From IMG/VR virus record IMGVR_UViG_3300040801_001888: a DNA stretch of 64,000 nt; one strand, given 5' to 3'. Numbering within the stretch: position 1 is the stretch's first letter; each line of letters starts with the position of its first letter. The position numbers and the translations under genes were made by a program. This stretch comes from a virus (Duplodnaviria > Heunggongvirae > Uroviricota > Caudoviricetes). Positions 1 to 64,000 of the stretch are shown one piece after another. Under the pieces are notes generated by a model. That model saw nothing but the letters and a program-made list of their open reading frames with translations. It did no database searches and was not told the origin of the DNA.

Positions 1-12
1 TGCACGGACGGC

Positions 13-1005
13 GTGGTGTGGACGCCAGCCATCGCGAACGACTCGGACACTTTGGCAGACGGCATCGTGGTTGCTGTGCTCGGGGAGAACGAGGCGTATA
101 TCCAGTACGCCGGCGAGGTGCCCTACTCGAACTCATTCACGCCGGGCAGCCTGCTGTACCTGAGCAGCGACGTCGCCGGCGAGATCGTCGAAACGCCGGG
201 CTCGATCCCGATGCTGATCGGCAAGGCGGTAAGCAGCTCGATGATCCTGCTGTCGCTGTCTCGCCTGGATGTGGTTCCGCGTAACGGGTTTCTGCAGGCG
301 GACTACCGGTTCAGCTTGGACGACACCGGCACCGATCCTGGCGTGGGCAACCTAGCCGTGAACAACACGGTGCCTTCCTCGGCGACGCGCTTGCTGGTCA
401 ACTCCATCGACGCGACAGGTTTTCAGCACATACTGTCGTGGAGGCACGTCTTCCCTGGCGACACCGTTACGATCGGCAGCGTCAGGGACAACGCCTACTA
501 CACCTACACCTTGACCGGGTATCCAATCAGTCACGGTTCTTGGTTGGAGCTTCCGGTACAGATCCTCGCTATCAGGGACACGCTGGGCGGCGGGCAACTG
601 GTCTCGTTGGAGTCCAGCCCAACGTCTGGCGCCGCCAAGCAGGTCTTGGTCCAGCGGCAAGTTGAGCAGCCGAACACGTTCACGGTTGGCACGCCAGTCT
701 ACAAAGATGCAGCGGGGTTATGGCAGCTAGCACAAGCCGATGACCTAAGCCGACTGGCTAACGGCTTCGTCATGAATCCGGGTCCGAAGATGTTCGACGT
801 CGCTAGCAGCGGCACTGTCTTAATCTCCGGTCACGGGTTCCCCGTTGGCAGCACGCTCTACCTGGACCCGACTATTCCCGGCGGGCTGACCGAGACCAGA
901 CCCGTCCTGAAGGGCACCTACGCCCAGGCGATCTTCGACGTGGTAGATGATCTTCGTCTCACCTACGTCAGCGAAGCAATAACAGACAACAGTTTGGAAC
1001 TCTAA
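13..1005 (+). CDS. virion fibre-like structural protein (may be 5'-truncated by the window edge)
   Basis: 330-aa ORF that opens the rightward late block, co-oriented and tightly packed with the fibre genes; no catalytic motif recognised. Confidence 0.4.
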   Translation: MVWTPAIANDSDTLADGIVVAVLGENEAYIQYAGEVPYSNSFTPGSLLYLSSDVAGEIVETPGSIPMLIGKAVSSSMILLSLSRLDVVPRNGFLQADYRFSLDDTGTDPGVGNLAVNNTVPSSATRLLVNSIDATGFQHILSWRHVFPGDTVTIGSVRDNAYYTYTLTGYPISHGSWLELPVQILAIRDTLGGGQLVSLESSPTSGAAKQVLVQRQVEQPNTFTVGTPVYKDAAGLWQLAQADDLSRLANGFVMNPGPKMFDVASSGTVLISGHGFPVGSTLYLDPTIPGGLTETRPVLKGTYAQAIFDVVDDLRLTYVSEAITDNSLEL

Positions 1006-1385
1006 TGCCGAACATCATTCCAGCGCGCGTTGCTCGCGTACTAGAACAAGCGAATCAGGCAGCGCACGGGTTCGCTGTTGGAGAAGCGGTAGCGTTCTCT
1101 GGCAATAAATTTGTCAAAGCAAAAGCCGATAGCTTTGCCATGCTTGCTTGGGGCGTTGTCAGCAAAGTCATTGACGTCGACAATTTTGAGTTCATTCGGT
1201 ACGGCAAGATGACCTGGCCTGCGCACGGGCTAACGCTCAATGCTTACTATTACGTCTCAGACGTTACTCCTGGTCTGCTGACACTTGTGCCACCGACAGA
1301 AGCCGGTAGGTTCCAACAAATGATGATGACCGCGATAACCGCTGACACCGTGTCAGTGTTCGACTATCCAGCTATCGAACTTTAA
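1005..1385 (+). CDS. hypothetical structural-module protein
   Basis: 126-aa ORF whose start overlaps the upstream stop (TAATG); same strand and spacing as the fibre genes. Confidence 0.4.
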   Translation: MPNIIPARVARVLEQANQAAHGFAVGEAVAFSGNKFVKAKADSFAMLAWGVVSKVIDVDNFEFIRYGKMTWPAHGLTLNAYYYVSDVTPGLLTLVPPTEAGRFQQMMMTAITADTVSVFDYPAIEL

Positions 1386-1399
1386 CGGAGAACAGATTC

Positions 1400-3052
1400 A
1401 TGCCGTGGGCAATCAAAGCTGGTGGTGGCGGACTTCGTCAAAAGGTGTCCAACATCGAGTTCGTCGAGAACGTGTGGGTCCGGATCGGCGTGCTCGCATC
1501 CGGGCAGGCAGTCGAGCTGGACGTCGAGTCTGGACACGGTCTCGTGGCGCACGGTATTACTCGTATTTCGCTCGGCAACTGGGGTGGCGCCAAGGGACCA
1601 TCGCTAGTGGTGCTTGGGCAATCCGGCGAGCCGATGCTCACTGGTGTTCGCTTGATCGATGGTGGGGCTGACTCGTCCCTCGTGGAATTGCGTGTCGGCG
1701 GTGCACCCAGTGGGTTGTCTGTCAAAAGCGTGGTCGTGACTGGCGAGTCTAGGATCAATGGGTTCACTTTCCAGTCGCCTGAGTTCATCGCGTCACCGGG
1801 GGGTACCGCGCTTGCTACATTCGCGGTAGCCTCGACCGACATGTTGATCAGCCAGTACAGCGGCGAACAACCGTTCCGCGTAGACGAAGAAGGTAGAGCG
1901 TGGTTCGGTAGTAAAACCCGGCAGATGCTCAATCTGTACGGGGACAGCTACAGCGCCGGCGTCCAATCCAGCACGCTCTACCAGCGATCTGGCGGAAACT
2001 TCAGCTGGCATAAAGGTGGCGTGCATAGTGATGCCTCACGCGATCCCGGAGCTGGTGGCGTCGAGCAGATGTGCTTGGACACGAATGGCGATTTGACAGT
2101 TGCTCGTCGCACATTGAACAAAGCTGCGCGTACCTCGCCTTCTGATCGCGAACTAATCGAATCGGCGTACTTGAACAGTCGTCTGCCGGTTGCTACCCCG
2201 CAACAAATAGTTCAATTCGATCTTGTCTCTGGTTCAAACAACAACTGGATCGAGGCTTTTCGGTTTAGGTCTGCGGGGTGGGGCAACTATTTCTTATTTT
2301 GGGTGTTTTCAGGTTACTACGGGAATTCTAGCTCACCTGTAGAATCGTGGTACGGTATAGGCTACCGTGGATCTAACCTATACGGGTGGGTATTATCTAC
2401 GCTTGCACATCACAGACGGGACGGTGCCTTCAGTCGCGTTGCGTTCAGCGGTGACGGTAATACTACCGGAACCAGTTATTTATCTCTCCAAAAAAGAGCA
2501 AGCGCGGGCTACCCTATAATCGCTGGAATGACCCAGCTTGGCGCGAGCAGGGTTGCCATGGACACAAGCGAGTCTGGTCGTGTCGTCGGTGGGTCTCCTC
2601 CTGGGACTCCAGTAGTACAGGTTGCACTTTCGTCCCGTGATAGTGATCGTTTCGGTTTTGCCAGCGAGAACCATTTCGACGGCGTCACTGACGGTGGCAA
2701 GCGCAAGATTCGAGGCTACCAGCGCGACCCGTGCGAGGTGCTCGGCGCGATTACCGATCCGACCGTTTACGACCGGCTGATGAAGGACGACCCCAGCGTG
2801 GAGGTAGGCTTCCCGCGTATGCGCGAGGACATCAACCGCTACAATGCCGAACGCGCATTGGAGGCGCTAGAGGATGCCCTGCTGCGCCGTATGGTCCGCA
2901 CACCAGGCGCAATCGTCGTGCCGAGGCAGCACGAGGCCGTGGAGTGGTTGGAGGACATCGTAGCGAACCCGCCGCGTGATCGGTACATCTCGCCAGCCGA
3001 CTACCTGGAGAAAGGCATCGACATTACCGATGAGCACCAGTTCTCGCTATGA
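1400..3052 (+). CDS. tail fibre / tailspike-like protein
   Basis: 550-aa Gly/Ser/Thr-rich beta-type composition; AGGAG-like RBS (ggagaacagattcATG); internal lower-GC patch around 2,200-2,520. Confidence 0.5.
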   Translation: MPWAIKAGGGGLRQKVSNIEFVENVWVRIGVLASGQAVELDVESGHGLVAHGITRISLGNWGGAKGPSLVVLGQSGEPMLTGVRLIDGGADSSLVELRVGGAPSGLSVKSVVVTGESRINGFTFQSPEFIASPGGTALATFAVASTDMLISQYSGEQPFRVDEEGRAWFGSKTRQMLNLYGDSYSAGVQSSTLYQRSGGNFSWHKGGVHSDASRDPGAGGVEQMCLDTNGDLTVARRTLNKAARTSPSDRELIESAYLNSRLPVATPQQIVQFDLVSGSNNNWIEAFRFRSAGWGNYFLFWVFSGYYGNSSSPVESWYGIGYRGSNLYGWVLSTLAHHRRDGAFSRVAFSGDGNTTGTSYLSLQKRASAGYPIIAGMTQLGASRVAMDTSESGRVVGGSPPGTPVVQVALSSRDSDRFGFASENHFDGVTDGGKRKIRGYQRDPCEVLGAITDPTVYDRLMKDDPSVEVGFPRMREDINRYNAERALEALEDALLRRMVRTPGAIVVPRQHEAVEWLEDIVANPPRDRYISPADYLEKGIDITDEHQFSL

Positions 3053-3648
3053 TCGTCAATATTCGCTTTTTCGATAACGACTCGCGCCGGGACATCCAAG
3101 GCAAGTGGTGGGCGGACCCGACGCGCGACGCTGTCGTTTATGATGGCATGGTAGTGTGGAAGAACGCGAAGCTCGATGCGGACTGCTCGCACGTCAATGG
3201 CGCCGCCATTCAAGACGACCGGCTGGTTTACGTAACAGCGGTCTCCAACAGCCGTCTAGCGCATGAGTGGCGCCAGAAGACCGAAAACGGTGGTGTCGTA
3301 TTTGATGTGGAGGGAAAGGTGATCCTCGGCGGTCTATCGATGCCACACTCACCGCGCATCTATGGCGATGACCTGTTGTTCTGCGAATCGGGCTACGGTG
3401 CTTTGCGGTCATTGGAGCATGGGTTTATCGCAGAGTTGCCAGGCTTTACGCGCGGGCTGCTGATAGCCGGCGACACTGCTTTTGTGGGGTTATCCGCGAT
3501 GCGATACGACGATGACTTCACACGCAATCTTCCGCTACGCGGATGGGTGCCGGAACCGGTCTGTGGGATTGCTGAAGTCGACATCGCAACGGGCGATTAC
3601 TCAGTTACGCCGATCTTGAACGAAACCGAAATCCTAGACATCTACTAA
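3049..3648 (+). CDS. hypothetical protein (fibre-associated)
   Basis: 199-aa ORF overlapping the upstream stop by 4 nt (translational coupling). Confidence 0.4.
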   Translation: MIVNIRFFDNDSRRDIQGKWWADPTRDAVVYDGMVVWKNAKLDADCSHVNGAAIQDDRLVYVTAVSNSRLAHEWRQKTENGGVVFDVEGKVILGGLSMPHSPRIYGDDLLFCESGYGALRSLEHGFIAELPGFTRGLLIAGDTAFVGLSAMRYDDDFTRNLPLRGWVPEPVCGIAEVDIATGDYSVTPILNETEILDIY

Positions 3649-3665
3649 TCCTTCGGTAACCAGAC

Positions 3666-6600
3666 ATGACCATCTTGAACAAGCCAACGTCTTCACTTAC
3701 CGAAGCCTTCTGCGGGTGCTATCGCGGGCGCATCGACGTGACGGTGCCCTACGTCGAGCCGGAGGGTGGGAACACGCAAGGTGAGTCATGGCTTGTAGCT
3801 GTGTCCGGATTGGCGGATGCGTCTTGGGCGGCGGTAGGTGTCGCTGGCAACATCGCAATCGATGACGTGCTGTTCTGGGAAGGCACAAAGTTTGTACTTA
3901 TCAAGACTGGACTGAGTGGTAGTGCTGGCACGACCGGTTGTGAAACCGCAGTAGGCGAGGTTGCCCCTCCGACCGTTTGCAACGGACGCTTTTGGATTCA
4001 GACGTTCCCGCCGGACGCCAACATCTGGTTGAACGTCTACGTTGACAGCACGTGGGTCACTCTGCAACAGATCGACCAGAACGGCAGGTTGGACCCGGCG
4101 TTCCTCGCTTTCATGCCAGCTACTTATCGCGGGCGAGTAGATGTCACGCAACCCTTCGCCATAACCGAGTCCACCGACGGCGAGTTTTGGTTTGTCGACA
4201 CGGACGGACTCGCCGATCCATCTTGGGCAGCGGTAGGCATCAGTGGCGATCTCACCGCAAACACGCTGCTCATTTGGGATGGCGCAGTCTTCATCCCAGC
4301 AGCGGGCGGCGGTGCTGGTACTCCTGGTCCGGAAGGACCGGAAGGCCCGGCTGGCGCGGCTGCAACGATCACAGCAGGCACGACCACGACAGGCGCCGCT
4401 GGTAGCGATGCCGACGTCACCAATAGTGGTACCAGCTCAGCAGCGGTTTTCGACTTTACGATTCCTCGGGGCAACACTGGCGCGAAGGGAGATCCAGGCG
4501 ATCCCGGTGCTGCTGCTACGATCACGGCAGGTACGACCACGACAGGACTCCCTGGCACTGACGCTGCCGTCACCAATAGCGGTACGTCTGCTGCGGCTGT
4601 CTTCGATTTTACGATTCCTCGTGGTGACAAGGGCGACCCTGGTTCTGGTGTCACTATCATCGGTACGGATACCTACACCAATATCATCGCAATCGGCGAT
4701 GCGAACCCAGGCGACATGTGGATAGTTAGCGCAGACAGCCCACCGGACGCGCTGGAGGGAGACGGACTGGTCTGGGATGGGGCGCAGTGGAACAACGTCG
4801 GACCTATTCGCGGTCCGGAGGGACCAATAGGACCAGAAGGCTCAGAGGGTCCAGAGGGTCCAGAGGGTCCAGAGGGTCCAGAGGGTCCAGAGGGTCCAGA
4901 AGGCCCTGCTGGCGTGGCTGCAACGATCGCGGTAGGCACCACCGTTACAGGCGCGGCTGGTAGCGATGCAGCTGTCTCGAACAGTGGCACCAGCGCGGCG
5001 GCGGTCTTCGACTTCACTATTCCTCGTGGAGATGACGGCGCCGCCGGTGTTAAAGGCGATACCGGCACGGCGGCTACGATCGCGGTTGGCAATACAAACA
5101 CGGGTATCGCGGGGTCTGATGCGTCCGTTACCAATAGCGGCACAAGTTCCGCCGCCGTCTTCAATTTTACAATTCCTCGCGGGCAGACGGGTGACAAGGG
5201 CGATGATGGCGACGCTGGACCTGCTGGTAGCGCAGCGACTATCACGGTAGGCACGACCACGACAGGCGCCGCTGGTAGCGATGCAGCTGTCTCGAATAGT
5301 GGCACCAGTGCGGCTGCAGTCTTTAACTTCACGATCCCTCGCGGTAATACCGGTGCGAAAGGCGACAAGGGCGATGCTGGTTCCGGCGTGACGATCGTAG
5401 GAACAGACACCTACGATAACATCATCGCTGTAGTAGACCCGACCGTTGGTGACATGTGGATCGTCAGCGCAGACAGCCCGCCAGACGCGATGGAGGGTGA
5501 CGGTATCGTGTGGGACGGTGCGCAGTGGAACAACGTTGGACCGATCCGTGGACCAGAAGGTCCAAAAGGTCCAGAAGGTCCAACTGGACCTCGCGTAACT
5601 CTTAAAGGTTCGGACACCTATGCCAACATCATTGCGATCACGGACGCCAATACGGGCGACCTGTGGCTCGCCAGCGAGGATAGCCCTGGTGATTCTGTGT
5701 TGCTAGGAGATGGTATCTCCTGGAACGGCACTGCGTGGATAAACGTTGGCCCTGTACGTGGTCCTGCCGGTCCTGCTGGTGCTGACGGTGCTGACGGGTC
5801 TGACGGGTCTGACGGAACAGCCGCCACCATTGTAGTAGGGACAACCACAACGGGGTCACCCGGCAGTGATGCAGCGGTCACGAATGCGGGAACCTCTACA
5901 TCCGCCGTCTTCAATTTCGTAATCCCACGTGGAGCTGTTGGCGCAAAAGGCGATCCTGGTGATGATGGGCAGACTGGACCGGAAGGTCCGGAAGGTCCGG
6001 AAGGTCCGGAAGGTCCTGAAGGTCCCGAAGGCGCCGAAGGTGCGGCGGCAACGATCACAGCGGGCACTACTACCACAGGCATTGCAGGAAGCGATGCAGC
6101 GGTATCCAACAGTGGCACCAGCGCGGCGGCAGTTTTCGACTTCACCATACCTCGCGGCGATAAGGGCGACACAGGTGACGCGGGTGTTAAAGGCGACCAA
6201 GGTGATGCTGGACCTGCTGGTAGCGCAGCGACGATCGCGGTAGGCACGACCACGACAGGCGCCGCCGGTAGCGATGCGGCGGTAGCGAATAGCGGCACCA
6301 GCGCGGCGGCAGTCTTCAACTTCACGATTCCGCGCGGCAACACGGGTGCGAAAGGTGATAAGGGTGACGCCGGCTCAGGTGTGACAATCGTAGGCACGGA
6401 CACCTATGCGAACATCATTGCTACCGCTGACCCGGCGGTTGGTGATATGTGGATCGTCAGCGTAGATAGCCCGCCGGACGCTTTAGCTGGTGACGGTTTG
6501 GTGTGGGACGGTGCGCAGTGGAACAACGTCGGACCGATCCGTGGCCCAGAAGGTCCAGAAGGTCCAGAAGGTCCAACTGGACCTCGCGTAACCCTTAAAG

Positions 6601-7679
6601 GCTCGGACACCTACGCCAACATCATTGCGATCACGGACGCCAATACCGGCGACCTATGGCTCGCAAGTGAAGATAGCCCAGGTGACTCTGTCTTGCTAGG
6701 AGACGGTATCTCTTGGAACGGGACTGCGTGGATAAATGTTGGCCCTGTACGTGGTCCTGCTGGACCAGTCGGTCCAGCTGGTACTGCCGCAACGATTACG
6801 GCGGGCACGACCACCACGGGCGCCGCAGGCACCGATGCGGCAGTGTCGAACAGCGGTACCAGTGCAGCGGCAGTCTTTGATTTCACCATCCCACAGGGTG
6901 ATCCGGGGTCTGCTGGTCCAGCCGGTGCCGATGGCGATGATGGCGCGAGCATCACCCTGAAAGGCACGGACACCTACGACAACATCACTGCCATAGTTGA
7001 TGCAGACCTAGGTGACCTCTGGATCGTCAGTGTTACGGATGGCAACGCCAATGAAGGCGACGGGCTCTCGTGGAACGGTACGGCGTGGATCAATATTGGA
7101 CCATTCCGTGGCCCGCAAGGCGGGGTCGGCCCGACTGGACCGGCTGGCTCTCCAGGACTTGTGTGGCGTGGTGCGTGGGCAACGTCAGTCGTCTATGAGG
7201 TCAACGATGTTGTGTCACATAACGGGTCTTCTTGGACTTGCATTGTCGCCAACACTGGGGCAGCGGGCGGAAACGAGCCGGAAGACGGCGCAACCGAGTG
7301 GGAGATTCTGGCCCAGAAAGGCGCGGACGGCACGGGCGGTGGGGGCGGGGTCGGCGTTGAGACCGTCGTCTCTATTGTTGACGCTACTGGCGATGTGACT
7401 ATCGATCTGGATGTTGCCCTGCAATATCGTATTAGCCAGGCTGATGCCGTTAACGTGATTCTACCGGACCCGACCGACACGGACGCCGGTGTGTCTCTTG
7501 TGGTGATCGTGGTACCGAACAACTTTGCCACCACGATCACCGGCAACGCAGTCTGGATGACACCGACTGGCGACCCACCACCGTTCAACATTGATCCTGG
7601 TCGGCGCAACATCGTCACCGCTATTTGGGATGTTGTTGAACTGGAGTGGCTCCTCATGTACCCGGCGCGAGAATTGTAA
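3666..7679 (+). CDS. collagen-like repeat fibre protein
   Basis: 1,337 aa with multiple Gly-X-Y tracts (GPEGPEGPEGPEGP, GPAGPAGADGADGSDG). The ~38-aa module AATITAGTTTTGAAGSDAAVSNSGTSAAAVFDFTIPRG recurs at least 8 times and ~65-aa blocks (GTDTY.NIIA..D...GD.W.VS.DSP.D...GDG..W.G..W.N.GP.RGP.GP) at least 5 times. The coding sequence shows ~1-kb nucleotide-level duplications. Confidence 0.75.
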   Translation: MTILNKPTSSLTEAFCGCYRGRIDVTVPYVEPEGGNTQGESWLVAVSGLADASWAAVGVAGNIAIDDVLFWEGTKFVLIKTGLSGSAGTTGCETAVGEVAPPTVCNGRFWIQTFPPDANIWLNVYVDSTWVTLQQIDQNGRLDPAFLAFMPATYRGRVDVTQPFAITESTDGEFWFVDTDGLADPSWAAVGISGDLTANTLLIWDGAVFIPAAGGGAGTPGPEGPEGPAGAAATITAGTTTTGAAGSDADVTNSGTSSAAVFDFTIPRGNTGAKGDPGDPGAAATITAGTTTTGLPGTDAAVTNSGTSAAAVFDFTIPRGDKGDPGSGVTIIGTDTYTNIIAIGDANPGDMWIVSADSPPDALEGDGLVWDGAQWNNVGPIRGPEGPIGPEGSEGPEGPEGPEGPEGPEGPEGPAGVAATIAVGTTVTGAAGSDAAVSNSGTSAAAVFDFTIPRGDDGAAGVKGDTGTAATIAVGNTNTGIAGSDASVTNSGTSSAAVFNFTIPRGQTGDKGDDGDAGPAGSAATITVGTTTTGAAGSDAAVSNSGTSAAAVFNFTIPRGNTGAKGDKGDAGSGVTIVGTDTYDNIIAVVDPTVGDMWIVSADSPPDAMEGDGIVWDGAQWNNVGPIRGPEGPKGPEGPTGPRVTLKGSDTYANIIAITDANTGDLWLASEDSPGDSVLLGDGISWNGTAWINVGPVRGPAGPAGADGADGSDGSDGTAATIVVGTTTTGSPGSDAAVTNAGTSTSAVFNFVIPRGAVGAKGDPGDDGQTGPEGPEGPEGPEGPEGPEGAEGAAATITAGTTTTGIAGSDAAVSNSGTSAAAVFDFTIPRGDKGDTGDAGVKGDQGDAGPAGSAATIAVGTTTTGAAGSDAAVANSGTSAAAVFNFTIPRGNTGAKGDKGDAGSGVTIVGTDTYANIIATADPAVGDMWIVSVDSPPDALAGDGLVWDGAQWNNVGPIRGPEGPEGPEGPTGPRVTLKGSDTYANIIAITDANTGDLWLASEDSPGDSVLLGDGISWNGTAWINVGPVRGPAGPVGPAGTAATITAGTTTTGAAGTDAAVSNSGTSAAAVFDFTIPQGDPGSAGPAGADGDDGASITLKGTDTYDNITAIVDADLGDLWIVSVTDGNANEGDGLSWNGTAWINIGPFRGPQGGVGPTGPAGSPGLVWRGAWATSVVYEVNDVVSHNGSSWTCIVANTGAAGGNEPEDGATEWEILAQKGADGTGGGGGVGVETVVSIVDATGDVTIDLDVALQYRISQADAVNVILPDPTDTDAGVSLVVIVVPNNFATTITGNAVWMTPTGDPPPFNIDPGRRNIVTAIWDVVELEWLLMYPAREL
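4845..4889. repeat. perfect 9-bp tandem repeat (GAGGGTCCA)x5 inside the collagen-like gene
   Basis: Encodes GPEGPEGPEG; similar tracts at 5,981-6,016 (GGAAGGTCC x4) and 6,541-6,575. Confidence 0.8.
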
Positions 7680-8266
7680 TGCTAGGTTATTTTCAAGCTA
7701 CGATGCTTCGTACCGACGTGGATGCGTCTACGGGCGGTCGCGGATTCCTGCTCGGCGGCGCCGAACTTGGACCACAGACGACTATGCGGACGCTGGAAAA
7801 CATGTTTGCTATTCGGTTGTTAGAAACGCCGTACCGGTGCTACGTCAATCGTATAGTGGCGCAGATCGACGATTTGTCCGCCGGTACAGAAGAAGGAGTG
7901 CGTTACTGCGGTGGCATTCTGACTGACGCAACTGGGAATACGATTCTAGAACAAACTGAGGTGAAGTTAATTCGCCGGTCTTTTCAGCGTACAGACTTCG
8001 TACTAGAACGTCCTGTCTTGCTAGACGCAGCGGTTCGATTTCGTGCAATGGTTATCGCTGACCTGGGTACGAGTGCGCCGCGTATTGCTCGATGTGACAA
8101 TGTCCCAGGCATGTTGGGGCAGACCACTGTAGCAGATGCTTCAAATGCTCCTGTTCCTCCGCCTGGTGTGTGGGCTCCAGTAGCCAACGCTAAGACTTCG
8201 ACGAATCTAAACCCTGACGAAGACTGCCCTATGATAGCTGTTTTGATCAATAGAGCACCGGATTGA
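7679..8266 (+). CDS. hypothetical protein
   Basis: ATG at 7,679 overlaps the TAA of the collagen-like gene (TAATG); GC is lower than the flanking genes. Confidence 0.4.
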   Translation: MLGYFQATMLRTDVDASTGGRGFLLGGAELGPQTTMRTLENMFAIRLLETPYRCYVNRIVAQIDDLSAGTEEGVRYCGGILTDATGNTILEQTEVKLIRRSFQRTDFVLERPVLLDAAVRFRAMVIADLGTSAPRIARCDNVPGMLGQTTVADASNAPVPPPGVWAPVANAKTSTNLNPDEDCPMIAVLINRAPD

Positions 8267-8473
8267 ATTTGGCAATACTGCCGATTAACCGTCCCGCTTG
8301 GCGACATTTACCTGACGAGGTACGATCTCATGAAGCGTTTTTCTACCATTATCCTGCGCTGCACAAGCCGGAGTGTTGTGCTACACGCCGCAGGTCTAGG
8401 TTGACTGCGGTCACGACTGGTAAAGCCCCCACAATGGTCCGCCGAGCGGCGGGCACAAATGCAGGAGATTTAG

Positions 8474-8767
8474 ATGAACGTAAAATCTACCGTAACCAAC
8501 GCATCCGTAGCCCTAGAGTGGGATTACACTGACGAAACCTACATCGATGGTTTTCGCATCTACGCCGACAACGAGCTGCGCTTGACCATCATGGACACCG
8601 CAAAGCGCAGCGTACCACTCGCCGACCTCGGGCTGAGCGTGGGTGTTCACATGCTCGTGGTCAAAGCATTCAACGTGGTCGGCGAGTCACATGTGAGTAA
8701 TCAAGTATTCCTCACCATCGTCGACGAGGAACCGGCTCCACCCACCAACTTTCGTGTCGCCTTTTAA
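8474..8767 (+). CDS. Ig/FN3-like domain protein
   Basis: 97 aa; strong RBS (gcaggagatttagATG). The pattern (EWDYTDETYIDGFRIY...LVVKAFNVVGES) resembles a fibronectin type III beta-sandwich. Confidence 0.45.
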   Translation: MNVKSTVTNASVALEWDYTDETYIDGFRIYADNELRLTIMDTAKRSVPLADLGLSVGVHMLVVKAFNVVGESHVSNQVFLTIVDEEPAPPTNFRVAF

Positions 8768-8800
8768 GCGATTCTTTCAATTATTCAAGAGACAACGATA

Positions 8801-9589
8801 ATGGCGGCACCTAATTCCTACACGCCCAATCTCGGGCGGGTAGTGACCGAATTCATCAAGCCGAAGCGGGACGTGAACACCGTGTTCATCCACTGTACCG
8901 CGACTGATAACCCAACGTTTGATGCAAAGGCTTGCCACAACCTTCACGTCGATAGTAACGGCTGGAGCGCGATTGGCTACCACATGATCATCACCAGCGA
9001 TGGGTACAAAGACGGCGTTCAGATTCAATACGGACGTGACCTGGAGAGAACCCCGGCATCCCAATCGGGCTACAACGAGGGTACTATCGCCATTTCGTTG
9101 AATGGTCTGACTCTGAGCAAGTTCGGTCCGAACCAGCTTGACCAGCTTCGCTGGATTTGCGGCGAGATCAACAGTGCCTACGGTGGCAGGATGGAGTTTC
9201 GCGGGCACCGCGAAGTTTCCGCTAAAGAATGCCCCGTCATTGACTACCGCAAAGAACTCGGCCTCGATTCCGCTGGCTTCATGACTGGCGCCGCAGCACC
9301 GGGCGAGCCGCCGAAATCGCACATCCCAATGGTCGACATCATGGTCGCCGCCGCCCAGATCGGTTTGCACGATCATCATCCGCATGTGATCGTCTTGCGC
9401 GCACTTCTGGTACGCTACGGTGCTAGCAAAGACGCCCTCTTCCCGATCCGCGATAAGGAGTACCTGATGAAGTTCGACGACATCGTAAACGACGCCACCA
9501 AAGGCTTTCAGCGCGAGCAAGGTCTCGTTGATGACGGCATTGTTGGGCGTTCCACATGGGAGCGACTCCTTGATGTCGGTGATGACTAA
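8801..9589 (+). CDS. endolysin: N-acetylmuramoyl-L-alanine amidase (Amidase_2/PGRP, T7-lysozyme type) with a C-terminal peptidoglycan-binding domain
   Basis: VFIHCTATDNP...GWSAIGYHMII...YNEGTIAISLNG...GHREVSAKECP is the Amidase_2 zinc-amidase signature; the C-terminus VLRALLVRYGASKD...DDGIVGRSTWERLL matches a PG_binding_1-like repeat. Confidence 0.8.
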   Translation: MAAPNSYTPNLGRVVTEFIKPKRDVNTVFIHCTATDNPTFDAKACHNLHVDSNGWSAIGYHMIITSDGYKDGVQIQYGRDLERTPASQSGYNEGTIAISLNGLTLSKFGPNQLDQLRWICGEINSAYGGRMEFRGHREVSAKECPVIDYRKELGLDSAGFMTGAAAPGEPPKSHIPMVDIMVAAAQIGLHDHHPHVIVLRALLVRYGASKDALFPIRDKEYLMKFDDIVNDATKGFQREQGLVDDGIVGRSTWERLLDVGDD

Positions 9590-9914
9590 AATGTTGTTCC
9601 CGGTCGGGCTCGCTGCCGCCATCGGGCTGTTCGCGTTGAGCAGCCAGGCTTGGCCTGAACTGGTCAAGCTGAAGGTGTGCGACGCCGTGTCCAACGAAAC
9701 ACTTGCACAGCTGTACGGCAGCGAGGCACTGAAAACGTCCGGGCGCTATTTTTGGGTCAATCCTGAAGACATCCAGCTGATGGTTCCGTCGGAGAATAAG
9801 GGATGCACTCGCGTCAATCTATCCAACGGTCGTCAACTGAAGGTGCAAGGCTCCCCGGATTTTGTTTATTGCGAGATGTATCACAGCCCACTGTGTAAGA
9901 GTGAACAACCATGA
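9582..9914 (+). CDS. signal-peptide/TM protein, possible lysis accessory (spanin- or holin-like)
   Basis: N-terminal hydrophobic segment MLFPVGLAAAIGLFALSSQAW, then a Cys-containing soluble part; overlaps the endolysin stop. The start is ambiguous (ATG at 9,573, 9,582 or 9,591). Confidence 0.4.
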   Translation: MTKMLFPVGLAAAIGLFALSSQAWPELVKLKVCDAVSNETLAQLYGSEALKTSGRYFWVNPEDIQLMVPSENKGCTRVNLSNGRQLKVQGSPDFVYCEMYHSPLCKSEQP

Positions 9915-10288
9915 TGAAATACAAACTCATTTGTGAGACCGGAACAGCGCGTGTCGTCCTGACTACCGCTAAAGGCGCCGAGGTTCTACAGGCCGGTTCC
10001 TCCGTTGAAAAGGAGGTCGATGACGAGAAGAAGGGCGGCACTTTGCAAGGCGCCTTCGGTATCGGCTCCATGCCCAACCAGGACGCGATGGTCGGCATCA
10101 CTCCACTGAGCGGCGACATGGTGGTCAGGGAGTACAAGGAAGTCAACCACTTCCTTTATCCGGAAGCCGAGGACTACGAGGACCACGTTGTCGAAGTAGG
10201 TGAGACCCTGGTGACACCGGCTATTCAGTCGAACGCCATCACGCTGGTTCCTTTGCGCCACAGCGACGAAGTCGTCGCGCGTCGTTAA
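9911..10288 (+). CDS. hypothetical protein
   Basis: 125-aa ORF, translationally coupled (ATGA overlap) to the upstream gene. Confidence 0.4.
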   Translation: MMKYKLICETGTARVVLTTAKGAEVLQAGSSVEKEVDDEKKGGTLQGAFGIGSMPNQDAMVGITPLSGDMVVREYKEVNHFLYPEAEDYEDHVVEVGETLVTPAIQSNAITLVPLRHSDEVVARR

Positions 10289-10378
10289 GTTCAATGCCTG
10301 GTCTGCGCCGTCCGACATTCTGTGGTGGTCTGGTCGTGCGTAGCGTAGACCGGGCGCCAAAATTCTAGTGGGGTTCTG

Positions 10379-11227
10379 GTGATGCCAATTTCAATCTGTT
10401 TTCGTGGTCAACGCGCGGACCTTTCCAGAATTCCGCTGTATCTGATCGTTCGCACGCCACCGGAGATGGACGACGTTGTCGTCAACCGACTGACCCGACA
10501 GGTGGTGACGCTTCCGAGTCTTCAAGACGCGATGCTCCTCGAGGGCTACGCTGTCCAGCAGGGCGAGATGGACGACATGGTTAACTACCCTCTCTGGGAG
10601 ATGCAGAACGAGGGTATCTGGTCCGATAACGGACCGCTGCGAGGACCGGATATCTTCAGCCGTCGCCCGTTCATCATGTCCGTTACGGTGACAGGTGGCG
10701 ACTTGAGTTTCCAGTGGCCGAATCGTCAAGGGTGGTTCTACGCCCTCATCACCTGGGGCGACGGCAGCGATTCTGAGTTCCATAAGGAAGCGATTCCAGC
10801 CCACACGTTCCCAGCCCCCGGAACGTACCAGGTCAGCATTACCGGCAATCTCCCCGGACCGAACTTCGATGGGGGCGGAGACCGCCTGAAGGTCGTTGAG
10901 ATCCACCAATGGGGCGAGTGCATTCGGGACTCGTGGAGCAATGGGTTGAGAGGCTGCTCCAACTTAATCGTCAGTGCCACCGATCCGCTGGCTCATGCAA
11001 CGGACATCTCTTCGATGTTCCAAGACTGCTCGTTGGCAAATCCGCAAGCAGGCAACTGGGACACGAGCACCGTCTTGGATATGGACTATGCGTTCATGAA
11101 CGCTACGGCATTTAACCAAGATCTGTCCGGCTGGTGTGTGTCGAACATCGCTGTAGAGCCGACTGATTTCGCCACCGGGTCCGCCCTGCAGGCGCAGAAC
11201 TTCCCCGTCTGGGGAACTTGCCCGTAA
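10379..11227 (+). CDS. DUF285 / BspA-type leucine-rich-repeat protein
   Basis: Repeated DUF285-like motif ...SSMFQDCSLANPQAGNWDTSTVLDMDYAFMNATAFNQDLSGWCVSNI...; an unusual moron-like gene inside the late block. Confidence 0.55.
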   Translation: MMPISICFRGQRADLSRIPLYLIVRTPPEMDDVVVNRLTRQVVTLPSLQDAMLLEGYAVQQGEMDDMVNYPLWEMQNEGIWSDNGPLRGPDIFSRRPFIMSVTVTGGDLSFQWPNRQGWFYALITWGDGSDSEFHKEAIPAHTFPAPGTYQVSITGNLPGPNFDGGGDRLKVVEIHQWGECIRDSWSNGLRGCSNLIVSATDPLAHATDISSMFQDCSLANPQAGNWDTSTVLDMDYAFMNATAFNQDLSGWCVSNIAVEPTDFATGSALQAQNFPVWGTCP

Positions 11228-11239
11228 CCGGAAACCGCC

Positions 11240-11764
11240 ATGCTAGAACTCGTGAGAGTCGACCTCGTCGTGCTACCGACCCAGATGCTGCCGGAGGTCA
11301 AGGCGCACTGCAGGGTGGAGTTCACCCGCGACGACGAGTACTTGACCAACGCAACAGCGCGGGCTATCGCGGAGGTCGAGACGCTGACCAACCTCAGCAT
11401 CAACCCGTCCACATGGAAGTGGGACACCACGGACGAGCGATGGGAGAACGCGCAGACCGGGCACGTCCCGAAGATGCCGGTGCGCAGCGTCTACCAGATC
11501 GATGCCGTCGGCGGCAAGCAGATCGTCAAGCTGGACTACTTCGGGTTCGAGGCGGCCTTGCCGTCCGACAACCGCCGGGGCGTCTTCTACATCGAAGCCG
11601 GCTATGAGAAGGCAGCGGACGTCACCCCCGCTGTCATCAATCCGATCCTGATGCGCGCCGCGACGCTCTACGAGTACCGCGAGTCGCTCCAGACGGGCAG
11701 CTACTCAGAACTGCCCGACATGTCCGAGCGGGTGCTCAGCGGTCTGTGGAGGCCTTCGGTTTGA
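11240..11764 (+). CDS. putative head-tail joining/connector protein
   Basis: 174 aa; first of three small genes just before the major tail gene, placed as in lambda-like modules; no motif-level support. Confidence 0.4.
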   Translation: MLELVRVDLVVLPTQMLPEVKAHCRVEFTRDDEYLTNATARAIAEVETLTNLSINPSTWKWDTTDERWENAQTGHVPKMPVRSVYQIDAVGGKQIVKLDYFGFEAALPSDNRRGVFYIEAGYEKAADVTPAVINPILMRAATLYEYRESLQTGSYSELPDMSERVLSGLWRPSV

Positions 11765-12096
11765 AAGCGGGACGGCTTCGCTATCGCGTTCTCATCGAAC
11801 GCCCGATCCGATCTGTCGATACCTACGGCGCGCCGACCAAGGTCTGGGAGACCGTCGCGGAAGTGCCCGCCGACATCAGCTACGTCAGCGGTCGGGAGTT
11901 CACGGCGGGCGAGCGTGACTTGGCGGAGGCGACCATGCGCGTCTACGTACGCATCGACCCGACGATCGCCCTGGACCCGTCCATGCGGCTGACCAACGTG
12001 GACAACCTAGCCGAGTTCGACATCGTCGCCGTACTGCCCGACCGCACCGACACGATGGCGACGCTGGTGTGTAAGAGTGGTTCGAGAAACTCATGA
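11746..12096 (+). CDS. putative head-tail joining / tail completion protein
   Basis: 116 aa; synteny only. Confidence 0.4.
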   Translation: MEAFGLKAGRLRYRVLIERPIRSVDTYGAPTKVWETVAEVPADISYVSGREFTAGERDLAEATMRVYVRIDPTIALDPSMRLTNVDNLAEFDIVAVLPDRTDTMATLVCKSGSRNS

Positions 12097-12479
12097 GCAC
12101 CGAAACCGAGATCATCGCCGCCATGAACGCCGCCGTTGCGCCAGCACCGGTCTACCGCCTGCACGCGCCACAGCTCGATGACGACCACCCCTCGCAGGTC
12201 CCGTTGGTCGTGTTCACGCGTGAGCTGTACGACGACCAGCAGTTCCAGGCGTTCTGCGTCACCGCTAGCGGGCAGACCCTGAATGCGTCCTACCTGATCG
12301 ACTGTCTTGCCTACGATTACGCGGAGGCGAGGCGTATGATGGCGGACATCATCGCAGGCTTCGAGCCGCTAAACATGATGCCGGAATCGGTGTTCGAAGA
12401 TTGGGAACCGACGACCAGGGTGTACCGGGTTAGCGGCTCCTTCACACTGTGGGAAACGGGCGCCCTTTCAGCCCCTTAA
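12093..12479 (+). CDS. putative tail terminator/completion protein
   Basis: 128 aa; 4-nt overlap with the upstream gene; synteny only. Confidence 0.4.
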   Translation: MSTETEIIAAMNAAVAPAPVYRLHAPQLDDDHPSQVPLVVFTRELYDDQQFQAFCVTASGQTLNASYLIDCLAYDYAEARRMMADIIAGFEPLNMMPESVFEDWEPTTRVYRVSGSFTLWETGALSAP

Positions 12480-12500
12480 GTCAGCCTGGAGATCAATCAA

Positions 12501-13136
12501 ATGGCAGCTTTTTCGACTCGTGGTCTCAAGACCTATCTACTCCACAAAGATGTCACCGTGGCGGCTGACCCCATCACGCTGACCGTCGGCAAGCCCGCGT
12601 CTATCGCCCCCGCCCCAGCGGAAGGCTCAATCGTCAAAGTCACCGGCACGGGGCTCGGCTCCATCGACAACCGGGTATTCAAGGTCGGCGCAACGGGGCA
12701 GCTACTCGGGTCCAACACGACCCACGAGACCGCGTCCCCGACGGCGGGCAGCGCTTACGAGTACAGCCCATCGACCGACTTTGCCGGGTTCTGCATCAAC
12801 AGCCTGGCCCGTGACGTGCCCGCTGGTGATACGATCTCGACCGCCACTTTCTGTAACCCTGACGCCCAGGTCGCGGGTGCTCCTGCAGGTGCGGGTACAC
12901 TGACCTGGGGTGGTCCGATCGACTTCTGCGATGCCGGCTTCCAGGAGATGCAGGATTGGCTGGACTACGGCGGCGAGGCGATCTTCTACGTCGAGTTCCC
13001 GAATGACGCCGGCAGCATGTCGATCCCCATCGAGATCAACAGCTACAGCGAGTCGTTCGAGCTGAACGCTGCCGGCACCTGGACCGGTGGTGCGGTTGTG
13101 AAAGCGAAGCCGAGCTACGCCCCGAACTGCCCGTAA
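12501..13136 (+). CDS. putative major tail (tube) protein
   Basis: 211 aa; located just upstream of the chaperone/tape-measure genes; RBS ctggagatcaatcaaATG. Confidence 0.45.
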   Translation: MAAFSTRGLKTYLLHKDVTVAADPITLTVGKPASIAPAPAEGSIVKVTGTGLGSIDNRVFKVGATGQLLGSNTTHETASPTAGSAYEYSPSTDFAGFCINSLARDVPAGDTISTATFCNPDAQVAGAPAGAGTLTWGGPIDFCDAGFQEMQDWLDYGGEAIFYVEFPNDAGSMSIPIEINSYSESFELNAAGTWTGGAVVKAKPSYAPNCP

Positions 13137-13210
13137 CCTACAGCGCAAGTTGCGCTCAACCATGAGCGAGCCGCCGGCGGACGCGCCGATCGGCTTTTTG
13201 GAGCATAAAA

Positions 13211-13543
13211 ATGTACAAAATCAAAAAGATAACCTTCGACCTTCCTGACCTCGGCAAAGTCGTCGAGCTGGTGGAGCTGAACGCCGATCAGTTTTTCGAC
13301 GCCAACGAGCAATCGGCGGCAGCGGGCGGCGGGCGGGCTTCACAGTTCGTGTGGCTGAGCTGGATGTTGTGGGTGGATGGGCAACAGTTCTCGGCGGAGG
13401 AGATCCGCTCGTGGGGCGCCAGCGTGACCGTGCCGATGCTGACGCGCATGACGGAGCTGTTCCCGAAGACCTTCCTCGAGGACGTCGAGGAGTTGGAGGA
13501 AGAAGCCGCCCTGACAGGCGAGGAGCCTGACCCAAACGTCTAA
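13211..13543 (+). CDS. tail assembly chaperone (G-like)
   Basis: 110-aa acidic protein ending ...EEEAALTGEEPDPNV; sits upstream of the tape-measure gene; strong RBS ggagcataaaaATG; slippery heptamer near its stop. Confidence 0.5.
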   Translation: MYKIKKITFDLPDLGKVVELVELNADQFFDANEQSAAAGGGRASQFVWLSWMLWVDGQQFSAEEIRSWGASVTVPMLTRMTELFPKTFLEDVEELEEEAALTGEEPDPNV

Positions 13544-13752
13544 ACCCCAGCGAGGAGTTCTTGCACTATCTCGGCTGGGAACTGAAGATGCTGGTCTGCG
13601 ATCTCGTGGAGATGCCGATCAGTGAGTACTACCGGTGGGCGGCTTTCATGAAAGAGAAGACCAGGCGCGAAAGTGGGGAAGCCGAAATCGGTGAAGGCGC
13701 CGGGCGGATCTCGCCAGAGGACTTCGCCCGCCGGTTCGGCGCGGACGTCTAG
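13534..13752 (+). CDS. -1 frameshift extension of the tail assembly chaperone (GT-like product)
   Basis: CCCAAAC (13,531-13,537) fits X_XXY_YYZ two codons before the stop; the -1 frame stays open for ~72 codons to the TAG at 13,750. Confidence 0.4.
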   Translation, partial: KRLNPSEEFLHYLGWELKMLVCDLVEMPISEYYRWAAFMKEKTRRESGEAEIGEGAGRISPEDFARRFGADV

Positions 13753-14576
13753 TGAATCGCAAGCCCCTATCGAATAAGGACTTCGCGACCGCGAAGGCAT
13801 TCCAGCGGGCGTTTTTCGACGGCGAGACCGCCTACAATTGGTTCCAGGACAGCGGGCGCGAGGTCGTCTACGAAGACGTGAAGTCCATTGAGGACGGACT
13901 CCCGGACACCATGAGTGGCGTCATCGGTAACAAGCGGGTCGACAACGCGCCACGACTCCAGGTAGCCAAACTGTTCCGCCTGAACATGCCCGTGGGCAAG
14001 ATCGCGTACATGGCGCGTCCTGGCGCTGCGGAGGACGTTAACGTCCGGGTGCAGGCCGAGGCGATCATGCGGTTCCTCAAGGTCGCGAGCCCCCCGTCGA
14101 GCGGAGAGCAGAAGCGGAACAACCCGTACCGCTACCGGGAGTGCTTCCGCTACGTCATCGGCGACCAGGCGTACATCACGCTGCCGTCGTCCGCCGATTT
14201 CACCGTGGTCGGTATCGCCAACGTGGCGCCGCACGCCTCCACGCTGGAGAACCCTGGCTGGGCGAGGCCATACAATAGGGCATGGCCCACGATCTCCAAG
14301 CAGGCCAAGGGGCGCTACGACGTCGCTTTCGGCTACCTTGGCAGCTCCAGCCTCAAGATGATCCGCAAGGGCGCCTATGACCACCTAGGTGTGGGGGTCT
14401 ACACCCCGTGGGGCGTATTCCTGCGTCGATCGGATGTCGGTCAGACTGGCCCCCGCCCCTACGCGGTGCCCATCATCTGGGTTGGACCACTGAATAGCAT
14501 GAGCCGCACGGGCAAACTCTACGCGAAGCACCGCACCAAGCGCCGGAAGAAGTTCGCCGGCGGCGGCAAAAGGTAA
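13752..14576 (+). CDS. hypothetical protein with a basic C-terminus (GTG start)
   Basis: 274 aa; lies between the chaperone and tape-measure genes; C-terminus KHRTKRRKKFAGGGKR. Confidence 0.4.
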   Translation: MNRKPLSNKDFATAKAFQRAFFDGETAYNWFQDSGREVVYEDVKSIEDGLPDTMSGVIGNKRVDNAPRLQVAKLFRLNMPVGKIAYMARPGAAEDVNVRVQAEAIMRFLKVASPPSSGEQKRNNPYRYRECFRYVIGDQAYITLPSSADFTVVGIANVAPHASTLENPGWARPYNRAWPTISKQAKGRYDVAFGYLGSSSLKMIRKGAYDHLGVGVYTPWGVFLRRSDVGQTGPRPYAVPIIWVGPLNSMSRTGKLYAKHRTKRRKKFAGGGKR

Positions 14577-14582
14577 CAGACC

Positions 14583-17500
14583 ATGGCAAAGACACAACGC
14601 GTCATTCGCTACATCGAAGTCAAGGCTGATACCAAAGACTTCATCGATCAGCTCAACAAGATCGACAAGTCGACGGCGGCAGCGGCGGCGGAGCTTACCA
14701 AGCTCAACAAGGCGACGGCGTCGGTGGAGAGGTCCGCAAAAGCGACGGCATCGTCCCTGGCCCGGTTTGAAGCGAGCGTCGCCAAAGCATCCCGGGCGAT
14801 CAAGGGCTTCGGCATCATCTTCCTTGTCACGCAACTCTACCGGGCAGCGGAAGCCGCCGTGCGCTTCGCGGTATCCATGGCGCAGGCGACCGAGCAACTG
14901 ACCCTGATGCAGACCAGGCTCTCCCGCTTGGGCACGGGGGCGGGTGCGTCGAACTTGTCGCGGACAGCGGACCTTGCCGACAAGCTCGGACTGTCGCTGG
15001 CGGACGCCGCCGACAACGTGGGTCTGCTCTCGCCTGCGTTCGAGCGTGTCGGTGGGACGTTCGGGCAGGTCGCCACTTTCGCTGAGAACCTAACGCAATC
15101 CCTGCGCGTCTTCGGCACGGACGCCCGGCGCGCGCAGATCGTGACGGTTCAGCTGGCGCAAGCACTCGGGTCCGGGAACCTGGCTGGTGATGAGCTGCGG
15201 TCTCTCAATGAGAACGCCGGCGGGCTCGGGCTCCAGCTCGAAAAAGCTGTGCAGGAGATCTTGAACACGACCGACGGCATCAAGGAACTCGGGTCAGCGG
15301 GCAAGCTGACATCTGAAGTCGTCATGAAGGCGTTCGACAAGGTCTTCAAGAACCTTGAGAAGAGCATAAACGCCCTGCCCCCGCTGTTGTCGCAGGCTGC
15401 CAAGCGATTCGAGAACGCGTGGACGAATGCGATTTCCGCGATCGATAAGAAGCTCGGTGCTACGGAGTTCCTGACCAGGTTCTTGGAGGGCGCGACCGCT
15501 ACTCTTGAGATCAACACGGTCGCTAACGCGCCCGACCTTGCCACCGTTGCGGCAGCGCCGTCATCGGTTCGTTCCGAGGCGTTCTCTCAAGCCCAGATTC
15601 AGTTGGACCAGTTGATCCCGAAAGTTCAGCAGTTGCAGGCGGAGCTGGACGTTGCCAGGGAGAAAGGCGGTAGATCGTCAAACCAGATTATCAAGAACAA
15701 TACGCGCGAACTTAAGGTTCTGGAAGAGCAGATCGCTTTGCTCCAGAAGACGCAGGCGCTCATTATCTCCGTCGAGTTCGACTACTCCCGATCGCAGATT
15801 CAAGACACGATAGCGAAAGCCCGCGCAGACGCCGAAGCGGCGATGAATAAGCCGTACGGCGCGGCAGCGGTATCTTTCTTTGATGAAAATAACTTTACCG
15901 GCTACGACGAGATCATCGATAGAATCGGCAAAGTCATAAAACTGACCAAGGAAGGTGAGAAGAACCTCAGGGATTTCCTGCCGTTCATCATTCAGTCTGC
16001 GAAAGAAGCAGGCGTCGCGGTAGAGACGATGATCTCGAAGTTCAGCTTCGAGTCGGGGAACTTCACCAATTTCGACGCTGGAAAGAAAAGCAGTGCTAAG
16101 GGTCCGGCGCAGATTATCGAGGGCACTGCGAAAGATCTCGCTGAGAAATACAAGCTCAGTTACGACCTTATCCGAAACGGCGCGGACGGCTGGGTCGAGA
16201 ACATAAAGGCAGGGACGCTTTACTTCGCCGAAAAAATGAAAGAGGCGAATGGGGATGTAAAAGAGGCCGTCGCCAGGTACTACCTCGGGTCAGGGAAAGT
16301 CGATAAGTACGGGATGGACTACACGACCGGGAATAACGGCGGGCTGACAGGGACCAAGTACGCGAACATGCAGTACGAGCGGTCGATCAAGCTCATGGAA
16401 GCCCTCGGCAAAGAGACCATGATGGTCGGGGCGATCCAGGAGGGCATCGACAAACAACGTGAGCAGGCTTTCCGCGATCGAGAGGCGGAGCAGGAACGCC
16501 TGCTCAAGCTGCGCGAGCGCGCCATGAGCGAGGAAGAGGTCTTCGCGGCGAAGATGAAGTCGCTGCAAGCGGACCTCGACTCCGGCGCCATCACCCCGGA
16601 CGTCTACGCCGCCAACCTGCTCAAGGACATGAAACCGGTGGTGGCTTTCTATGAGGATATCAACGAACAGCAGAAGAAGCTCGATGACGCGGTTCGGGAC
16701 TCCGCGCAGGCGTGGGCGGAATGGCTAGAGCAGTTCGAAGAAATCTCGCCAGAGGTAGAGAAGCTGCGCGAGGGGTATAGGATGCTGATCGCTGACCTTG
16801 ATGAAGAGGTGATTACCCCCGACGAGTTCGTACGGCGCGCCGAACAACTGAGGAAGGCAGTCGGCGAATCCCTGACCGAGGTGGACAAGCTGTCTCAGGC
16901 GATTGGCGGCGAGCTGACCTCGGCATTCGGCTCGTGGATCGATTCTGCCATCGACGGCACCTTCAACCTTCGCGATGCGCTGGTCGATTTGCTGAAGGAG
17001 ATCACCAAGGTGATGCTCCAGCTTGCCTTGATCAATACGCTCAAGGCCAACGGGCTCGGTGGCTTCTTCGGTGTCAGTGGAAATGCTGCGTCCGTGACGG
17101 CTACCGTGGACTCGCTGAACAAGCTCGCATCGCCGCGAGCGATCCGAGTCGATGTGCCGGAAGAGGTCTCCGTCCGGGCGGTGATGGAGCCCACGCCCTT
17201 CTCAGTGACGCCTGAGATCAACATGCCCACGGTCGACCCCGTGGTCTTCTCCGCCATCCCGGACGTTGCGCCGATGTCGGGGCTGCCGGACAGCGTTCAT
17301 GTGAAAGCCATCATGGAGCCGACTGAGATCACTCCGCCGCCCGTGACACCGACCTTCGAAGCTCCCAAGGACATCCACATCGCCACCATCCTCGACCCGG
17401 TGCGGGTCTCGCCGATGCCACAGGCGGTCCACATCAACGCCGTGCTCGACCCGGTACAGGTCGCCCCGTTGCCGGCGGCGATGATGCCCCGGATGGTAGC

Positions 17501-17876
17501 AGCGCCGGCGCCTGAAGCGTACAGCGGACCGTCTACCTTTGCGATGCCGAGCGCCGATGCGGTCCGCTCAGGCTATCTGCGCACGCCGACCACCGTGCCC
17601 ATGGCGACCATGGACACGACCGCGATGGCGGAGGCGTTCGCGAAGTCGGGGGCGACAACGTCCGCGCCGCCGGTCACGGTCAACATCACCGAGTCGAGCG
17701 ATAAACAGAAGCAAGGATCGGTCTCGCAACGACAAGGGCAAGGCGGAGAATCCATCATCGATATCGTGGTTGCGCAGGTGAAGTCTTCCATGAACTCAGA
17801 CATAGCCCGTGGCAGGGGCGTAGCCGCCGCGTTAGAGGCCCAGTACGGGCTCAGCCGCATACCCGGAGCTTTCTAA
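14583..17876 (+). CDS. tail tape measure protein with an internal lytic-transglycosylase (SLT-like) motif
   Basis: 1,097 aa; long Ala/Leu/Glu/Lys-rich coiled-coil composition; position after the chaperone; the SLT-like signature FESGNF...SAKGPAQIIEGTAKDL sits mid-protein. Confidence 0.8.
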   Translation: MAKTQRVIRYIEVKADTKDFIDQLNKIDKSTAAAAAELTKLNKATASVERSAKATASSLARFEASVAKASRAIKGFGIIFLVTQLYRAAEAAVRFAVSMAQATEQLTLMQTRLSRLGTGAGASNLSRTADLADKLGLSLADAADNVGLLSPAFERVGGTFGQVATFAENLTQSLRVFGTDARRAQIVTVQLAQALGSGNLAGDELRSLNENAGGLGLQLEKAVQEILNTTDGIKELGSAGKLTSEVVMKAFDKVFKNLEKSINALPPLLSQAAKRFENAWTNAISAIDKKLGATEFLTRFLEGATATLEINTVANAPDLATVAAAPSSVRSEAFSQAQIQLDQLIPKVQQLQAELDVAREKGGRSSNQIIKNNTRELKVLEEQIALLQKTQALIISVEFDYSRSQIQDTIAKARADAEAAMNKPYGAAAVSFFDENNFTGYDEIIDRIGKVIKLTKEGEKNLRDFLPFIIQSAKEAGVAVETMISKFSFESGNFTNFDAGKKSSAKGPAQIIEGTAKDLAEKYKLSYDLIRNGADGWVENIKAGTLYFAEKMKEANGDVKEAVARYYLGSGKVDKYGMDYTTGNNGGLTGTKYANMQYERSIKLMEALGKETMMVGAIQEGIDKQREQAFRDREAEQERLLKLRERAMSEEEVFAAKMKSLQADLDSGAITPDVYAANLLKDMKPVVAFYEDINEQQKKLDDAVRDSAQAWAEWLEQFEEISPEVEKLREGYRMLIADLDEEVITPDEFVRRAEQLRKAVGESLTEVDKLSQAIGGELTSAFGSWIDSAIDGTFNLRDALVDLLKEITKVMLQLALINTLKANGLGGFFGVSGNAASVTATVDSLNKLASPRAIRVDVPEEVSVRAVMEPTPFSVTPEINMPTVDPVVFSAIPDVAPMSGLPDSVHVKAIMEPTEITPPPVTPTFEAPKDIHIATILDPVRVSPMPQAVHINAVLDPVQVAPLPAAMMPRMVAAPAPEAYSGPSTFAMPSADAVRSGYLRTPTTVPMATMDTTAMAEAFAKSGATTSAPPVTVNITESSDKQKQGSVSQRQGQGGESIIDIVVAQVKSSMNSDIARGRGVAAALEAQYGLSRIPGAF

Positions 17877-18247
17877 TGGCAGTTCAATGGCCCGTAGAGT
17901 TTCCTGATGCAAGGGTCGAAGGCTGGGGACTGTCTCCCGCGCCTTTGGTCATTCGAAGCGAGATGGAGTCCGGCGCGGCGCGTGTGAGGCGCGTCTCTAC
18001 CCAGCGTAATGACACCGTAGCGGCTACGTTCACTTTCGGAACACGGCAAGCTTTCGCAGACTTCCGAGCTTGGTATAGCGCAACAGCGCGCGATGGTGCC
18101 GAGTGGATTATCATGACGATCTACACCGGTATGTCCGGGGACTGCGGCACGTCGCAGCAGGTGCGCTTCATCGATGGCTGGGAGGCATCGGCGAGCGCGT
18201 CCAATATCATCGAGTTGTCCGCTAACCTTGAGGTTCGAGACTTGTGA
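17876..18247 (+). CDS. minor tail protein (lambda M-like position)
   Basis: 123 aa immediately after the tape-measure gene (ATGA overlap). Confidence 0.45.
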   Translation: MAVQWPVEFPDARVEGWGLSPAPLVIRSEMESGAARVRRVSTQRNDTVAATFTFGTRQAFADFRAWYSATARDGAEWIIMTIYTGMSGDCGTSQQVRFIDGWEASASASNIIELSANLEVRDL

Positions 18248-18738
18248 CTGACACCACACTATCGCAAGCGATCAAAGAAGCCTATGCCAGTGCCCCGGTC
18301 GATGACATCATCTACCACACGCTCGAGTTCTATCACGCGACCTTCCCCACGCCGGTCTACGTCGTGCAGGGCTTCGACAGCATCACGACAGGCAACCCTG
18401 CGGTCACCTGGACCGCCATCCCGTTTAGTCTGACGTTGCCGGAGGTAACCCCCTCGGGACCGCCGCAACTCCAGCTCTCAGTCGACAACGTCTCGCGAGA
18501 CCTGATGGATGCGATCGACTCCGCCGCCGAGTCCGGGCAGCAGATCCGAGTGACCTACCGTGCCTTCCTGGCGTCGGATCTCAGTAGCGCGCAGAACGAC
18601 CCTCCGCTCACCCTCAACCTGCGGTCCATCAACGTGACGCCGACGGTCATCACGGCGACCGCTTCGCTCTACAACTTCACCAACCGCAAATGGCCGCGCG
18701 GGGTCTACCGGGACGAGCAGTTCCCTGGACTGATCTAA
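18244..18738 (+). CDS. minor tail protein (lambda L-like position)
   Basis: 164 aa; overlapping start/stop with neighbours; synteny only. Confidence 0.45.
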   Translation: MTDTTLSQAIKEAYASAPVDDIIYHTLEFYHATFPTPVYVVQGFDSITTGNPAVTWTAIPFSLTLPEVTPSGPPQLQLSVDNVSRDLMDAIDSAAESGQQIRVTYRAFLASDLSSAQNDPPLTLNLRSINVTPTVITATASLYNFTNRKWPRGVYRDEQFPGLI

Positions 18739-19118
18739 TGCACTGGGCGGTGAAGTACCTCGATCAGCAGTGGTCGCAACGGACCGACTGCTGGTGGTTC
18801 TTCCGCAAGGTGCAGATGGAGCAGTACGGCAGGATCATCCCGGAGATCGATGTTGATAGCCTGCACCTGCCGACCGTAATCCGCACGATCCGCGATCACG
18901 AGGAGCGCACCCGGTGGGCGGAGGTCCGCACTCCCATGGACGGTGACGGCGTCCTGCTCGGGCGTAGCGCCCGGCTCTCTCATGTCGGCATCTTCGTCGC
19001 GGTCGACGGCGGGAAAGTCCTGCACTGCGACCAGAAAGCTGGCACGCTACTTCAAGACCTACCAAGCCTCCGCCTCAACGGCTGGAACCACGTCCACTGG
19101 TACTCCCCATGCAACTGA
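18738..19118 (+). CDS. NlpC/P60-family tail protein (lambda K-like)
   Basis: Cys...His...His arrangement (DCWWFFRKV...SHVGIFV...VLHCD) typical of NlpC/P60 peptidases found in K-like tail assembly proteins; ATG at 18,738 overlaps the upstream TAA. Confidence 0.6.
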   Translation: MHWAVKYLDQQWSQRTDCWWFFRKVQMEQYGRIIPEIDVDSLHLPTVIRTIRDHEERTRWAEVRTPMDGDGVLLGRSARLSHVGIFVAVDGGKVLHCDQKAGTLLQDLPSLRLNGWNHVHWYSPCN

Positions 19119-22100
19119 TCACGCAATCGAACGTCTTCAACCCGTCTGAGCGCGAGATCGTTCTGTACGATGCCGGACAGACGCTGGCGGAGCTTGCGCC
19201 AGAGACCCATCAGCCGTTCATTCTGTTCCTGAACGGCGAGGTGATCCTGCGCGAGCAGTGGGATGATCTCGTTGCGTGCGAGGACGATATCGTCCATTGC
19301 GTCTACCTGCCGGCGGGCGGTGGCGGGGGCGGGGGCAACAAGGCGGCGGGCATCGCGATCGCCGTCATCGCCATCGCGGCGGCGGTCGTTGTCGGTCCAG
19401 CGGCTTTAGCGTTTGCAGGCACTCAGCTCGGTCTCGGCTCTGCGGGCGCTGCTGCTTTCAGTTCCGCAGCCGTTGCCGCGACCACAATGGCAGGCGCCGT
19501 GCTGGTCAACGCGGTCCTGCCCCCGCCGTCGCTTCCTCGGCAGCAGCAGCAAGCCGCACTCGCGGCGCCAAGCCCGACCTATGACCTCAATGCGCAGGGC
19601 AACTACAGCCGCCTCGGGCAGGTAATCCCGGTGCAGTACGGGCGGATGAAATTCTTCCCGGACTACGGTGCGAAGCCGATTTCTGAATACACCGGGCAGG
19701 CTATGAACTTGACCGAACTATTCGTGATCGGTCGCGGATACTACGATATTGAAGAAATACAGCTGGGTGGCGTACCGGTTCAGTCAGTAGGGAATGTGTA
19801 TTACTACATATACAACCCAGGCGAGACTGTCGACACTTTTCCAACTAACCGCATTTTCACGTCAGTCAATGAGTCGGGTCTTCCGTTGCCGAACGGAACG
19901 CCGACCAACGCCTATGAGACCAACCCGCCCGGGACTGTTCTGTCTGGTCGGGTCGTGCTCAATATGGTGTTCCCTAACGGGCTCTATGACATTTATGAGA
20001 GTAACTGGAATGGTGTTCCTGCTGGCGGTCTAGGCGCAGTAACCTTGGGGTGGGATATCCAAGGGCAGGGTATAGCAGACGATGGAACGGTAATAGCTGA
20101 CTGGGATTTGTTGAAAAAGGTATCAGTCCGGGGGGAGACACGCGACCGGCTCGGTGTTACGCACGAGGTAGAAATACCATCTAATTGGCCTCGCGCTCGT
20201 ATTCGCCTGAATTTTTTCCAGGAGACATCGAACACTTACCAGACGATGATGAATGATCTCGTTTGGGTCAGCACGACAGCTTACATCGTAGAGGACTCGG
20301 CGCAAGCTACTGCGTTCGACGACATGACAACGCTTGTTGTCAGGTCTAGCACCGGCGTTAATCAAACGTCAGCACCACAACAGAACCGGAAGGTGTCCGT
20401 CATAGCGACCCGCCGGGTGCCGATCTACGATTCGGGTAGCGGAACGTGGTCGGAACCACAAGCCACGAGAAGTGTTGCGTGGGCGTTCGCGGACGCTGTC
20501 CGCAACGGCACCTACGGCGCAGGGCTGGGCCCGAATGAGTATTCCATTGACGACGTTGTAAAGCTGGCGCAGGAAGCCCAAGGCTGGCGATTCGACGGTC
20601 GCTTCGACAATGCCACCGTGGTGTGGGAAGTCCTTACCCAGATACTCCGGGCGGCACGGGCGCAACCGTACATTCAGGGCGGCGTGCTGCGGATCGCGAA
20701 GGACCGTGACCAGACAACTCCGGTCGCGATGTTCGGTATGCGCAACATCATTAAGGATTCGTTCTCCATGGAGTTCGTCCCGCCTGGCGAAGAGACCGCT
20801 GACATTGTCGCTGTCCAGTACCTAGACGAGGATGTGTGGCTGCCGCGCGTCGTTGCTGCTGCATGGAACGCGGGAGATCCCGTTGACCCGGACGACACCG
20901 AGGTCTTGGTCGACTTGTTCGGCGTCGTGAACCGCGACTACGCCTACAACGAAGCCTACTACCTGGCGCGTGCCAACCGGTTCCGCCGCCGCCTGATCTC
21001 GTTCCGGACCGAGATGGAGGGCTTCATCCCGTCACTCGGCGATCTGATCTCGGTCAGCCACGAGCTACCCTCGTGGGGCGTATCAGGCGAGGTTGTGGGT
21101 ATCGACCCGGACAACAACGCCACGTTGATCCTGAGCGAGCCGCTGGACTGGGCGTCCAACCCGACGCAGTTCCTCGTGCTTCGGCAGCGTGACGGCGTTC
21201 CGCGCAACGTGATGCAGGCTACAAGAGGCGCCACCGACTATCATGCCGTCCTCCAAGCGCCTCAGTCGTTCATCGACACGGGAACAGACCGCGAGCGCAC
21301 GTATTTTGCTGCCGGCGGTACGACCGACAAGCTGGACCGATTGGCTATCGTTACGGGCGTTCGCCCGATCTCGGAGAAAGAGGTCGAGATCTCCGCCACG
21401 ATCGATAGTCTGATGGTGCGTACCTTGCCGCCGGTGGACGCGCCGACTCCCCCCGGACCGCCGCCGATCCAGGAGCCGTGCCTGGCGCCGGTCGTAACCG
21501 ACCTAAGTGTCTCGACCGACCGCGACTTCACAGTTCTCTACATCGCGTTCAGTGCGCCAGAGTGCGCGACGCTGTTCGACTACCAAATCGCGAACACGAT
21601 CACCAGCGACCCGAATGCGATCTTGGACGAAGAGTGGGAGACGATTTTGTGGCAGGACTCCCGGCGTGGTGTGACCGTGCCGAACACCTACGGCGTCGGC
21701 GTGTGGGTGCGCGTGCGTGCCTATGGAGCCACCGTGGGTCCATGGACAGAGCCGGAAGAACTGAAGTTCGTCGCGACGCCCCCAGGCGGCGGGTACGAGC
21801 CGAAGCCGCTATTGGAGCCGCCGACGCCTGTCGACATGGATGCGACTATAGAAGGGTTCCAGTTTCGTCCATTGGCTGCTGGCCTTGAGCCTCACTGGGT
21901 GGACACAGATTCAGAATATTTGAGAGGGGTCAACGTATGGATCAATACAATAGACGACCCTGATACCGCGTGGTTTGTCGCCACTGCTACGGCTACCGTA
22001 ATCGAGCAGGACGCGAACCCCGTCACTCCGGGCTTCTTCGAGGTCTATGGGCTTACCAGTAACACGACCTATTTCGTCTGGTTGCAGTCGGTCAATACAG

Positions 22101-25100
22101 ACGGCGTGGGTGGGCTGTTCTCGGCTCCCGTTATCACTGGCACGACCTATTACACCTGGGAAGACCTTCAAGGTGAGTTAGATGAGTCGTGGTTGACCGA
22201 AGAGCTAAACGACAGAATCGATAATATCGAAGACCTAATGCAAGAGGTCGACGATATACAACAGGAGATAGAAGATTCTAACAAGTTCCTCCAAGACCAG
22301 ATCGATGACCTGAACAATTCGATCGGAGATCTGGAAGGAATCAGCGACTACGACCCGGCTAGGGATTATACAGCTGGCGATCTTGTGGTCTATAACGGGT
22401 TCCTTTTCCGCGCTAATAAAGACATGACGGCGCCAGCTCCGGTGCCGGGGTCTGCTGCGGATGTCGACTCAAACTCGTGGCTCAAGCTGGGCGACTACGA
22501 CTACCTAGCTAGTGACTTGACCGCGCTGACCGCAGTCGTCACGCAGAACACTTCTGATATACAAGAAAACGAAGCTGGCATTGAGGCAAACGCCAGTCAG
22601 ATAACCAGCATACTCGCCAAAGTCGATGACCCAGACACGGGTAACGCTGCGCTCGGTAACGCGGTTGACGCCCTCGGTACGCGCGTCACTACGAACGAAG
22701 GTAACATCCAGGTCAACTCCGGAAAGATCACTGACATCGAGTCACTGGTCTACGATGGAGAGACTGGCAATGTCGCGTTGGCTAGCGTAACAGAACAGCT
22801 GACCACGGACGTCGCCCTGATCGACGGTGAGCTGACCGCGATGGGTGGGCGCCTCACTGTCGTCGAAGCCCAGGTTGGTTCAGGCAACCTAATTACCGAC
22901 GCTAACCTTTCAACCGGGTTCAACTCGTGGACAGAAACAGGCAACACGCCAGTCACTGTGAATTTCTACAGGGACGGCTCGTACGCGCTGATTTCTGACG
23001 GCGAAGAACAAACCGCCGTTATAGCGACTAATGGTGCACAAGGTAGCGATGTAAACTCGTATGGGGAGCTTTACAGCCTATCTATACCAGTCACTCCAGG
23101 CAAACACTATTGCGCTTCTGTTTACGCGATAGGCCAGTATGCAAACGCCAGGCTTCTGATAAAATACTATTCAGCGACCAACACGTACATATTTGCGTCG
23201 GGGACTCCCTCTGCGACTAAGTCTAACCTTAACGGCAATAGGTTGGAAGACTTCGATCGCGTCTTTGTGTTCGATACAGCGCCCATTAACGCTGTTAAAG
23301 CAGTAATCGCTCTTCGCTTATATGCCACGGGGACTGACTCAACGCGAGTGGGCACCGCGAAGTTCGTTCGTCCGATGTTCAACGAGATGTTGACGGACAC
23401 GGCTACCGAGCCACCACTTTGGACGTCAGGCGAAGCACCGGTCAGTGCTGAAATTCGTAAGGTTCAGATTGCTTATGCCGCTGCGGACAGCGCGATTGCC
23501 CAAGACGTCACTACACTAGAAGCCCAAGTAGACTACAACGGTAGCGGAGGTGGGCAGAGTTCTCCTCTTGGGCAGTACGTTGACAGCGTAAAGGTGACCG
23601 CTACTGCTGCTGATAATCTGTCAAAAGCGAATGCACAGTCAATAACGCAGCTTCAAGTTGGCGTTGGTCCTAGTGGCAACCTGCTACAAGACTCTACGTT
23701 CCAACTTAATCCACCGCCTGAAATACCGATGAATGGCGTTAGTACGAACACTCCATGGGAGCGATTTTATAGCAGCGGCACCGATAAAGCCAGCGACCTA
23801 CGATTTCTGAGGCAAAGTACAGACCCGTACAGTTGCTTGGATGGCTACGAAAATGAGGGCACATTTTATCAAGCGGTAGACGCCATCACCACAGGGGCGC
23901 CTTTACGTGTGGGTCTTAGGCAGAAGGTGCCAGCTACCGAAGGGCGTGCCTACATCGCGTCTGCCCACGTCATGATAACGTATAGTGCACAGTCTGCAGC
24001 TACCGTAACAGTCGGGATTAAGTTCTGGAGTTCAAGAACGGTAGAAATAGCGAACTCCACCAGTTTCACTGAAACTAGGCACTACAACAGCAATTTCCAG
24101 TCGCTGAGCGCCTATAAAAGAGCATCAGCTACTAGCCCCATGGTGGCTCCGTCCAATGTTAAATTCGTCAGCATAGAACTGCGCTACACAGCACTGAATA
24201 ATAATGAACCTTCTGGGTCGGCGAAGATAGTTCGTCCTATGTTGTCAGAAGCGACTGACATCAACCAGTCTGAACCTACGCCATGGGCAGCTGGTAGAGA
24301 CCCAGAGGTGTTCGCCGCTATCCAAGAGACCATGACGGTCTGGGCGGAAAAAGTATCAGGCACAGGCACCGGAAGTACTGATGCTGGTGCAACCTATGTA
24401 ATGAAGATCCGGGCTGGATCGCAGTTCAGCGAGGCGCAAGCCGGTTTCGGCATGTCGGCGCTTTACAATTCATCGACTGGTAAGTACGAGACGGACTTCC
24501 GCATAAAAGCTCAGCGGTTCGCGATTCTGGACAACAATTCAAATCTGAGTGGAACTAACTCGGATAACAACTACCCATTCGTGGTGACAGGTGGTGTTTG
24601 CTATATCAAGAATGCTGTCATCCAGAATGGCGCTATCACTACAGTGAAGATCGGTGATGCGCAGATAACAGAAGCGAAAATAGCCAACCTCGCTGTAACC
24701 ACTGCGAAAATAAAAGACGCCAACATAACCGAGGCAAAGATAGGGACCGCTGCTGTAACCAACGCGAAAATAAAAGACGCTCAGATAACCGCTGCGAAGG
24801 TTGCGACAGCGGCAATCGAGACATTGAAAGTGAAAGGCGCAGCGGTAACGTCTGTTTATTTCGCAGATATGGGACAACTTACTGTCACAAGCGCGGCGTG
24901 GGTGAACGGTTCTGGTATCGGCATAGACATGAAAGACAAAGATTCAACTTCAGCGGTGGTTATCACAGTGTCGTACAGTATGGGCGGTACTCAAACTGTG
25001 CAGTCTGAAGTGCGTGTCAGGCGGAACGATGGCTGGTACACCAAGACGAGATCCGCGCAGCTCAATGCTAACACTGGAGCCGTGGTAACCGTGATGCTGA

Positions 25101-25213
25101 TAGACCCGGCCCCTATAAATGGGGCTAACTACTACACATTGGAACTACACACACAGTCTGGTTCCATGACTAGCAACTGGAACTCAATAGCGGTACAAGG
25201 CGCAAAACGATGA
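19109..25213 (+). CDS. central tail fibre / host-specificity protein (lambda I-like N-terminus fused to a J-like body)
   Basis: 2,034 aa; the N-terminal ~100 aa carry a Gly run and hydrophobic stretch (GGGGGGGNKAAGIAIAVIAIAAAVV) like tail assembly protein I; large beta-rich body; the C-terminal third has lower GC and coiled-coil heptad repeats (AKIKDAQITEAKIANLAVTTAKI...). Confidence 0.75.
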   Translation: MQLITQSNVFNPSEREIVLYDAGQTLAELAPETHQPFILFLNGEVILREQWDDLVACEDDIVHCVYLPAGGGGGGGNKAAGIAIAVIAIAAAVVVGPAALAFAGTQLGLGSAGAAAFSSAAVAATTMAGAVLVNAVLPPPSLPRQQQQAALAAPSPTYDLNAQGNYSRLGQVIPVQYGRMKFFPDYGAKPISEYTGQAMNLTELFVIGRGYYDIEEIQLGGVPVQSVGNVYYYIYNPGETVDTFPTNRIFTSVNESGLPLPNGTPTNAYETNPPGTVLSGRVVLNMVFPNGLYDIYESNWNGVPAGGLGAVTLGWDIQGQGIADDGTVIADWDLLKKVSVRGETRDRLGVTHEVEIPSNWPRARIRLNFFQETSNTYQTMMNDLVWVSTTAYIVEDSAQATAFDDMTTLVVRSSTGVNQTSAPQQNRKVSVIATRRVPIYDSGSGTWSEPQATRSVAWAFADAVRNGTYGAGLGPNEYSIDDVVKLAQEAQGWRFDGRFDNATVVWEVLTQILRAARAQPYIQGGVLRIAKDRDQTTPVAMFGMRNIIKDSFSMEFVPPGEETADIVAVQYLDEDVWLPRVVAAAWNAGDPVDPDDTEVLVDLFGVVNRDYAYNEAYYLARANRFRRRLISFRTEMEGFIPSLGDLISVSHELPSWGVSGEVVGIDPDNNATLILSEPLDWASNPTQFLVLRQRDGVPRNVMQATRGATDYHAVLQAPQSFIDTGTDRERTYFAAGGTTDKLDRLAIVTGVRPISEKEVEISATIDSLMVRTLPPVDAPTPPGPPPIQEPCLAPVVTDLSVSTDRDFTVLYIAFSAPECATLFDYQIANTITSDPNAILDEEWETILWQDSRRGVTVPNTYGVGVWVRVRAYGATVGPWTEPEELKFVATPPGGGYEPKPLLEPPTPVDMDATIEGFQFRPLAAGLEPHWVDTDSEYLRGVNVWINTIDDPDTAWFVATATATVIEQDANPVTPGFFEVYGLTSNTTYFVWLQSVNTDGVGGLFSAPVITGTTYYTWEDLQGELDESWLTEELNDRIDNIEDLMQEVDDIQQEIEDSNKFLQDQIDDLNNSIGDLEGISDYDPARDYTAGDLVVYNGFLFRANKDMTAPAPVPGSAADVDSNSWLKLGDYDYLASDLTALTAVVTQNTSDIQENEAGIEANASQITSILAKVDDPDTGNAALGNAVDALGTRVTTNEGNIQVNSGKITDIESLVYDGETGNVALASVTEQLTTDVALIDGELTAMGGRLTVVEAQVGSGNLITDANLSTGFNSWTETGNTPVTVNFYRDGSYALISDGEEQTAVIATNGAQGSDVNSYGELYSLSIPVTPGKHYCASVYAIGQYANARLLIKYYSATNTYIFASGTPSATKSNLNGNRLEDFDRVFVFDTAPINAVKAVIALRLYATGTDSTRVGTAKFVRPMFNEMLTDTATEPPLWTSGEAPVSAEIRKVQIAYAAADSAIAQDVTTLEAQVDYNGSGGGQSSPLGQYVDSVKVTATAADNLSKANAQSITQLQVGVGPSGNLLQDSTFQLNPPPEIPMNGVSTNTPWERFYSSGTDKASDLRFLRQSTDPYSCLDGYENEGTFYQAVDAITTGAPLRVGLRQKVPATEGRAYIASAHVMITYSAQSAATVTVGIKFWSSRTVEIANSTSFTETRHYNSNFQSLSAYKRASATSPMVAPSNVKFVSIELRYTALNNNEPSGSAKIVRPMLSEATDINQSEPTPWAAGRDPEVFAAIQETMTVWAEKVSGTGTGSTDAGATYVMKIRAGSQFSEAQAGFGMSALYNSSTGKYETDFRIKAQRFAILDNNSNLSGTNSDNNYPFVVTGGVCYIKNAVIQNGAITTVKIGDAQITEAKIANLAVTTAKIKDANITEAKIGTAAVTNAKIKDAQITAAKVATAAIETLKVKGAAVTSVYFADMGQLTVTSAAWVNGSGIGIDMKDKDSTSAVVITVSYSMGGTQTVQSEVRVRRNDGWYTKTRSAQLNANTGAVVTVMLIDPAPINGANYYTLELHTQSGSMTSNWNSIAVQGAKR

Positions 25214-25644
25214 ACATACTCATACTTTACGACGATGTTGGGTATATTCGTTCTATTAACGTATTAGAGGATGAAAGAGGCGTTACCCCATTTCTCGATG
25301 TGATTCCACCAGAACTACACTCGTTAGTGGTAGAAGTTGACTCTATGCCAGATCGGTACACCAAGAGAGTTATCGGTAACGAACTCGTCAGTATACCGGA
25401 ACCACCGGCGACAGAAGGGTATGAGTTCAGCCTAGAAAGTATGGAGTGGGTTCCCGATTTACAATTCATGGATGTAAACAACAGGCTGTTTCGTAACCGG
25501 CTGCTTGGTGACTGCGACTGGACGCAGCTTCCTGACGTGCCGTCTGAGACTAGCGAACAGTGGATATCCTATAGACAAGCATTGAGAGATTTACCCGCAC
25601 AACCCGGCTGGCCCAATGACATAGACTGGCCCGAACAACCTTGA
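25210..25644 (+). CDS. tail fibre assembly protein (Tfa-like)
   Basis: The C-terminus DWTQLPDVPSETSEQWISYRQALRDLPAQPGWPNDIDWPEQP matches the conserved Tfa/Caudo_TAP C-terminal motif; low GC, ATGA overlap with the fibre gene. Confidence 0.55.
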   Translation: MNILILYDDVGYIRSINVLEDERGVTPFLDVIPPELHSLVVEVDSMPDRYTKRVIGNELVSIPEPPATEGYEFSLESMEWVPDLQFMDVNNRLFRNRLLGDCDWTQLPDVPSETSEQWISYRQALRDLPAQPGWPNDIDWPEQP

Positions 25645-25654
25645 GGAGATAACC

Positions 25655-26053
25655 ATGCACTTTTTTCTAGTTGATGAGAATGGCCGCATACAAGGATCTG
25701 GTCACAGCATTAACGACGACAAGCCGTTTAACTTCACAGAATCGATGAGCCTAACGATTCTGGACGTACCGTTAGACGCCGACCCGCACGCGCTGTACTC
25801 TATTGAAGGTAATCTGCACCCAAAAGAAGAGATGAACTTCAGCGTACAAGGGAGCCAGGTGATCGGATTGCCAGTCGCGTGCCTGGTGGCGATAACTGGC
25901 ACTGAAGAGATAACCGTCAATATGACAGCAGGAGACTCTATGCTGCCGATGAATAGGGCGGGGATTTACAAGATGGTCTTTCACCCCCATAGCCCCAAGT
26001 ATTATGAGGCTACGGTGGATTTGGAGGTTGGCGTTGCCGAACCGGCATCCTAA
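25655..26053 (+). CDS. hypothetical protein (last gene of the rightward block)
   Basis: 132 aa; RBS ggagataaccATG; low GC like the preceding two genes. Confidence 0.35.
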   Translation: MHFFLVDENGRIQGSGHSINDDKPFNFTESMSLTILDVPLDADPHALYSIEGNLHPKEEMNFSVQGSQVIGLPVACLVAITGTEEITVNMTAGDSMLPMNRAGIYKMVFHPHSPKYYEATVDLEVGVAEPAS

Positions 26054-26319
26054 TCGGCTAGGCTAACGGCAACTTTACCGTACAGCTTTTGCAGCTTGAT
26101 GTCGTCGTTCTCTACAACGAAACTGCCGTCAGGGCCTCGTCTGTAAACGACGACATACCCCTCGGATACGTTGAAAGCGACGCAGTTATCTTCTACGGGC
26201 TCGTCATCCAGTGACACCTTGATGCGCCCGATGAGTCCGGCGTACTCTCTGTGGCTGTCGTTCCAGACATAGCCTGGGTAGCCCGGATCTAGCGATAATT
26301 CGTTTGGCAGTTCAGTCAC
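26050..26319 (-). CDS. hypothetical protein
   Basis: 89 aa; last gene of a leftward 5-6 gene operon. Confidence 0.35.
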   Translation of the reverse strand: MTELPNELSLDPGYPGYVWNDSHREYAGLIGRIKVSLDDEPVEDNCVAFNVSEGYVVVYRRGPDGSFVVENDDIKLQKLYGKVAVSLAD

Positions 26320-26693
26320 AGTAGCACCACTTCTGCATCAACAGCTGTTTCTTCAAGGGTGTCGCCGTTCATGCTCCGCATTCCAGATTTTTCTATGGTC
26401 AAATCAGCAACAGCTAACCCGGTCGCTTTCTCGAATTCCTCCAGCTCCCCGGCGATCCGTTTCTCCATATCGCGTTTTCTGCTGATAATCTCTTGCATTG
26501 TCAGCTCTCCTCCCATCGGTGCGTTCTTCTCTTTGCTGGATTCGTCTACTACGCCTTTGAGAACGAAAACGGTCCTCCAAGGCTCGACGTTGATTTCGTA
26601 TTCAACGACTTTCGCTTCTCTTCCGTCGGCGAGTTGGAAGGCTATTTGCTCACCAGCCTGGATGAGGTCTCTAAGGTCATTGGTTGTATTCAT
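26316..26693 (-). CDS. hypothetical protein
   Basis: 125-aa acidic protein; overlapping stop/start with neighbours. Confidence 0.35.
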   Translation of the reverse strand: MNTTNDLRDLIQAGEQIAFQLADGREAKVVEYEINVEPWRTVFVLKGVVDESSKEKNAPMGGELTMQEIISRKRDMEKRIAGELEEFEKATGLAVADLTIEKSGMRSMNGDTLEETAVDAEVVLL

Positions 26694-27012
26694 CTTGATA
26701 CTCTTTGTTCTCGGGTTTGACGAAGTCCGGCGGTGCTGGGATAAATGCGGTGGTCCAATACAGAACGGCGGTCGCGTACTTCCCGATCGGCGTGCCGTCT
26801 GAATGAATCAGCCACACACGCGTCCCGTTACTGGCCCACACGTACCCGGCTGGCGGAGTTTCTGAACGGTCGTGCCATTCGGCGCCAACAACCACCTGGT
26901 GGTCGGGCCAAGACTGCTTCGCCTCTTCCAGCTCACGTTGCAGTTCAACCACTACCCCACCTAGTGCGGAGCAGTAGTTACTCATTCTTCTTATTGATTC
27001 GCTTAGCATCAT
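26677..27012 (-). CDS. hypothetical protein
   Basis: 111-aa ORF. Confidence 0.35.
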   Translation of the reverse strand: MMLSESIRRMSNYCSALGGVVVELQRELEEAKQSWPDHQVVVGAEWHDRSETPPAGYVWASNGTRVWLIHSDGTPIGKYATAVLYWTTAFIPAPPDFVKPENKEYQDEYNQ

Positions 27013-27023
27013 TGCCGGTCTCC

Positions 27024-27206
27024 TTACAGGATCGAAAGACCCAGGGCTGCCCCCAGCCAGAACCAGATGGAACCCACCTTTTGCGGGGCGGCGGCGGGCT
27101 CTTCGGTCTCGTCTGGGTCATCGGGCTCCTTCGGGCTTTGGTAGTCATCTTCGGGCCACGGCATCGGAAAGTCGACCCGGGGCGGGAACTTGATCACGTT
27201 GCTCAT
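27024..27206 (-). CDS. small membrane protein (C-terminal TM)
   Basis: 60 aa with an acidic N-terminus and C-terminal TM (SIWFWLGAALGLSIL); ATGA overlap with the upstream gene. Confidence 0.4.
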   Translation of the reverse strand: MSNVIKFPPRVDFPMPWPEDDYQSPKEPDDPDETEEPAAAPQKVGSIWFWLGAALGLSIL

Positions 27207-27382
27207 TTTCCGATCCTCCGGGCCTTGAGGGCCTCCATCATCATGTTTCGGCGGGTGCGTCTAAGCCGGAGGTATTTCTCGACTACCTCTGATACGCGTA
27301 CCAAGGCACCAAGCAGGAGTAGCACCCCGGAGATCATCAGGGTGGTCATGAGGAGCGCCTCGATCGGGGAAAGTTCTGTCAT
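27203..27382 (-). CDS. small single-TM protein (not in the ORF track, <60 aa)
   Basis: Hand-translated: MTELSPIEALLMTTLMISGVLLLLGALVRVSEVVEKYLRLRRTRRNMMMEALKARRIGK. RBS gagaggactttctgATG sits directly downstream of the consensus promoter at 27,414-27,442. Confidence 0.35.
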   Translation of the reverse strand: MTELSPIEALLMTTLMISGVLLLLGALVRVSEVVEKYLRLRRTRRNMMMEALKARRIGK

Positions 27383-27413
27383 CAGAAAGTCCTCTCAGGT
27401 TGTTGGAAGCCAG

Positions 27414-27442
27414 ACTATACGATAGCTAGCGTGTCAGTGCAA
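27414..27442 (-). promoter_or_regulatory. sigma70-consensus promoter (TTGCAC-N17-TATAGT) with conserved leader
   Basis: Read on the minus strand: TTGCACTGACACGCTAGCTATCGTATAGT, followed by ...caacctgagaggactttctgATG. Confidence 0.55.
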
Positions 27443-27448
27443 GTGGTT

Positions 27449-28963
27449 TTACTGCTTAGTGCCAAACCCGCGTTCTTTCTGATATTCCTTCATCGCGTCG
27501 CGCAGTGACTTTTGGTCCGCGCTCTTGTTGTCGATCGCGCGACGCACCAGCAGGTCCACGGTATCGTGGGCGAGGATGCGGTGAATGATGACGCTCTTGG
27601 CGGTCTGCCCGGGGCGGCGCAGGCGCCCGTTGATCTGCAGGTACATCTCCAGGTCGTAGGTCAGCCCGAAATGCACCAGCTGGTGCCCGCCGAACTGGAG
27701 GTTCAATCCATGCCCGCTCGATTGCGGACTGGTGCATAGCCCGTCATACCCGCCCGCGTTCCAGTCCTCGATGATCTTCAGCGAGTCGATGTCACTGACG
27801 CCCGGACCCAGGTAGGCAACGCGAAACTTGCCCTTGTAGCGCTTCAGGATGCGCTCGGCGTCGGGGCGGAATGCGTAACTGATGATCACGCCACTGCCCC
27901 CGGACTCCTCCAGGATCTCGTCGAGCGCCTCCAGCTTGGCGTCGTGGACCGGGATCAGGGTCTCGCGCTCCTCGTGGTGGCGCACCACGCCGTTGGCTAC
28001 CTGGCGGCACTTCGCCGTCAGTGCCGCAGCGTTGAAGACCTCCAGTTCCATCTCGTCGAACTCGGCGAACATGTTCGCTTCTAGCTCGTCGTACTGCGCC
28101 CGCGCCTTCGGCGGAAGGTCGATCATGATGTCGTTGGTCACGTAGGGCGGCAGGTCCAGGTAGTCGTCCGAGGTAAGCGACACGGTGATGTCGGCGATCC
28201 GTTGCTCGATCTCCTCCTTGGCGCCAGGGCGTAGCCAGAGGCGGCGCTCGTACTGGTTTTCCTCGAAGTACTGGCGCTTGTAGTCGGTAATGTCGACACC
28301 GAGGCGCTTGCCGCCGTCGACCGCGAGGTACTGCCCGAACAGGTCGATGTAGCCATTGGGCGCCGGCGTGCCGGTGAGCCCGACGCGGCGCGGGGAATAA
28401 TCCAGCATGCAGACGCCGCCCGTCTTGGCGTGCCACGGGCCGATCCTGGCGCCCGTGGGCTTCTTGATCCGCGTGATCTCGTCAAAGATCACCATGTCGA
28501 AGGGCGGGTATCGTCCCTGGTGCAGGAACATCGTGTTGAGGTGGTTGTAGAGCCACGGCAGGGACTCGAAGTTGGTAACCCAGACGTCGTAGGGGCGGGT
28601 CAGCTCGCGCGCCAGCAGCTTCTTGTTCGAGCTGCGCAGGATGCACACCTTCAGGTGCTGGGTGTGCGCCCACTGCCGCGCCTCGATGTGCCAGACCGCC
28701 TCTGCCACCCGCCGAGGGGCGATCACCAGGACGCCTCGGATCATGCCCCAGGCTAAGAGGTCAGTAATAGCGGTTAGGCTGATGCTAGTCTTGCCCAAGG
28801 CTAAATCGACCTGCAGCATACTACCCGGATGCGCCACAATGAAGTCAGCCGCCTTAGTTTGGTACGGGCGCAGCATGGAGCGCGGACGGATTTCGCTATT
28901 CATACTGGTCAATAATGCCCTTGCCGTCCTCGACCGAGTCGCAGACGTAGACTGCCTGCTCAT
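27449..28963 (-). CDS. SNF2-family DNA helicase/translocase
   Basis: Helicase motif I (DLALGKT), motif II DEITRIK (DEAH-like), a C-terminal helicase domain with (Q)xxGRxxRxGQ (LQINGRLRRPGQT). Confidence 0.85.
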   Translation of the reverse strand: MSRQSTSATRSRTARALLTSMNSEIRPRSMLRPYQTKAADFIVAHPGSMLQVDLALGKTSISLTAITDLLAWGMIRGVLVIAPRRVAEAVWHIEARQWAHTQHLKVCILRSSNKKLLARELTRPYDVWVTNFESLPWLYNHLNTMFLHQGRYPPFDMVIFDEITRIKKPTGARIGPWHAKTGGVCMLDYSPRRVGLTGTPAPNGYIDLFGQYLAVDGGKRLGVDITDYKRQYFEENQYERRLWLRPGAKEEIEQRIADITVSLTSDDYLDLPPYVTNDIMIDLPPKARAQYDELEANMFAEFDEMELEVFNAAALTAKCRQVANGVVRHHEERETLIPVHDAKLEALDEILEESGGSGVIISYAFRPDAERILKRYKGKFRVAYLGPGVSDIDSLKIIEDWNAGGYDGLCTSPQSSGHGLNLQFGGHQLVHFGLTYDLEMYLQINGRLRRPGQTAKSVIIHRILAHDTVDLLVRRAIDNKSADQKSLRDAMKEYQKERGFGTKQ

Positions 28964-29216
28964 AGCCGCGCAGCTTGGCGATCTCGCGGTTCTGCGCGTC
29001 GGTCGGTTTTTCGCCTTCCCGCTTGAACTCGATGAAGAACACCACGCCGTCGGGGCTGACGAACACCCGGTCGGGCACGCTGCGGTGGTTGGGCGACTGG
29101 AACTTGTAGACCAGGAAGTCCTTCTTCCTGGCGTACATGCACACGGCTGCCTCGATGTAGCGCTCCAGGGGGCGCTTGTCCGGGGCGCGGAGCTTCTTTG
29201 GCGCGGGTAACGCCAT
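28896..29216 (-). CDS. VRR-NUC domain nuclease
   Basis: ...VFVSPDGVVFFIEFKREGEKPTDAQ... is the D...E.K core of the VRR-NUC PD-(D/E)XK family; commonly paired with SNF2 helicases in phage replication modules. Confidence 0.7.
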   Translation of the reverse strand: MALPAPKKLRAPDKRPLERYIEAAVCMYARKKDFLVYKFQSPNHRSVPDRVFVSPDGVVFFIEFKREGEKPTDAQNREIAKLRGYEQAVYVCDSVEDGKGIIDQYE

Positions 29217-29218
29217 GG

Positions 29219-29776
29219 TCAGAACCGCTTGCCGTGCTTGTGCGGGCGCTCGGCGTTGTAGGCGAGCTTGGCTTCGATCGCCTCGCCGACCTCGTAGACG
29301 AACCCAGCGGACATGTCCATGATGCGGATGACTGCGTCCGCCAACTCCTCCTCGACGCCGCTGAAGTCCGGGATATGCTCGCTCGGCGGATTGCCGTGAC
29401 GCATCGACTCCAGCGCCTCGGACAGCTCAGAGTGGATCAGCGCGATCATCTCTCCTTTGTTTCGCTCGTCGCCTTCGCCCCAGAACCCCTTCTCAATGTT
29501 GCCGCCGTAAATCACGGTCGACAGATCGTTCCACGCGTTCACAAACTGCCTGGCGACGCTCAGCTGCACGGGAGGGTTATCCGTGAGCGTAGAAGCGGGC
29601 AGGAACTCCTCCTCTTTATCGCCGGTCATCACGCGCAGGTGACCGACCAGCAGTCCGACATCCAGCAAGGCGTCTTCGAAGGACTTATCATCGCGGGCGA
29701 GCATCGCCTGGCTCATCCGGTAGATGTTCGCCGCGAGCTGGTCGACGGTGGACTTGGTTTCGTCGTTGAAGTTCAT
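29219..29776 (-). CDS. MazG-like nucleoside triphosphate pyrophosphohydrolase
   Basis: EEELADAVIRIMDM and ELSEALE motifs typical of MazG/HisE all-alpha NTP pyrophosphatases. Confidence 0.65.
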   Translation of the reverse strand: MNFNDETKSTVDQLAANIYRMSQAMLARDDKSFEDALLDVGLLVGHLRVMTGDKEEEFLPASTLTDNPPVQLSVARQFVNAWNDLSTVIYGGNIEKGFWGEGDERNKGEMIALIHSELSEALESMRHGNPPSEHIPDFSGVEEELADAVIRIMDMSAGFVYEVGEAIEAKLAYNAERPHKHGKRF

Positions 29777-30150
29777 ACAGGGTCTCCGTTTACTTTCAGT
29801 TGTTTTTCGATCTCTTGTACGAGCTTTTTGGCGATATCTTCAGCGATCATGCGATTAGCCACCTCTGTAGACTCGAAGTACAGATCGTTGAGTATCTCTA
29901 ACCTCGAATATACCGGCGATAGCCGAACTTCGATAGACGAGGGTCTAGTGGGGTGCGCCGATACTCTTATCTCAGGCGGATCCCATAAGGACGCGATTTG
30001 TTGCGCGCGTTCAATCGCGATCTTCCGCAGATCCTGGCGTAGGCTGTAGTTTTCACTCGCGATCTTCCGCAGCTCATGGCGTAGGCGGTAGTTTTCGTCG
30101 GTTAGCCCGCCTATTTGACTGAGCAAGTCTTGTTCTCTTTCGGGTGTCAT
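29773..30150 (-). CDS. hypothetical coiled-coil protein
   Basis: 125 aa with a repeated LRHELRKIASENYSLRQDLRKIAIERAQ segment. Confidence 0.35.
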   Translation of the reverse strand: MTPEREQDLLSQIGGLTDENYRLRHELRKIASENYSLRQDLRKIAIERAQQIASLWDPPEIRVSAHPTRPSSIEVRLSPVYSRLEILNDLYFESTEVANRMIAEDIAKKLVQEIEKQLKVNGDPV

Positions 30151-30359
30151 GCGTCCATCTCCGCTGTTGGTCTGAAAACGGCGCCGAGTGTCGCTCTGTA
30201 CAGAATCCGCCCGACTTGGATTCTACCCGTAAGGCGGATACCGGCGGCAAATGCGCGATTTAAGTCTTCACGGACAAAAGGCAGCATTTCCTCGACTAGC
30301 TCGTCTTCTGAATCGCCGACCAATAAGGTGCGGTACGGCTCGCTCAGGGCTACAGGCAT
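30147..30359 (-). CDS. hypothetical protein
   Basis: 70 aa; overlapping stop/start. Confidence 0.3.
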   Translation of the reverse strand: MPVALSEPYRTLLVGDSEDELVEEMLPFVREDLNRAFAAGIRLTGRIQVGRILYRATLGAVFRPTAEMDA

Positions 30360-30452
30360 CGGGATCTCCGGTCAAAATAGGTGGCGCTCTAGGTGCTTCC
30401 GGTACGCAGATTGTTAATCGTGCAAACCCCTAGAGCGCCGTGGGAAAGGTAG

Positions 30453-31022
30453 TTAGGGAACGTACCCTCGGTCGAAGGCGCAGACCACGCGCTGCTGGAG
30501 CTGGTCCAGGGAACCGTCGTTCAGGACCACGCGGGTGCGGACGCCTCGCAGCGATATCCAAGAACGCGAGTCACCCGAAAAGTCGCATCCAGGACGCGTG
30601 ACGTGCCACAAATTGATCTCCCAGCCTGGCAGATTTTTACAGCACGCTTCGACTTCAGAAACGAACCCGGCGTCAGTCACGACCGCGAGCCGGGGCGCCG
30701 CCGTGGCGATCGATTGCCCCAGCATGTGACCAAACCAGTCCATGCCCAGGCGGGGCTTTATCAGGTCTTCTGATAGGGCGATCAACAGGTCGCGCCCGGT
30801 GGTGCCGGTGGGGGCGGAGCGCCATGCCCACAGCCGAATGGGCGTGGACTTCAACTGCTCGATCTCGCTGTCCTCGCAGCCGATCAGGGCGCTCATCGCC
30901 TGACGCAACGGCGTCGCTGCCTTAAACAGTTGCGCGCCGTACCGCTCGGCGAGCATCCTGCCGACGGTGTCTTTGCCACATCCCGGCGGACCGTTCAGGA
31001 AAACGATTTTATGCGGAGGCAT
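30453..31022 (-). CDS. P-loop deoxynucleoside monophosphate kinase-like protein
   Basis: Walker A FLNGPPGCGKDTVGRMLAE at the N-terminus, 189 aa, like T4-type dNMP kinases. Confidence 0.6.
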   Translation of the reverse strand: MPPHKIVFLNGPPGCGKDTVGRMLAERYGAQLFKAATPLRQAMSALIGCEDSEIEQLKSTPIRLWAWRSAPTGTTGRDLLIALSEDLIKPRLGMDWFGHMLGQSIATAAPRLAVVTDAGFVSEVEACCKNLPGWEINLWHVTRPGCDFSGDSRSWISLRGVRTRVVLNDGSLDQLQQRVVCAFDRGYVP

Positions 31023-31233
31023 CGTCGTCCTCCTCGAAATAGAAAGACTCGACTAAGAATTCAGTCCAGTCGTGCGATAACCATCCCCTGGGTCCATCAA
31101 GGTCGAGATTATCGAATTGGGCCAGCACTACCCCCTGGGTAGGCGTGAAGCGTACCAGCGCCGTTTCCCCTTTCAGGACTTCATCTGAGCCAATATATGT
31201 TCCGCGTTTCACTGCTTGTCCAACTCCCGCCAA
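31009..31233 (-). CDS. hypothetical acidic protein
   Basis: 74 aa, C-terminus EEDDDASA. Confidence 0.3.
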   Translation of the reverse strand: MAGVGQAVKRGTYIGSDEVLKGETALVRFTPTQGVVLAQFDNLDLDGPRGWLSHDWTEFLVESFYFEEDDDASA

Positions 31234-31418
31234 TGGCGCACGCAGACCGGTTCGTTGCCGACCAGCAGCGCCGCCGGCATGTCGCAGTGGGCACAGGATC
31301 GGTCGCGCCGCTTGGCCCGATACTCGCCCTTCTTGATGGGCACCAGATCGATCTCAGACGCCGCCAGCGCGGCGCGCAGTTGATCGGCGTAGATGTCACT
31401 ATCGAAATGTACAATCAT
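31209..31418 (-). CDS. hypothetical protein (Cys/His-containing)
   Basis: 69 aa, contains CAHCDM...CVRHW. Confidence 0.3.
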   Translation of the reverse strand: MIVHFDSDIYADQLRAALAASEIDLVPIKKGEYRAKRRDRSCAHCDMPAALLVGNEPVCVRHWRELDKQ

Positions 31419-31612
31419 CAGTCGTCGTCCAGCGGTTCGGGGTTATCCCGCGAGTTGGCGCGGGCGATTAGGTTGTTGCATCGGGCTACTGCGTCAGTGC
31501 AGGCGCACCACAGCTGGTTCGGGGCTTCGGTGAAGTGGTCGCAATCCCGTTGCTTCTTGACGCTGTTGGCAGTGCAGACCCAACGGCGGTTACGCTTGGC
31601 GCAGTAGTTCAT
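31418..31612 (-). CDS. small Cys-rich (zinc-ribbon-like) protein
   Basis: 64 aa with CAKRNRRWVC...C...C...C. Confidence 0.3.
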   Translation of the reverse strand: MNYCAKRNRRWVCTANSVKKQRDCDHFTEAPNQLWCACTDAVARCNNLIARANSRDNPEPLDDD

Positions 31613-32481
31613 ACCGCCATCTCCATCTTGATTGCTGGGTGCGGGGAGTACCCTTGAAGCGAGAACGCCTGAGCGATGTCTTCGGCGGTCCGCAGATCCC
31701 CGATGTCGTCCAGGGTCTTGATCCGGTCATCGATGATCAGTTGCGGAGGCAACAGCGGAAGCCGATTAAGCTGTTCCTCAAGGGCTTCGATGTGGTTCTC
31801 GTAGACGTGCGCGTCGAAGGCGAAGTAGTGGAGCGTGCCGGGGACGTGCCCGGTAATCTGCGCCATCAACTGCAGCAGCATGCCGTACTGCGCCAGGTTG
31901 AACGGGGCGCCAAGTCCCAGGTCGTTGGAACGGATGTAGACGCTCATATCCAGCATGTCGCCAATCGCCCCGAACTGCATCATCATGTGGCACGGCGGGA
32001 GCGACATCAGGTGAAGCTCCGCTGGGTTCCATGCCGTGACGATCTCGCGGCGGGAGCCGGTGCCGGCGGAGAGGCTGTCAACGACTCTGCGTAGTTGATC
32101 GATCGCCGTGCCGTACTGAGTCCGCCAATTGCGCCACTGAACTCCGTACACGCGTCCGAGATCGTCCGGTCCTTTCCGGTGCTCATTGGAAAGCCACTCT
32201 CGGTTGTCATTGGCGTTGGCGTTCCAGACTTGGCAGCCCAGCTTGCGGAAGTCGGCAGCGTTGTCGAGACCCTGCATGAAGCCGATCATCTCGGCGTAGG
32301 CGGACATCCACGCGACCCGCTTGGTAGTCAGCACCGGGGCGCCTGCGGCGAGGTCGGCGGTCAGGTAGGCGCCATGAACCTCTAGCGCGTCGACGCCGGT
32401 GCGGTTGGTCGTGCATACCCCTTCGGTGAGCACTCGGTTAACGAGATGCAGGTATTGATGTTCTACGGGAACGTGGATCAT
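31609..32481 (-). CDS. thyA: thymidylate synthase family enzyme (ThyA-like; dUMP methylase or hydroxymethylase)
   Basis: TNRTGVDAL...PVLTTKR...LPPCHMMMQFG (catalytic Cys)...RSNDLGLGAPFNLAQY (Asn retained at the ThyA-N177 position). Start trimmed to the MIHVPVEHQYL methionine, which aligns with the ThyA N-terminus. Confidence 0.85.
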   Translation of the reverse strand: MIHVPVEHQYLHLVNRVLTEGVCTTNRTGVDALEVHGAYLTADLAAGAPVLTTKRVAWMSAYAEMIGFMQGLDNAADFRKLGCQVWNANANDNREWLSNEHRKGPDDLGRVYGVQWRNWRTQYGTAIDQLRRVVDSLSAGTGSRREIVTAWNPAELHLMSLPPCHMMMQFGAIGDMLDMSVYIRSNDLGLGAPFNLAQYGMLLQLMAQITGHVPGTLHYFAFDAHVYENHIEALEEQLNRLPLLPPQLIIDDRIKTLDDIGDLRTAEDIAQAFSLQGYSPHPAIKMEMAV

Positions 32482-32669
32482 TTTTCTGGTCCCATCACTT
32501 TCAGAATTCGGTTTAGAAGGGCGATCCGCTCCATGTTCCAGCCCCGTTGCTTCTCCGCCATGCGGCGGTTTCCGATGCGGTCGCAACGCTCAGCGTGGCG
32601 CTCCTGCACGGAGATCATCCCTTCCAGCAGTTCGATCTCGCGTTCTGTGAGTCGGTCGGACTTTTTCAC
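32478..32669 (-). CDS. hypothetical protein
   Basis: 63 aa, ATGA overlap. Confidence 0.3.
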   Translation of the reverse strand: MKKSDRLTEREIELLEGMISVQERHAERCDRIGNRRMAEKQRGWNMERIALLNRILKVMGPEK

Positions 32670-32890
32670 CTTTTCTTCCTCATCTTGATGGACGCTGCGC
32701 CCACCACGACCAGCGTAACGACGAGCGTCGGTATAGTCGCGTCGTGCGGGCCGTTGCCGAGTAGCGTTACCGATAGCGGAAGCGTGATAGGAAGCAGCAC
32801 TAAGGCTAGCAGAAACAGTCTGATTTGGTCTTTCGGTGTCACGATCAGTCCTTCTTGTAGCGTTTTGACGTGGTTGGAGGTATTAAGCAT
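32666..32890 (-). CDS. small membrane protein
   Basis: 74 aa with two hydrophobic segments. Confidence 0.3.
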   Translation of the reverse strand: MLNTSNHVKTLQEGLIVTPKDQIRLFLLALVLLPITLPLSVTLLGNGPHDATIPTLVVTLVVVGAASIKMRKKR

Positions 32891-33489
32891 CGGCGCGTTG
32901 GCCAGCCCCGATTAACCCGCGTTCGCAGGGTCTTCTCATTGATACCGAAGGCTTTTGCGGCGTCCGTAACCGTCATACGGCCTTTCGGGGTATCAAGAAA
33001 ATTATTGTCGCGGCGGTTCCTGTTTTGCGTCTGTCGACTCACCCACCTACAGTTCTCGGGAGAGTAATCTTTGTTATTGTCGATCCTATCTATCGTCATC
33101 CCGCCCTCGTAAGAGCTGGCCATGTCCGTAAAGAACTCCGCAAAATGAGACCACCGCGCGCAAACACTGATACCCCTACCACCGTAGTCGTCAAACTGAG
33201 CGTTATTTGGGTTAAAACAGCGTTGCCTGAGCTGTTTCCACACCCATCTGAGTTTCTTTTGCGTTGATGCCGTACTGTTGGCACCATGAGCGCAGTCTGG
33301 ACACGCCGCCTTTATCCCCTTTTTCTCGTGATTCCGTAGATATGACGCCGCCCTGACTACCTCAGCGCCACATTGACATGTACACCGCCACAACACGCCT
33401 TGCCCATTTGGACACGAGCCTACTTTCTCGGTAACAGCTAATAGCCCGAATGTTTGTCCTAGAATGTCAATAGCTTCAGCCATGCTCAA
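32845..33489 (-). CDS. HNH-type homing endonuclease-like protein
   Basis: Cys cluster (CTCQCG...CPDC) plus YGGRGISVCARW...IDRIDNNKDYSPENCRWVSRQTQNRN, characteristic of phage HNH_3/AP2-type free-standing endonucleases; inserted between thyA-like and the DNA polymerase. Confidence 0.45.
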   Translation of the reverse strand: MSMAEAIDILGQTFGLLAVTEKVGSCPNGQGVLWRCTCQCGAEVVRAASYLRNHEKKGIKAACPDCAHGANSTASTQKKLRWVWKQLRQRCFNPNNAQFDDYGGRGISVCARWSHFAEFFTDMASSYEGGMTIDRIDNNKDYSPENCRWVSRQTQNRNRRDNNFLDTPKGRMTVTDAAKAFGINEKTLRTRVNRGWPTRRCLIPPTTSKRYKKD

Positions 33490-35573
33490 TCCTTACGATA
33501 TCTCTTTGATGTGTAGCCCGATGCACCCAAGAAGAAGCGGTCATCAAGCCAGTCAGGTAATGTTGTCATGTATCCGATTAGCCTGTCAAGTGCTTTAGTG
33601 TCTGTTTCATCACACATTGAGAATATTTCATCGTAGCAGTCTCCGACCACCTCCAAACCTGGATCGGCGTTCGCCTGTTTGAGACCGACCCACAGAATGT
33701 CTCGGCATAACCCCTGAACCAAATTCTCAAAAAATTTCGGCCCTCGGGTATCTACTCGCCGCCAAGCATTGCCCGGGGCGTTCTGGTCAATGCCCATGTA
33801 GCTGATCGAATCCGCTGTGAACGGGTCTTTGTCGGGTAGGTGGATGACCCGCCCATACTCAATCTCAGGCCGGTAGTAACTGAGGTAGCGCCCGGACGGC
33901 AGCTTCATGAACAGGAAAGTACCGTCATAGCGGAACGTCGTGCAGCGGTGTCTGTGATAGTCATACTCTCGATAGGTAACGCCGAAACGTCCTTCAGTCT
34001 CCCCCCGTACCGCTTTTGCGGCGAGGGCGTGGAACTCTCGACCGGGGTTCTCGATGGCGGCAATGGCCGCGCTCTGGAGTTGTTTCCAATAGTGCGGGAT
34101 CTCGTGGTAGAGGGTTCTGAAGGTGCGTATTTGTCGTTCCGCTTCTTCTAGTTCAATCTCAACGCCCATGCCGGCGCCATACCCGACAAGCCCGCGCCCA
34201 GAGAGGCCATAAGATGCGCCGAGAACACTTGGTTTATAGTAAGTCCGTTGCGCCTTGGTCACTTCTTCATAATCAATGCCTTCCGCTTCAGCGGCGAAGC
34301 TCTTGTAGGTATCCCTGCCAGCGAAGAAGATGTCCAGGATCGTGTCACAACCCGCTACCCAAGCCGCCCCCACGGACTCGATCGACGACAAGTCAGCCAC
34401 ACACCACAACTTACCCTCGGGTGCCTTAAGCATTGCCCGGATGCAGCTGGACAGCGTGTCGAGCACCGATCCTGGAAACATGATCTCCAGCAAGTCTTTG
34501 TCGCCGAACCGAAGCCATTCGGCGGTGGCTTCCGGATAAGGTATTGCGGGCCTGGGCAGGTTCGCCGGGTTCAGCGTTCGCCCGGCGACGCGCCCGGTGC
34601 GGCTGGCGCCGTAGAACTGCCAACCGCCGCGCAGGTTCCCGTCGTCGCTGGTGGCGGCGTTCAATGCAGCGTACTTCTTGACGGAGGACTTGTTCAGCGC
34701 TTGGCGCAGCTCAAGCACCTCGCGGACGGCAACGGGCGTCTCGGGATCATCGACGGCGTCGCGGACCGTTGCCTTGGTCAGATCCGGGAGCGGCGCATAG
34801 GGCATCTTCTGGTTGACCCATCCCAGCATCTGATCGCGGCTGTTCGGGTTGGGCAGGCCCGTCTTATGGCGCAGGGTCTCCATCAGCTCTTCCTGCTCCT
34901 GCGCGATGATCTCCAGCGCGCCGGTGACCGCTTGCTTATCGATCGGGATGCCCCGGCGGTTGATCTCACGATAGATCAGCTCCTGCTCGAGGACTTTCCG
35001 GACGCTCGGCACACGCCATCCCTGAGTCAACCACTGCATGCACCAGCGCAGCAGGTCGCGCTCAACGCGCACGTCATTACCGCAGTAGCGGACGAACTCG
35101 TCCCACAGATCCGGGGATTCATGCCACGCCTTTTTCAGGGAGGAGAACGTGCTGATGCACAGTGATCCCTTGGGGTTCTTCTCGACTTCCAGCGGGGTCT
35201 GCGACAGGACGTCCGCCAGGCGACCGGCAAAGCCCAGCTGGTACGCGCAGACGAGCACGTCGATCCAGCGTTCCGACGGCGTCGGGTAGCCCATGCGCGC
35301 CAGTCCCGCGCGGTCGAACTCGCAGTTGGCGGCGGCGAGCATGACGGACGGGTCAGTGAGGGCGTCCTCGACCCATGCCGGGAGGCGCTCACCCGCCGCC
35401 TCGTGGTCGAAGACGTGGACGTCATCGGTGCCGTGGAGCCAACCAACGCCAGTCATGAAGACTCGCGTGCCGGGGTCGTCCCAGTACCTGAACTGACCTT
35501 CCTTTTTGATGTCGCAGGGAGACCCCGTCTCGATGTCCACGACGAGTATGCGGGGTAGGTTGGTCGGGCTCAT
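33486..35573 (-). CDS. DNA polymerase I (family A) with 3'-5' exonuclease domain
   Basis: Exo I motif ILVVDIETGS; Pol A motifs (...RTYYKPSVLGASYG..., ...YMGIDQNAP...); 695 aa. Confidence 0.9.
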   Translation of the reverse strand: MSPTNLPRILVVDIETGSPCDIKKEGQFRYWDDPGTRVFMTGVGWLHGTDDVHVFDHEAAGERLPAWVEDALTDPSVMLAAANCEFDRAGLARMGYPTPSERWIDVLVCAYQLGFAGRLADVLSQTPLEVEKNPKGSLCISTFSSLKKAWHESPDLWDEFVRYCGNDVRVERDLLRWCMQWLTQGWRVPSVRKVLEQELIYREINRRGIPIDKQAVTGALEIIAQEQEELMETLRHKTGLPNPNSRDQMLGWVNQKMPYAPLPDLTKATVRDAVDDPETPVAVREVLELRQALNKSSVKKYAALNAATSDDGNLRGGWQFYGASRTGRVAGRTLNPANLPRPAIPYPEATAEWLRFGDKDLLEIMFPGSVLDTLSSCIRAMLKAPEGKLWCVADLSSIESVGAAWVAGCDTILDIFFAGRDTYKSFAAEAEGIDYEEVTKAQRTYYKPSVLGASYGLSGRGLVGYGAGMGVEIELEEAERQIRTFRTLYHEIPHYWKQLQSAAIAAIENPGREFHALAAKAVRGETEGRFGVTYREYDYHRHRCTTFRYDGTFLFMKLPSGRYLSYYRPEIEYGRVIHLPDKDPFTADSISYMGIDQNAPGNAWRRVDTRGPKFFENLVQGLCRDILWVGLKQANADPGLEVVGDCYDEIFSMCDETDTKALDRLIGYMTTLPDWLDDRFFLGASGYTSKRYRKD

Positions 35574-35824
35574 CGGTTGTAGTAGTAGTCCGTGCGAGAC
35601 TGGCTGCCGTCCGGATAGGTCGTCACCAGCGAGCTGGTAGGGCGATCGCCGTCGTCACTGAGGGCGGCGAGCCCGCCGACGAGAATGGCAGCGAACAAGA
35701 TGCCCACGACGGCTCGCCCGCCGTCGGTCAGTTCGGTCCGGGTGCCGCCGTTGCCATCAGGCACAGTGGCGCAACCGACCAGCGCCACGGACAGCGCCAG
35801 GGCGGGTAGAAGTCGAGATTTCAT
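35570..35824 (-). CDS. lipoprotein
   Basis: Signal peptide with lipobox MKSRLLPALALSVALVGC; 4-nt overlap with the polA start. Confidence 0.5.
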   Translation of the reverse strand: MKSRLLPALALSVALVGCATVPDGNGGTRTELTDGGRAVVGILFAAILVGGLAALSDDGDRPTSSLVTTYPDGSQSRTDYYYNR

Positions 35825-35857
35825 GTGGTGGTCCTCTCAGGTGTAGGTTCGCGTCGG

Positions 35858-36070
35858 CTACCGGTTGCCGCGATTATCGCGCGGGCGTTCCCGGTTCTCG
35901 TTTTCGGGCAGGGGGTCGCGGATGATCTTCACCGATTTGGCACAGGTGAAGTTGACTTGGCACCGAGACGCGGAGTGGAAGGCGATCTCGATCTCGATGT
36001 CTTCCTGACCGGGGATCTGCAGGTGAATCTTGTCACCCTTGCTTGCCATAATCTTTAACATTGTTTTACC
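35858..36070 (-). CDS. small beta-rich protein (weak CsrA- or AbrB/MazE-like pattern)
   Basis: MLKIMASKGDKIHLQIPGQEDIEIEIA... resembles the swapped-hairpin / CsrA N-terminal strand pattern, but the conservation is weak. Confidence 0.3.
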   Translation of the reverse strand, partial: GKTMLKIMASKGDKIHLQIPGQEDIEIEIAFHSASRCQVNFTCAKSVKIIRDPLPENENRERPRDNRGNR

Positions 36071-36176
36071 CTCTAAGGTGTGTCGTTTCGTAAGAAGCTG
36101 CAGCATCGCATATCGTAGCTACGGTGTCAACAGCTTTGATTGATCGATAGTGCCGTCCCTGGCACATACTTAGCCG

Positions 36177-36890
36177 TTAGAAGGCGTCCCAGGGCACATC
36201 AGCTGCCGCAGGAGGAGCAGCGGGCGGCGGCGGCGGGGCAGCCACGGCACCGGGCGGGGGCGGCGGGGGCGCAGCGGACATTCCCTCGAACGGGTTGGCG
36301 GCATCGTCCGCCTCGGCGATATCACCGAACGCGCCCTCAGCCGAGACGCGCGAATCGAAGCGCCCGACATCGCGCTGCGTCACGTAGACCGCGTTCAGCC
36401 CGACCGCGATGCCGCCGTCAGCGGGCGTGTTGAGGTAGGAGTACAGCGCGATCGACGCGTAGACCTCCATGCCGGAGAAGACCAGCGCCCGATCGGTATG
36501 TGGGTCGACGGGGATCGGTTTGCCCTTGATCGGACCCGCCTTGACGACGATCGGCGGCGAGGACGCGGCGCTCTTGGCGTTCAGCACAAAGCAGTCCTTG
36601 ATGTTCGCGTCTTGCGGGTACGCCCGGTTGGCGTCCTTCAGCGGGGTCTCGAACTTCATCGGCAAGACGCCGTCGGCCCATGCCTCATTCTTGACCTCCT
36701 CGATCAGGCGGTTGATCTCGGCAAGCAGTTGCGTATTGCTCGCCGGGATCACGATCCGCGCCGAGAACTTCGGATCACCGGACGGCTTCCCGTTGATCAC
36801 CGGCACGCGGGGCTCGAACAGCTCGGGGAAGCTCAAGCGGACCGGTGTGCTGGTGCGCTTGATTTGACGGTTTGCCTTCTTGTACGGCAT
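36177..36890 (-). CDS. DUF2815-like ssDNA-binding protein candidate
   Basis: N-terminus MPYKKANRQIKRTSTPVRLSFPELFEP; Pro/Ala-rich linker; acidic C-terminal tip DVPWDAF reminiscent of SSB C-terminal tails; adjacent to the DUF2800-like nuclease and polA. Confidence 0.55.
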   Translation of the reverse strand: MPYKKANRQIKRTSTPVRLSFPELFEPRVPVINGKPSGDPKFSARIVIPASNTQLLAEINRLIEEVKNEAWADGVLPMKFETPLKDANRAYPQDANIKDCFVLNAKSAASSPPIVVKAGPIKGKPIPVDPHTDRALVFSGMEVYASIALYSYLNTPADGGIAVGLNAVYVTQRDVGRFDSRVSAEGAFGDIAEADDAANPFEGMSAAPPPPPPGAVAAPPPPPAAPPAAADVPWDAF

Positions 36891-36936
36891 TCGATTTCTC
36901 CAGTTTCACAGTTTCACAGTTTTGGCTTTCGCCGTT

Positions 36937-38343
36937 CTACAGGTCGCCGAACGCATCTTCCGCGCTGGCGGTCTGATTCTTGATTGCCTCACGAGGGTCT
37001 TCGATCGGCGCGATGGTCACTTTGCCGGGTGGTTTGACGATCAACCGCTGGAACGCCTTAAAGCGCGTGCTCATGGCATCCACCCCGTTGCTCTTCAGGA
37101 TCTTCTCCACCTGCGTCGGGCTCTTGAGCTTTTCCTCGTAGAGGTCTCGCTTACCCAGCCCCCGATCCTTCCCTTTCTCGGCGTCGTGGATCTTGACCTT
37201 CTTCAACTCGGCGAACATGTCCGCCTCGTCGTCGTACATCCACTTACGGTTCGAGCGCCCGCGCACCACCTTGTACCGGGCAGCGATCTCGTCCGGGGGC
37301 GAGTCGCTCTGCAGCTTGGCGAGCGCATACGCCTCAACTGCCTGCAGCATTCCGCTGATCGCCTCACGGGCGTCCAGCAGCCCGACGATCTGCCCGTCTG
37401 TCAGCGTGCGGGTATCCTGCGCCGCGAAGTCGAAGGCGGCTTGCGCCATCTCTAGCGTGGTGGCAGGCAGGTCCGCGCCCTCGTCAACGATGCCCATGGC
37501 GGTGAGCTGACTGCGGCTGTACTCCCCGCAGATCGGGCGCTCGTCGTACCCACCTTGCCCGCCGATCGGACAGAACCGACACCAGTCGCCCGCGACGAGC
37601 ACCGGGTCGTCGGTCACGACTCGGTACTCCGCCTCCGCGACCTCCGCCAGGAACTGGTCCATCCAGACCGCTGTGTTGGGAATCTCGATCCAGCGGATGC
37701 GCGGGTCGACCTTGTCGCAGCGGGGCTGGACGATGGTCAGACGGGACTGCACTGTATTCAGGTCGAAGTCCCTGTGAAGACCTTCCGCGCAGAGGGTGCC
37801 CACCAGGTAGAACGCGTTCTGAGGATCTTCCGGCGGCACCGGTACGCCGGCGCCGTGCTTGTAATCCACATGCTCGATGAAGACCACGCGGCCACCGATG
37901 GAGAGCAGCAGCGCAATGTCGCTGGTGCCATCGCACTCGGTATGCCCCAGCACCGGCTCCAGGCTGACCGGGCGTTCAGCTCGCACATCTACCTGGGCGT
38001 TGGGCACCCCGTCCTTGATCGTCTGCGCCTTCAGCGCGACTACTCGCTCCTCGACGTAGTCGAGGCACTCCTGCACGGCGATTGCGTCGTTGTCGGTAAA
38101 GAGCACCATGCGGGGCGGCAGCGCAGGCTCGGGGTACTCCTCGGCTATCCGGACTGACGGTGCGCAGTTCATCCACCGTTTGGCGCCGGACGGACTGCGC
38201 CGGGAGTGCGGACCATCCTCGACCCTGATCATCTGCCCTTCGAAGTCACTCGCGGCGGCGTCCAGCCCGTACTCGTAGATCATCAGCAGGCACTGCTCAA
38301 GCACCCAGTGCGCCGCCGTGCCTTGATCGGCGAAAACGCTCAT
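36937..38343 (-). CDS. DUF2800-like PD-(D/E)XK (Cas4-like) nuclease
   Basis: 468 aa with a C-terminal Cys cluster (DWCRFCPIGGQGGYDERPICGEY) typical of Cas4/DUF2800 FeS nuclease domains; conserved partner of DUF2815 + family-A polymerase. Confidence 0.6.
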   Translation of the reverse strand: MSVFADQGTAAHWVLEQCLLMIYEYGLDAAASDFEGQMIRVEDGPHSRRSPSGAKRWMNCAPSVRIAEEYPEPALPPRMVLFTDNDAIAVQECLDYVEERVVALKAQTIKDGVPNAQVDVRAERPVSLEPVLGHTECDGTSDIALLLSIGGRVVFIEHVDYKHGAGVPVPPEDPQNAFYLVGTLCAEGLHRDFDLNTVQSRLTIVQPRCDKVDPRIRWIEIPNTAVWMDQFLAEVAEAEYRVVTDDPVLVAGDWCRFCPIGGQGGYDERPICGEYSRSQLTAMGIVDEGADLPATTLEMAQAAFDFAAQDTRTLTDGQIVGLLDAREAISGMLQAVEAYALAKLQSDSPPDEIAARYKVVRGRSNRKWMYDDEADMFAELKKVKIHDAEKGKDRGLGKRDLYEEKLKSPTQVEKILKSNGVDAMSTRFKAFQRLIVKPPGKVTIAPIEDPREAIKNQTASAEDAFGDL

Positions 38344-38825
38344 TACGCGGCTCCAGCAGCAGCGGCGAGGGCGTTCAGCTCATTCAGGAAGTTGCCGTAC
38401 TGAACCGGGTCGATATTCGCCGCACCACCTTTCCCGGCGGTGTAGCGCAGCATCAGCGTCTTGATCGGTGGCGCGCCATCAGGACCAGGCGTTTTCAGGT
38501 AGGCGCCAGCCGGCCCTGCGAGCACGTTGACCACCGTCGCGTTGAACTGGTCGAAGCTGAGCTGCCCAGCGGGCTGTTGCGCGGGCGGCGCGGTCTGCTG
38601 GGCAGGTTGCTCAGCGGGCGGCGGCGGGGGCGGCGGAGCAGCGGGCTCGGCAGCGGCAGCGGGCGGGGCAACAGGCTGTTCAGCCACCGGCGCGGGCGTC
38701 TCGGTCTGCGCTGGCGCGGACGTCAGCATGGTGCGCAGCGCCACGTAAGCCTCCGCCTCGGCGACCTTGGCGGCGGTCACGCGCTGGACGAAATCGGTAA
38801 TCTGTTCAGGAGTGAGATTGATCAT
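38343..38825 (-). CDS. hypothetical Pro/Ala-rich protein
   Basis: 160 aa with PPPPPPP/AAA low-complexity centre; ATGA overlap. Confidence 0.35.
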   Translation of the reverse strand: MINLTPEQITDFVQRVTAAKVAEAEAYVALRTMLTSAPAQTETPAPVAEQPVAPPAAAAEPAAPPPPPPPAEQPAQQTAPPAQQPAGQLSFDQFNATVVNVLAGPAGAYLKTPGPDGAPPIKTLMLRYTAGKGGAANIDPVQYGNFLNELNALAAAAGAA

Positions 38826-38879
38826 AGGAACCCCGTCGGGTGGTTGGTTTGAAAGTGGGGCGTCGCCGCCCCGGTTGGT

Positions 38880-40457
38880 CTACAGCACGATGGTCAGGTG
38901 CTTCTTCGCCCGCGTCATGGCGACGTAGGTCAGTGCCTGTCCCATGATGCCTCTGGTCGCGAGCAGGCTTTTCGGCGCGCAATAGGCGTAGTCGCAGGTC
39001 TGCCCCTGCGAGCGATGCACGGTGCTCGCGTAGGTGTAGGCCACGCGGACATAGTCGTTTTGCAGACGGCGCCAGTAGCCCCAATCGCCGTGCTCCTTGC
39101 CGTAGGCACGGGCAGCGGCGAGTGCTTTGCCGAACTCGGCGGCGCCTAGCTTGGACTGATCGAGCGAGGACTCAGTGGCACCGAAGATCAGACGCACCGG
39201 CATCTCGCCCTCTCTCAGGGTCGCCTGGTAGTGCGGGATCTGGAACGTCTCGCCGCCGATGTAGATCTGGTGCGTGGAGCGCTGGACGTCAGCGGCGTGA
39301 AAGCTCTGCCCTGAGTAGTATCGAATCCCGCCCATCTCGCGGGACAGGCCCGAAGGGTAGTCGGTGGTGGCGAGGATCATCAGCTGCTCGTCCTCGATGA
39401 CGACCGACTCAGCTGCCTGCTCGGCGCCGAACAGCTTCTCGCGGATCGAGTTGTTCGCCTGGACCACGCCGGCGCGCGTGAACAGCATCATGCGGTGCAG
39501 AGCACCAGGGTCAGCCTTGAACCGCATGACGAAGTCATCGATCAGGGCGTCGACGCTGGTTACCGCGCGGACCTCCGGGCTTTCCTTGACGTCGGCAGCG
39601 GACCAGCCCCAGGCGCTGTTCGGGTTGTTACGCACGGCTTGTTCATAGCTGAACAGGTGACTGTCGCGGGAGTACCGCATCGGTTCGGTCAGGGTCGCCG
39701 CCCGGTCGATGTTGCAGCAGCGGCTAATGGTCGCCTGCTTGACTGGGGGCAGCTGGTGATCGTCACCGACCAGGATCAGACGCCCGCCGCGACGCTCAGC
39801 GGTCGAGATCAGACGGTCAGCCATGGCGTCGTCGATCATACTTGCTTCGTCGACGATGAGCGCCTGCCCCTCGGTCAGCAGTTCGTTCAGCTGGTCCTGG
39901 CTATCACCGGTGAAGACGTAGGCCTCCTGGTCGTCGTTCCAGACCTTCTCCAGCTTCACGGTCCGGGCGACGGTCCCGGTCTCGACGCCGAACGGATCGA
40001 GTTGCGCCGCCAGCACCTGGCTCGCGACGTAAGAGACCGCCATGGCTCGGGTGGTGTAGCCCAGCTTCGCCAGCTCGGTAACGAGACCAGCGGTCACGTA
40101 GGACTTCCCATAGCCGGCGCCGCCGTAGAGGGCTGCCACGCGGTTGTCGTCATCGAAGTGGGAAAGCACCTCGCCAACCGCGCCCTGCTGGTGCGGGGTC
40201 AGGGTAAGAGCACGGGACGCCTCAACAGCCTTCCCAGACTTCACGTCCTGGATGACGTCGCGGATCGCGTCAGCGTTATCGGCGACCCACGGGTGCTCAG
40301 CGTTGGACAGCATCCAGGAGAGGTAGTCCGGTGCGATCTCCGCAAGCTCGCGAACGTCGGTTCCGCGATGCTTACCGAATGGCACAACAAGGCGCTCATC
40401 AGCGTTATCGAGGGAGTCAATAATGTCGAAAACGCCGGAAAAGTCGAAAGAAGGCAT
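38880..40457 (-). CDS. RecD/Pif1-like superfamily 1 DNA helicase
   Basis: Walker A ALYGGAGYGKSYV, motif II LIVDEASMI, motif III ILVGDDHQLPPV. Confidence 0.8.
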   Translation of the reverse strand: MPSFDFSGVFDIIDSLDNADERLVVPFGKHRGTDVRELAEIAPDYLSWMLSNAEHPWVADNADAIRDVIQDVKSGKAVEASRALTLTPHQQGAVGEVLSHFDDDNRVAALYGGAGYGKSYVTAGLVTELAKLGYTTRAMAVSYVASQVLAAQLDPFGVETGTVARTVKLEKVWNDDQEAYVFTGDSQDQLNELLTEGQALIVDEASMIDDAMADRLISTAERRGGRLILVGDDHQLPPVKQATISRCCNIDRAATLTEPMRYSRDSHLFSYEQAVRNNPNSAWGWSAADVKESPEVRAVTSVDALIDDFVMRFKADPGALHRMMLFTRAGVVQANNSIREKLFGAEQAAESVVIEDEQLMILATTDYPSGLSREMGGIRYYSGQSFHAADVQRSTHQIYIGGETFQIPHYQATLREGEMPVRLIFGATESSLDQSKLGAAEFGKALAAARAYGKEHGDWGYWRRLQNDYVRVAYTYASTVHRSQGQTCDYAYCAPKSLLATRGIMGQALTYVAMTRAKKHLTIVL

Positions 40458-40546
40458 TGGCGGACCTCTCAGGGTTTAATCGTTAATCTCGATTCGCAGG
40501 TATTTAAGCATCCCTGCGAATAAGGTGTCAAGCGATTTTTTGTCGC

Positions 40547-40990
40547 TTAAAGCTTGCTCAGTGCCCTGGCGCGACACTTCGGACCCATGCCGACGGCAAT
40601 CGATTCCGGCACTGTGAGCAGCCGCCCGCAAGAGGAACACTCGCCTGAGGTATAAAACGACAACTTTTCAGGCAGTTGCTCGCGTGTCTGTAACACGCCC
40701 AGGAGCCACTCGATCACCGCGTCTCTGCCGCCACCACGCGCGCACCGGTAGGCGAACTTGTGCTCGTGGGGCTGCCCGGGGACGATGCTGCCAACGTACT
40801 CGTAGTCGGTTCCGTTCTCGGGTCCGACCAGGCGGTTGACCCAGTAGATTGCTTCGCCATTGCGGCCCTCGCGCTCGATCACGCGGTAGGTCCGACGGTC
40901 GCCCGTGGCGTGCGAGACCAGGGTGAAGGTCGCCTTCTTGCCGAGCATGTAGGCAAGCCCGTCCCGGCAGTTGGTGAGTTCGGCGGTCAT
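40547..40990 (-). CDS. hypothetical protein with a C-terminal zinc-ribbon-like CxxC...C pair
   Basis: 147 aa; ...GECSSCGRLL...GPKCRA; its own consensus promoter lies upstream. Confidence 0.35.
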   Translation of the reverse strand: MTAELTNCRDGLAYMLGKKATFTLVSHATGDRRTYRVIEREGRNGEAIYWVNRLVGPENGTDYEYVGSIVPGQPHEHKFAYRCARGGGRDAVIEWLLGVLQTREQLPEKLSFYTSGECSSCGRLLTVPESIAVGMGPKCRARALSKL

Positions 40991-41019
40991 CGTGATGTCC
41001 TCTTAGGTTGCGTCGCTGC

Positions 41020-41047
41020 GATGAAGGTCATTATACGCGCCTTAGAT
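41020..41047 (-). promoter_or_regulatory. sigma70-consensus promoter (TTGCGT-N16-TATAAT)
   Basis: Minus-strand read TTGCGTGTCAATCTAAGGCGCGTATAAT, then the leader gcaacctaagaggacatcacgATG. Confidence 0.55.
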
Positions 41048-41198
41048 TGACACGCAAGCTTAAATTTAGTCGAGAGTGGCGAGGTCGTGTCTCTCGTAGT
41101 GCGTGACCATACCGCCGACGCAACCGCAACGACTGCCGAGATAACATCGGCCCTGGTTTTGCGCGCTGGGCCGGTTAGAGCCGGCCCAGGCTCCTCTA

Positions 41199-42065
41199 CT
41201 ACGGGTTGGTGATGTGGCCCATATTCATGGGCGTAGACAGGGTCTGAAACGGCATGTAGACCACGTCGGTCTCGTCCGGTCTGATGTTGTTCATCGTGCT
41301 TTCGGCTACCTGCAATCGCCGATGTTCCAGCAGCAATGGTGTCAGCGATTCTGCGATGATCTTGTTGCCGTCGGCAATGGCGTTAGCCTCGGCGATCTTG
41401 GCTTTATATTCAGCCGCCGCGACTTTTTCCCGTGCTTCTGCTTTGGTCACGTCAATCTCAGCTTGCGCCAATGCCTCCGCTACCTGCATCTGCCGCGCGG
41501 ACGCCTTGTCGATGGCGTCCTTCACCACCTGGGGGTAGTCCATTTTTCCGACAGAGACCGATTCCAGAACGATCGGCAAGTTTTCGGTGCGAGCCTTGAT
41601 CTCTTCGGTCACAGACGCGGCGAGGGCTTGGTAATTCGCCGGCACCTCCATCGCGTTGAACTTCGAGACGGCGGCGCGCGTGCCTTCGCGTATCTCCGGC
41701 AGCATGTAAATGCTGTAGATTTGGTCGTAACTCAGCACGTCGTTGTCGGGCAAGCTGATCGTATTGAACATGGCATTGAGCACGTCCTCACTGCCTTCGA
41801 TTCGCCCACGGGTGCGGACGTCCACGGTGAGGTCTTGACCGTCGCTGAGCTTTGCCGGGATGTCTTCCGTCACGGTGTTCGTACTGGTCTCCAGGAAGAC
41901 CAGCTTGCCGCGCCATCCAGGCCAATGCCGCCCGACCCCGAGGATCTCCTCGGTGTACCCACCAGGCGTCAGGACTTTCGCCTGGAATCCAGGCTGAACG
42001 ACTTCGCCGCACCCTTGCAAGGTAAATGCTGCCGCGCAGCACAACAGGACCGCTTTAATTCTCAT
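41199..42065 (-). CDS. SPFH/band-7 (prohibitin/stomatin-like) lipoprotein
   Basis: Lipobox AAAFTLQGC; SPFH-like core then a C-terminal coiled coil (AEALAQAEIDVTKAEAREKVAAAEYKAKIAEANAI). Confidence 0.65.
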   Translation of the reverse strand: MRIKAVLLCCAAAFTLQGCGEVVQPGFQAKVLTPGGYTEEILGVGRHWPGWRGKLVFLETSTNTVTEDIPAKLSDGQDLTVDVRTRGRIEGSEDVLNAMFNTISLPDNDVLSYDQIYSIYMLPEIREGTRAAVSKFNAMEVPANYQALAASVTEEIKARTENLPIVLESVSVGKMDYPQVVKDAIDKASARQMQVAEALAQAEIDVTKAEAREKVAAAEYKAKIAEANAIADGNKIIAESLTPLLLEHRRLQVAESTMNNIRPDETDVVYMPFQTLSTPMNMGHITNP

Positions 42066-42378
42066 TGATGATTCTCCAGTTTTCTTCAGTTTTGGCTTCC
42101 AGCGCCTTCATCCGGTCTTTACCGGCGGGCACATGGACGCGTTCTACGGGGGGTTCTTCTGTGAGAGGCTGCCGCCACGATGCTGCCGGGTCTGGCCTAA
42201 TTTCGGCGTACCGTAACGGTGTGAATATTAGTTGCAGAACATACAACACGATTATGAGTAGTGAAAGGTCATACCTCTTATGGTTGATGGAAAGATACAG
42301 TAATGCGATAGCTATTACTGTGATCATGACGCTGACGTATAGGTGAACGCCAGCCAGGGTGAACGGTGTATCAAGCAT
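42055..42378 (-). CDS. small integral membrane protein (possible partner of the SPFH protein)
   Basis: 107 aa with two TM helices (VHLYVSVMITVIAIALLYL / LSLLIIVLYVLQLIF); 11-nt overlap with the SPFH gene. Confidence 0.45.
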   Translation of the reverse strand: MLDTPFTLAGVHLYVSVMITVIAIALLYLSINHKRYDLSLLIIVLYVLQLIFTPLRYAEIRPDPAASWRQPLTEEPPVERVHVPAGKDRMKALEAKTEENWRIINEN

Positions 42379-42384
42379 GCTGCT

Positions 42385-42699
42385 CTACTGCCAATCCAGA
42401 CCGGGGAGATATTCCGCCGAGGTGCGCGACGCGCAGACCAAGCATCGCGAGTTATCTTGCGCTGCTTTACTCGCCAGAGCACGCAACGCGCAAGCGGGGC
42501 AGGATGCACACGCGTTGGAAACAACAGCTAAAAGGTAACGCTCCAAGAGGACGCCGGCCGATTGCTCAACAGGCAGTTCGGAAATAGCGGCGACTTGCGC
42601 CAGCGCGGTGACTTGCGCCAGCGCGGTGACGGTGACCTCCGCCATGCCGTCGATTGTGCGAAGAAGCTCTTCAGAGATATGGTCTTCTCTCTTGTTCAT
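42385..42699 (-). CDS. hypothetical Cys-rich protein
   Basis: Probable start at the MNKRED methionine; contains CASCPAC...CLVCASR. Confidence 0.3.
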   Translation of the reverse strand: MNKREDHISEELLRTIDGMAEVTVTALAQVTALAQVAAISELPVEQSAGVLLERYLLAVVSNACASCPACALRALASKAAQDNSRCLVCASRTSAEYLPGLDWQ

Positions 42700-42754
42700 G
42701 ATGGTGTCTTCTAGTAGTGGACGTGCGGGGCGTCCATTCCCCCTGAAACGGCGC

Positions 42755-43066
42755 CTAGGAAAGGAGGTTGGTTCTCGGCGGCATGCTGGTGGGTCCACCG
42801 GTGTCCCTTTCCTCCTCGAACCGGGGCTCGGGCTCTACCTCGATCAGGTTCGGCTCATCAAAGTGCTCCGTAGACATTGGCGTGCCGTCGTCCTTCAGCT
42901 TCTGCGGTTTGACGCCGTATGTGTTGCAGTTCGTCAGCCACTGCGACCGGCAGACGATGACGCCTTCGAACCCGGTTATCTGGTCTCGCACGACATGCCC
43001 CAGCTTGAACTTAAAGTCTCGGCCCGGCTCAGCATCCGTTGATTTGTTGAATAGTTTGTTCATCAT
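42755..43066 (-). CDS. hypothetical protein
   Basis: 103-aa ORF. Confidence 0.35.
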   Translation of the reverse strand: MMNKLFNKSTDAEPGRDFKFKLGHVVRDQITGFEGVIVCRSQWLTNCNTYGVKPQKLKDDGTPMSTEHFDEPNLIEVEPEPRFEEERDTGGPTSMPPRTNLLS

Positions 43067-43122
43067 TGAAATAGCCTCTCGGGGTTGAATGCGTGCGCGT
43101 TGCCGCGCACGGGTTGGGCTGA

Positions 43123-43509
43123 TTACTGCTCCAGCTCGGCGATCCGCGCTTCCAGTTGCTCAGCGGTCATGCCGCGCATCTCCTCGGCTTTCTTGTCGCG
43201 CAGGATCTCGCGCAGCTCAGCGGCTTTGCTGCGGCGCAGCTCGGCTTGCGTGCGTGCGTCCTGCTCAGCCAGGCGCACCTCGATGATGTGCTTGACGATC
43301 TCCAGCTTCTCGGCAGCCTCCGCCGCCTTTGGGTTCGGCTTGCGCCGCAGGAAGCTTGACTCGTTCAGGGTCTCAACCTCGTTGCGCAGGCGGATACCGG
43401 TCGAGTCCAGGGTCTCCAGCTGCAGTTGCCAGAGATCCTCGAGGGTGACCGAGCCCACGCCCGGGGCCATGAAGCGGTATTGCCGGCGGATTGCGTTTTC
43501 GTAGTTCAT
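43123..43509 (-). CDS. hypothetical coiled-coil protein
   Basis: 128 aa, highly charged helical composition. Confidence 0.35.
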   Translation of the reverse strand: MNYENAIRRQYRFMAPGVGSVTLEDLWQLQLETLDSTGIRLRNEVETLNESSFLRRKPNPKAAEAAEKLEIVKHIIEVRLAEQDARTQAELRRSKAAELREILRDKKAEEMRGMTAEQLEARIAELEQ

Positions 43510-43545
43510 CGTTCTCGTCTCTCGTGGTTGTGGTTAGGTAGCGGG

Positions 43546-45609
43546 CTAGACCGCTTGTTTCGGGTCGACAATGACGGTCAGCGGTCGACCATCGGTCCGC
43601 AGGTGGATCGTCGCATCACGCGTCTCGGCGAAGCCCAGTCCGCTAAGCTGCTCCGCAGTGGGCTGGATCGCCATCCGCCCGGCGAGCACCTCGAATACCT
43701 TGCGATGCTCTCGGAGGTCCGGGCGCAGGAACTCGTTATAGAATCCCGGCACGGTCTCGTCGGTCCGGCACTTGTCGATCAGCAGCATCCAGTGCTTGTT
43801 GCCACTGGCTTTCCCGCGCCAGTAGTTCGGGCTCAACGTGATGATGTTGACCTCGTGGTAGGCGTCGAGGGCGAGACCCCACTGTTCCGCTACCGCCGGA
43901 CCACTGGTCTCGGAGACGCCTCGCTCAACCCGGAAGTCCGTGACCTCACCGCCTTTGATGGTCATCACGGCTACTTTGGCGGTCGCTCCTGACGTCCTTG
44001 GCGACTCGACCATCGACAGGTGGCGCGTCTGCCCATCGATCTCGATCTCGATCTCGAAGCCGGAGTCGATGCGCTCGCGACGCGTGAAGTTGACGACCGC
44101 GATGCGGTAGTCGCCATCGGGCATGACCTTCTGCCAAGTGACGTTCTCGACAGCATTCCTGACGGGCTTGGCTACGTTCATGTCGACGTCTAACTCGCCT
44201 TTGCTCAACTCCCCCCGCTTGTCGTGGTAGAAGATGTGCTCTTGCCTCCCGGAATTATTCGCCGGAAAGTAGAGAACGTGCAGGTCCAGGTCGTCGGTGT
44301 TGTGCCACGACAAGCTGACCCGTCCCCAGCCGGTGACGTTACCTCCGGCACGCTTCACGCGCTCCTTGATCGAGTCCGTGACGCCGCCCCGGTAGGACCA
44401 CGCGATGGGCGAGCCCCATGCCAGCAGCGACGGCGCCTCCGGGTTCTGGGCGGTGGTCAACGTGACCAGGTTGCTGACCAACGGCGGTTGGAACAGCACC
44501 TCCAGCTTCCGGCACTCGCGCTCCTGGAGCACCTGCGGCAGGTGCTGGATCGGCACGATCTCTCCGTGCGTGGCAGTCGGGCGGCGCCGACGCGGAGCAG
44601 CGATATCGCCGGCGAGAATGTCATCGATCGTCTGGCGCATCTTAGGCGCGGTCGAGCGATTGACGAACAGCACGTCGGCGACGCTCAGGTCCGCCTCAGT
44701 CGCTAGGCGGCGCGGCAGGCTATCCAGCAGGCCAAGCTCGGTGATCGTGTCTTGCGCCTTGCTGACCATCATTGCGCTGATCGCTGCCGACGAGCGCTGA
44801 TAGTTGCCCGGTGCGACGATCCGCTCATAGACCCGGACGGCGTCGTCGAGGTTCACGGCTTCCGAGATGCTCACGAGCAGCGTGCCGATCGAGCTGTTGC
44901 GCAGTAGCAGACGGTGGTCGAACACGCGGCTCCAGACGTAGCGCTCACGCTGCCAAGAGCCCGACGGCAACGCCTCGTAGGCGATGCTAGCGTCGAGTAG
45001 CGCCTGCACAGAGTCTCTGTTCTGTGCGCCACGGTACAGTCCGTTGTCGATCAGCTCGAGCAGCGTGCGGATGTGCGTGCTGTTGATCTCCGCCAGCGTC
45101 CGCGCGATGACTCCAGCATTGGTCTCGATCGGCCCCTGCTTGTTGCGCGGGATAGGCGCGAACCGTGCGCGCGGGATCTCACAATGGAAGTGATGCCATG
45201 CGATCTCGCCGCCGTCGGCTGCCTCGTACGTGACCTCCGCGCCGGCCTTGCGCTCCTTCGAGAAGAACACCGTGCGGATCGCCGCCTGGGAGACGAGATC
45301 ATGCAGCGCCTTCGCGACGGTACGGTAGGGCTCGGGCAGACGATCGTAGCCGGACCAGATGGTCTCCAGGGTCAAGGCAGGCGTGATCGCAACAACGTTG
45401 CCCATCTGCTTGATGAAGCCCCTGCAGCAGGAGCAATCGTGCTCGGTACGCTCGCGGAACAGCGGGTCAGTACCGGGCGGGAACGCACCGAGGTAGGTGG
45501 TCCAAAGATCGTCACCGGACACGTCAGCGACGTAGGGCGTACCGCTCATAATGCGGTCGGCGGATCGGCGGACGTTATCGGCGAACAGCGTGAATTGATC
45601 GGTAGACAT
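43546..45609 (-). CDS. large early protein of unknown function
   Basis: 687 aa with HDCSCCRGF near the N-terminus; no P-loop or other recognisable catalytic signature; strong coding-like composition. Confidence 0.5.
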   Translation of the reverse strand: MSTDQFTLFADNVRRSADRIMSGTPYVADVSGDDLWTTYLGAFPPGTDPLFRERTEHDCSCCRGFIKQMGNVVAITPALTLETIWSGYDRLPEPYRTVAKALHDLVSQAAIRTVFFSKERKAGAEVTYEAADGGEIAWHHFHCEIPRARFAPIPRNKQGPIETNAGVIARTLAEINSTHIRTLLELIDNGLYRGAQNRDSVQALLDASIAYEALPSGSWQRERYVWSRVFDHRLLLRNSSIGTLLVSISEAVNLDDAVRVYERIVAPGNYQRSSAAISAMMVSKAQDTITELGLLDSLPRRLATEADLSVADVLFVNRSTAPKMRQTIDDILAGDIAAPRRRRPTATHGEIVPIQHLPQVLQERECRKLEVLFQPPLVSNLVTLTTAQNPEAPSLLAWGSPIAWSYRGGVTDSIKERVKRAGGNVTGWGRVSLSWHNTDDLDLHVLYFPANNSGRQEHIFYHDKRGELSKGELDVDMNVAKPVRNAVENVTWQKVMPDGDYRIAVVNFTRRERIDSGFEIEIEIDGQTRHLSMVESPRTSGATAKVAVMTIKGGEVTDFRVERGVSETSGPAVAEQWGLALDAYHEVNIITLSPNYWRGKASGNKHWMLLIDKCRTDETVPGFYNEFLRPDLREHRKVFEVLAGRMAIQPTAEQLSGLGFAETRDATIHLRTDGRPLTVIVDPKQAV

Positions 45610-45645
45610 GGGAGTCCTCTCAGGTCTGGCGGAATTGATGGGTGA

Positions 45646-45885
45646 CTACTTCAGCACCGTAGCGCTGCGCAGCTCGATGCTGAAGTTCGGGTTCGGGGCG
45701 ATCTTGACCGCTCGGGTGACGATGTCGCCGATCGCTTCGGCGACCTGCTCCGGGGTAGGACGGTCCGGTAGCTCAATCGACCCGGCGCCCACTCGGGTGA
45801 CGCCGACATCGACGGTGAAATCCAGGCGCCCGTCCTTTTGGGCGATAGTGATGTCGGTTTCGATGAAGCCGTGAAGGTTTGTCAT
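45646..45885 (-). CDS. hypothetical protein
   Basis: 79 aa. Confidence 0.35.
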   Translation of the reverse strand: MTNLHGFIETDITIAQKDGRLDFTVDVGVTRVGAGSIELPDRPTPEQVAEAIGDIVTRAVKIAPNPNFSIELRSATVLK

Positions 45886-46000
45886 TGTGGTGGTCTCGTG
45901 TGGTGGTTTTGAAAGTAGGGCGCAGCGCTAAAGGCAGTGATCACGGCTTTTCTGGTACTGCCGGGCTGATGGAGCCGAGCCCGCGCTGCGCTTTATCGTT

Positions 46001-46321
46001 TTACGCCTTCTTGGTGTGAGCCTTGACGGTCACCCGGTCAGAGACCGAAACGGTCGTGCAGGCGTCGATAAGATCCTGCGGCGCTTTGAGGTACTCGGCG
46101 ACCGTCTTCCAATTGGTTCGCGACGTCTCGACATCGTAGCTGATCGCCACCCGGAAGCGCTTGCCTTCGGCGACCTTGACGCGCTTCTCCTTGAGCATTC
46201 CTTCCAGTTCCTTCATTCGGTCTCCGATGGCTTTCGCCTTAGCGCGCAGTTCGCCGAGGCTGTCGGCGATGTCGCCGTCGGTGGTGACATCAAAAACGAC
46301 GGGGGATTGGAGCTTTAACAT
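46001..46321 (-). CDS. hypothetical protein
   Basis: 106 aa, first gene after the consensus promoter at 46,385-46,412. Confidence 0.35.
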   Translation of the reverse strand: MLKLQSPVVFDVTTDGDIADSLGELRAKAKAIGDRMKELEGMLKEKRVKVAEGKRFRVAISYDVETSRTNWKTVAEYLKAPQDLIDACTTVSVSDRVTVKAHTKKA

Positions 46322-46384
46322 GGTCTTTCCTCTCAGGTTGCGGTTGTGGTTGATGGTCCGGGTTGCTCCCTGACCATGGAAAGT

Positions 46385-46412
46385 ATTATACAGTAGCTAA
46401 CGTGTCAGTCAA
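46385..46412 (-). promoter_or_regulatory. sigma70-consensus promoter (TTGACT-N16-TATAAT) + conserved 60-nt leader
   Basis: Minus-strand TTGACTGACACGTTAGCTACTGTATAAT; leader ...ggtcagggagcaacccggaccatcaaccacaaccgcaacctgagaggaaagaccATG. Confidence 0.6.
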
Positions 46413-46520
46413 GCGTTTATTTCGATTTATTTTGCTTTCCTGTTGCGCCGCTTTTCGGCGGCGTTTCCGTTTAGTGTGGTCGGTACCCAATACCAACCGC
46501 GTTCAGGATCTCGGCGTCGA

Positions 46521-47222
46521 TCAGCGGCGGCTAATCGGAGAGGCCGCTGGCGTTGACCTGCGCTGCCCAATCATGGACTTACGTTTGTTTGAACGCTCGC
46601 GCGCTAAGCCAGGGTTGCCTTTCCAGGAGGATTCGTAGCTCTCCGGCAAACGGGCTTTTTTGACCTTTATGGCGTAAATCAGCTTCGGAACCACTGTCTT
46701 GCGCGTGTGCTTAGCTTTTAGCCCGCCGCTCCCTTTCTCCTGGGCGTGTTGTTTCGTGTTCCCCTTGGTGACCCCGAGAAAGGTCCAGTTGTCCGCGAGG
46801 TAGAGCGTACCTAGTCGATCGGATTGCCCGTCGCGGCGTTCCTCAATAATGAAGGTCTCGAACCCGGCGACCTTCACGCCGTAAAGGTACTCCCAGTCCC
46901 ACGCGATCCGCTTGCGCCAAGCGGACAAGATGCGCGTGGCTCTGTTTGGCGCGGGCACCTCGAGCCTGAAAACGTTGTTACTGATGATCCCGTTCAGCTG
47001 CACTTGCTTGACCGCTTTGCTTTTGCTGAGACCGAAAAAACGATCGCGCGGACCGACGTCGTACGTTGCGCTGGCGCCGCTGATGATGCCGACCAGCTCG
47101 CCGCTGTCAAACGCCAGGTAATGCAGTTGCTGACCGTGGCATCCGCTGTTAGGGATGTAGTGTCGGTCTCGGATCGACTTATAGCGCGGGTCGGTGCGCT
47201 TAACACATTCAAGTTCAATCAT
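46521..47222 (-). CDS. R-M-operon-associated protein of unknown function (basic C-terminal tail)
   Basis: 233 aa; 4-nt overlap with the REase-like gene; C-terminal ~80 aa are Lys/Arg-rich; no DPPY/NPPY motif. Confidence 0.45.
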   Translation of the reverse strand: MIELECVKRTDPRYKSIRDRHYIPNSGCHGQQLHYLAFDSGELVGIISGASATYDVGPRDRFFGLSKSKAVKQVQLNGIISNNVFRLEVPAPNRATRILSAWRKRIAWDWEYLYGVKVAGFETFIIEERRDGQSDRLGTLYLADNWTFLGVTKGNTKQHAQEKGSGGLKAKHTRKTVVPKLIYAIKVKKARLPESYESSWKGNPGLARERSNKRKSMIGQRRSTPAASPISRR

Positions 47223-48100
47223 TGTTGCTCTCGATAGAACCCTGTCGGTACGCTCCTAACTGTCAGCGACCCACCAAACGCGCCGGGTTTTATATTGCTT
47301 TTCATGTGGCTACGCCACTGCAACGTAAACCCAGAGGAGGTCAAAGAGATAATGTGCAACGGCTTCTGAACGCTGCCGCGCGTCTCTATAACTACGTCCT
47401 GTTGCGGCAGGGGGATTTTGCGGCAGTTGAGGGAGCCGTGAAAGTTGTACCCGTCTATCATAGCGCCGTCGCTTCCCCCTATGAGTAGGTAGTGGTCGGT
47501 ATGCCCTAACGCGGCACGGAATATCTGAATGAGGTCTTGGCGCCTCCTCAGTTCTTTCTCTATGATAGTGACCGCTACGATCTCCGCTATCGTGCGTTGG
47601 GGCGGGACGTTTTTGGAGTAGCGCCCCTTTTGGTCTTCCAAGAACCAGAGAATCGACTGTATGTCGTTTCGATATTGGGGGCTGGTTTCCAACTCGCCAG
47701 GGAACGGGAGATAATCAATGTTCTCTTGACGTATTCGGTGCCCCGCCACTTCGCGGCTGTTGTGCTTGACCGAGCACGGTACTTCGCGTCCCCCGCTGCC
47801 GTAGCAAGTGATGTCGGCGAAATTGTGGTTTTGCCCTGTCAGCTTCACAGTGTGAATATCAGGCTCTTTATTCAATAGCTTTTCAGCAAGCCATTTCGCC
47901 TGTTCACGCATCCGTCTACGGCGAGCAAACGCCGCCTTGACGCCCTTGTCGTCTTTTGCCAACCCTGGCATTGATCTCACGGCGTAAAGAACCGACGATA
48001 GCCTAGCATCGCGGATTAGCTTGACCCCGGGTTGCTTGCTAATTGCAAACGCTACTGCGTACTCCATTGCCAGTCCGTTCGATACTCTTATCTGGTTCAT
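47219..48100 (-). CDS. candidate type II restriction endonuclease
   Basis: ~293 aa from MNQIRV; its ATG overlaps the TGA of the Dam-like MTase (ATGA); lower GC than neighbours; size and position consistent with a DpnII/MboI-like partner of a GATC methylase, but no motif proves nuclease identity. Confidence 0.5.
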   Translation of the reverse strand: MNQIRVSNGLAMEYAVAFAISKQPGVKLIRDARLSSVLYAVRSMPGLAKDDKGVKAAFARRRRMREQAKWLAEKLLNKEPDIHTVKLTGQNHNFADITCYGSGGREVPCSVKHNSREVAGHRIRQENIDYLPFPGELETSPQYRNDIQSILWFLEDQKGRYSKNVPPQRTIAEIVAVTIIEKELRRRQDLIQIFRAALGHTDHYLLIGGSDGAMIDGYNFHGSLNCRKIPLPQQDVVIETRGSVQKPLHIISLTSSGFTLQWRSHMKSNIKPGAFGGSLTVRSVPTGFYREQQ

Positions 48101-48903
48101 TCTTCTGCGCCTCTGCTGAGGATGATAACCTCGGCGCCGTCTTTCTCCGCGCTCATGCCGTACTTCCACTCCTTCGGGATCGAACGCAGACCCGCGTACA
48201 GCTTACGGACTTGCTCGCAGTCGTTGTAGCTCAGCACCCAACGCACGCCGTGCATGTCGAGCTTGCGCAAGATGTTGCTGAGCTTTAGGTGGTTGAAGTC
48301 GTCCCCGTGGGCGCTGCCCTTGTCACCATACAGCTTGTTCTTGCCGTTGGTCAGCAGATAGGGCGGGTCCAGGTAGATCGTCGCTGGGGCGGCGAACCGA
48401 AGCGGGCGGCGGCGCAGGCTATCGAACGCATCGGCTGACCCGAACGACAACCCCGGCGGCGGGACAAAGTCGGCGAGGCGCTCCAGCGCGCTTTCGGTAT
48501 AACGGTCAGCAGACCCCATGCCGCCTGATAGCGTCGTGCCGGAAAAGGAACTGCGGTTGACGGCGTAGAACCAGCACGCTTGCTGGAATGGCGTCCCGTA
48601 TCCAGCGCGCAGTTGATTCTGCGCCAATGCGAACATGTCCTTGTCCATGGGGAAGAAGCGCCGGCGCAGGTAGCTCGCCATCGCCGGTCCCTGCCCAGCG
48701 AAGACCTGCTTCCAGAAGTTGACGAGGGGCTGGAAGGCGTCGCGAGCGACAACCTTGCCGTTGGGGTTTGCCGCAAGCCAGGCAAACTCAACCGCGCCGC
48801 CACCAAAGAAGGGGCTGTAGAGCGTCGTCGTGTCTACGGGAATCAGTGGTAGGATCTTGGTCGTGGCGCGTTGCTTGCCGCCGGGGTAGCGTAGAAGGCA
48901 CAT
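48097..48903 (-). CDS. Dam-like (D12-class) DNA N6-adenine methyltransferase
   Basis: N-terminus MCLLRYPGGKQR (RYPGGK AdoMet motif of the Dam/DpnM family) and catalytic DPPY (IYLDPPYLL); 268 aa. Confidence 0.85.
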   Translation of the reverse strand: MCLLRYPGGKQRATTKILPLIPVDTTTLYSPFFGGGAVEFAWLAANPNGKVVARDAFQPLVNFWKQVFAGQGPAMASYLRRRFFPMDKDMFALAQNQLRAGYGTPFQQACWFYAVNRSSFSGTTLSGGMGSADRYTESALERLADFVPPPGLSFGSADAFDSLRRRPLRFAAPATIYLDPPYLLTNGKNKLYGDKGSAHGDDFNHLKLSNILRKLDMHGVRWVLSYNDCEQVRKLYAGLRSIPKEWKYGMSAEKDGAEVIILSRGAEE

Positions 48904-48969
48904 AGTGCGGAATCCTCTCAGGTTGCGGTTGTGGTTGATGGTCCGGGTTGCTCCCTGACCATGGAGAGT

Positions 48970-48997
48970 ATTATACAGTAGCTAGCGTGTCAGTCAA
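48970..48997 (-). promoter_or_regulatory. sigma70-consensus promoter (TTGACT-N16-TATAAT) driving the MTase/REase operon
   Basis: Near-identical copy of the 46,385 element, including the same long leader and the RBS gagaggattccgcactATG. Confidence 0.6.
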
Positions 48998-49167
48998 GCC
49001 TCTTTTTTTTTCTTTTTTACCTTATCGTAAGCTTCCAGAGCTTGCGGCATTGTCGTGTTGATACCTTCACGCGCTTGCGTCGCGACAATGGCTCTCGCGA
49101 ACAGTTCGCGCCGCAATTGGGCGCTTTTAAGGATTCTCGGTAAGAGTGCGCGCCGGCTGCTCTTCAC

Positions 49168-49371
49168 CTAGGTCATCCTCTCATTGTGCGGGTTGACTCC
49201 TGGAACGGGGACAGCGCCGTTGTTGCGGATATCTGCCCATGACCACGACTCCGCGCCGTCGACGTGCAACAGGAAAGAGATCTCGCCCTCGGGCAGTTCC
49301 GGGTGCGCCGTGTCCCGGAGGATCTTCTGCACCGCTTCGGAGATCTCGCGTTTTTGTCTTACTGAAAACAT
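49168..49371 (-). CDS. hypothetical protein
   Basis: 67 aa. Confidence 0.3.
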   Translation of the reverse strand: MFSVRQKREISEAVQKILRDTAHPELPEGEISFLLHVDGAESWSWADIRNNGAVPVPGVNPHNERMT

Positions 49372-49381
49372 TGATCTAGTC

Positions 49382-49768
49382 CTATCGCTTGGACGCCCAG
49401 ATGGCGTCGCTGAGCTGCTTGTGGATAGGGTCCGAAGGCGCGTACCAGTTCAGGGCGCGCTGAGCCTGGACGCCGTTGCAATCCAGCTTGCCATCGCTCA
49501 GAGTGCAGTTCTCGACCTCGATGGCGTACTCGATCAGCTCGGCGCGCTCGGCGGCGGTGTGCTCTGGCCAGCCGCACTGCAGGGCGGTGTACTCGCCTTG
49601 GTTCATCCACTGACCGTTGTGCTCGATGTAGCAGGCCGATGCGCCGCAGTTGCCGCCGGCATACAGGAAGGACTCGACGTTGTCGCGGCACTCCTCCCAC
49701 TGGCCGGCTACGGCGACGTTGGCGACAAGGGCGAAAGCGAGCGGGGCGATGATGGTGGTGATCTTCAT
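49382..49768 (-). CDS. secreted Cys-rich protein
   Basis: Signal peptide MKITTIIAPLAFALVANVAVAGQ then 8 Cys in ~100 aa. Confidence 0.45.
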   Translation of the reverse strand: MKITTIIAPLAFALVANVAVAGQWEECRDNVESFLYAGGNCGASACYIEHNGQWMNQGEYTALQCGWPEHTAAERAELIEYAIEVENCTLSDGKLDCNGVQAQRALNWYAPSDPIHKQLSDAIWASKR

Positions 49769-49857
49769 GGCGTCCTCAGTAGGCTAGGTTAGGTTGCGGT
49801 GCTTGGTCTCGCCGCGCTTGGCGGCGCGCTTGCGGTCCCGGTGGACCGCCGCCCGGT

Positions 49858-50154
49858 TTACTCGCCGAGCGTGCTTTGCGACTGGGTTTCGCATTGGTTC
49901 AGTGCTCCTAAGATCTTGAAGGCGGTCTGCTGGCTCCACGTCATCACGCCGGGGTTGAAGGTCGCGATCATGGCGTTGCTCGTAGTGCGGGTGGGTCCGC
50001 GCAGGACCATCTGGTGGACGTCGCCGTTGCGGTCGTTCTCCAGGTAGTACGGACCCGGCGGCACCGTGTCGATGCGATCGACGTGGAAGCGTGCGACGCT
50101 GGCTTCCAGATCGATGCCTTCAGGGGCGTAGTAGTTCAGTGTTTCGGATGACAT
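49858..50154 (-). CDS. hypothetical protein
   Basis: 98 aa. Confidence 0.35.
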   Translation of the reverse strand: MSSETLNYYAPEGIDLEASVARFHVDRIDTVPPGPYYLENDRNGDVHQMVLRGPTRTTSNAMIATFNPGVMTWSQQTAFKILGALNQCETQSQSTLGE

Positions 50155-50199
50155 GGTCGTTCCTCTTAGGTTGCGCCCAGCCGAGACCGGGCGTCTGGG

Positions 50200-50493
50200 T
50201 TAAATGCTCGTGTAAAGTCCGGTCTTGTCGGTGAAGATTTCCTGCAGCTGGTCGCAGTAGACTCTTTCGATCACCGGCTGGGGCTTGTAAGTCGTGCCGC
50301 GAATGTAGCCGAACTCGAGGTTATAGGTATCGCTCGGGTCGAGCGTGACCTTGAGATAATTCAGCTTGTTGCTGGTCGGGAAGCGAAAGCTTAGCCCGTC
50401 GCCATGGCTGACGAAGTTCTTGGCGCCAGTCATGGCGCGGAAGCGGTTACCGCCAAGCTGCTCTAGGATAGTGGTGGCGATTGTCATGGACAT
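50200..50493 (-). CDS. hypothetical protein
   Basis: Start set at the MSMTIATT methionine, which has the RBS gaggaacgcatcATG; a 32-bp palindrome lies just upstream. Confidence 0.4.
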   Translation of the reverse strand: MSMTIATTILEQLGGNRFRAMTGAKNFVSHGDGLSFRFPTSNKLNYLKVTLDPSDTYNLEFGYIRGTTYKPQPVIERVYCDQLQEIFTDKTGLYTSI

Positions 50494-50522
50494 GATGCGT
50501 TCCTCATTAGGTTGCGGTGTCT

Positions 50523-50554
50523 GTGTCAGTGAGGATATTCTCTCACACTGACAC
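50523..50554. promoter_or_regulatory. 32-bp imperfect palindrome (operator-like) in the leader of the 50,493 gene
   Basis: GTGTCAGTGAGgatattctCTCACACTGACAC. Confidence 0.4.
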
Positions 50555-50579
50555 TTTAGGGTATAGTACCGTTCGTCGG

Positions 50580-50807
50580 TTAGCTTTCGGCGCAGTAGAC
50601 CGCGCCCAGCTCTGGCATCTCGAGCCGCTCGACGGCGTAGCGCGCCAGCGCTCGACCGGTGGCAGGGTCGTGGTCTTCGATCTCGCCCAGCTTGGTATCG
50701 GGCGTGATCAGCATGCCCTGGAAGCTGTTCGGGACGCCGCAACCGTTGAGCACCTTCCAGGTGCCCCAGTCGACGGCGCGACCGTAAGTTGAGAGTTGAT
50801 AAATCAT
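50580..50807 (-). CDS. hypothetical protein
   Basis: 75 aa from MIYQLSTYG. Confidence 0.35.
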   Translation of the reverse strand: MIYQLSTYGRAVDWGTWKVLNGCGVPNSFQGMLITPDTKLGEIEDHDPATGRALARYAVERLEMPELGAVYCAES

Positions 50808-51001
50808 TGGTCTGCTCCGGAGGCGATGCGAAGGCGGTTCTTGTTGAAGTCGTGACGCAGTTGGGTCAGCCTGGACATCATGAAGTAGTCGGTCCATGCC
50901 GGGTTGGAAAGACGACTTTCCTCGGTGCTGGTGGTCTCTCGCAGGCGCCGGGACTGCCCCAGGATGATTCGGGCGTCCTCGTCGGTGAGCATGATTCTCA
51001 T
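50804..51001 (-). CDS. hypothetical protein
   Basis: 65 aa, first gene after the promoter at 51,046-51,073. Confidence 0.35.
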   Translation of the reverse strand: MRIMLTDEDARIILGQSRRLRETTSTEESRLSNPAWTDYFMMSRLTQLRHDFNKNRLRIASGADQ

Positions 51002-51045
51002 ATCGGCGTTCCTCTTAGGTTGCGTTTGTTGCTGCGATGGAGAGT

Positions 51046-51073
51046 ATTATACATGGCTTGCGTGTCAGTGCAA
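51046..51073 (-). promoter_or_regulatory. sigma70-consensus promoter (TTGCAC-N16-TATAAT)
   Basis: Minus-strand TTGCACTGACACGCAAGCCATGTATAAT + leader catcgcagcaacaaacgcaacctaagaggaacgccgatATG. Confidence 0.6.
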
Positions 51074-51107
51074 GCCTTTTTAGCTCTCTTATCGACTAAC
51101 GAGTGAT

Positions 51108-51572
51108 CTACTCGGCGAGCACCAGGCGCAGCTTTCCGAGGGTGCCTTCGCGGTCGCTTTGGAGATAGCGCTTCGGCAGCGACGCAACGAACGCCTGCCC
51201 TGGGTGGCGATGGTACGCCCGGATGACCCGCTCACCGACTTTGAGCAAGTACTTCGGCTTCGGGGGCTCGCCCGTGAACGCCCGGCGCGACGCCGGACGC
51301 CGGACACCGATTGATCGGGCTATCGATTGCCACACGCGGTCGTGCTTGTGCTCCGGTCCGGCGATGGCGTGCGCTATTTCGTGCAGGATGGTCTGCTCGG
51401 TGGCGTCGCCCGACTCGGTGGCGGTGAGAACGCGGGAGAGCTGGATCTCGCGCGTAACGTAGCGGCACAGTCCGAAGCTGGTCTTGCGGTTGTTCCAGCT
51501 GAAGGCCCAGCTGGAGTCCAGGTGCTTAGCGATCAGGGCGCGGGCCAGGGTCTGGGCGGCGTTCAGGTCCAT
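51108..51572 (-). CDS. SprT-like zinc metalloprotease domain protein
   Basis: HEIAHAIAGPEHKHDRVW (HExxH) in a SprT-like context (WAFSWNNRKTSFGLC). Confidence 0.6.
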   Translation of the reverse strand: MDLNAAQTLARALIAKHLDSSWAFSWNNRKTSFGLCRYVTREIQLSRVLTATESGDATEQTILHEIAHAIAGPEHKHDRVWQSIARSIGVRRPASRRAFTGEPPKPKYLLKVGERVIRAYHRHPGQAFVASLPKRYLQSDREGTLGKLRLVLAE

Positions 51573-51653
51573 GGGCGTTCCTCTCAGGAGGCTGTTGGGT
51601 TGGCTGGTTGGTGGGTTGGTAGGTTGGCGCCCGGCTGCCCCGGGCGGCGCTGG

Positions 51654-51884
51654 CTACATCGTAGCGTTGATCACGGGAGCCATGCTGTACCGTCCCAGGG
51701 GCATCGCCCACTCGCGTCCCGTGGTCCGTTCGGTGTGGATGCCGACGCGCTTGGTCTTGCCGCCGTACTCGACGGTGATGAACTTCGCCGTCCGCTTGGT
51801 GACCTTGAACGAGAAGACGCACGAGTAGTCGCAGATGCTGCGGGTGGTGTAGGTCTCGCCGACTTTGAAGGTTGCGGTGTTCAT
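51654..51884 (-). CDS. hypothetical protein
   Basis: 76 aa, first gene after the promoter at 51,928-51,955. Confidence 0.35.
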   Translation of the reverse strand: MNTATFKVGETYTTRSICDYSCVFSFKVTKRTAKFITVEYGGKTKRVGIHTERTTGREWAMPLGRYSMAPVINATM

Positions 51885-51927
51885 GATGCGTTCCTCTTAG
51901 GTTGCGTTCGTTGCTGCGATGGAGAGT

Positions 51928-51955
51928 ATTATACAGGGCTTGCGTGTCAGTGCAA
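51928..51955 (-). promoter_or_regulatory. sigma70-consensus promoter (TTGCAC-N16-TATAAT)
   Basis: Identical core to 51,046 and 54,876; same CATCGCAGCAACGAACGCAACCTAAGAGGAACG leader. Confidence 0.6.
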
Positions 51956-52014
51956 GCCCTTTCTTCGATTTATTTTGATTCTTTCAGGGCGCCGTCCATG
52001 GCGTGGCGCGGCGG

Positions 52015-52239
52015 TTAGTCGAGGCGGGCCGCGTCGCGTGGGACTTTACGCGGACCTCCGAGGCCGACCTGCTCGTTACGGATCTTGACCTCGCGCGGGG
52101 CGCTGAACAGCAGCTGAAGATGACCGCGCTCGGCCATGCGGACATAGACGCCGACGGGGTCCGCTTGACCGGGGATGTCCATGCGGACGTAGTCCCAACC
52201 AGCGGGGCGGCGGTAAAGGTCGACTTTCAAGTTACCCAT
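52015..52239 (-). CDS. hypothetical protein
   Basis: 74 aa. Confidence 0.35.
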   Translation of the reverse strand: MGNLKVDLYRRPAGWDYVRMDIPGQADPVGVYVRMAERGHLQLLFSAPREVKIRNEQVGLGGPRKVPRDAARLD

Positions 52240-53368
52240 GTGCGTTCTCCTGGAAAGGGTTAGCCGCTCGTGGTATCGGTTTCGGGGTACGGTTCAGACA
52301 AGGCGACACGTACTGCCGCAGGATCTGCACAGCTTCGTTGAGCCGAGCCTGGAACTCCTCCGGGTAGCGATCCGGGTGTATCAAGCGGATCAGTTTACTG
52401 AACGTCTCCACCGGCATGATCGCGGTCATGCCCTCACGGATCTGGCGCGCTCGGCGAGCCTCGGCCATCCTTTGCCGTTCGAGATCCGACGCAGCGTCGA
52501 GCTTCACCTGCCACTGGGCGCGGAGCTTTTCCATCTCGACGCGCAGTTCGGCGTTACCGACCGCGCGGATGCGGGCGACCTCCTTCTGCACGAGCTGGTC
52601 GAACTCGCGCTGCTTACGCTGGCTCAGCGTTTCCTTCTGCTGTTGGATCTCCGCCTTAACAGTATCGGGCTCGCGCGCGGCTTTAAGCTGGTAGGCGATC
52701 TCTTGGTGCCGCTGGATTTGTTCCGGCGTGCAGCCTCCTTGCGGGAACTGCGCGTCAGGAGCGATCTCCAGGATGGATTGCTTCAGGGCGGTCTTCTGTA
52801 CCGAGCTTAGGTTCGATCGCGGGCACAGTTCGGCGTCGCCATAGGGCAGCGTCCAGGACTGGCGCACGGGCTTGCTTTCCGTCTTCGGCTTGCTCTCGGT
52901 CTTCAGCTTGCTCTCGGTCTTCAGCTTGCTCTCGGTCTTCGGCTTGCTCTCGGTCTTCGGCTTGCGTGCCTTCACCTCCTTACGTACTTGGTTCACGGTC
53001 CAGTCCTCTTTAGCGGCTCGCTCCAGTACCTCGGCGCGTTCCTCGGGGGTGGGCAGGCTGGCGGCGACTTCGTGAGCCCTAAAGCAGATGTCAGTCCGAA
53101 CTGACATTTGGTATTTCTGGCTTACGCTTGCGTAATTACGGGCTACTGCGTAGTTCAGCCCCGCCTTCTCACACGCCGCCTTCTTGTCGCCCCAGGGGAT
53201 GCCGTTGTACCAGTCGCCGATCAGCCACTGGAGGGACTTGTCCGCGCGTCCGAGTGCGGTGCCCATGTCGAGCCACTCTTGCTCGGTTGGGTCGCCATGG
53301 ACCTCCAACCCCGTCAGGGTTGCGCGCAGGTTCGGGGTTGAGTCGATTTCGATCATTTCGTTATCCAT
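52232..53368 (-). CDS. J-domain (DnaJ-like) protein with a central KPKTES tandem-repeat tract
   Basis: C-terminal FSKLIRLIHPDRYPEEFQARLNEAVQIL carries the HPD tripeptide in J-domain helix context; the centre has (KPKTES)n encoded by an 18-bp tandem repeat. Confidence 0.5.
   Translation of the reverse strand: MDNEMIEIDSTPNLRATLTGLEVHGDPTEQEWLDMGTALGRADKSLQWLIGDWYNGIPWGDKKAACEKAGLNYAVARNYASVSQKYQMSVRTDICFRAHEVAASLPTPEERAEVLERAAKEDWTVNQVRKEVKARKPKTESKPKTESKLKTESKLKTESKPKTESKPVRQSWTLPYGDAELCPRSNLSSVQKTALKQSILEIAPDAQFPQGGCTPEQIQRHQEIAYQLKAAREPDTVKAEIQQQKETLSQRKQREFDQLVQKEVARIRAVGNAELRVEMEKLRAQWQVKLDAASDLERQRMAEARRARQIREGMTAIMPVETFSKLIRLIHPDRYPEEFQARLNEAVQILRQYVSPCLNRTPKPIPRAANPFQENAHG
52871..52960. 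repeat. 18-bp tandem repeat x5 (cttgctctcggtcttcRg) encoding (KPKTES)n on the minus strand
   Basis: Direct reading of the sequence; four perfect and one degenerate copies. Confidence 0.8.
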
Positions 53369-53411
53369 CGTTCTTGCCTCTTAGGTCGTAGCCGTCCCTG
53401 GCTTGTGCTGA

Positions 53412-53909
53412 CTATTCCGTGCGCTGGCGCTGTCCGGTGACGACCATGGAACGCGGCGCGAACGTCATGCCCTCGCTCAGCACGTCGCGGATCGTCTTAC
53501 CCACCAACTGCGCGGTGATGCCGTCCACCCGTGCGTGCTTCGGCACGCGGGTGCGCAGCAACAGGTTGTCGCCGTTGGGTCCACTGTCCATCTGGATGAA
53601 GCGGTCGCCGATGATGGCCTCGTTCGCGGCCAGGTTGCCGTGGGTCACGTGACCGTCCAAGACCGGGCGGATGACGTCCGAGTACAAGGTGGCGTAGCCG
53701 TTGCGCAGTCCCACCTTAACGGCGGTGCGCAGGGGCATCAGTCCGCCGTCACCCGTGGGGCGCAAAGCCTCGAACTCGGCGAAGGTGCCGGGCGCGTGAA
53801 AGCCGACCTCCTGCCCGGTGCCCTCGACGGGCGTGTCGTCGACCTCGTAGTCGGCGTCGGTGAGCGGCTCGTCGTGGATGGGGTTCTGGGTGTTGGTCTC
53901 GTCGTTCAT
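53412..53909 (-). CDS. hypothetical protein with an acidic N-terminus
   Basis: 165 aa. Confidence 0.35.
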   Translation of the reverse strand: MNDETNTQNPIHDEPLTDADYEVDDTPVEGTGQEVGFHAPGTFAEFEALRPTGDGGLMPLRTAVKVGLRNGYATLYSDVIRPVLDGHVTHGNLAANEAIIGDRFIQMDSGPNGDNLLLRTRVPKHARVDGITAQLVGKTIRDVLSEGMTFAPRSMVVTGQRQRTE

Positions 53910-54112
53910 TGTGATGTATGCCTCGATTGATCCGCTGCGGTGATGTAGCGCTCGAGCTGTTCAGCGGTATAGCCAGCATCGAGCAGACGTCGCGCCAGTA
54001 GCGCGAACAGGTCTCGGTCGAGGGTCTCCCGATGGGCGTCGAGCCCCGGGAATACCGTGCGAAAGAGGAAGTCTTGCTCCTCAGTAGTCAATGGTTGCGG
54101 GGTGCGTGACAT
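53906..54112 (-). CDS. hypothetical protein
   Basis: 68 aa. Confidence 0.3.
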   Translation of the reverse strand: MSRTPQPLTTEEQDFLFRTVFPGLDAHRETLDRDLFALLARRLLDAGYTAEQLERYITAADQSRHTSQ

Positions 54113-54395
54113 AGTTGCCGTCTCCGATGTGCTCCATCAGCTCGCCCATGTCCGGCTCGAAGAAGGTCGGCGCACGCATCTGAACCTGCTCCATCAGCGC
54201 GTAGATCTCGTCGAGCGCGGTTGCCTGCGCGGCGTTGCCGCCAGCGGCGTGTGCGTTCATCCTCTGGACCCTGTAGGCGTGTTCCGTGAGCAGGTCCATG
54301 GTGGCTTCGTAGTCGCTACCGCCAAGGTGGAACCTAGAGACGGCGTTGCGTGCGCGATTGACGAACTGAGTGGAGCGGTTGATCGTGGTGGTCAT
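54081..54395 (-). CDS. hypothetical protein
   Basis: 104 aa. Confidence 0.35.
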   Translation of the reverse strand: MTTTINRSTQFVNRARNAVSRFHLGGSDYEATMDLLTEHAYRVQRMNAHAAGGNAAQATALDEIYALMEQVQMRAPTFFEPDMGELMEHIGDGNYVTHPATIDY

Positions 54396-54580
54396 TGGTT
54401 TGCCTCATGTTGTGTTTCGGCCCTGCTAGGCCATCATCAGCACCGCAGCGTTAGCGGTGGACACTGCGCAGGTGGTACTCCCCTGCGCTTTGCCCCGGTT
54501 TACGGTCGTGGGTACTTGACGTCCGACCGAGAGATTGTTGGTCTCTCACCCTTATAGCGTTTCTGGCCTAAAGCCTTGAT

Positions 54581-54826
54581 TCAAAAGAAGGGTTTGATGC
54601 CCCTGGCATGACACTCGATGCAGTGCGCAATCTTCAAGTCGGTCTCGAAGTGCCGCACCGGCGCATCTCCACGTGCCATGCCGTGCACGTAGGTGAACAC
54701 GTTCCCACCGATCTCGTAGGTGTGCTTCACTTCTTTGCCGCTGGTGTCCGGCTGACGCGAGACTTTGGCCCCATGCGAGGTCAGCACGTGGATAACGTGT
54801 TTTTGTTCTGCTGTTCGTTTGCTCAT
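54581..54826 (-). CDS. hypothetical protein (Cys/His-containing)
   Basis: 81 aa, first gene after the promoter at 54,876-54,903; contains HCIECHARG. Confidence 0.35.
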   Translation of the reverse strand: MSKRTAEQKHVIHVLTSHGAKVSRQPDTSGKEVKHTYEIGGNVFTYVHGMARGDAPVRHFETDLKIAHCIECHARGIKPFF

Positions 54827-54875
54827 GTCGTTTTACCTCATGTTTGCCGCAGCGGTTGTTGCTGCGATGGAGAGT

Positions 54876-54903
54876 ATTATACAGGGCTTGCGTGTCAGTG
54901 CAA
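54876..54903 (-). promoter_or_regulatory. sigma70-consensus promoter (TTGCAC-N16-TATAAT)
   Basis: Identical core; located between the terminator at 54,936-54,972 and the gene starting at 54,826. Confidence 0.6.
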
Positions 54904-54935
54904 GCCTTTTTCGATACTATTTTTCTTCAGACAAA

Positions 54936-54972
54936 GAAAAAGCCCCCGCCAGTTTCCCGGTGGGGGCTTTCT
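54936..54972 (-). terminator. rho-independent terminator (leftward)
   Basis: GCCCCCGCC...GGTGGGGGC hairpin followed on the minus strand by TTTTTCTTTGTCT; sits between the gene ending at 55,000 and the next promoter. Confidence 0.55.
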
Positions 54973-54999
54973 ATCGGGTCGCGCTCTATCTAACGAGCG

Positions 55000-55419
55000 T
55001 TACGCCATGCCAGCAAACTGGGTTGGGGCCGGCGGCGGCGGGGGAGGAGGGGCTGCCTGGACTGCCGGGGCTGCCTGGGCGGCGGCTGCCTGGGCGGCTG
55101 CCTTGGCTGCCTGCTTCTCCTGCTCAGCCTTGGCGGCTTCGTCGGCATAGAACTGATCGGACAGTTGCCTGGCAGCCGGCGACAGCAGGCCCTCGGCTTC
55201 CAGCCAGCTGAGCAGCGGCAGGCCGATGGTTTCGACGCGTGTCATCTGAGCACGCACGGCGCGGTCGGACATGTCAGCCGGATACTCGACAGTCTGCAGG
55301 AACAGCTGAATAAGTCCGCCGTGGGAAGCTCGGGCCTCGTGGGCGATCATCGCGGACTGACTCAGGAACTCGGTGCCGTCGGCGGCAATCCAGACTTCGC
55401 GTTGTACTTTCTGACCCAT
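55000..55419 (-). CDS. hypothetical protein with an Ala/Pro-rich C-terminus
   Basis: 139 aa, followed by the terminator at 54,936-54,972. Confidence 0.35.
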   Translation of the reverse strand: MGQKVQREVWIAADGTEFLSQSAMIAHEARASHGGLIQLFLQTVEYPADMSDRAVRAQMTRVETIGLPLLSWLEAEGLLSPAARQLSDQFYADEAAKAEQEKQAAKAAAQAAAAQAAPAVQAAPPPPPPPAPTQFAGMA

Positions 55420-55666
55420 AGTGGGATTCTCCGTGGTGTGTTGTGGGGGTTTAGCGGGGTTAACGTGTCTGCACTAGCGCACACCGGTTAGTATACGGCG
55501 CGCCGTGAGATTGTCAAACCGTTGATTCTACTGGTACGCCGTTCCAGACCGACGAACGGCTGTCTGGTGCGCTTGTGCCGACTTATCTGGTGCGGCTATC
55601 CTGGAAAGTCCGGCTGCCGTTCGGGCGGTCCTTAACCACAATGAGAATCAGTTATGAAACTACCAA

Positions 55667-55710
55667 CAAAAAAAACCCCGGGGCAGGGTATGACTGCGCC
55701 GGGGCTTGGT
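55667..55710 (-). terminator. rho-independent terminator (leftward), upstream of the rightward primase gene
   Basis: CCCCGGGGC...GCGCCGGGG hairpin; on the minus strand it is followed by T8. Confidence 0.5.
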
Positions 55711-55771
55711 TCATCCATCAACCGAGGGTACTACGCTACAGGCACTCGAAACACGCTAGGAGACGTGCAAG

Positions 55772-58700
55772 GTGGATAATATAGACAACACATCACCCGC
55801 GCAACCCCCTTTTTCCTTTGTCCCGCCAAACGGTCCGATCTCGAATCGCTCCTTCCTTGAAACCATTGCCCGATTCGTGCCTGAGAGGACCGAGAGCGGG
55901 GAAGTTATCTATCTCTGGATGACATCCTTCTTCGGCGATCCTAACGACGCCGGGCGGACTGAGTGGCGCGGTCGACCTCTCTTCCGCCCGCTGAGCAAGA
56001 GCATCACCGAGATCGATGAACGGGCGGTGTCGAATCGGTTCTTCACCGTCTCGGCCTTCGCGCCGTCTGACCGGGGGTCCATGACCCGATCGCAGGCAAC
56101 GTTCCGCCTGTGGTTCGTGCTGGTGATCGATGATGTCGGCGACGGGCTTGGTGCGAAGGTGCCTTGGTCGAAGCTGCAGGGTCATAGTGAGCCGACCTAC
56201 GTGATGGAGACCTCGCCGGGTAACTTCCAGGTCGGGTACGTGCTGAGTGAGCCCGTGGAAGATCGGGCAACAGCGGACGCCGCGCTCGATGCGATGATCT
56301 ACCAGGGGCTCGGGCTCGAGTCAGACCCCGGGATGATCAGCGTGACGCGCAACGTGCGCCTGCAGGGCTACAACGGCAAGGCGAAGTATCGGGCGGATGA
56401 CATGGGGCTCGGTTTCACGCTGCCGCTGTCCGAGGCGCCACGCGTTCGGCTGGTCCACTGGCGTCCGGAGGTTTGCTACGCCTTGGATGAGATCGTTGAT
56501 GGCTTCGGGCTCGACCTGGAGAAGGCGCGGGTCGGGGCTGGTGCTGGCGCCGGGAACATGGGTAGACCGGGGATGGCTGTCGAGGACGATCCCTGGGTCG
56601 AGGTGTGGCACCGTGCCGGCTTTGTTAAGGGCGGCGTTGTGGACAAGGGGCATGGCGGGTCATGGCTGGAGGTGACATGTCCGCAGGTGGCGGAGCATAC
56701 GGGCGGGGTGGACGATGGGTCCGCCTACGCCATCGGCGGCGGCATGCGCTGCCATCACGGTCACTGCGAGACGCTGAACTGGCCCCAGGTGCGGGACATG
56801 TTCCTGCGGGGCGAGCACGGCGAGGATGCCCGGCGGGCGGCGATCGATGCCTACGCGGTCGAGTTGCTCGGTGGTGGCGGCGATGGTGGGCGCGAGGGTT
56901 TGGTTGCGCTCGAGAATGAGATCGAGCGGCTGAAGGACGAGCCGCTGGAGCGCCCTAAGATGGTCATTGCGGACCGGGGGGACGGTGGGGGCTCCGGGGA
57001 TGGTGGGGGCGGGCTCGCTGGTGCCGGCGGGGAGGGCGGGGTCGCGGGGATTGTGGTGGACGTGCCGCAGGCGTTCAGCTTCGAGACACTGCTCAAGCGA
57101 GCCTCAGAGTTCAAGCATCCCACCGGGGATAGTGCCGCCATAGCGGAGGCACACCGGGAGATCCAAGCCTTCCTGCGGGACGTGGCGATGTCCGGCTTTG
57201 GTCCCGGGCGTCTGACCAAGTCGGAAGACAAGGCGGTCATCGATGAGCTTGCGGACAAGCTCGGGGACGGCTTTGGCTCGCGGCAGCTTGCCAGCGACCT
57301 CAAGGCCGCGCGCGAGAAGATCCAGAACGAACTGGAACGGGCGCAGCGGGAGCAGCACCGGGCCGAGTTGCTGGCGGAGACCGAGGCCCTGGCGGCAGCG
57401 GGGGAAGTTGGCGCCTGGAAGCCGCGCGCGGTCGTCCAGGACACGGACCTGTTCAAGGATAACTCCGGCGATCCTGATAACCCTACCTACCTGCTCACCG
57501 CCAACAACACCAAGGTGATCCTGGACGCCATGCGGGTGTCGGTCTGGTTCGACTTGATGGTGAAGACGGAACGGTTCGACAACATCCCGGAAGGGACGTC
57601 GGCCATGGAGGTGCTGAACCATATCCACGACAACTGCATGCTCAACGAGCTGAACAAGGGCAAGGTCTCGCTCGGGCAGGTGCGGGAGAAGGTCCGGGCG
57701 ATCGGCGCCAGGAACGCCCGGCACCCGTTCGAGGAGTACCTCAAGCAGCTGCCCGCCTGGGATGGCGACGATCGCATGCCCAAGCTGTTCAACGCGATCA
57801 AGGTGCCCAGCGGCGACGACGCCGAGATCAAACGGCGGAACCTGATCCTGGAGCGGTGGCTGTTCAGCATCATCGGCGCGGCGCTGTTCCTTTATAAGGG
57901 CGTGCCAGGCGCTCAGCCGAGGCTGGTGCTGGCGCTGAGCGGCGGGCAGCACATCGGCAAGACTACCTGGGCGGCGAAGCTGTTCCGGGGGATCTTTCCC
58001 GGAAGCGACCAGTGCTATATGGGCGGCAGCCGGTTCGGCACGGACAAGGACTCGATCGAGAAGCTGATCAAGCACCTTGTCTGCGAGCTGGGCGAGCTGG
58101 AGACCAGCACGGGCAAGACCGGGGAGCTGAAGCAGTTCCTGTCCGCTGACGTCGATGAGTACCGCCGGCCTTACGATGCGGAGGTGTCGACGTTCTATCG
58201 GCGCTCGGTTTATCTCGGCACCGTCAACCCGGACGGGAATGGCTTCCTACCCGACCAGACGGGCAACAGCCGGTTCGGCGTGGTCAACGTCTCCAAGGTC
58301 GACCTCAACGCCATCGACGACCTGCTGGAAGGCGAGGGAGTCCATCAGCTGTGGTCGGAGATCCAGACCAAGTGCCTGGAGGCGTGGCGGGAGTGCCATG
58401 CCTACGTGGGCAAGGTGGTCCCGGGGAAGCCCTACGCGCCGTGGCTGCTGACTGCGGAGGAGATTGAGCTGATCGGAGTGGGTAATGAGGCGCATCGGGA
58501 GGTGCCGGAGATCGAGGAACTGCTCGACGACGTCTTCGACTGGGATGACGAGTTCTGGAGAAAGGCGTTAGACGACGACGATCATCTGCTGGCGCTACGG
58601 TTCAACCCGATGACGCGGGCGCAGGTCGTCGGGCATCTGCGCTCCTACACGACAGGGGCGCCGCGCGGGCTCAGCCTGATGCTGCGTAAGCGTATCGGTT

Positions 58701-58870
58701 GCGGAACGCCGGTACCGACCGAGGTGAAGGCATTATCCGGCATCGTTCACAAGGGGCGCCTTTGGCCGATGCCGCCGTTCACCGCGAACACGCAACGGGC
58801 TACAGCTGAGGAGATCGCGGCGGCGGTGACGCCTCCGGAGGACTCTCCCGGAAGCGTCAAACCGAACTAA
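55772..58870 (+). CDS. prim-pol / P4-type primase-helicase (D5-like NTPase)
   Basis: 1,032 aa; the N-terminal prim-pol-like domain includes the VLVIDDVGDG acidic motif; C-terminal Walker A LALSGGQHIGKTTWAAKLF typical of P4-alpha/D5 family helicases; the only large rightward gene inside the leftward early block. Confidence 0.8.
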   Translation: MDNIDNTSPAQPPFSFVPPNGPISNRSFLETIARFVPERTESGEVIYLWMTSFFGDPNDAGRTEWRGRPLFRPLSKSITEIDERAVSNRFFTVSAFAPSDRGSMTRSQATFRLWFVLVIDDVGDGLGAKVPWSKLQGHSEPTYVMETSPGNFQVGYVLSEPVEDRATADAALDAMIYQGLGLESDPGMISVTRNVRLQGYNGKAKYRADDMGLGFTLPLSEAPRVRLVHWRPEVCYALDEIVDGFGLDLEKARVGAGAGAGNMGRPGMAVEDDPWVEVWHRAGFVKGGVVDKGHGGSWLEVTCPQVAEHTGGVDDGSAYAIGGGMRCHHGHCETLNWPQVRDMFLRGEHGEDARRAAIDAYAVELLGGGGDGGREGLVALENEIERLKDEPLERPKMVIADRGDGGGSGDGGGGLAGAGGEGGVAGIVVDVPQAFSFETLLKRASEFKHPTGDSAAIAEAHREIQAFLRDVAMSGFGPGRLTKSEDKAVIDELADKLGDGFGSRQLASDLKAAREKIQNELERAQREQHRAELLAETEALAAAGEVGAWKPRAVVQDTDLFKDNSGDPDNPTYLLTANNTKVILDAMRVSVWFDLMVKTERFDNIPEGTSAMEVLNHIHDNCMLNELNKGKVSLGQVREKVRAIGARNARHPFEEYLKQLPAWDGDDRMPKLFNAIKVPSGDDAEIKRRNLILERWLFSIIGAALFLYKGVPGAQPRLVLALSGGQHIGKTTWAAKLFRGIFPGSDQCYMGGSRFGTDKDSIEKLIKHLVCELGELETSTGKTGELKQFLSADVDEYRRPYDAEVSTFYRRSVYLGTVNPDGNGFLPDQTGNSRFGVVNVSKVDLNAIDDLLEGEGVHQLWSEIQTKCLEAWRECHAYVGKVVPGKPYAPWLLTAEEIELIGVGNEAHREVPEIEELLDDVFDWDDEFWRKALDDDDHLLALRFNPMTRAQVVGHLRSYTTGAPRGLSLMLRKRIGCGTPVPTEVKALSGIVHKGRLWPMPPFTANTQRATAEEIAAAVTPPEDSPGSVKPN

Positions 58871-58909
58871 AAGCGTAGTGGCGACTTAGCCCCCTGAAAC
58901 GTAGGGACA

Positions 58910-58950
58910 GGCGAGACTTTCGGGGAGATCCCGGGTCTCGCCTTTTTTTT
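58910..58950 (+). terminator. rho-independent terminator of the primase-helicase gene
   Basis: GGCGAGAC...GTCTCGCC 8-bp stem (with inner GAGATCCCGGGTCTC palindrome) followed by T9. Confidence 0.7.
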
Positions 58951-58967
58951 TCAGCGCAATTTTTTTC

Positions 58968-59038
58968 TTGCGAAAGTTTTTTTGCGAAAGTTTTTTTTGC
59001 GAAAGTTTTTCGCGCTGTTTCTTTTGCGAAAATTTTTT
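58968..59038. repeat. four direct iterons TTGCGAAAGTTTTT, origin-like
   Basis: cttgcgaaagttttttt / ttgcgaaagttttttt / ttgcgaaagttttt / ttgcgaaaatttttt at 14-15-bp (then 27-bp) spacing immediately after the primase terminator. Confidence 0.6.
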
Positions 59039-59039
59039 G

Positions 59040-59300
59040 TACGAGAAAAAAAGCGTGAAGGCCCCGACGTTTTGGAACGCCATTTTCAAAACGTATGGTA
59101 AAACGTAGGGGAGAAAAATATGCCTATTTTCAATGCTTTAACTGTCTATAAACTACATAACTACGTTACTACGTTTAGTTTGGAAAACTCTATATAGGAA
59201 TTCTCTTTTTGGAATGTGTATGAATTAGGGCAAAAGTACACGTTCCCAAAATACAAACTGAAATGTATATAATGTTTGGGAGGGCCACGTAGGGCGTAGA
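59040..59300. other. AT-rich island (about 30-35% GC against ~60% background) with repeated AACGTAGGG / ACTACGTT motifs
   Basis: Visibly A/T-dominated sequence with no convincing ORF; motifs aaacgtaggga, aaacgtatgg, aaacgtagggg, cacgtagggcgtagaaacgttgg. Confidence 0.55.
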
Positions 59301-59377
59301 AACGTTGGTTCAGCCGCCTTGCGGCGGTCTGTTCCGGGAGGGCGCGATTTGTACACGAAAGCGCGGTGCTTGACAAC

Positions 59378-59416
59378 GAAAAGCCCCGACCGCATCGCTG
59401 CGGTCGGGGCTTGGTT
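59378..59416 (-). terminator. hairpin terminator downstream of the MTase-nuclease cassette
   Basis: GCCCCGACCGCATCGCTGCGGTCGGGGC perfect 11-bp stem; minus-strand tail TTTTCGTT. Confidence 0.5.
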
Positions 59417-59423
59417 TGGTGCG

Positions 59424-59924
59424 TTAGATTGTGGACATGTACGCGCGGAGGGATTTTGTTGATGTCAGGACGCGGACCTCGCGTTTCGTGGTGTGGCACC
59501 ACGTTAACGCGCCATCGCGCACGCCATCCCCCAGAACTACCAAAACAGGCTCCATTGTCGGCGCGATGGCTTCCAGTGACAGTAGCCAGAACGGGAGCTT
59601 CTCATCAACGCTTCCCGATGTCCCCTGGTACTTCATTTCGATCAGCACTGGGCGGTTCCCCGCCTTGAACGGCGCGACGACGAAGTCCGCCTTGAACGGC
59701 GCTTTGTAGATCGATTGGTATGCTGGGATTTGCGTGTAGAAGAAACCCGGCTTGACTAGTAGCACCGGGTCAGCGCCGGCGTTGCACGCCAGAACCACGC
59801 TGGTGCGGTCTTTTCCCTCCGCCTCTTGGTACCCTCGGGCAAGCAGGTGGTCGTGGATGATCTGCTCGCCGAGGCGCCCTGATGTGTTGGCATGCACGCC
59901 TCCGTCTGGTTTTTGGCGGCTCAT
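59424..59924 (-). CDS. small PD-(D/E)XK-like nuclease candidate
   Basis: ...KADFVVAPFKAGNRPVLIEMKYQ... fits the D-x(n)-E-x-K core; 4-nt overlap with the upstream MTase gene. Confidence 0.45.
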   Translation of the reverse strand: MSRQKPDGGVHANTSGRLGEQIIHDHLLARGYQEAEGKDRTSVVLACNAGADPVLLVKPGFFYTQIPAYQSIYKAPFKADFVVAPFKAGNRPVLIEMKYQGTSGSVDEKLPFWLLSLEAIAPTMEPVLVVLGDGVRDGALTWCHTTKREVRVLTSTKSLRAYMSTI

Positions 59925-60574
59925 CGGTTGGCGCTCCTGTCGCGCTTCTGGATTGAGTCCACGTAACCCATGAATGGGAAGTGGGCTTTGCCCCGCGTGC
60001 CTGTTGCACCCTCAAACGCTTCGCGGGCGCGTCGTTGCGAGTCCCTTCTGTCAAGGCTTCTGTCGAAGAACAGTATCGATTGGCCCCTCGTGTTGCCCGA
60101 GACCTTTTTGCCGTCGACGTTCTCGAAAGCGATGCGTCCGAAGGGCATACAAACCGCAGTCAGGTACTCACAGTCGCGCAAGGATTTGTACCAAACCGTT
60201 TCCGTAGCGTTGTTGACTAGGACCACACCACGTTCGAAGTGTCCTGATTCCAGGTGTGCTACGAACGCCTGGATGGCGCCGTGCACCACGCCCCGCCCAT
60301 AAGGAGGGTTCATAAAGACGGTCCGCGCATGCGGCCATGGGGTGCGGATGGCGTCGTCGTCCTTGGTGTAGAACTGTTCAGCGTGAACGCCCCCTGGACG
60401 ATTGTTGGCGGCGATGCTGGAGAACGGGTCGAAGTCAATCGACCCGCGCTTCCTATCCAGCGCCCACCGAACGCGGGCGATGATGTCGGCTGGCGTGAAC
60501 CAGGAGTCGCTGTCCCGATTTTCGCCAGGCTTAGCGCCGATGTAGGCGAGTTTGTTTTTGTCTGCGATGTTCAA
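59921..60574 (-). CDS. phage-type DNA N6-adenine methyltransferase (T1/Dam PF05869-like), TTG start
   Basis: SWFTP and NPPYG (motif IV) in a 217-aa protein; RBS aagagg 8 nt upstream of the TTG. Confidence 0.7.
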   Translation of the reverse strand: MNIADKNKLAYIGAKPGENRDSDSWFTPADIIARVRWALDRKRGSIDFDPFSSIAANNRPGGVHAEQFYTKDDDAIRTPWPHARTVFMNPPYGRGVVHGAIQAFVAHLESGHFERGVVLVNNATETVWYKSLRDCEYLTAVCMPFGRIAFENVDGKKVSGNTRGQSILFFDRSLDRRDSQRRAREAFEGATGTRGKAHFPFMGYVDSIQKRDRSANR

Positions 60575-60597
60575 TGGCTAACCTCTTGAAAAGTAAA

Positions 60598-60632
60598 GTT
60601 CACATTTGTGAACAGACACAAACTGATGTGTC
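60598..60632. promoter_or_regulatory. two adjacent palindromic operator-like sites upstream of the TTG start of the phage Dam gene
   Basis: GTTCACATTTGTGAAC (perfect 7-2-7) and GACACAaactgatGTGTC (6-6-6). Confidence 0.45.
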
Positions 60633-60671
60633 GAGACAAGCATAGTGTAACGAAGACAAAGAACGCAAGCA

Positions 60672-60708
60672 GCAAAAAAGCCCCGATCGCATCGCTGCGA
60701 TCGGGGCT
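60672..60708 (-). terminator. rho-independent terminator (leftward) upstream of the MTase-nuclease cassette
   Basis: GCCCCGATCGCATCGCTGCGATCGGGGC (near-identical to the 59,383-59,410 hairpin) followed on the minus strand by T6; a second hairpin (CCCCGGTGC...GCGACCGGGG) lies at 60,731-60,760. Confidence 0.55.
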
Positions 60709-60793
60709 TGATCTGGTGCTACAATGCGAAACCCCGGTGCACTACGAATGCGACCGGGGCTTCTCCCTCAACACCTCACAGACAGGTATCAAG

Positions 60794-61459
60794 ATGCTTC
60801 CCATCTTAGCAGACACGTCAGTCTCCATGAACAGCCGCGAGATCGCGGAGCTGGTCGATTCTCGCCATGACAGCGTTAAGCGTGCTGTTGAGCGCCTCGC
60901 CGAAAGAGGAGTTATCACCCAGCCACCGACGGTGGATGGGATGAAATCAGCAAACGGCGTGATCGAAAAGCTCTACGTCTTCGACCAGGCGCACAAACGC
61001 GATTCCATCGTGGTGGTGGCACAGCTAAGCCCTGAGTTCACCGGCAAGCTGGTGGATCGCTGGCAAGAGTTAGAGGCGGGGGCTAAGCCGGTCGCCCTCT
61101 CAACCGGCGCTTTTCTGCTCCAGCAGGCGCAGATGCTCTACGAGATGGAACAGCGCCAGGCAGCAGCTGAGCAGCGCCAGGCGGCGACCGAGCAGCAGGT
61201 TGCGAAGATCACGGAGCGGGTCCAGCAGACGGAGACGGCGGTCGACTACTTCAGCGTGATTGGTTACCACCGTTACGTGCGGCGTGACGGTGATCTGACG
61301 CTGCCCCAGGCACAAGCCATGGGTAAGACGGCGACCGGATATTGCCGGGACCACGGCGTGCCTATGGCCGAGACCCCGGACCCCCGCTTCGGACGGGTCA
61401 ATACCTATCCGAAGTGGGTTCTTGACCACCTGTTCGGACCTGAGCAGTCCGCGCTGTAG
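60794..61459 (+). CDS. Rha-family phage regulatory protein
   Basis: MNSREIAELVDSRHDSVKRAVERL matches the conserved Rha N-terminal motif; start chosen downstream of the tandem minus-strand terminators that lie in the annotated 5' extension. Confidence 0.5.
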   Translation: MLPILADTSVSMNSREIAELVDSRHDSVKRAVERLAERGVITQPPTVDGMKSANGVIEKLYVFDQAHKRDSIVVVAQLSPEFTGKLVDRWQELEAGAKPVALSTGAFLLQQAQMLYEMEQRQAAAEQRQAATEQQVAKITERVQQTETAVDYFSVIGYHRYVRRDGDLTLPQAQAMGKTATGYCRDHGVPMAETPDPRFGRVNTYPKWVLDHLFGPEQSAL

Positions 61460-61461
61460 CC

Positions 61462-61488
61462 ACAAAAAAAGCCCCGCATCGCGGGGCT
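61462..61488 (-). terminator. rho-independent terminator of the 61,517-62,101 gene
   Basis: GCCCCGCGATGCGGGGC hairpin + T7 on the minus strand. Confidence 0.6.
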
Positions 61489-61516
61489 CAGCCATCCCTC
61501 CCTCGGACCCTTCCGG

Positions 61517-62101
61517 CTAGATCCTGGTCGGCATCAGCAGGCTGTGGATGTCGGCGCAGCCCTTGCCGCACCACTCGACCTTGATCGGGTCACTCGCGTC
61601 CCTCGCGAAGTGCAAGATCGACGTGGCGTTCAGTGCCTCGGCAACGCCGGACAGCTTGGTGAAGTCAAGCCCGACCCGGTCGATGGCGCCAGCTCGGTGC
61701 ACCTGCATGGCGATTCGGCGCCAGTCGGGGAACGCATGCACTCCCCTATCCTCCACGCGCGGCAGGACCACTTGTCGCGCCTTGCGGTTGCTCAGGATGT
61801 CAGCCTTGCCCGTCGCGGTGTCCAGGCGCACCAAGACATTGTGCGGGTCTACACGGGGCGCCAGGTTGATCGGCGCAAAGTTGGTCGACTCGTGCGCGGC
61901 GTCACTTAAGTCGACAATGCCGCTGATGAATACCTCTGCCCAGGTCATCTGGGAGCCGTCGGTGGCGACGAGCGTAACCTTGCCGTCTGCGGCCGTAGTC
62001 GTGTCGACGTGCAGGTTGTGCAGGTACGGGCGCACATCGCCCGGGGCGGCGCAAGCGGCGAACAGGGCACGCAGGATGTGGTAGTGGACTTCAATGATCA
62101 T
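61517..62101 (-). CDS. small protein with sliding-clamp (DnaN N-terminal domain)-like pattern
   Basis: MIIEVHYHILRALFAACAAPGDVRPYLHNLHVD...DGKVTLVATDG loosely parallels the beta-clamp domain I pattern; weak evidence. Confidence 0.35.
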   Translation of the reverse strand: MIIEVHYHILRALFAACAAPGDVRPYLHNLHVDTTTAADGKVTLVATDGSQMTWAEVFISGIVDLSDAAHESTNFAPINLAPRVDPHNVLVRLDTATGKADILSNRKARQVVLPRVEDRGVHAFPDWRRIAMQVHRAGAIDRVGLDFTKLSGVAEALNATSILHFARDASDPIKVEWCGKGCADIHSLLMPTRI

Positions 62102-62130
62102 TTGAAAAGCCTCTCAGGTTAAGTGGGCAG

Positions 62131-62193
62131 GATAGGTTGACACCTAAGCTCAAGCCCTTGATAGTCAAAGATAGGTTGGTGCCTAAGCTCAAG
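62131..62193. repeat. two 24-bp direct repeats (GATAGGTTGACACCTAAGCTCAAG / GATAGGTTGGTGCCTAAGCTCAAG) upstream of the clamp-like gene
   Basis: 21/24 identical, 39-bp periodicity, in the promoter region of the 62,101 start. Confidence 0.5.
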
Positions 62194-62305
62194 GCACCCG
62201 CCGCGATCTCGGTTGTGGGATAATAGGACTCCGGACCTTGGCCTGGCGCTGAGATGAGGACGGGTAGTCATCTCGCCTGAGCGCCGGACCGGGGTCCGAC
62301 CAGTT

Positions 62306-62488
62306 TTAGAGGGGGCCGAGCAGCTCGCCCTCTTCGTCGAAGCACTCGACGACCCAGCGCGGCGGGTTCAGGTTCGAGCGGCGGACCTCGAAGGCCCAGC
62401 CGTCGGCGTCGCGGTTGTTGGCATCGGCGCAGGCTTGCGCTTCATTCCGGTCGGTGAACTGCGTTGCGGGAATGTTGTCGATCGTCAT
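62306..62488 (-). CDS. hypothetical small protein
   Basis: 60 aa, directly downstream of the promoter at 62,524-62,551. Confidence 0.3.
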   Translation of the reverse strand: MTIDNIPATQFTDRNEAQACADANNRDADGWAFEVRRSNLNPPRWVVECFDEEGELLGPL

Positions 62489-62523
62489 CTAAGTATCTCC
62501 GGGCTGGCTAGACTGTGAAAACG

Positions 62524-62551
62524 ATTATACAGGGCTAGCGTGTCAATGCAA
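62524..62551 (-). promoter_or_regulatory. sigma70-consensus promoter (TTGCAT-N16-TATAAT)
   Basis: Minus-strand TTGCATTGACACGCTAGCCCTGTATAAT upstream of the 62,488 start. Confidence 0.55.
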
Positions 62552-62763
62552 GCACTTTTTCGATAGATTCAAGAAATGCGTAACGACTGCAACACCGACA
62601 AGCCACAGAAGCACCCCTGGCACCCGATCGCCGATGTGGCGTGCGGCTACGATGAACGGATGACGGCAGCGGGCTGTTCCGGTTGCCATCGGCAGCGCGA
62701 GGAGTCGGCACTTGAGCAGTTGCAGCGGCTGGACGCCCGGCACACCGTCGATGGAATCGTGAA

Positions 62764-63102
62764 GTGACATCGAGATGGCAGGCCCAGCGCTCCCAGAAGC
62801 GCGTTGACCCGTTCTACCGGTCGAGTTCATGGGCACGACTGCGCAACGCGGTCCTGCGGGCGCAGGGGCGCCGCTGTAGCGTCTGCGGGGCGACTGAAGG
62901 GCAGATGCACGTCGACCACATCATCAGCCGCAAGACGCGCCCAGACCTCGCCCTAGCGGCGGACAATTGCGTGGTGCTCTGCCACGCGTGCCATTCGCGC
63001 AAGACGGCGCGTCATGATGGTGGCTTCGGGAACAGGCAGCGGGCTGGACCGCTCGGATGTGATGCCTCCGGCGAGCCGGAAGGAGAACGGGAAGGATGGT
63101 GA
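62764..63102 (+). CDS. HNH endonuclease
   Basis: CSVCG...HVDHIISRK...NCVVLCHACHSRK is a canonical HNH ββα-Me motif with two CxxC pairs. Confidence 0.6.
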   Translation: MTSRWQAQRSQKRVDPFYRSSSWARLRNAVLRAQGRRCSVCGATEGQMHVDHIISRKTRPDLALAADNCVVLCHACHSRKTARHDGGFGNRQRAGPLGCDASGEPEGEREGW

Positions 63103-63111
63103 GGCAGCCGG

Positions 63112-63375
63112 TCAGGCGTTAACGCGTCGATAGTTGCGTATCTTACTCGGTCCTTTTGCGAAGACTTCCCGGATATTCAACGGACGACCCACCTTGGTCA
63201 TAGCATCCAGGAAAAGGGCATAGTCCCGATCTTCCTCTAAATAGACGAAACGTCCGTTTTCGTAGGAGAAAGAGGAAATATTCTCGTAAATTCCGAGGCT
63301 CAAAACCAGCGTTTTAGAGACTCTGAGCCAACCGTGCGATGGATCAGAGAAAGCAGTGCAATTGTAAGTCTTCAT
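63112..63375 (-). CDS. hypothetical protein (first leftward early gene)
   Basis: 87 aa, immediately downstream of the rightmost consensus promoter. Confidence 0.35.
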   Translation of the reverse strand: MKTYNCTAFSDPSHGWLRVSKTLVLSLGIYENISSFSYENGRFVYLEEDRDYALFLDAMTKVGRPLNIREVFAKGPSKIRNYRRVNA

Positions 63376-63426
63376 GGGGATACCTCTCAGGATTTGGCTG
63401 TTGTTGCGAACTGCGACGATGGATGC

Positions 63427-63455
63427 ATTATGCGGGAGTGTAGCTAGCGTGTCAA
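63427..63455 (-). promoter_or_regulatory. sigma70-like promoter (TTGACA-N17-CATAAT), rightmost early promoter
   Basis: Minus-strand TTGACACGCTAGCTACACTCCCGCATAATG upstream of the 63,375 start. Confidence 0.5.
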
Positions 63456-63479
63456 GCTTTTATTTCATCGATTTGAAAG

Positions 63480-64000
63480 AAAAAGATCGAAAGATAGGAT
63501 GGTCCCACCCTTCAGGTGGTTGCGGTAGGTTTTTGTATTGCCTCAGACGGTTGTAGCGGCAAAGCCGTAAGATAAGTTGGTTCCAGACCTTGACACCCTA
63601 GGGTAGATTTTTCGGTAGAATTTCGGGTTGCCTCAGGTGGATGTTCGCTAAGTCGTTGAAAACAAAGTCGAACGATAAGACGACCTTTACCCTCAAGAGG
63701 TTGCGGTAGAATTTTCGGTAGATTCGAGGCTTCGTTCGCTAAGTCGTTGATTTCAAAGGCGAACGATAAGACGACCTTTACCCTCAAGAGGTTGCGGTAG
63801 GTTTTCGCAAAGCCTCGAGCCGATCTATGGGGTCGTCCACGATTTGGCGTGTCCACATTTCGTGACCTTGACTGAGAAGCAGTCGCATTTGCAAGTGCTT
63901 GATTTTTGGTAGAATTTTCTGAAACCACGGGAAGCCGAGCCCGCTGTTCCGTCTCGCAGACGGCATCGGGAAGCCGAGCCCGCTGTTCCGTCTCGCAGAC
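63480..64000. repeat. non-coding repeat-rich region to the right of the early block
   Basis: Perfect 41-bp direct repeat cgaacgataagacgacctttaccctcaagaggttgcggtag at 63,669-63,709 and 63,760-63,800; at least 6 copies of GGTAG(A/G)(A/T)TTT(T/C)G; a 33-bp duplicate gggaagccgagcccgctgttccgtctcgcagac at 63,929-63,961 and 63,968-64,000. Confidence 0.6.

Follow-up and report, generated by a model that had tools for sequence, protein, structure and literature searches.

A single open reading frame of 1,337 aa occupies positions 3666-7679 on the plus strand of the 64,000-nt stretch of DNA analysed here (hereafter, the window). The 4,014-nt reading frame is unbroken, and its stop codon (TAA, 7677-7679) shares one base with the ATG of the next gene. 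The fibre gene cluster (1-8266) is localized upstream of the lysis cassette and the head-tail adaptor genes (11240-12096); tblastn gave no annotation for the upstream genes at 1-1005 and 1400-3052. The window also encodes a major tail protein, a tape-measure protein, a 2,034-aa J-like central fibre, an amidase and replication proteins, and no capsid genes were found in its 64,000 nt. The genome is clearly that of a phage, uncultured and siphovirus-like. The J-like gene (19109-25213) does not adjoin the fibre gene but lies about 11 kb beyond it. Its product is 26-29% identical to the J-like proteins of Achromobacter and Pseudomonas siphophages. The phage probably infects a Gram-negative proteobacterium.

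The initial annotation described the locus as one collagen-like fibre gene, and profile searches agreed. The Pfam Collagen profile (PF01391) exceeded its cut-off of 27.2 bits with a score of 37.2, its best stretch lying at aa 756-793, and 21 PHROG families matched, mostly annotated as tail fibre or tail protein (best E = 1.2e-98; phrog_3904, 4120, 819, 5073 and 6320, all tail or tail-fibre families, E = 1e-61 to 1e-27). At E <= 0.01, the only other Pfam match was the CBM5/12 carbohydrate-binding module (PF02839), which scored 33.7 bits in the whole protein and 37.1 bits in a C-terminal fragment (cut-off 26.2); Phage_fiber_2 (PF03406), carried by some homologues, was not found in this protein. 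In a tblastn search, aa 1148-1220 aligned with proteins of Streptomyces phages and T4-like phages annotated as minor tail or tail fibre.

The protein is an ordered series of modules (Table 1). It opens with two B-like N-terminal domains and continues with nine A and six B modules, linked into an array by 16 short G-X-Y runs; the CBM5/12 module follows, and an orphan domain makes up the C-terminus. The runs, counted at four or more triplets (4-13 triplets each), sum to 291 aa, or 22% of the residues, and the longest uninterrupted ones have 12 and 13 triplets; the 13-triplet run is the only stretch scored as Collagen by Pfam. Thus, the term collagen-like, justified by a Pfam score above the cut-off, fits the linkers and not the bulk of the protein.

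Table 1. Features of the fibre gene and of the strand opposite to it.
Feature	Position (nt)	Strand	Details	Evidence
Complete fibre gene	3666..7679	+	1,337 aa	ORF, Pfam, PHROG
N-terminal region	3717..4304	+	Presumed virion-attachment end	phmmer, domain alignment, hhalign
Nine A modules	4356..6899	+	39 aa, AATIxxGTTTTGxxGSDAxVxNSGTSxAAVFxFTIPRG; starts at aa 231, 282, 417, 468, 522, 718, 793, 853, 1040 (nt 4356, 4509, 4914, 5067, 5229, 5817, 6042, 6222, 6783)	Homologue comparison; not in Pfam
Six B modules	4629..7121	+	About 58-65 aa, VTIxGTDTYxNIIA..GDMWIV..GDGLVWDGxxWxNVGPxRGP; aa 322-386, 568-632, 638-702, 899-963, 969-1033, 1088-1152	
G-X-Y run, 12 triplets	4812..4919	+	Holds perfect 9-bp tandem repeat 4843-4896, 6 x CAGAGGGTC	
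Largest duplication, copy 1	5068..5796	+	A4-A5-B2-B'1	Self-blastn, codon comparison
G-X-Y run, 13 triplets	5931..6047	+	Holds perfect 9-bp tandem repeat 5979-6014, 4 x CCGGAAGGT, and two degenerate units	
Largest duplication, copy 2	6043..6789	+	A7-A8-B3-B'2	Self-blastn, codon comparison
G-X-Y run, 5 triplets	6543..6587	+	Holds perfect 9-bp tandem repeat 6546-6572, 3 x CCAGAAGGT	
CBM5/12 carbohydrate-binding module	7173..7301	+	aa 1170-1212	Pfam PF02839; tblastn
Orphan C-terminal domain	7302..7676	+	aa 1213-1337, Gly-rich linker first; presumed distal tip	
Four antisense ORFs	4124-4660, 4673-5410, 5618-6403, 6611-6973	-	178, 245, 261 and 120 aa	Stops, PHROG

Both ends of the protein have few relatives. 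The N-terminal region comprises two divergent B-like domains of about 60 aa (aa 18-76 and 153-209) flanking a 'GRFWIQT...W' motif (aa 105-133); hhalign related a B-like domain to the B module with 95% probability over 25 columns, and an exhaustive phmmer search recovered 22 weak relatives. In a word-based homology search, the C-terminal 175 aa had no homologue. Monomer models from AlphaFold2, built on very shallow alignments of 9-12 rows, had a pLDDT below 50 in aa 1088-1337 outside the B module.

In contrast to these ends, which are unlike the termini of its metagenomic homologues (Phage_fiber_2, Collar, Peptidase_S74 or Kelch-type), the array has many counterparts. The A module was present in all 120 of the 120 best homologues, with 3-16 copies apiece, and neither A nor B has a Pfam entry. 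Metagenomic phage fibres (P0001-P0005) and BFVD entries carry the same 39-aa A module, sometimes B, and short G-X-Y linkers; the BFVD proteins that match the A-B model come from phages and are labelled baseplate, tail fibre or collagen triple-helix repeat. Judged from these matches, the A and B modules are common among phage tail-fibre proteins. The best metagenomic homologue is nevertheless only 38% identical over 65% of the query, and many homologues also contain a third module (FTPSVSxxGxISWTN) not present in this protein. A sequence search of the PDB returned synthetic collagen peptides only.

Close relatives among these A/B-module fibres differ in module count, and within close pairs the difference amounts to entire modules or to individual G-X-Y triplets. 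P0003 and P0004 are 92.5% identical and differ by a 120-aa A-A indel; in L003, this indel is a perfect tandem duplication of 357 nt. P0007 and P0008 are distinguished by single-triplet indels.

Next to these modules, the initial annotation had reported near-identical duplications of about 750-990 bp that would be prone to recombination. The repeat positions it gave, those of the 9-bp tracts included, agreed with ours to within about 8 nt: GSGVTI[IV]GTDTY begins at 4641, 5379 and 6372 (spacings of 738 and 993 nt), and RVTLKGSDTYANIIAITD at 5592 and 6585. The near-identity, however, holds for the protein only. In self-blastn, the best match (5068-5796 against 6043-6789) has 81.4% DNA identity over 747 nt with 3 gaps, and the remaining self-matches range from 69 to 82%. 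The B' block, formed by the third and fifth B modules (aa 638-702 and 969-1033), is the only block with 100% protein identity, yet its DNA is 91.3% identical, every one of the 17 differences being synonymous (dS 0.445, dN 0). For the duplication core, dS was 0.545 and dN 0.036 (omega about 0.07). By these comparisons, the large repeats arose long ago and their DNA has since diverged. Distant exact repeats of at least 18 nt number only 12, the longest being 36 nt, and with so little exact DNA in common the large duplications are poor substrates for homologous recombination. We also considered whether such 'codon-scrambled repeats' could be a family-wide anti-recombination device. This idea was rejected, as the tandem duplication of P0003 is 100% identical in DNA, leaving no support beyond ordinary purifying selection.

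The 9-bp tracts behave differently from the large repeats. Codons are identical inside each tract, and synonymous codons differ between tracts. In tract 1, the five further GGT-CCA-GAG units have P of about 6e-7 under the Gly/Pro/Glu codon usage of the gene itself, and thus its codon homogeneity is not due to chance. The tract-specific codon sets fit local replication slippage, in line with the slipped-strand length variation suggested by the initial annotation. Perfect short tandem repeats in coding sequence, as expected of a contingency locus, are present here as 6, 4 and 3 units of 9 bp. We infer from these patterns that the perfect (Gly-Pro-Glu) microsatellites are the only currently unstable elements of the gene. 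The three-unit tract (6543-6569) and its paralogue (5550-5576) have stayed equal in length since the duplication; the paralogous run 5550-5594 has the length of 6543-6587 and carries one G/A change (GPE-GPK-GPE).

On the opposite strand, the long ORFs (Table 1) are not real genes. Their stops land exactly on sense Tyr codons of the six B modules, and PHROG gave them only weak matches, which fall on antisense 'GPS' repeats, so the original description of them as spurious holds. Long antisense ORFs in such genes stem from amino-acid composition and should stay unannotated; within the repeat region of this gene, sense tyrosine codons are the only source of their stops.

We searched for other alleles. 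In JGI sample 3300040792, the identical gene lies on a contig of 25.7 kb, with one mismatch in 14,874 nt, outside the gene. The fibre gene was found on these two contigs only, and no length variation was seen between them, a comparison of what may not be independent samples. Searches of IMG/VR, JGI metagenome contigs, GTDB genomes and GenBank phages turned up no other close relative: the region 3000-8500 had no megablast match among 50,697 phage records, relatives of the N-terminal domain and relatives of the DUF4915 neighbour, sought in IMG/VR and the JGI metagenome contigs, were not confirmed, and a scan of GTDB genomes with the B-B' segment returned a single locus, from Lachnospiraceae, whose 67% identity was limited to a short segment and was uninformative. 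Consequently, the proposed built-in mechanism of fibre-length variation is upheld by related fibres that differ in modules and triplets but not by any allelic variation in this gene. We regard it as plausible for the fibre family and, for this gene, as an inference.

Taken together, the locus likely encodes a long accessory (side) fibre made of short collagen runs and beta-modules, with an old internal duplication and slippage-prone tracts, a reading that we hold with reasonable confidence. The fibre is probably homotrimeric. Our model suggests a 'beads on a string' rod, in which the 16 charge-rich G-X-Y segments (4-13 triplets) would form collagen-type triple helices, and the small A and B beta-modules clamping them would trimerise and fix the register of the short helices. 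At the distal end, the CBM5/12 and orphan domains would presumably bind host surface polysaccharide. We hypothesize that the array grew by ancient duplication of a super-unit of about 250-330 aa (A-A-A-B-B'), and that strong purifying selection then preserved the protein sequence as synonymous sites drifted apart. Slippage at the 9-bp tracts, which may be ongoing, would add or remove single triplets in frame, each worth about 0.9 nm of stalk. Since the N- and C-terminal domains are almost without relatives, any statement on the receptor or the site of attachment is a guess. The side-fibre location is putative.

Attachment to the tail is presumed, in that the gene lies apart from the J-like gene and the window holds no capsid genes. 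A head fibre, a capsid decoration or a neck whisker would suit a cluster placed upstream of the lysis and head-tail adaptor genes and far from the J-like gene, and collagen-like capsid accessory proteins such as SPP1 gp12 do exist (PMC6316719). We nonetheless find this quite improbable. Every annotated PHROG match belongs to a tail or tail-fibre family, the CBM5/12 stretch matches minor tail and tail fibre proteins, and one relative of the N-terminal domain (P0122) is encoded directly upstream of a Peptidase_S74 fibre/spike gene; moreover, 1,337 aa far exceeds the size of collagen-like capsid decorations (64 aa for SPP1 gp12). An origin by misassembly, through collapse or expansion of the repeats or the tandem threading of two strain alleles, is extremely unlikely. 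The sequence does come from a metagenome assembly, and most differences between the units are synonymous, as is expected of strain alleles, but the reading frame is intact throughout, the duplicated units are parted by unique sequence (module A6 and the 13-triplet run), and the second contig carries the identical gene, which makes an artefact unlikely. No exact repeat exceeds the 54-nt microsatellite, the next being 36 nt, so that ordinary reads and k-mers span every repeat. The risk of collapse or expansion raised by the initial annotation is therefore low.

It has also to be asked whether the locus is actively hypervariable, with frequent homologous recombination and slippage generating rapid length or antigenic variation. 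The perfect 9-bp tracts would favour this, as would the indels that separate close homologues elsewhere, and collagen-like repeats have been treated as recombination or deletion hotspots affecting host range (PMC7242381; PMC5601072). Set against these points, the large repeats, at 69-81% DNA identity and dS of about 0.55, have long coexisted without homogenisation or loss, the paralogous three-unit tract is unchanged in length after duplication, and the two contigs are identical in the gene. We therefore consider active hypervariability unlikely, and retain the reading of a side fibre in which instability would be confined to the 9-bp tracts.

Precedent for trimeric collagen-like side-tail proteins comes from EPclA and EPclB of Escherichia coli O157:H7 prophages (PMC3368898). 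Like them, the protein described here is phage-encoded, has G-X-Y segments flanked by non-collagen modules (trimerisation modules in EPcl) and a charge-rich collagen without hydroxyproline, and a role as a trimeric side tail fibre is proposed. EPcl proteins, however, have one long collagen domain together with PfN, PCoil and PfC or Phage_fiber_2 (PMC3368898), an arrangement that the Pfam scan did not find here, where 16 short runs are distributed among 15 A/B beta-modules and the protein ends in CBM5/12. Collagen-like repeats likewise occur in host-recognition proteins of Streptococcus thermophilus phages (antireceptors) and in an ORF of the Sputnik/Guarani virophages, in which in-frame repeat deletions (81 nt in Guarani) alter host range and recombination hotspots have been proposed (PMC5601072; PMC7242381). 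In those systems the variation was seen by experiment, whereas in this gene none was seen in two contigs and the large repeats have diverged. The tailspike ORF18 of Geobacillus virus E2 (7chu) has a single pectin-lyase-type domain; our protein has no beta-helix enzyme domain. The gene is an ordinary though well-preserved example of the known modular collagen-plus-beta-module fibre design.

The animal multiplexins, collagens XV and XVIII, also use a small trimerisation domain, of about 50 residues (3n3f, 9bnb; PMC7852327). Module B shows no sequence similarity to it (4-10% identity); the multiplexin domain occurs once per chain, at the C-terminus next to the triple helix, while B is internal and occurs six times. 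The likeness is thus one of analogy and not of membership. Building on this analogy, one speculative proposal, which we put forward as doubtful, is that B, and perhaps A, would be an uncatalogued, widespread phage 'collagen clamp', a trimerisation and registration knot of about 55 residues convergent with the collagen XV/XVIII domain. It would let hydroxyproline-free helices of 4-13 triplets fold in series, with the 9-bp microsatellites acting as slippage-tunable spacers that set fibre reach. If B were indeed a compact trimerising clamp, it could find use in engineered collagen-like materials and in the re-targeting of phage fibres.

The biological point is modest. The gene provides a full-length example of a design found very commonly among uncultured phages and absent from Pfam and, by sequence, from the PDB. 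It also indicates that repeat identity at the protein level may mask synonymous divergence (dS of about 0.5 here), and thus that such genes are not necessarily recombination-prone or hard to assemble.

The collagen-like fibre gene is real and represents, in an ordinary form, a widespread class of modular collagen-like phage fibres. Its protein of 1,337 aa is encoded by one ORF (3666-7679, + strand) and matches 21 PHROG families, the majority tail fibre or tail protein (best E = 1.2e-98), which bears out its initial annotation as a phage fibre. Its best relatives in a search of 5.8 billion proteins reach only 38% identity, over 65% of its length. The repetitive body runs col-A-col-A-B / col12-A-A-A-B-B' / col7-A-col13-A-A-B-B' / A-B'', where A, B, B' and B'' are the repeated modules, col is a G-X-Y run with its number of triplets, and short G-X-Y runs form the joints. 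Runs of at least four triplets sum to 291 aa (22% of the protein), with mostly Pro and Asp at position X and mostly Ala, Glu, Thr and Lys at position Y; the Pfam Collagen match is limited to aa 756-793.

Module A occurs in all 120 best homologues, in 3-16 copies apiece, and module B in a few of them. Neither these modules nor the N-terminal domain have a Pfam-A entry even at E <= 10 or a sequence relative in the PDB, and homology search detected no relatives of the C-terminal domain. In a profile comparison, the N-terminal domains shared the B-module core GDxWxV...GDxxxWDGxxW (hhalign probability 95%, 25 columns). Just 22 weak relatives of the N-terminal domain were found among 1.84 billion representatives; the gene of one, P0122, lies directly 5' of a Peptidase_S74 fibre/spike gene. 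Another match, P0124 (863 aa; matched at query aa 50-94), is probably no true homologue: it contains 15 near-identical Arg-, Ser- and Thr-rich repeats of ~57 aa, as would result from reading a tandem DNA repeat in the wrong frame.

Features of the fibre gene and its surroundings (nucleotide positions unless marked aa)
Feature	Position	Strand	Detail
GSGVTI[IV]GTDTY motif	starts 4641, 5379, 6372	+	
RVTLKGSDTYANIIAITD block	starts 5592, 6585	+	
Tract 1, perfect 9-bp tandem repeat	4843-4896		6 x CAGAGGGTC
Tract 2, perfect 9-bp tandem repeat	5979-6014		4 x CCGGAAGGT
Tract 3, perfect 9-bp tandem repeat	6546-6572		3 x CCAGAAGGT
Two divergent ~60-aa domains	aa 18-76, 153-209		in N-terminal 217 aa
Nine A modules			39 aa each; AATIxxGTTTTGxxGSDAxVxNSGTSxAAVFxFTIPRG
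Six B modules			~58-65 aa; VTIxGTDTYxNIIA..GDMWIV..GDGLVWDGxxWxNVGPxRGP
CBM5/12 module	aa 1170-1212		after repetitive body; Pfam 33.7-37.1 bits, cut-off 26.2
C-terminal domain	protein end, after CBM5/12		125 aa
Antisense ORFs inside fibre gene		-	178, 245, 261, 120 aa
A-A pair copies in homologue P0003	aa 966-1084, 1086-1204		duplication absent from P0004
Three genes without family match	13-1005, 1005-1385, 1400-3052	+	
Amidase endolysin	8801-9589		
Head-tail adaptor and head-closure protein	11240-12096		
Major tail protein	12501		
Tape-measure protein	14583-17876		
J-like central fibre	19109-25213		2,034 aa
Thymidylate synthase	31609-32586	-	
SPFH/Band-7 protein	41199-42065	-	
Dam-type methyltransferase	59921-60574	-	

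The motif blocks and three 9-bp tracts were found at most ~8 nt from the positions first assigned to them, and the sequence holds what was described, except that the large duplications, called near-identical, are not so in DNA. The strongest (5068-5796 vs 6043-6789) is 81.4% identical over 747 nt with three gaps, and the remaining self-matches in the gene have 69-82% identity (self-blastn). Only 12 distant exact repeats of at least 18 nt were present in the gene, the longest of 36 nt. Between the super-units at aa 468-718 and 793-1040, 136 codons are identical, 79 differ synonymously and 26 non-synonymously. Using the Nei-Gojobori method, we obtained a dS of 0.545 and a dN of 0.036 for the core pair (aa 516-702 vs 847-1033), 0.445 and 0 for the B' pair, and dS from 0.5 to saturated with dN of 0.02-0.26 for other A-module pairs. 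The B' pair differs at 17 of 195 nt, all 17 synonymous. Since synonymous divergence is high and protein change small, the large duplications are ancient and have been kept by purifying selection on the protein. Neither gene conversion nor recent unequal crossing-over is indicated.

The microsatellites behave differently from the large duplications. Codons are identical inside each of the three, while the synonymous sets differ by tract (GGT-CCA-GAG, GGT-CCG-GAA, GGT-CCA-GAA); five further identical units would have a probability of ~6e-7 under the gene's own codon usage. Such uniformity is the footprint that local slippage would be expected to leave, in line with the earlier proposal of slippage-prone tracts. 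At its end, tract 2 has two degenerate units (CCT, CCC), suggesting that an older expansion is decaying. Tract 3 has the same length as its paralogue at 5550-5576, with one G/A change between them; thus, short tracts can stay stable for the whole time since duplication.

Given the divergence of the large repeats, recombination between them is unlikely to make this gene an actively hypervariable locus, and what probability this retains comes mostly from the microsatellites. Collagen-like repeats have been recorded as deletion or recombination hotspots affecting host range (PMC7242381; PMC5601072), and length change is evident elsewhere in the family. P0003 and P0004 are 92.5% identical, their 120-aa difference being one A-A pair; the additional pair is a 357-nt tandem duplication with 100% DNA identity (12896-13612 of L003, the locus encoding P0003), and is either very recent or an assembly artefact of that contig. 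P0001 and P0002 (94% identical) differ by indels of 59 aa and 9 aa, and P0007 and P0008 by single G-X-Y triplets. For the present gene, an assembly artefact as the source of the repeat structure is highly improbable, because the exact protein is encoded on a second contig (JGI 3300040792 Ga0450796_281304, 25.7 kb), whose single mismatch to the window over 14,874 nt lies outside the fibre gene, and no exact repeat in the gene exceeds 54 nt. These two copies, the sole ones found, show no allelic variation, and no close relative was found in searches of IMG/VR, JGI metagenome contigs and GTDB genomes. The initial annotation is partly supported: it was correct on the fibre, on the tracts being prone to slippage and on the antisense ORFs being spurious, and it overstated how similar the repeats are and how great the risks of recombination and misassembly are.

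The antisense ORFs are by-products of composition. In the wobble-matched antisense frame, stops are possible only opposite a sense Tyr, or His/Gln after a T-ending codon. All antisense stops in the repeat region fall on the six B-module Tyr codons (aa 337, 583, 652, 914, 983 and 1104), so that the ORFs extend from one to the next; their PHROG matches are all weak and fall where the collagen repeat is mirrored as 'GPS'.

The window represents a siphovirus-like phage, which also has genes for a DNA polymerase, helicases, a primase and thymidylate synthase; a search of 50,697 deposited phages found no close relative. A proteobacterial host is hinted at by the J-like protein, which shares 26-29% identity with its counterparts in Achromobacter and Pseudomonas siphophages. 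GC falls from ~0.60 to 0.49-0.53 at 22000-26000, in the 3' part of the J-like gene and just beyond, a drop that could reflect horizontal exchange of the receptor-binding end. The three genes without family match, the first of which may run off the window's left end, cluster with the fibre gene upstream of the lysis cassette. Directly 5' of the fibre gene, a 199-aa protein (3049-3648, +) has DUF4915 as its sole match, in that profile's C-terminal half only (positions 143-301 of 316; E = 2.9e-39), which places this domain in a phage fibre cluster. The start of a 195-aa gene (7679-8266, +) overlaps the fibre stop by one base (TAATG); its product matches nothing in Pfam or PHROG and might serve the fibre as an assembly chaperone or distal partner. 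The protein encoded at 10379-11227 (+), after the lysis genes and before the head-tail adaptor, has a DUF285 domain and also matches PKD weakly. A 687-aa protein (43546-45609, -; phrog_1735, E = 7.6e-187) shares 38-39% identity with proteins from the Stenotrophomonas phages Paxi and Piffle and from Vi01-like Salmonella phages, some of these proteins being annotated 'putative DNA-directed RNA polymerase'.

The fibre gene precedes both the lysis cassette and the head-tail adaptors, the 64-kb window contains no recognised capsid, portal or terminase gene, and SPP1 gp12 is a precedent for collagen-like capsid proteins (PMC6316719). A head fibre, capsid decoration or neck whisker is nevertheless unlikely, considering the protein's size, its matches to tail-fibre families and its CBM. 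Trimeric collagen-like side-tail proteins are encoded by E. coli prophages (PMC3368898).

In AlphaFold2 models, aa 276-395 (A2-B1) averaged a pLDDT of 79 (~90 in the B part), and B'' reached 95-98 in a second model; B is predicted to fold as strand-helix-strand-strand-strand. A Foldseek search of viral predicted structures with the A2-B1 model returned phage proteins annotated as baseplate, tail fibre or collagen triple-helix repeat, with Agrobacterium, Erwinia, Cronobacter, Ralstonia, Gordonia and crAss-like phages among the sources. Judging from collagens in general, segments of 4-13 triplets that lack hydroxyproline would probably not be stable by themselves; the most economical mechanism would therefore be that the modules flanking the short G-X-Y segments clamp and register the triple helices. 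Multiplexin domains start in-register triple-helix assembly (PMC7852327), and since their sequence likeness to module B is weak (4-10% identity), we treat the resemblance as a functional lead, not homology. Modular collagen-like phage fibres are widespread and poorly catalogued, and the most interesting possibility left by this gene is that module B may act like the multiplexin domain, as a compact trimerisation knot that sets collagen chains in register.

Follow-up and report, generated by a model that had tools for sequence, protein, structure and literature searches.

Repeated probable sigma70-type promoters in the leftward early region of a metagenomic tailed phage resemble recombinogenic PeSL-type cassettes

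Nine promoter-like elements are distributed along the leftward region of a tailed phage recovered from a metagenome. We judge, with a probability of roughly 70%, that they are strong host-sigma70-type early/middle promoters packaged as recombinogenic regulatory cassettes of the PeSL (promoter-early stem-loop) type. The window, that is, the whole 64,000-nt stretch analyzed, belongs to a novel siphovirus with a Casjensviridae-like replication module; ~12 kb of the phage genome lies outside it. Our reading draws on sequence anatomy, non-random occurrence, positions relative to genes, folding, and the mosaic pattern seen in the relative L039. From these features, we infer that the elements act as promoters, where and when transcription starts from them, what the hairpins do, and how recombination proceeds.

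The preliminary description of this DNA reported at least nine near-identical promoters of the form TTG..-N16/17-TATAAT. The family is real: nine members exist, all on the minus strand, each just upstream of a gene. Neither near identity nor TATAAT in every member holds. A profile built from the nine elements and scanned across the whole 64 kb, on either strand, returned exactly these nine and no further matches. Because the nine self-matches arise by construction, the informative part is the absence of extra ones. The exact pattern TTGMMY-N16-TATAAT is found six times (P62524, P54876, P51928, P51046, P48970, and P46385) versus 0.01 expected from shuffles, and of the window's 10 TATAAT hexamers, seven are accounted for by family members. 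The remaining members are variants. Specifically, the -10 reported as TATAAT at 27,414 is TATAGT; that reported at 63,427 is CATAAT, paired with TTGACA across a 17-nt spacer; and the element placed at 41,020 was 10 nt off, its TATAAT lying at 41035-41030 with a -35 of TTGCGT and an inverted spacer box. Similarity is high among P54876, P51928, P51046, P48970, and P46385 (74-88% over 60 nt) but lower for the other four (53-77%). The nine cassettes are:

63373..63480, minus strand: P63427, ~570 nt from the contig terminus; A/T tract with ATCGA; -35 TTGACA (63455-63450); 17-nt spacer with box GACACGCTAGC; -10 CATAAT (63432-63427); leader CATCGTCGCAG...CCTGAGAGG; ATG 63375 of an 87-aa ORFan; hairpin and T-run (63514-63488) just 5'.
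62486..62575, minus strand: P62524; ATCGAAAAAG tract; -35 TTGCAT (62551-62546); box GACACGCTAGC; -10 TATAAT (62529-62524); divergent 28-nt leader with SD GGAG; ATG 62488 (60 aa), then a RusA-like gene (62101-61517).
54824..54975, minus strand: P54876, A-type; intrinsic terminator (54975-54937); ATCGAAAAAGG tract; -35 TTGCAC (54903-54898) within the palindrome GGCTTGC-N8-GCAAGCC; -10 TATAAT (54881-54876); leader with 5' hairpin UCGCAGC..GCUGCGG (z -3.1); ATG 54826.
51882..51993, minus strand: P51928, A-type; AAAATAAATCGAAGAAAGG tract; -35 (51955-51950); -10 (51933-51928); 9-bp stem-loop across the -35 and spacer; unstructured leader AUCGCAGCAACGAACGCAACCUAAGAGGAAC; ATG 51884.
50999..51100, minus strand: P51046, A-type; -35 (51073-51068); -10 (51051-51046); leader as in P51928; ATG 51001 (65 aa).
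48901..49023, minus strand: P48970, B-type; A9 tract; -35 TTGACT (48997-48992); box GACACGCTAGC; -10 (48975-48970); leader of 59 nt, its hairpin AUGGUC..GACCAU located at the predicted +1 and followed by a CA-rich spacer and CCTGAGAGGA; ATG 48903 of a Dam-type methyltransferase.
46319..46438, minus strand: P46385, B-type, a direct repeat of P48970 (89% over 111 nt); -35 (46412-46407); -10 (46390-46385); same hairpin leader as P48970; ATG 46321.
40988..41078, minus strand: P41030; -35 TTGCGT (41057-41052); box inverted (41049-41059 on the plus strand), GCTTGC kept at -36..-31; -10 TATAAT (41035-41030); leader AUCGCAGCGACGCAACCUAAGAGGAC; ATG 40990 (147 aa).
27380..27448, minus strand: P27414, directly after the SNF2 helicase stop; -35 TTGCAC (27441-27436); box GACACGCTAGC; -10 TATAGT (27419-27414); short leader with CCTGAGAGGA; ATG 27382 of a 59-aa predicted membrane protein.

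All nine elements stand 28-59 nt 5' of minus-strand start codons, and the genes they precede are leftward replication, nucleotide-metabolism, and ORFan genes. Similarity between cassettes ends at the start codon; the proteins encoded beyond are unrelated to each other. Each composite unit spans ~90-150 nt and runs from an A-rich UP-like tract through the -35, the spacer box, the -10, a predicted start at CA, and a CA-rich leader to the RBS. The A-rich tracts 5' of the -35 carry ATCGAA, spacers are 16-17 nt, and the -10 is perfect or near-perfect. The hexamers are the best-conserved positions of the family. In A-type copies, the -35, TTGCAC, matches three of six consensus positions, and the spacer is 16 nt rather than 17. 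On this anatomy, the elements carry everything that sequence can show of strong sigma70-type promoters.

Conservation that extends past 35 nt and takes in the spacer and initially transcribed bases is typical of phage-polymerase promoters, and those of the T7 or N4 type are long and nearly invariant. The repeats could, on that ground, serve a phage-encoded RNA polymerase or sigma factor rather than host sigma70. The ~12 kb outside the window could encode a polymerase or transcription factor, and one GenBank record calls a homolog of the 687-aa protein at 43546-45609 a "putative DNA-directed RNA polymerase." We nonetheless regard this idea as very improbable. The elements possess canonical -35/-10 hexamers, sigma70 spacing, and UP-like tracts. 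For the 687-aa protein, Pfam, NCBIfam, and PDB gave no match, and almost every record labels it "hypothetical." A scan of the window ORFs, except some small ones, against Pfam, PHROGs, and NCBIfam yielded no RNA polymerase gene, and no scanned window protein has a polymerase or sigma domain. Finally, an early promoter must act before any phage protein exists, unless a virion polymerase is injected. Reliance on host RNA polymerase, first proposed for the phage at large, can be claimed for the leftward region only, because of the ~12 kb lying outside the window. The rightward late region (1-20,000 scanned) has no promoters comparable to the family, and its weak sigma70-like sites number two versus 6.1 expected. 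Two promoter-like sites outside the family are:

55490..55517, minus strand: TTGACA-16-TATACT, 5' of a 139-aa gene (55419-55000); conserved in L039.
40502..40531, minus strand: TTGACA-18-TTAAAT, 5' of an operon that begins with a helicase gene and includes the PolA gene; -10 within a 9-bp inverted repeat, ATTCGCAGG..CCTGCGAAT; hexamers and inverted repeat conserved in L039.

Sigma70 recognition gives no account of the invariant spacer box. Each element contains the 11-mer GACACGYWAGC once, nine in all versus 0.11 expected, and the window has no other copy. The GCTTGC...GCAAGC inverted repeat, initially ascribed to the -35/spacer segment of the whole family, is perfect in the three A-type copies only (stem -17.2 kcal/mol, z -4.2) and absent from B-type copies. 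On the plus strand, the P51046 palindrome and A-tract resemble a hairpin followed by a T-run (51055-51076).

One interpretation makes an operator the main feature of these promoters. Here, the box together with the GCTTGC-N8-GCAAGC dyad would be the site of a dimeric regulator, phage-encoded or host, that switches the whole set off or on at the early-to-late transition, and similarity between copies would reflect selection for that site and not cassette spread. Consistent with this notion, no part of the family is more invariant than the box, which is restricted to the nine promoters and, in L039, to three orthologous cassettes; both A-type L039 copies have the same G-to-T box change; and the P41030 box is inverted with GCTTGC kept, as expected of a symmetric site. 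Likewise, L009/L040, a distant relative, possesses its own set of repeated promoters with GC-rich dyads in their spacers, and an early protein (52232-53368) possesses an LmbU/ParB-like DNA-binding region. We consider an operator unlikely to be the main feature, however, given that just three of the nine copies have a strong dyad and the B-type has none, that L039 retains the box although the LmbU-like gene is absent, that family scans of window proteins identified no repressor-type HTH protein, and that PeSL stem-loops occupy the same positions with no known binding protein. An operator would, moreover, add to the promoter-cassette reading without excluding it.

Hairpins lie upstream of three of the nine cassettes: P54876, which has the sole canonical terminator; P63427, with a hairpin and T-rich run; and P46385, whose hairpin lacks a U-tract. 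A terminator directly before a promoter is borne out at 54,937-54,975, which adjoins P54876 (-27.8 kcal/mol). The second proposed example, 61,469-61,489, is a real terminator, but it sits at a convergent gene junction with no family promoter after it.

The leader is shared by some members rather than all. Its short form is exact in P51928 and P51046, shortened in P41030, and divergent in P54876; its long form is exact in P48970 and P46385; and P62524, P27414, and P63427 have leaders of other kinds. The AGAGGA RBS noted at leader ends is present but not promoter-specific. It is part of an extended RBS, CCTRAGAGG (full cassette consensus CCTRAGAGGA), found at 14 leftward genes, seven promoter-proximal and seven operon-internal, and at no rightward late gene. 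The operon-internal copies, given by the larger coordinate of each 9-mer, are:

35833..62118, minus strand: CCTRAGAGG at 62118, 53385, 51588, 50170, 45624, 40473, and 35841.

This distribution, and the recurrence of CCTRAGAGG in the relatives L039 and L040, would suit a leader that functions in RNA, either as a processing site or because a phage translational repressor or endoribonuclease, comparable to T4 RegA/RegB, targets it. Such a factor would act at the shared CCTRAGAGGA and at the 5' hairpin, and the likeness to promoters would be secondary. Also compatible is that the module of hairpin, CA-rich spacer, and SD occurs inside operons and, promoter-less, in L039c. Such a role as the primary one strikes us as improbable, since it leaves unexplained why the -35, spacer, -10, and UP-like parts are conserved, all of them upstream of any resulting transcript. 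Short leaders have positive folding z-scores and less structure than shuffled controls, nothing in Rfam matches, and family scans detected no RegA/RegB-like or other RNA-binding protein. The suggestion that the UTR is a structured riboregulator is thus not upheld. A hairpin is present in three leaders only (P48970, P46385, and P54876), beginning 0-1 nt from the predicted +1; its counterpart in L039c is retained via paired insertions. 5'-Terminal stem-loops, such as that of the ompA 5' UTR, stabilize mRNA. The arrangement here is similar, with a hairpin 0-2 nt from the 5' end, then an unstructured segment and SD; the differences are that the 5' end is predicted and that the same hairpin module also occupies an internal, promoter-less position in L039.

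The promoter-cassette reading gains its recombinational component from L039, a close relative whose blocks in common with the window are 87-90% identical in nucleotides. Specifically, homology at P54876 stops at the -10, after which L039 has a B-type leader and a different gene, a chimeric cassette. At P51928, the cassette forms a 91% island flanked by genes without detectable homology, and is the only clearly conserved stretch there. Absent from L039 is the Dam module, the 2.6 kb separating direct repeats P48970 and P46385; in its place is a single promoter-less remnant joining the P48970 upstream flank to the P46385 downstream gene. A 5.5-kb homology block starts at the upstream edge of P41030 (41078), whose L039 orthologue has TACAGT as its -10. 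In this comparison with one close relative, five of nine breakpoints fall in cassettes, which occupy 2.9% of the region (p = 2e-6), an enrichment that becomes marginal if breakpoints are assumed to be intergenic only (p about 0.05-0.11). The comparison with L039 shows gene modules swapped or lost at cassette copies. The coincidence of cassettes with mosaic breakpoints, missed in the preliminary description, places the elements with PeSL-type regulatory cassettes and not with plain promoters.

Dispersed direct repeats before unrelated genes, one of which has lost its promoter core in L039 while the downstream gene is retained, could instead be selfish or neutral (MITE-like elements or duplication remnants), with no regulatory role and only an incidental likeness to promoters. 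We find this scarcely credible: every copy is intergenic, points the same way as the genes, and stops exactly at the SD and start codon; the best-conserved hexamers are kept in L039 orthologues where flanks diverge; and neither terminal inverted repeats nor target duplications nor a transposase accompany the repeats.

Clustered strong early sigma70 promoters are familiar from lytic coliphages, including T7 A1/A2/A3 and the T5 early promoters. There, as here, several co-oriented, consensus-like host promoters lie near the first-entering genome end and serve early genes before phage takeover. By contrast, the present copies occur at one per gene module across 36 kb and have spacer, leader, and RBS in common, a pattern that favors copy spread or gene conversion over independent convergence on a consensus.

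The closest parallel is the PeSL cassette of the T4-like myoviruses RB49/phi1, PST, and nt-1, comprising a sigma70-like promoter, AT-rich tract, stem-loop, SD, and start codon; ~100 bp are conserved, the stem-loop may sit between or over the promoter boxes, and the cassettes are associated with indels (Arbiol et al. 2010, PMC2839356; Comeau et al. 2014, PMC4122927). Both systems have ~100-nt composite repeats with an AT-rich tract, near-consensus sigma70 promoter, SD, and start codon; a stem-loop that may be upstream of or over the -35/spacer; many copies before unrelated small early genes; and indel, replacement, and chimera junctions between close relatives inside cassettes. They differ in that ours reside in a siphovirus with a Casjensviridae-like replication module rather than a T4-like myovirus, number nine rather than dozens, have the stem-loop in three copies only and a canonical upstream terminator in one, and add a conserved leader (5' hairpin or CA-rich) and an extended RBS also found away from promoters. 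Putative mobile promoters, often carried by mobile elements, have been surveyed in bacterial chromosomes (Matus-Garcia et al. 2012, "Promoter propagation in prokaryotes," PMC3488235). These likewise place homologous promoter regions before non-homologous genes in one genome; our case concerns a phage early region, and inter-copy recombination is visible in a relative.

The notion is that host RNA polymerase holoenzyme would fire at every copy shortly after entry of the right genome end, driving leftward early/middle genes for ORFans, DNA methylase, replication, and nucleotide metabolism. With few terminators between units, transcription would accumulate along the leftward region. Unstructured leaders may promote efficient ribosome loading, 5' hairpins probably shield mRNA from 5'-end-dependent decay, and, in three copies, the spacer box and -35 region would form a stem-loop. 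As long direct repeats before unrelated genes, the cassettes would also provide portable homology, so that modules could be inserted, deleted, or exchanged together with their own expression signals. Family scans indicate that the genome encodes a DUF2800 nuclease and a gp2.5/Enc34-type annealing protein, which could be able to use short homologies. Cassette-borne gene shuffling has already been described for T4-like phages; the present case, if our reading is correct, is one from a tailed metagenome phage.

Nine predicted promoter cassettes lie on the minus strand of the window, each intergenic and co-oriented with the gene downstream. They are named by the end coordinate of the -10 hexamer: P63427, P62524, P54876, P51928, P51046, P48970, P46385, P41030, and P27414. 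Six carry the exact pattern TTGMMY-N16-TATAAT, for which 0.01 occurrences are expected. A seventh pairs TATAAT at 41035-41030 with the -35 hexamer TTGCGT, and two further elements have -10 variants, TATAGT (27419-27414) and CATAAT (63432-63427). Across the family, the -10 is TATAAT in seven copies and TATAGT and CATAAT in one each; the -35 is TTGACA or TTGACT in three copies and TTGCAC, TTGCAT, or TTGCGT in six; and the spacer is 16 nt long in eight copies and 17 nt in one. A preliminary description of this DNA proposed such a family, and its existence is borne out: these are nine real, non-random elements. Several details need amendment. TATAAT had been ascribed to all nine copies and holds for seven, and the element put at 41,020 has its TATAAT at the position stated here. 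The copies had also been called near-identical; aligned over 60 nt, five are 74-88% alike in pairwise comparison, but the other four only 53-77%. Likewise, the leaders quoted as shared are each exact in two copies but not in the rest.

Three copies group as A-type (P54876, P51928, and P51046, with P62524 close), two as B-type (P48970 and P46385), and three are outliers. Among the cassettes are repeats of 111 nt (89% alike) and 75 nt (96%). When a profile HMM made from the nine elements was run on both strands of the window, it returned those nine alone; its matches to them hold by construction, so the informative result is the absence of a tenth copy.

On the minus strand, the cassette runs from an A-rich tract (often ATCGAA) through GCTTG at -36, the -35 (TTGCAC or TTGACT), the 16-nt spacer, TATAAT, and ACTCTCC to an A at the expected start, followed by a leader, CCTRAGAGGA, and an ATG 5-8 nt on. 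The most invariant feature is a spacer 11-mer, GACACGYWAGC (the box), found nine times in the window, once per element, versus 0.11 expected; at P41030 its orientation is inverted. Eight of the nine copies have the A 6-9 nt after the -10: in P63427 it occupies position 7, and in the other seven position 8, where a C precedes it in six copies and a T in P41030. Positions 6-9 of P27414 contain no purine. The predicted 5' UTR is 28-59 nt long in eight copies.

Each element has a -35 near TTGACA and a -10 near TATAAT, 16 or 17 nt apart and upstream of a gene. Judged by sequence, the nine fit strong host sigma70 promoters for the leftward early and middle genes, and the earlier assignment of strong sigma70-type promoters to the leftward early region was right in outline. 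A scan of positions 1-20,000 in the late region found no sigma70-like sites comparable to the family. Sigma54 and ECF sigma readings of the box were dropped, the consensus being unmatched on inspection. Two sigma70-like sites stand outside the family:

55517-55490, minus strand: TTGACA-16-TATACT, preceding a 139-aa gene
40531-40502, minus strand: TTGACA-18-TTAAAT, preceding the helicase-polymerase operon

The second site has its -10 in the loop formed by a perfect inverted repeat of 9 bp, ATTCGCAGG..CCTGCGAAT. A close relative, L039 (ENA ERZ25039514 contig_13338), has a helicase 92% identical to that of the window and shares DNA blocks at 87-90%; at its positions 8296-8330 the promoter-like hexamers and the inverted repeat are kept, and part of the spacer differs. 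The site looks like an operator-controlled middle promoter.

The window has a G+C content of ~60%, and its leftward block, from ~55.4 kb down to 26 kb, encodes an SNF2 helicase, a ThyA-like enzyme, a family A DNA polymerase, a DUF2800 nuclease, a gp2.5/Enc34-type single-strand-binding protein, an SF1 helicase, a Dam-type methylase, and many ORFans. Rightward genes include the following:

8801-9589, plus strand: amidase, tail/lysis block
14583-17876, plus strand: tape-measure gene, tail/lysis block
19109-25213, plus strand: J-like tail protein, tail/lysis block
55772-58870, plus strand: primase/VapE gene

The tape-measure and J-like tail genes, together with a PolA at most 34% identical to those of the Casjensviridae, mark the genome as that of a siphovirus. 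Comparison of 16 kb with 50,697 phage records by megablast revealed no DNA-level similarity. JGI metagenome contigs of up to 76,246 nt contain the exact primase sequence. Identity to the window is 99.98-100% in the sibling contigs L034-L038, which add only the position of the terminus: several independent siblings stop within 14 nt of position 64,000. Thus, the window's right edge coincides with a terminus of either the genome or the assembly, and, given the 76,246-nt contig, the window does not cover ~12 kb of the genome.

Those ~12 kb leave room for a phage-encoded polymerase that would drive the elements. We regard this as unlikely: the elements carry sigma70 architecture rather than that of a T7- or N4-type single-subunit polymerase promoter, and no RNAP domain was found in the scanned window proteins. 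One candidate was considered, a 687-aa protein (43546-45609, minus strand) that matches PHROG 1735 (E 1e-187) and has homologues at 38-39% identity in Ackermannviridae, N4-like Stenotrophomonas and Xanthomonas phages, and Bacillus and Caulobacter phages. One GenBank record names a homologue "putative DNA-directed RNA polymerase." We rejected the candidate on the lack of any Pfam, NCBIfam, or PDB match; its gene is absent from L039.

Other features of the genome merit mention. Just upstream of the first promoter on the minus-strand reading, the terminal region 63480-64000 contains AAWYCTACC six times in one orientation (the window as a whole has seven occurrences versus 0.7 expected). It also contains a 91-nt tandem repeat (63643-63807), three repeats of 57 nt, a pair of 34-nt direct repeats at the extreme end, and a unit, CTACCGCAACCTCTTGAGGGTAAAGG, similar to the cassette leader and ribosome-binding site (RBS). 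This region may represent a genome end or a packaging site, a set of iterons, or cassettes that have decayed. HNH endonuclease ORFs lie between the first two cassettes on the opposite strand (62764-63102, plus) and directly downstream of the polymerase gene (32845-33489, minus). A 1337-aa tail-fibre-like protein (3666-7679, plus) contains long runs of collagen-like GXY repeats, and several segments of 150-300 nt are duplicated within its gene. Two nearly identical terminator hairpins with 14-bp stems (59381-59412 and 60678-60709; 91% over 44 nt) bracket a leftward methylase/PD-(D/E)XK nuclease gene pair (60574-59424), which forms a putative small insulated module beside an anti-repressor-like gene (60608-61459, plus). 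Finally, a ThyA-like enzyme with an N-terminal extension (31609-32586), a dNMP kinase (30453-31022), two DNA methyltransferases (48097-48903 and 59921-60574), and a weak Mom-like match (46521-47222) together suggest that the phage DNA may be modified. Modification, if present, would also change how AT-rich promoter elements are read.

The -35/spacer segment had been described as a hairpin-capable repeat, and this holds for the three A-type copies, in which a 9-bp stem spans the -35 region and the box (-17.2 kcal/mol, z -4.2), but not for the B-type copies, which show no stem over the core. Upstream hairpins occur at P54876, where the hairpin is a canonical terminator, and at P63427 and P46385. 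Terminators had been said to sit directly before the next promoter: that at 54937-54975 immediately precedes P54876, but that at 61469-61489 marks a convergent junction with no family promoter after it. An antisense terminator, formed by the A-type palindrome and A-tract read on the plus strand, was discarded because the nearby rightward transcription unit that would need one is absent.

The proposal that the conserved UTR is an RNA regulatory element fares poorly. Short leaders fold worse than shuffled sequence (z +0.7 to +1.2), and Rfam gave no match at gathering score; relaxing to E <= 1 yielded only a chance match on a terminator. What would count toward a riboswitch, attenuator, or nut/put-like RNA amounts to simple 5' hairpins in three leaders: in P48970, P46385, and P54876 the leader folds into a hairpin (-12 to -13 kcal/mol) whose first base lies 0-1 nt from the predicted +1. 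The hairpin evidence is qualitative, since in a covariation test MAFFT misaligns the 3' arm of the four sequences. From these folds, the conserved leader is not a structured regulatory RNA but an unstructured CA-rich region, probably for ribosome loading, preceded in some copies by a 5'-terminal hairpin of a kind known to protect mRNA ends. The predicted +1 of the B-type leaders coincides with the A of an AUG, and the frame that it opens closes at TGA or TAA within CCTRAGAGG, as also in the distant relatives L009 and L003. A leaderless mini-ORF was nonetheless rejected as a conserved feature: at one cassette-related locus of L039 (L039a) the frame passes through the motif, and at another, internal and promoter-less (L039c), the AUG is in frame with the gene.

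The leader ends in an extended RBS. CCTRAGAGG occurs 15 times versus 0.76 expected, and 14 of the 15 sites coincide with the RBS of a leftward gene, seven within operons; the motif is not tied to promoters. None is at a rightward late gene. The 14 minus-strand CCTRAGAGG(A) sites span 27399-63391, and the motif also occurs in L039 and L040. By its distribution, CCTRAGAGG(A) is a putative RBS specific to leftward early and middle genes. Small GC-rich hairpins often lie 20-40 nt upstream of the operon-internal sites, for example before the start codons at 50154, 51572, and 43066.

More distant phages retain the plan, not the sequence. PolA relatives (L001-L009 and L029; 48-62% identity) are too distant for promoter alignment; gene order is kept, but element sequences are not. 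One relative, L009/L040, has its own family of repeated cassettes, analogous to those of the window, that share TTGACACG, a GC-rich spacer dyad, TATGAT, CCATGGTC at the predicted start, a 5' hairpin, a CA-rich spacer, and a Shine-Dalgarno sequence (SD). Another, L004, has its own class-specific RBS, CAACTGGAGAA. Thus, the architecture is a recurrent one among these phages. L003 repeats an intergenic module (1-31, 128-158, and 1310-1340) with the hairpin CATGGGCCTGCGGGTCCATGG before the RBS. In L040, complete promoter cassettes with TTGACACG, the spacer dyad, TATGAT, and CCATGGTC lie at 6878-6970, 7627-7739, and 9038-9207; their CCATGG at the predicted start is also that of the B-type leader in the window. 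Pattern searches were unproductive: the promoter DNA pattern returned no viral, no genome, and one metagenome match (L005), which is unrelated, and a second pattern, TTGACACG..TATRAT..CATGG, returned 19 viral contigs, all unrelated.

Comparison with L039 reveals mosaicism at the cassettes. At P54876, pairwise alignment shows homology running from the primase through the terminator, UP-like tract, -35, and spacer to the -10, where it stops; L039 continues with a B-type hairpin leader and an unrelated gene. Both arms of the upstream terminator have changed, yet its pairing is maintained. From A-tract to ATG, the P51928 cassette shows 91% identity; the genes on either side lack a clear counterpart, with weak tblastx similarity in ~60 nt of the upstream flank. 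A single promoter-less remnant in L039 joins the upstream flank of P48970 to the leader and gene of P46385, and the 2.6-kb Dam-methylase module between these direct repeats in the window is absent there. A 5.5-kb homology block begins at the upstream edge of the P41030 cassette; the preceding 4.5 kb of the window are missing from L039. Block ends fall inside cassettes in five of nine cases, with cassettes making up 2.9% of the region (p = 2e-6; p ~0.05 under a stricter null of intergenic DNA only), in statistics drawn from one relative. The qualitative patterns (chimera, island, and deletion between direct repeats) weigh more than the enrichment p. Promoter hexamers are preserved in the L039 orthologues, and the box has the same single G-to-T change in both A-type copies of L039, a hint of concerted evolution or co-adaptation.

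The composite repeated units and the mosaic pattern match a known system, the promoter-early stem-loop (PeSL) cassettes of T4-like phages. PeSLs have the same parts, including stem-loops between or over promoter boxes, and recombination between copies deletes, inserts, or exchanges the flanked ORFans (PMC2839356, PMC4122927). Like PeSLs, the window cassettes are composites of an AT-rich tract, a strong sigma70-like promoter, an SD, and a start codon with ~100 bp conserved, set in a plastic region of small ORFans and unrelated genes. Similarity between copies stops at the start codon, and most genes directly downstream have no PHROG or Pfam match. As with PeSLs, indel and replacement junctions between close relatives fall inside cassettes (P54876, P51928, P48970/P46385, and P41030). 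There are differences. PeSLs were defined in T4-like myoviruses, in which copy recombination yields mini-circles, whereas the window phage is a siphovirus outside that group, with far fewer copies. The PeSL stem-loop lies upstream of, between, or over the boxes in a terminator or attenuator role; here, candidate stems occur in some copies only, and none of this type was found at the B-type core, P41030, or P27414. By sequence comparison, the cassettes are best classified as putative PeSL-like early regulatory cassettes, of a kind already known, in a new siphovirus lineage. Recombination between cassettes could be supplied by the pair of nuclease and annealing protein that the phage itself encodes.

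Sigma70 contacts do not account for the box, and it is possible that a regulator binds there. The LmbU/ParB-like early protein encoded at 52232-53368 (minus; 378 aa) is one candidate: in its N-terminal region it is similar to DNA-binding regulators of the LmbU family (ParB-like), with an E of 3e-19 that falls short of the curated cutoff, and L040 encodes a ParB_N protein at the equivalent place. The protein is absent from L039, however, where the box is kept. Its gene contains six copies of an 18-nt in-frame tandem repeat (52852-52983). We also entertain, at roughly one chance in ten, the idea that the box and a GCTTGC-N8-GCAAGC dyad (inverted at P41030), rather than being a passive relic, form the site of a candidate phage protein that co-regulates early promoters and targets recombination to the cassettes. 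These would then mediate integron-like, site-directed module exchange in a siphovirus rather than serve as substrates of general homologous recombination.

The cassette findings leave current understanding in place. The nine elements offer a ready map of transcription units in an uncultured phage and a set of compact, probably strong, insulated expression cassettes, and the class-specific RBS and 5' hairpins provide testable handles on preferential early gene expression. If the PeSL-like reading is true, T4-like myoviruses would not be alone in having promoter-plus-RBS cassettes that double as recombination linkers; such cassettes would also shape the early region in an unrelated lineage of siphoviruses that only metagenomes have revealed, and would lend backing to the old "linker sequence" model of modular phage evolution.

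Follow-up and report, generated by a model that had tools for sequence, protein, structure and literature searches.

The genes for a MazG-like protein, a P-loop kinase and a ThyA homologue lie close together in the 64-kb stretch of viral DNA analyzed here (hereafter the window), and raise the question of whether the encoded enzymes provide canonical dTMP or take part in thymidine modification. Both options had been posed, with preference for the second, in an earlier sequence-only reading of this DNA. The evidence presented here backs canonical supply and does not back modification. It is very probable that ThyA and the kinase were acquired independently of each other as auxiliary genes and raise the supply of canonical dTTP, as opposed to forming part of a base-replacement pathway, and that the MazG-like protein is an independent enzyme of the replication backbone.

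Organization of the operon

All three genes are carried on the minus strand, as are the neighbors described below, and their family matches are far beyond chance. The identifications proposed in the sequence-only reading were borne out by PHROG and Pfam matches, the genes lie at the limits stated there, and the ORFs agree with the JGI gene calls for an identical metagenome contig. Five small ORFs (64–125 aa) lie between ThyA, the kinase and the MazG-like gene. Given that start and stop codons mostly overlap, the genes from PolA to the SNF2 helicase form one tight operon. The region is part of a replication and nucleotide-metabolism operon of an uncharacterized siphovirus-like metagenomic phage. 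Head and packaging genes are not in the 64-kb window; the source contig spans 76 kb, and these genes probably lie in its remaining ∼12 kb.

Three related contigs (L094, L095 and L096), the replication proteins of which are 85–96% identical to those of the window, were compared over ∼10 kb on each side of the MazG gene. The backbone order is PolA-orf63-[ThyA]-orf64-orf69-[orf74-kinase-orf70]-orf125-MazG-VRR-NUC-SNF2, where ThyA and the kinase-bearing insert are bracketed. The family A DNA polymerase (PolA; 33486..35573; PF00476 in the JGI call) is ≤34% identical to the PolA proteins of Chi-like and Nazgul-like phages. An HNH endonuclease (32845..33489; PHROG 374, 3.9e-51), which is probably mobile and is absent from L094–L096, is encoded between PolA and ThyA.

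ThyA is flanked by two backbone genes, orf63 (63 aa; 32478..32669) immediately upstream, with 79–82% identical homologues in L094 and L095, and the Cys-rich orf64 (64 aa; 31418..31612) immediately downstream, with homologues in all three relatives. The Cys-rich orf69 (69 aa; 31209..31418) also belongs to the conserved backbone and has 76–78% identical homologues in L094 and L095. Within the kinase-bearing insert, orf74 (74 aa, or 67 aa in the JGI call; 31009..31233) gave no significant family match and orf70 (70 aa; 30147..30359) gave none; neither has a homologue in L094–L096. Between the kinase and the MazG-like gene lies orf125 (125 aa; 29773..30150), which matched only PHROG 2553, weakly, and has a homologue in L094. 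On the far side of the MazG-like gene are a VRR-NUC nuclease (28896..29216; Pfam VRR_NUC, 5e-4), which adjoins MazG in L094–L096 too, and a SNF2-family helicase (27449..28963; Pfam SNF2-rel_dom, 3.8e-13, together with Helicase_C).

Family and active-site residues of ThyA

The ThyA protein (31609..32481; 290 aa from ATG) matched PF00303 (Thymidylat_synt) at 5e-82 in a Pfam scan, with 275.5 bits against a cut-off of 24.3. On the TIGR03284 thymidylate synthase (TS) equivalog model it scored 218.4 bits against a cut-off of 108.35, with residues 8–290 spanning model positions 1–296. Four hydroxymethylases (T4 gp42, M6 gp58 and the SP8 and ViI-like enzymes) applied to the same model as controls all fell below this cut-off, giving partial-length matches of 30.6–57.6 bits (30.6 bits for T4 gp42). 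In PHROG, ThyA scored 313 bits on family 160, 76.5 bits on family 5131, which holds the M6 and SP8 hydroxymethylases, and 40.8 bits on family 3676, which holds the ViI-like enzyme; the pattern obtained with E. coli ThyA was the same. Known dUMP hydroxymethylases scored 443–607 bits on their own PHROG family.

In sequence comparisons, ThyA was 41% identical to its E. coli counterpart, 47–48% identical to phage TSs and 16–23% identical to hydroxymethylases, and in a neighbor-joining tree it was nested within the canonical clade, with the dUMP hydroxymethylases forming a separate clade. The closest relative among 5.8 billion proteins searched was only 57–58% identical. By profile search, the best solved structure was the Burkholderia enzyme 3v8h (6.5e-70), with human TS at ∼1e-62. 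The likeness to these canonical enzymes (EC 2.1.1.45) extends to an end-to-end alignment with E. coli ThyA, and all catalytic, dUMP-binding and folate-binding residues, together with the C-terminal tail, are present. The loop bearing Trp80 reads VWNANAN in the window protein and, similarly, VWDANAN in the Burkholderia TS; an insertion in the 323-aa Burkholderia-type TS is absent from ThyA, such that the two match in two stretches.

Both residues highlighted in the sequence-only reading, the Cys of the LPPCH motif and the Asn of the PFN(I/L)A box, are indeed present, within the motifs SLPPCHMM and GAPFNLAQY. ThyA retains catalytic Cys146-His147, Glu58 and Tyr94, phosphate-binding Arg21, Arg126′, Arg127′ and Arg166, and Asn177 for uracil specificity (PFNLAQY). 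The TS state also holds for every element of hydride transfer and folate sealing (the C-terminal tail, Asp169, Trp80, Leu143, Leu172 and Pro175-Phe176), and the residue table further lists Arg49, Ser167, Gly173, His207, Tyr209 and a tail ending in MAV. This terminus, IKMEMAV, belongs to the tail that seals the folate site and aligns with IKAPVAI of E. coli ThyA. The TS residues of ThyA are invariant across 40 homologues. Roles of the hydride-transfer and folate-sealing elements have been described (PMC6400193).

The dUMP hydroxymethylases (SPO1 gp29/SP8, M6 gp58, PaMx11 gp51 and ViI) have in common with ThyA the superfamily fold, covalent Cys chemistry on dUMP with methylene-tetrahydrofolate, and Cys146, Glu58, Tyr94, Arg166, Ser167, Asp169, Asn177, His207 and Tyr209. 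All four aligned enzymes (M6, PaMx11, ViI-like and SP8) nevertheless carry L143D, H147N, L172W and altered Pro175/Phe176, and lack Trp80, Arg49 and the TS tail. Their D-x-x-C-N motif, Trp at 172, Gly-Ala at 175/176 and Trp80 deletion are features absent from ThyA. The hydroxymethylases are 348–383 aa long (a range also given in PMC4528723) with a ∼100-aa C-terminal extension, in contrast to the 290 aa and TS tail of the window protein. Three positions before the catalytic Cys, ThyA has Leu (SLPPCH), whereas M6, PaMx11, ViI-like, SP8 and T4 gp42 have Asp; this Asp, which activates water in T4 dCH, and an absent C-terminal tail have been proposed to mark hydroxymethylases, Leu being the TS residue at that position (PMC6400193). 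T4 gp42, a dCMP hydroxymethylase, shares PHROG 160 and the fold with ThyA, but carries Asp145 three residues before its Cys and Asp179 for cytosine, and its C-terminal tail is missing; the corresponding residues of ThyA are Leu and Asn, and the ThyA tail is complete.

The sequence-only reading held that ThyA could not be told apart from dUMP hydroxymethylases. The two groups are in fact separable, given that the hydroxymethylases fall into PHROG 5131 and 3676, fail TIGR03284 and carry diagnostic substitutions that ThyA lacks; in the alignment, every separating residue was in the TS state. To judge from its sequence, ThyA is a conventional thymidylate synthase, predicted to make dTMP.

The kinase and the MazG-like protein

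The kinase (30453..31022; 189 aa) is of the T4 gp1 (dNMP kinase) type by family match and fold. It matched PHROG 139 ("dNMP kinase") at 4.2e-31, but with Pfam DNMK (PF21448) it reached only 21.5 bits, below the gathering score of 27.1, and over the N-terminal 42 residues only; it is therefore considered a distant dNMP kinase relative. An AF2 model (pLDDT 93.3) gave T4 dNMP kinase (1DEK) as its best Foldseek match (E 1.9e-9, TMq 0.77). This nearest fold belongs to a protein of 241 aa with ∼19% identity to the kinase, and a GKD(T) P-loop followed by an A-P-[IL]-[KR] motif is common to both. In T4, gp1 phosphorylates the modified nucleotide hm-dCMP. T1-like, K1G-like and G7C/N4-like coliphages encode homologues of the kinase, the nearest being ≤35% identical. 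The 5-hmdU DNA kinase (5-HMUDK) of M6 (gp54) is likewise a small P-loop protein of ∼190 aa, but belongs to PHROG 800 as opposed to PHROG 139, and no similarity to the kinase was detectable by BLASTP (E = 32).

The MazG-like protein (29219..29776; 185 aa) comprises a catalytic core at residues ∼75–185 and a helical N-terminal extension, and was assigned to the all-alpha NTP pyrophosphohydrolases by family match, acidic motif and fold. It matched PHROG 3301 ("pyrophosphatase") at 1.2e-28 and gave no Pfam or NCBIfam match at E ≤ 0.01; profile matches to MazZ (7ody, 8.5e-5) and DCTPP1 (2.9e-4) were weak. Its conserved acidic residues are Glu109, Glu117, Glu120, Glu123, Glu142, Glu144 and Asp147; Glu117, Glu120, Glu123, Glu142, Glu144 and Asp147, with the E-x2-E...E-x2-D pattern, are kept across 43 homologues. 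The AF2 model is all helical (pLDDT 88.8), and its best Foldseek matches are of the MazG family (3cra, with a probability of 0.99, 1vmg and 5ie9), with DCTPP1 also among the matches. The four-helix core and acidic residues resemble those of E. coli MazG, S. solfataricus MazG (1vmg), DCTPP1 and MazZ (7ody); the window protein differs from this family in its 75-residue helical N-terminal extension, found at full length in only a minority of the homologues listed, and in its lack of a Pfam MazG match. Homologues occur in Mu-like Burkholderia phages, Gordonia phages and Pseudomonas phages. On these grounds, the protein is predicted to be a catalytically competent NTP pyrophosphohydrolase.

Gene content and alternative roles

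The co-location of the three genes had been taken as a classic signature of base replacement. Homologues of the kinase and MazG-like protein are, however, found in other phages, and we know of no report of base replacement in the T1-like, K1G-like and G7C/N4-like coliphages or the Mu-like Burkholderia, Gordonia and Pseudomonas phages that carry them. Nor do the three genes travel together in relatives. At the syntenic sites, L094 has ThyA without the kinase, and L096 has neither; in L095, orf63 abuts orf64, such that no ThyA lies between them, and the kinase is absent too; a copy of either gene may lie farther out on these contigs. The MazG gene is kept in all three. Thus, ThyA and the kinase have been gained or lost independently at the same positions, which implies that the three genes do not make up an obligate pathway, and the retention of MazG beside VRR-NUC and SNF2 where both ThyA and the kinase are missing from the locus implies a role independent of both.

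Genes of known modification pathways were sought across the window. Using tblastn against all six frames, no match at E < 0.2 was obtained with M6 gp51–55, the gp59 HD hydrolase, the gp65 dCMP deaminase or RNR; the best E values were ≥0.23 for gp51, gp52, gp53 and gp55 and 3 for gp54 (5-HMUDK). Pfam scans of ∼40 window proteins revealed no aGPT-Pplase, PLP, radical-SAM, DHFR, dUTPase or deaminase protein, and neither approach revealed an HD nucleotidase of the dTMPase/dTTPase type. An amino-acid:DNA transferase and FAD tailoring enzymes, as expected of a hypermodification cluster, were likewise not found. The M6 and PaMx11 hydroxymethylase genes adjoin an HD hydrolase, and M6 also has hypermodification genes; neither was found in the window. 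Neither a PurZ nor a DatZ partner was found, and the locus is therefore not a Z-genome system. Two ORFs that had been proposed for comparison with aGPT-Pplase profiles matched other families, the 687-aa ORF (43,546–45,609) PHROG 1735 and the 147-aa ORF (40,547–40,990) DUF6011. The two methyltransferases elsewhere in the window, which had been cited as consistent with DNA modification, are N6-adenine enzymes unrelated to thymidine.

Were ThyA a dUMP hydroxymethylase, as the sequence-only reading favored, thymidine would be replaced by 5-hmdU or a simple derivative. The retained catalytic Cys and uracil-specifying Asn are common to both enzyme types, the kinase is of the type that handles hm-dCMP in T4, and MazZ, a weak profile match here, is a MazG-type enzyme used in Z-genome phages. 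This reading is nonetheless highly improbable given the Leu in place of Asp, the intact tail, the TIGR03284 scores, the nesting of ThyA in the canonical clade and the lack in the window of an HD-type dTMPase/dTTPase, dCMP deaminase, 5-HMUDK or aGPT-Pplase; moreover, relatives without ThyA or the kinase at syntenic sites are hard to square with obligate base replacement. Point mutants of TS (C-terminal truncation and changes at W82 in L. casei TS) leak 5-hydroxymethyl-dUMP, and hydroxymethylase activity in a TS-like scaffold could therefore evolve in principle through changes other than those scored here. That a non-canonical thymidine arises through ThyA despite its fully canonical active site, or through an unrecognized protein elsewhere in this sparsely annotated genome (for instance, the 687-aa protein of PHROG 1735 or one of two orphans of 316 and 378 aa), with the kinase phosphorylating the modified dNMP, is improbable in the extreme; it would represent a base-replacement route without any known marker gene.

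Two further alternatives concern the MazG-like protein. A single coupled line to canonical dTTP, in which the MazG-like protein would supply dUMP as a dUTP or dCTP pyrophosphatase, ThyA would yield dTMP and the kinase dTDP, accords with the arrangement of three genes on one strand in a tight operon and with the presence of dUTPases and dCTPases among all-alpha NTP pyrophosphatases, DCTPP1 being both a weak profile match and a fold match. Given that MazG is kept next to VRR-NUC/SNF2 in relatives from which both ThyA and the kinase are missing at the corresponding positions, that its homologues are common in phages without ThyA and that no substrate is readable from its sequence, such coupling is possible but doubtful. 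A role for the MazG-like protein, and possibly the kinase, mainly against host defense or stress signaling, through hydrolysis of alarmones or signaling nucleotides or restoration of defense-depleted dNTP pools, appears unlikely: the gene is a conserved core gene of the lineage independent of ThyA, and the PDB title of the best fold match, E. coli MazG, names a regulator of the nutritional stress response, but it lies inside the replication module with no defense-related partner adjoining.

According to the preferred reading, that of auxiliary genes for canonical dTTP supply, the virion DNA would be canonical in composition. The catalytic Cys of ThyA (Cys164 in the proposed mechanism, Cys146 in the residue table) would attack C6 of dUMP, with methylene-tetrahydrofolate as the carbon donor; within the sealed active site, the folate would then pass on a hydride to yield dTMP and dihydrofolate. 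Because no DHFR is encoded in the window, recycling of dihydrofolate would depend on host DHFR. The kinase would most likely act on dTMP, and probably also on further dNMPs set free from host DNA, to give dNDPs, from which host NDP kinase would form dNTPs. The MazG-like protein, acting apart from ThyA and the kinase as part of the conserved replication backbone, would most likely serve in house-cleaning or pool shaping, for example by converting dUTP or dCTP to the corresponding dNMP.

Organization of the nucleotide-metabolism operon

The genes for the ThyA homologue, the kinase and the MazG-like protein occupy 29219-32481 on the minus strand, an interval limited by the MazG-like stop codon and the ThyA ATG. 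This gene trio, proposed in the sequence-only reading, was confirmed by coordinates and by Pfam and PHROG matches. The MazG-like gene (29219-29776, minus strand) encodes 185 aa and matches PHROG 3301, "pyrophosphatase," at 1.2e-28; the P-loop kinase gene (30453-31022, minus strand) encodes 189 aa and matches PHROG 139, "dNMP kinase," at 4.2e-31; and the ThyA gene (31609-32481, minus strand) encodes 290 aa and matches Pfam Thymidylat_synt at 5e-82. The motifs SLPPCH and APFNLAQY quoted for ThyA were both found in its sequence. Five small ORFs sit among the three genes, most adjacent ORFs of the block overlap by 1-14 nt, and the same ORFs were called by JGI on an identical metagenome contig. These genes belong to a single operon, which has family A DNA polymerase (PolA; 33486-35573, minus strand) upstream and VRR-NUC and SNF2 helicase genes downstream.

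Canonical dTTP supply is the best explanation of the cluster. Here, ThyA would make dTMP from dUMP and leave dihydrofolate recycling to the host, and the gp1-like kinase would convert dNMPs to dNDPs; the MazG-type enzyme would act independently in house-cleaning or pool-shaping. The result is mainly a clean negative for an ordinary gene cluster: ThyA is very probably a genuine synthase, and the phage very probably encodes none of the known pathways of thymidine modification, with some doubt left by the many orphan ORFs and by the ∼12 kb of source contig beyond the window. Co-location of ThyA, a dNMP kinase and MazG, previously taken as the classic signature of base replacement, is by itself no marker.

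Thymidylate synthase or dUMP hydroxymethylase

The comparison set consisted of canonical enzymes (Escherichia coli ThyA and two phage thymidylate synthases, TSs) and hydroxymethylases from phages with established DNA chemistry: M6 gp58 and PaMx11 gp51 (roles as given in PMC8989533), T4 gp42, a Kuttervirus enzyme of ViI-like type and the SP8 enzyme, SP8 being listed among hmU phages (PMC8989533). The TS equivalog model TIGR03284 (cut-off 108.35) matched the phage ThyA over its full length with 218.4 bits; in the controls, E. coli ThyA scored 455 bits and four hydroxymethylases gave partial matches of 30.6-57.6 bits. The ThyA homologue scored 313 bits with PHROG 160 versus 76 with PHROG 5131 and 41 with PHROG 3676, the pattern of E. 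coli ThyA. The M6 and SP8 enzymes matched PHROG 5131 (574 and 443 bits), and the ViI-like enzyme matched PHROG 3676 (607 bits). Membership of PHROG 160 was nevertheless rejected as proof of a TS, given that this family also includes the dCMP hydroxymethylase T4 gp42; the PHROG assignment alone is thus not decisive, and the TIGR03284 cut-off with controls was therefore used together with residue signatures. Canonical TSs were 41-48% identical to the protein and hydroxymethylases 16-23%, and in a neighbor-joining tree of 47 sequences the protein fell deep within the E. coli ThyA clade, with the dUMP hydroxymethylases forming a separate clade.

Alignment of the active site against the hydroxymethylases placed the protein in the TS state, without the hydroxymethylase substitutions. 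It retains R21, R49, E58, W80, Y94, R126, R127, L143, C146, H147, R166, S167, D169, L172, G173, P175, F176, N177, H207 and Y209, and its C terminus (...IKMEMAV) aligns with the E. coli tail (...IKAPVAI). By contrast, all four dUMP hydroxymethylases carry Asp at 143, Asn at 147, Trp at 172 and Gly/Ser-Ala/Ile at 175/176, have W80 deleted, lack R49 and end in a long unrelated C-terminal extension. This Asp has been proposed as a hydroxymethylase signature; TSs have Leu143 at the position and close the site for hydride transfer with their C-terminal tail (PMC6400193). The phage ThyA has Leu at 143 and the TS tail. Across 40 ThyA homologues, the TS residues vary little or not at all.

Five lines of evidence (equivalog model, PHROG, identity and tree, residues, and conservation) thus agree on a predicted TS. 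Given this agreement, and given that the SPO1-type enzymes (382-407 aa) form a group of their own (PMC4528723), the earlier view that sequence cannot separate a TS from a dUMP hydroxymethylase is unsupported. The two are separable by four sequence features, among them His147 versus Asn, the presence of Trp80 and the C-terminal tail, and the same rules are usable to triage other ThyA homologues from genome scans.

Among the phage "thymidylate synthases" closest to this ThyA (47-48% identity) are those of phage Eos (locus L007, 198-1052) and Proteus phage 2207-N35 (locus L008, 3995-4828). In both, His147 is replaced by Met and Arg127 and Trp98 by Gly; they keep Cys146, Leu143 and the C-terminal tail, and match an NCBIfam model of their own, NF002498. 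This variant group may differ in substrate handling. A further contig, L092 (580-1020 and 10001-10858), has a ThyA 52% identical to that studied here and a PF18909 dGTP_diPhyd_N protein next to PolA and an rIIB-like protein; this uncultured phage thus combines nucleotide-metabolism genes differently.

Kinase, MazG-like protein and search for modification genes

In a comparison of its confident AF2 model (pLDDT 93.3) with the PDB, the kinase matched T4 dNMP kinase 1DEK best (E 1.9e-9, TMq 0.77), with generic NMP and sugar kinases trailing by roughly three orders of magnitude. The GKD(T) P-loop of T4 gp1 aligns with that of the kinase, and 36 homologues have in common a GPPGxGKD P-loop, R77, S84-E85, D117-G-F-x2-E123, R143 and D151-S-R153. 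Phage homologues, at most 35% identical, occur in T1-like, K1G-like and G7C/N4-like coliphages, which to our knowledge have ordinary bases. A function as 5-hmdU DNA kinase was considered because M6 gp54 is of nearly equal length (187 versus 189 aa), and was rejected for lack of similarity to gp54 (E = 32) and because gp54 falls in another PHROG (800). The best call is a dNMP kinase, with no pointer to base replacement.

In the MazG-like protein, the acidic E-x2-E...E-x2-D residues of the core (residues ∼75-185) are conserved in 43 homologues. The AF2 model is all-helical (pLDDT 88.8), with fold matches in the MazG family. A direct PDB sequence search gave no match; phage MazZ (7ody, 8.5e-5) and DCTPP1 (2.9e-4) were reached only as weak matches of the family profile. 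Homologues turn up frequently in phages of Pseudomonas and Gordonia and in Mu-like Burkholderia phages. A role for the gene in a Z-genome (PurZ/MazZ/DatZ) system was rejected, as no PurZ or HD homologue was found among the scanned proteins.

Searches of the window in all frames by tblastn with M6 gp51-55, the gp59 HD hydrolase, the gp65 dCMP deaminase and RNR returned nothing below E = 0.2, the one exception among M6 proteins being a weak similarity between ThyA and gp58. Two ORFs put forward for comparison with aGPT-Pplase profiles matched other families: that of 147 aa matches DUF6011, and that of 687 aa (43546-45609, minus strand) matches PHROG 1735 (7.6e-187). The latter match is end to end with no Pfam domain, and the protein is large, well conserved and in the replication region. 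Two methyltransferases cited as a modification hint are indeed present, but both are N6-adenine enzymes and do not bear on thymidine. As for the suggested restriction-modification system, a PD-(D/E)XK nuclease (PF20472, 3.3e-20) was found overlapping a Dam-type methyltransferase (PF05869, 1.6e-15) by 4 nt at 59424-60574 (minus strand); the two may form a compact restriction-modification-like pair or represent a methylase and its partner nuclease.

Related contigs and genome context

A search with the MazG-like protein yielded three related contigs (L094, L095 and L096), which were compared by local tblastn over ∼10 kb either side of the MazG-like gene. With small ORFs named by length in residues, the backbone is PolA-orf63-[ThyA]-orf64-orf69-[orf74-kinase-orf70]-orf125-MazG-VRR-NUC-SNF2. 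MazG-like is present in all three contigs. L094, a frameshift-rich assembly with helicase 95% and SSB 93% identical to the window, has ThyA (72-83% identical) and lacks the kinase, orf74, orf70 and the HNH gene. ThyA and kinase are both absent from L095, where the orf63 homologue directly abuts the orf64 homologue, and from L096 (PolA 62% identical). Within the compared region, ThyA and the kinase are thus accessory insertions that vary independently of each other, and MazG-like is core, a pattern of gain and loss that fits auxiliary metabolic genes rather than an obligate base-replacement pathway.

An HNH endonuclease (32845-33489, minus strand; PHROG 374, 3.9e-51) separates PolA from ThyA, overlapping the PolA stop codon, and is probably a mobile homing endonuclease since it has no counterpart in L094-L096. 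Two Cys-rich ORFs of 69 and 64 aa (31209-31612, minus strand), with several CxxC-like spacings, are backbone genes flanking the ThyA insertion point, kept in all close relatives; they may encode zinc-binding proteins. In L096 (JGI 3300028388), five consecutive short ORFs of 90-151 aa at 11665-13237 all match FGE-sulfatase PF03781; they could be pieces of one broken gene or small FGE-like domains repeated in tandem.

None of 50,697 phage records matched the stretch 27000-36000 by megablast. In related-locus searches of IMG/VR, PolA found no relative and ThyA gave matches of at most 41% identity, none syntenic. PolA shares no more than 34% identity with the polymerases of Chi-like and BcepNazgul-like siphophages; the phage lineage is without a close cultured relative, and the cluster proteins of this uncultured lineage add divergent members to known families. 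JGI 3300040792 and Logan contigs of up to 76 kb carry identical copies of the ThyA, MazG-like and kinase proteins. The window has no head or packaging genes, which so probably lie in the ∼12 kb of the 76-kb source contig beyond it.

Products of the early region on the minus strand include an Enc34-type SSB, a DUF2800 nuclease, a RecD-like helicase, a SprT-like protein and an SPFH/Band-7 protein (41199-42065, minus strand; PF01145, 3.2e-16) conserved on the identical JGI contig. A DruA-domain protein (46521-47222, minus strand; PF14236, 2.7e-14; Druantia) lies directly upstream of a 316-aa orphan (47219-48169) and a D12-class N6-adenine methyltransferase (48097-48903); this defence domain in a phage early operon could have an anti-defence or decoy function. 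Beyond the early genes lie a RepB/VapE primase and the PD-(D/E)XK nuclease adjoining the Dam-type methyltransferase. The left arm carries tail genes for a collagen-like fibre, an amidase, a major tail protein, a tape measure and a J-like protein. A 1337-aa tail-fibre-like protein (3666-7679, plus strand) has up to 11 repeated stretches matched to collagen-like and tail-fibre PHROGs and is thus internally repetitive.
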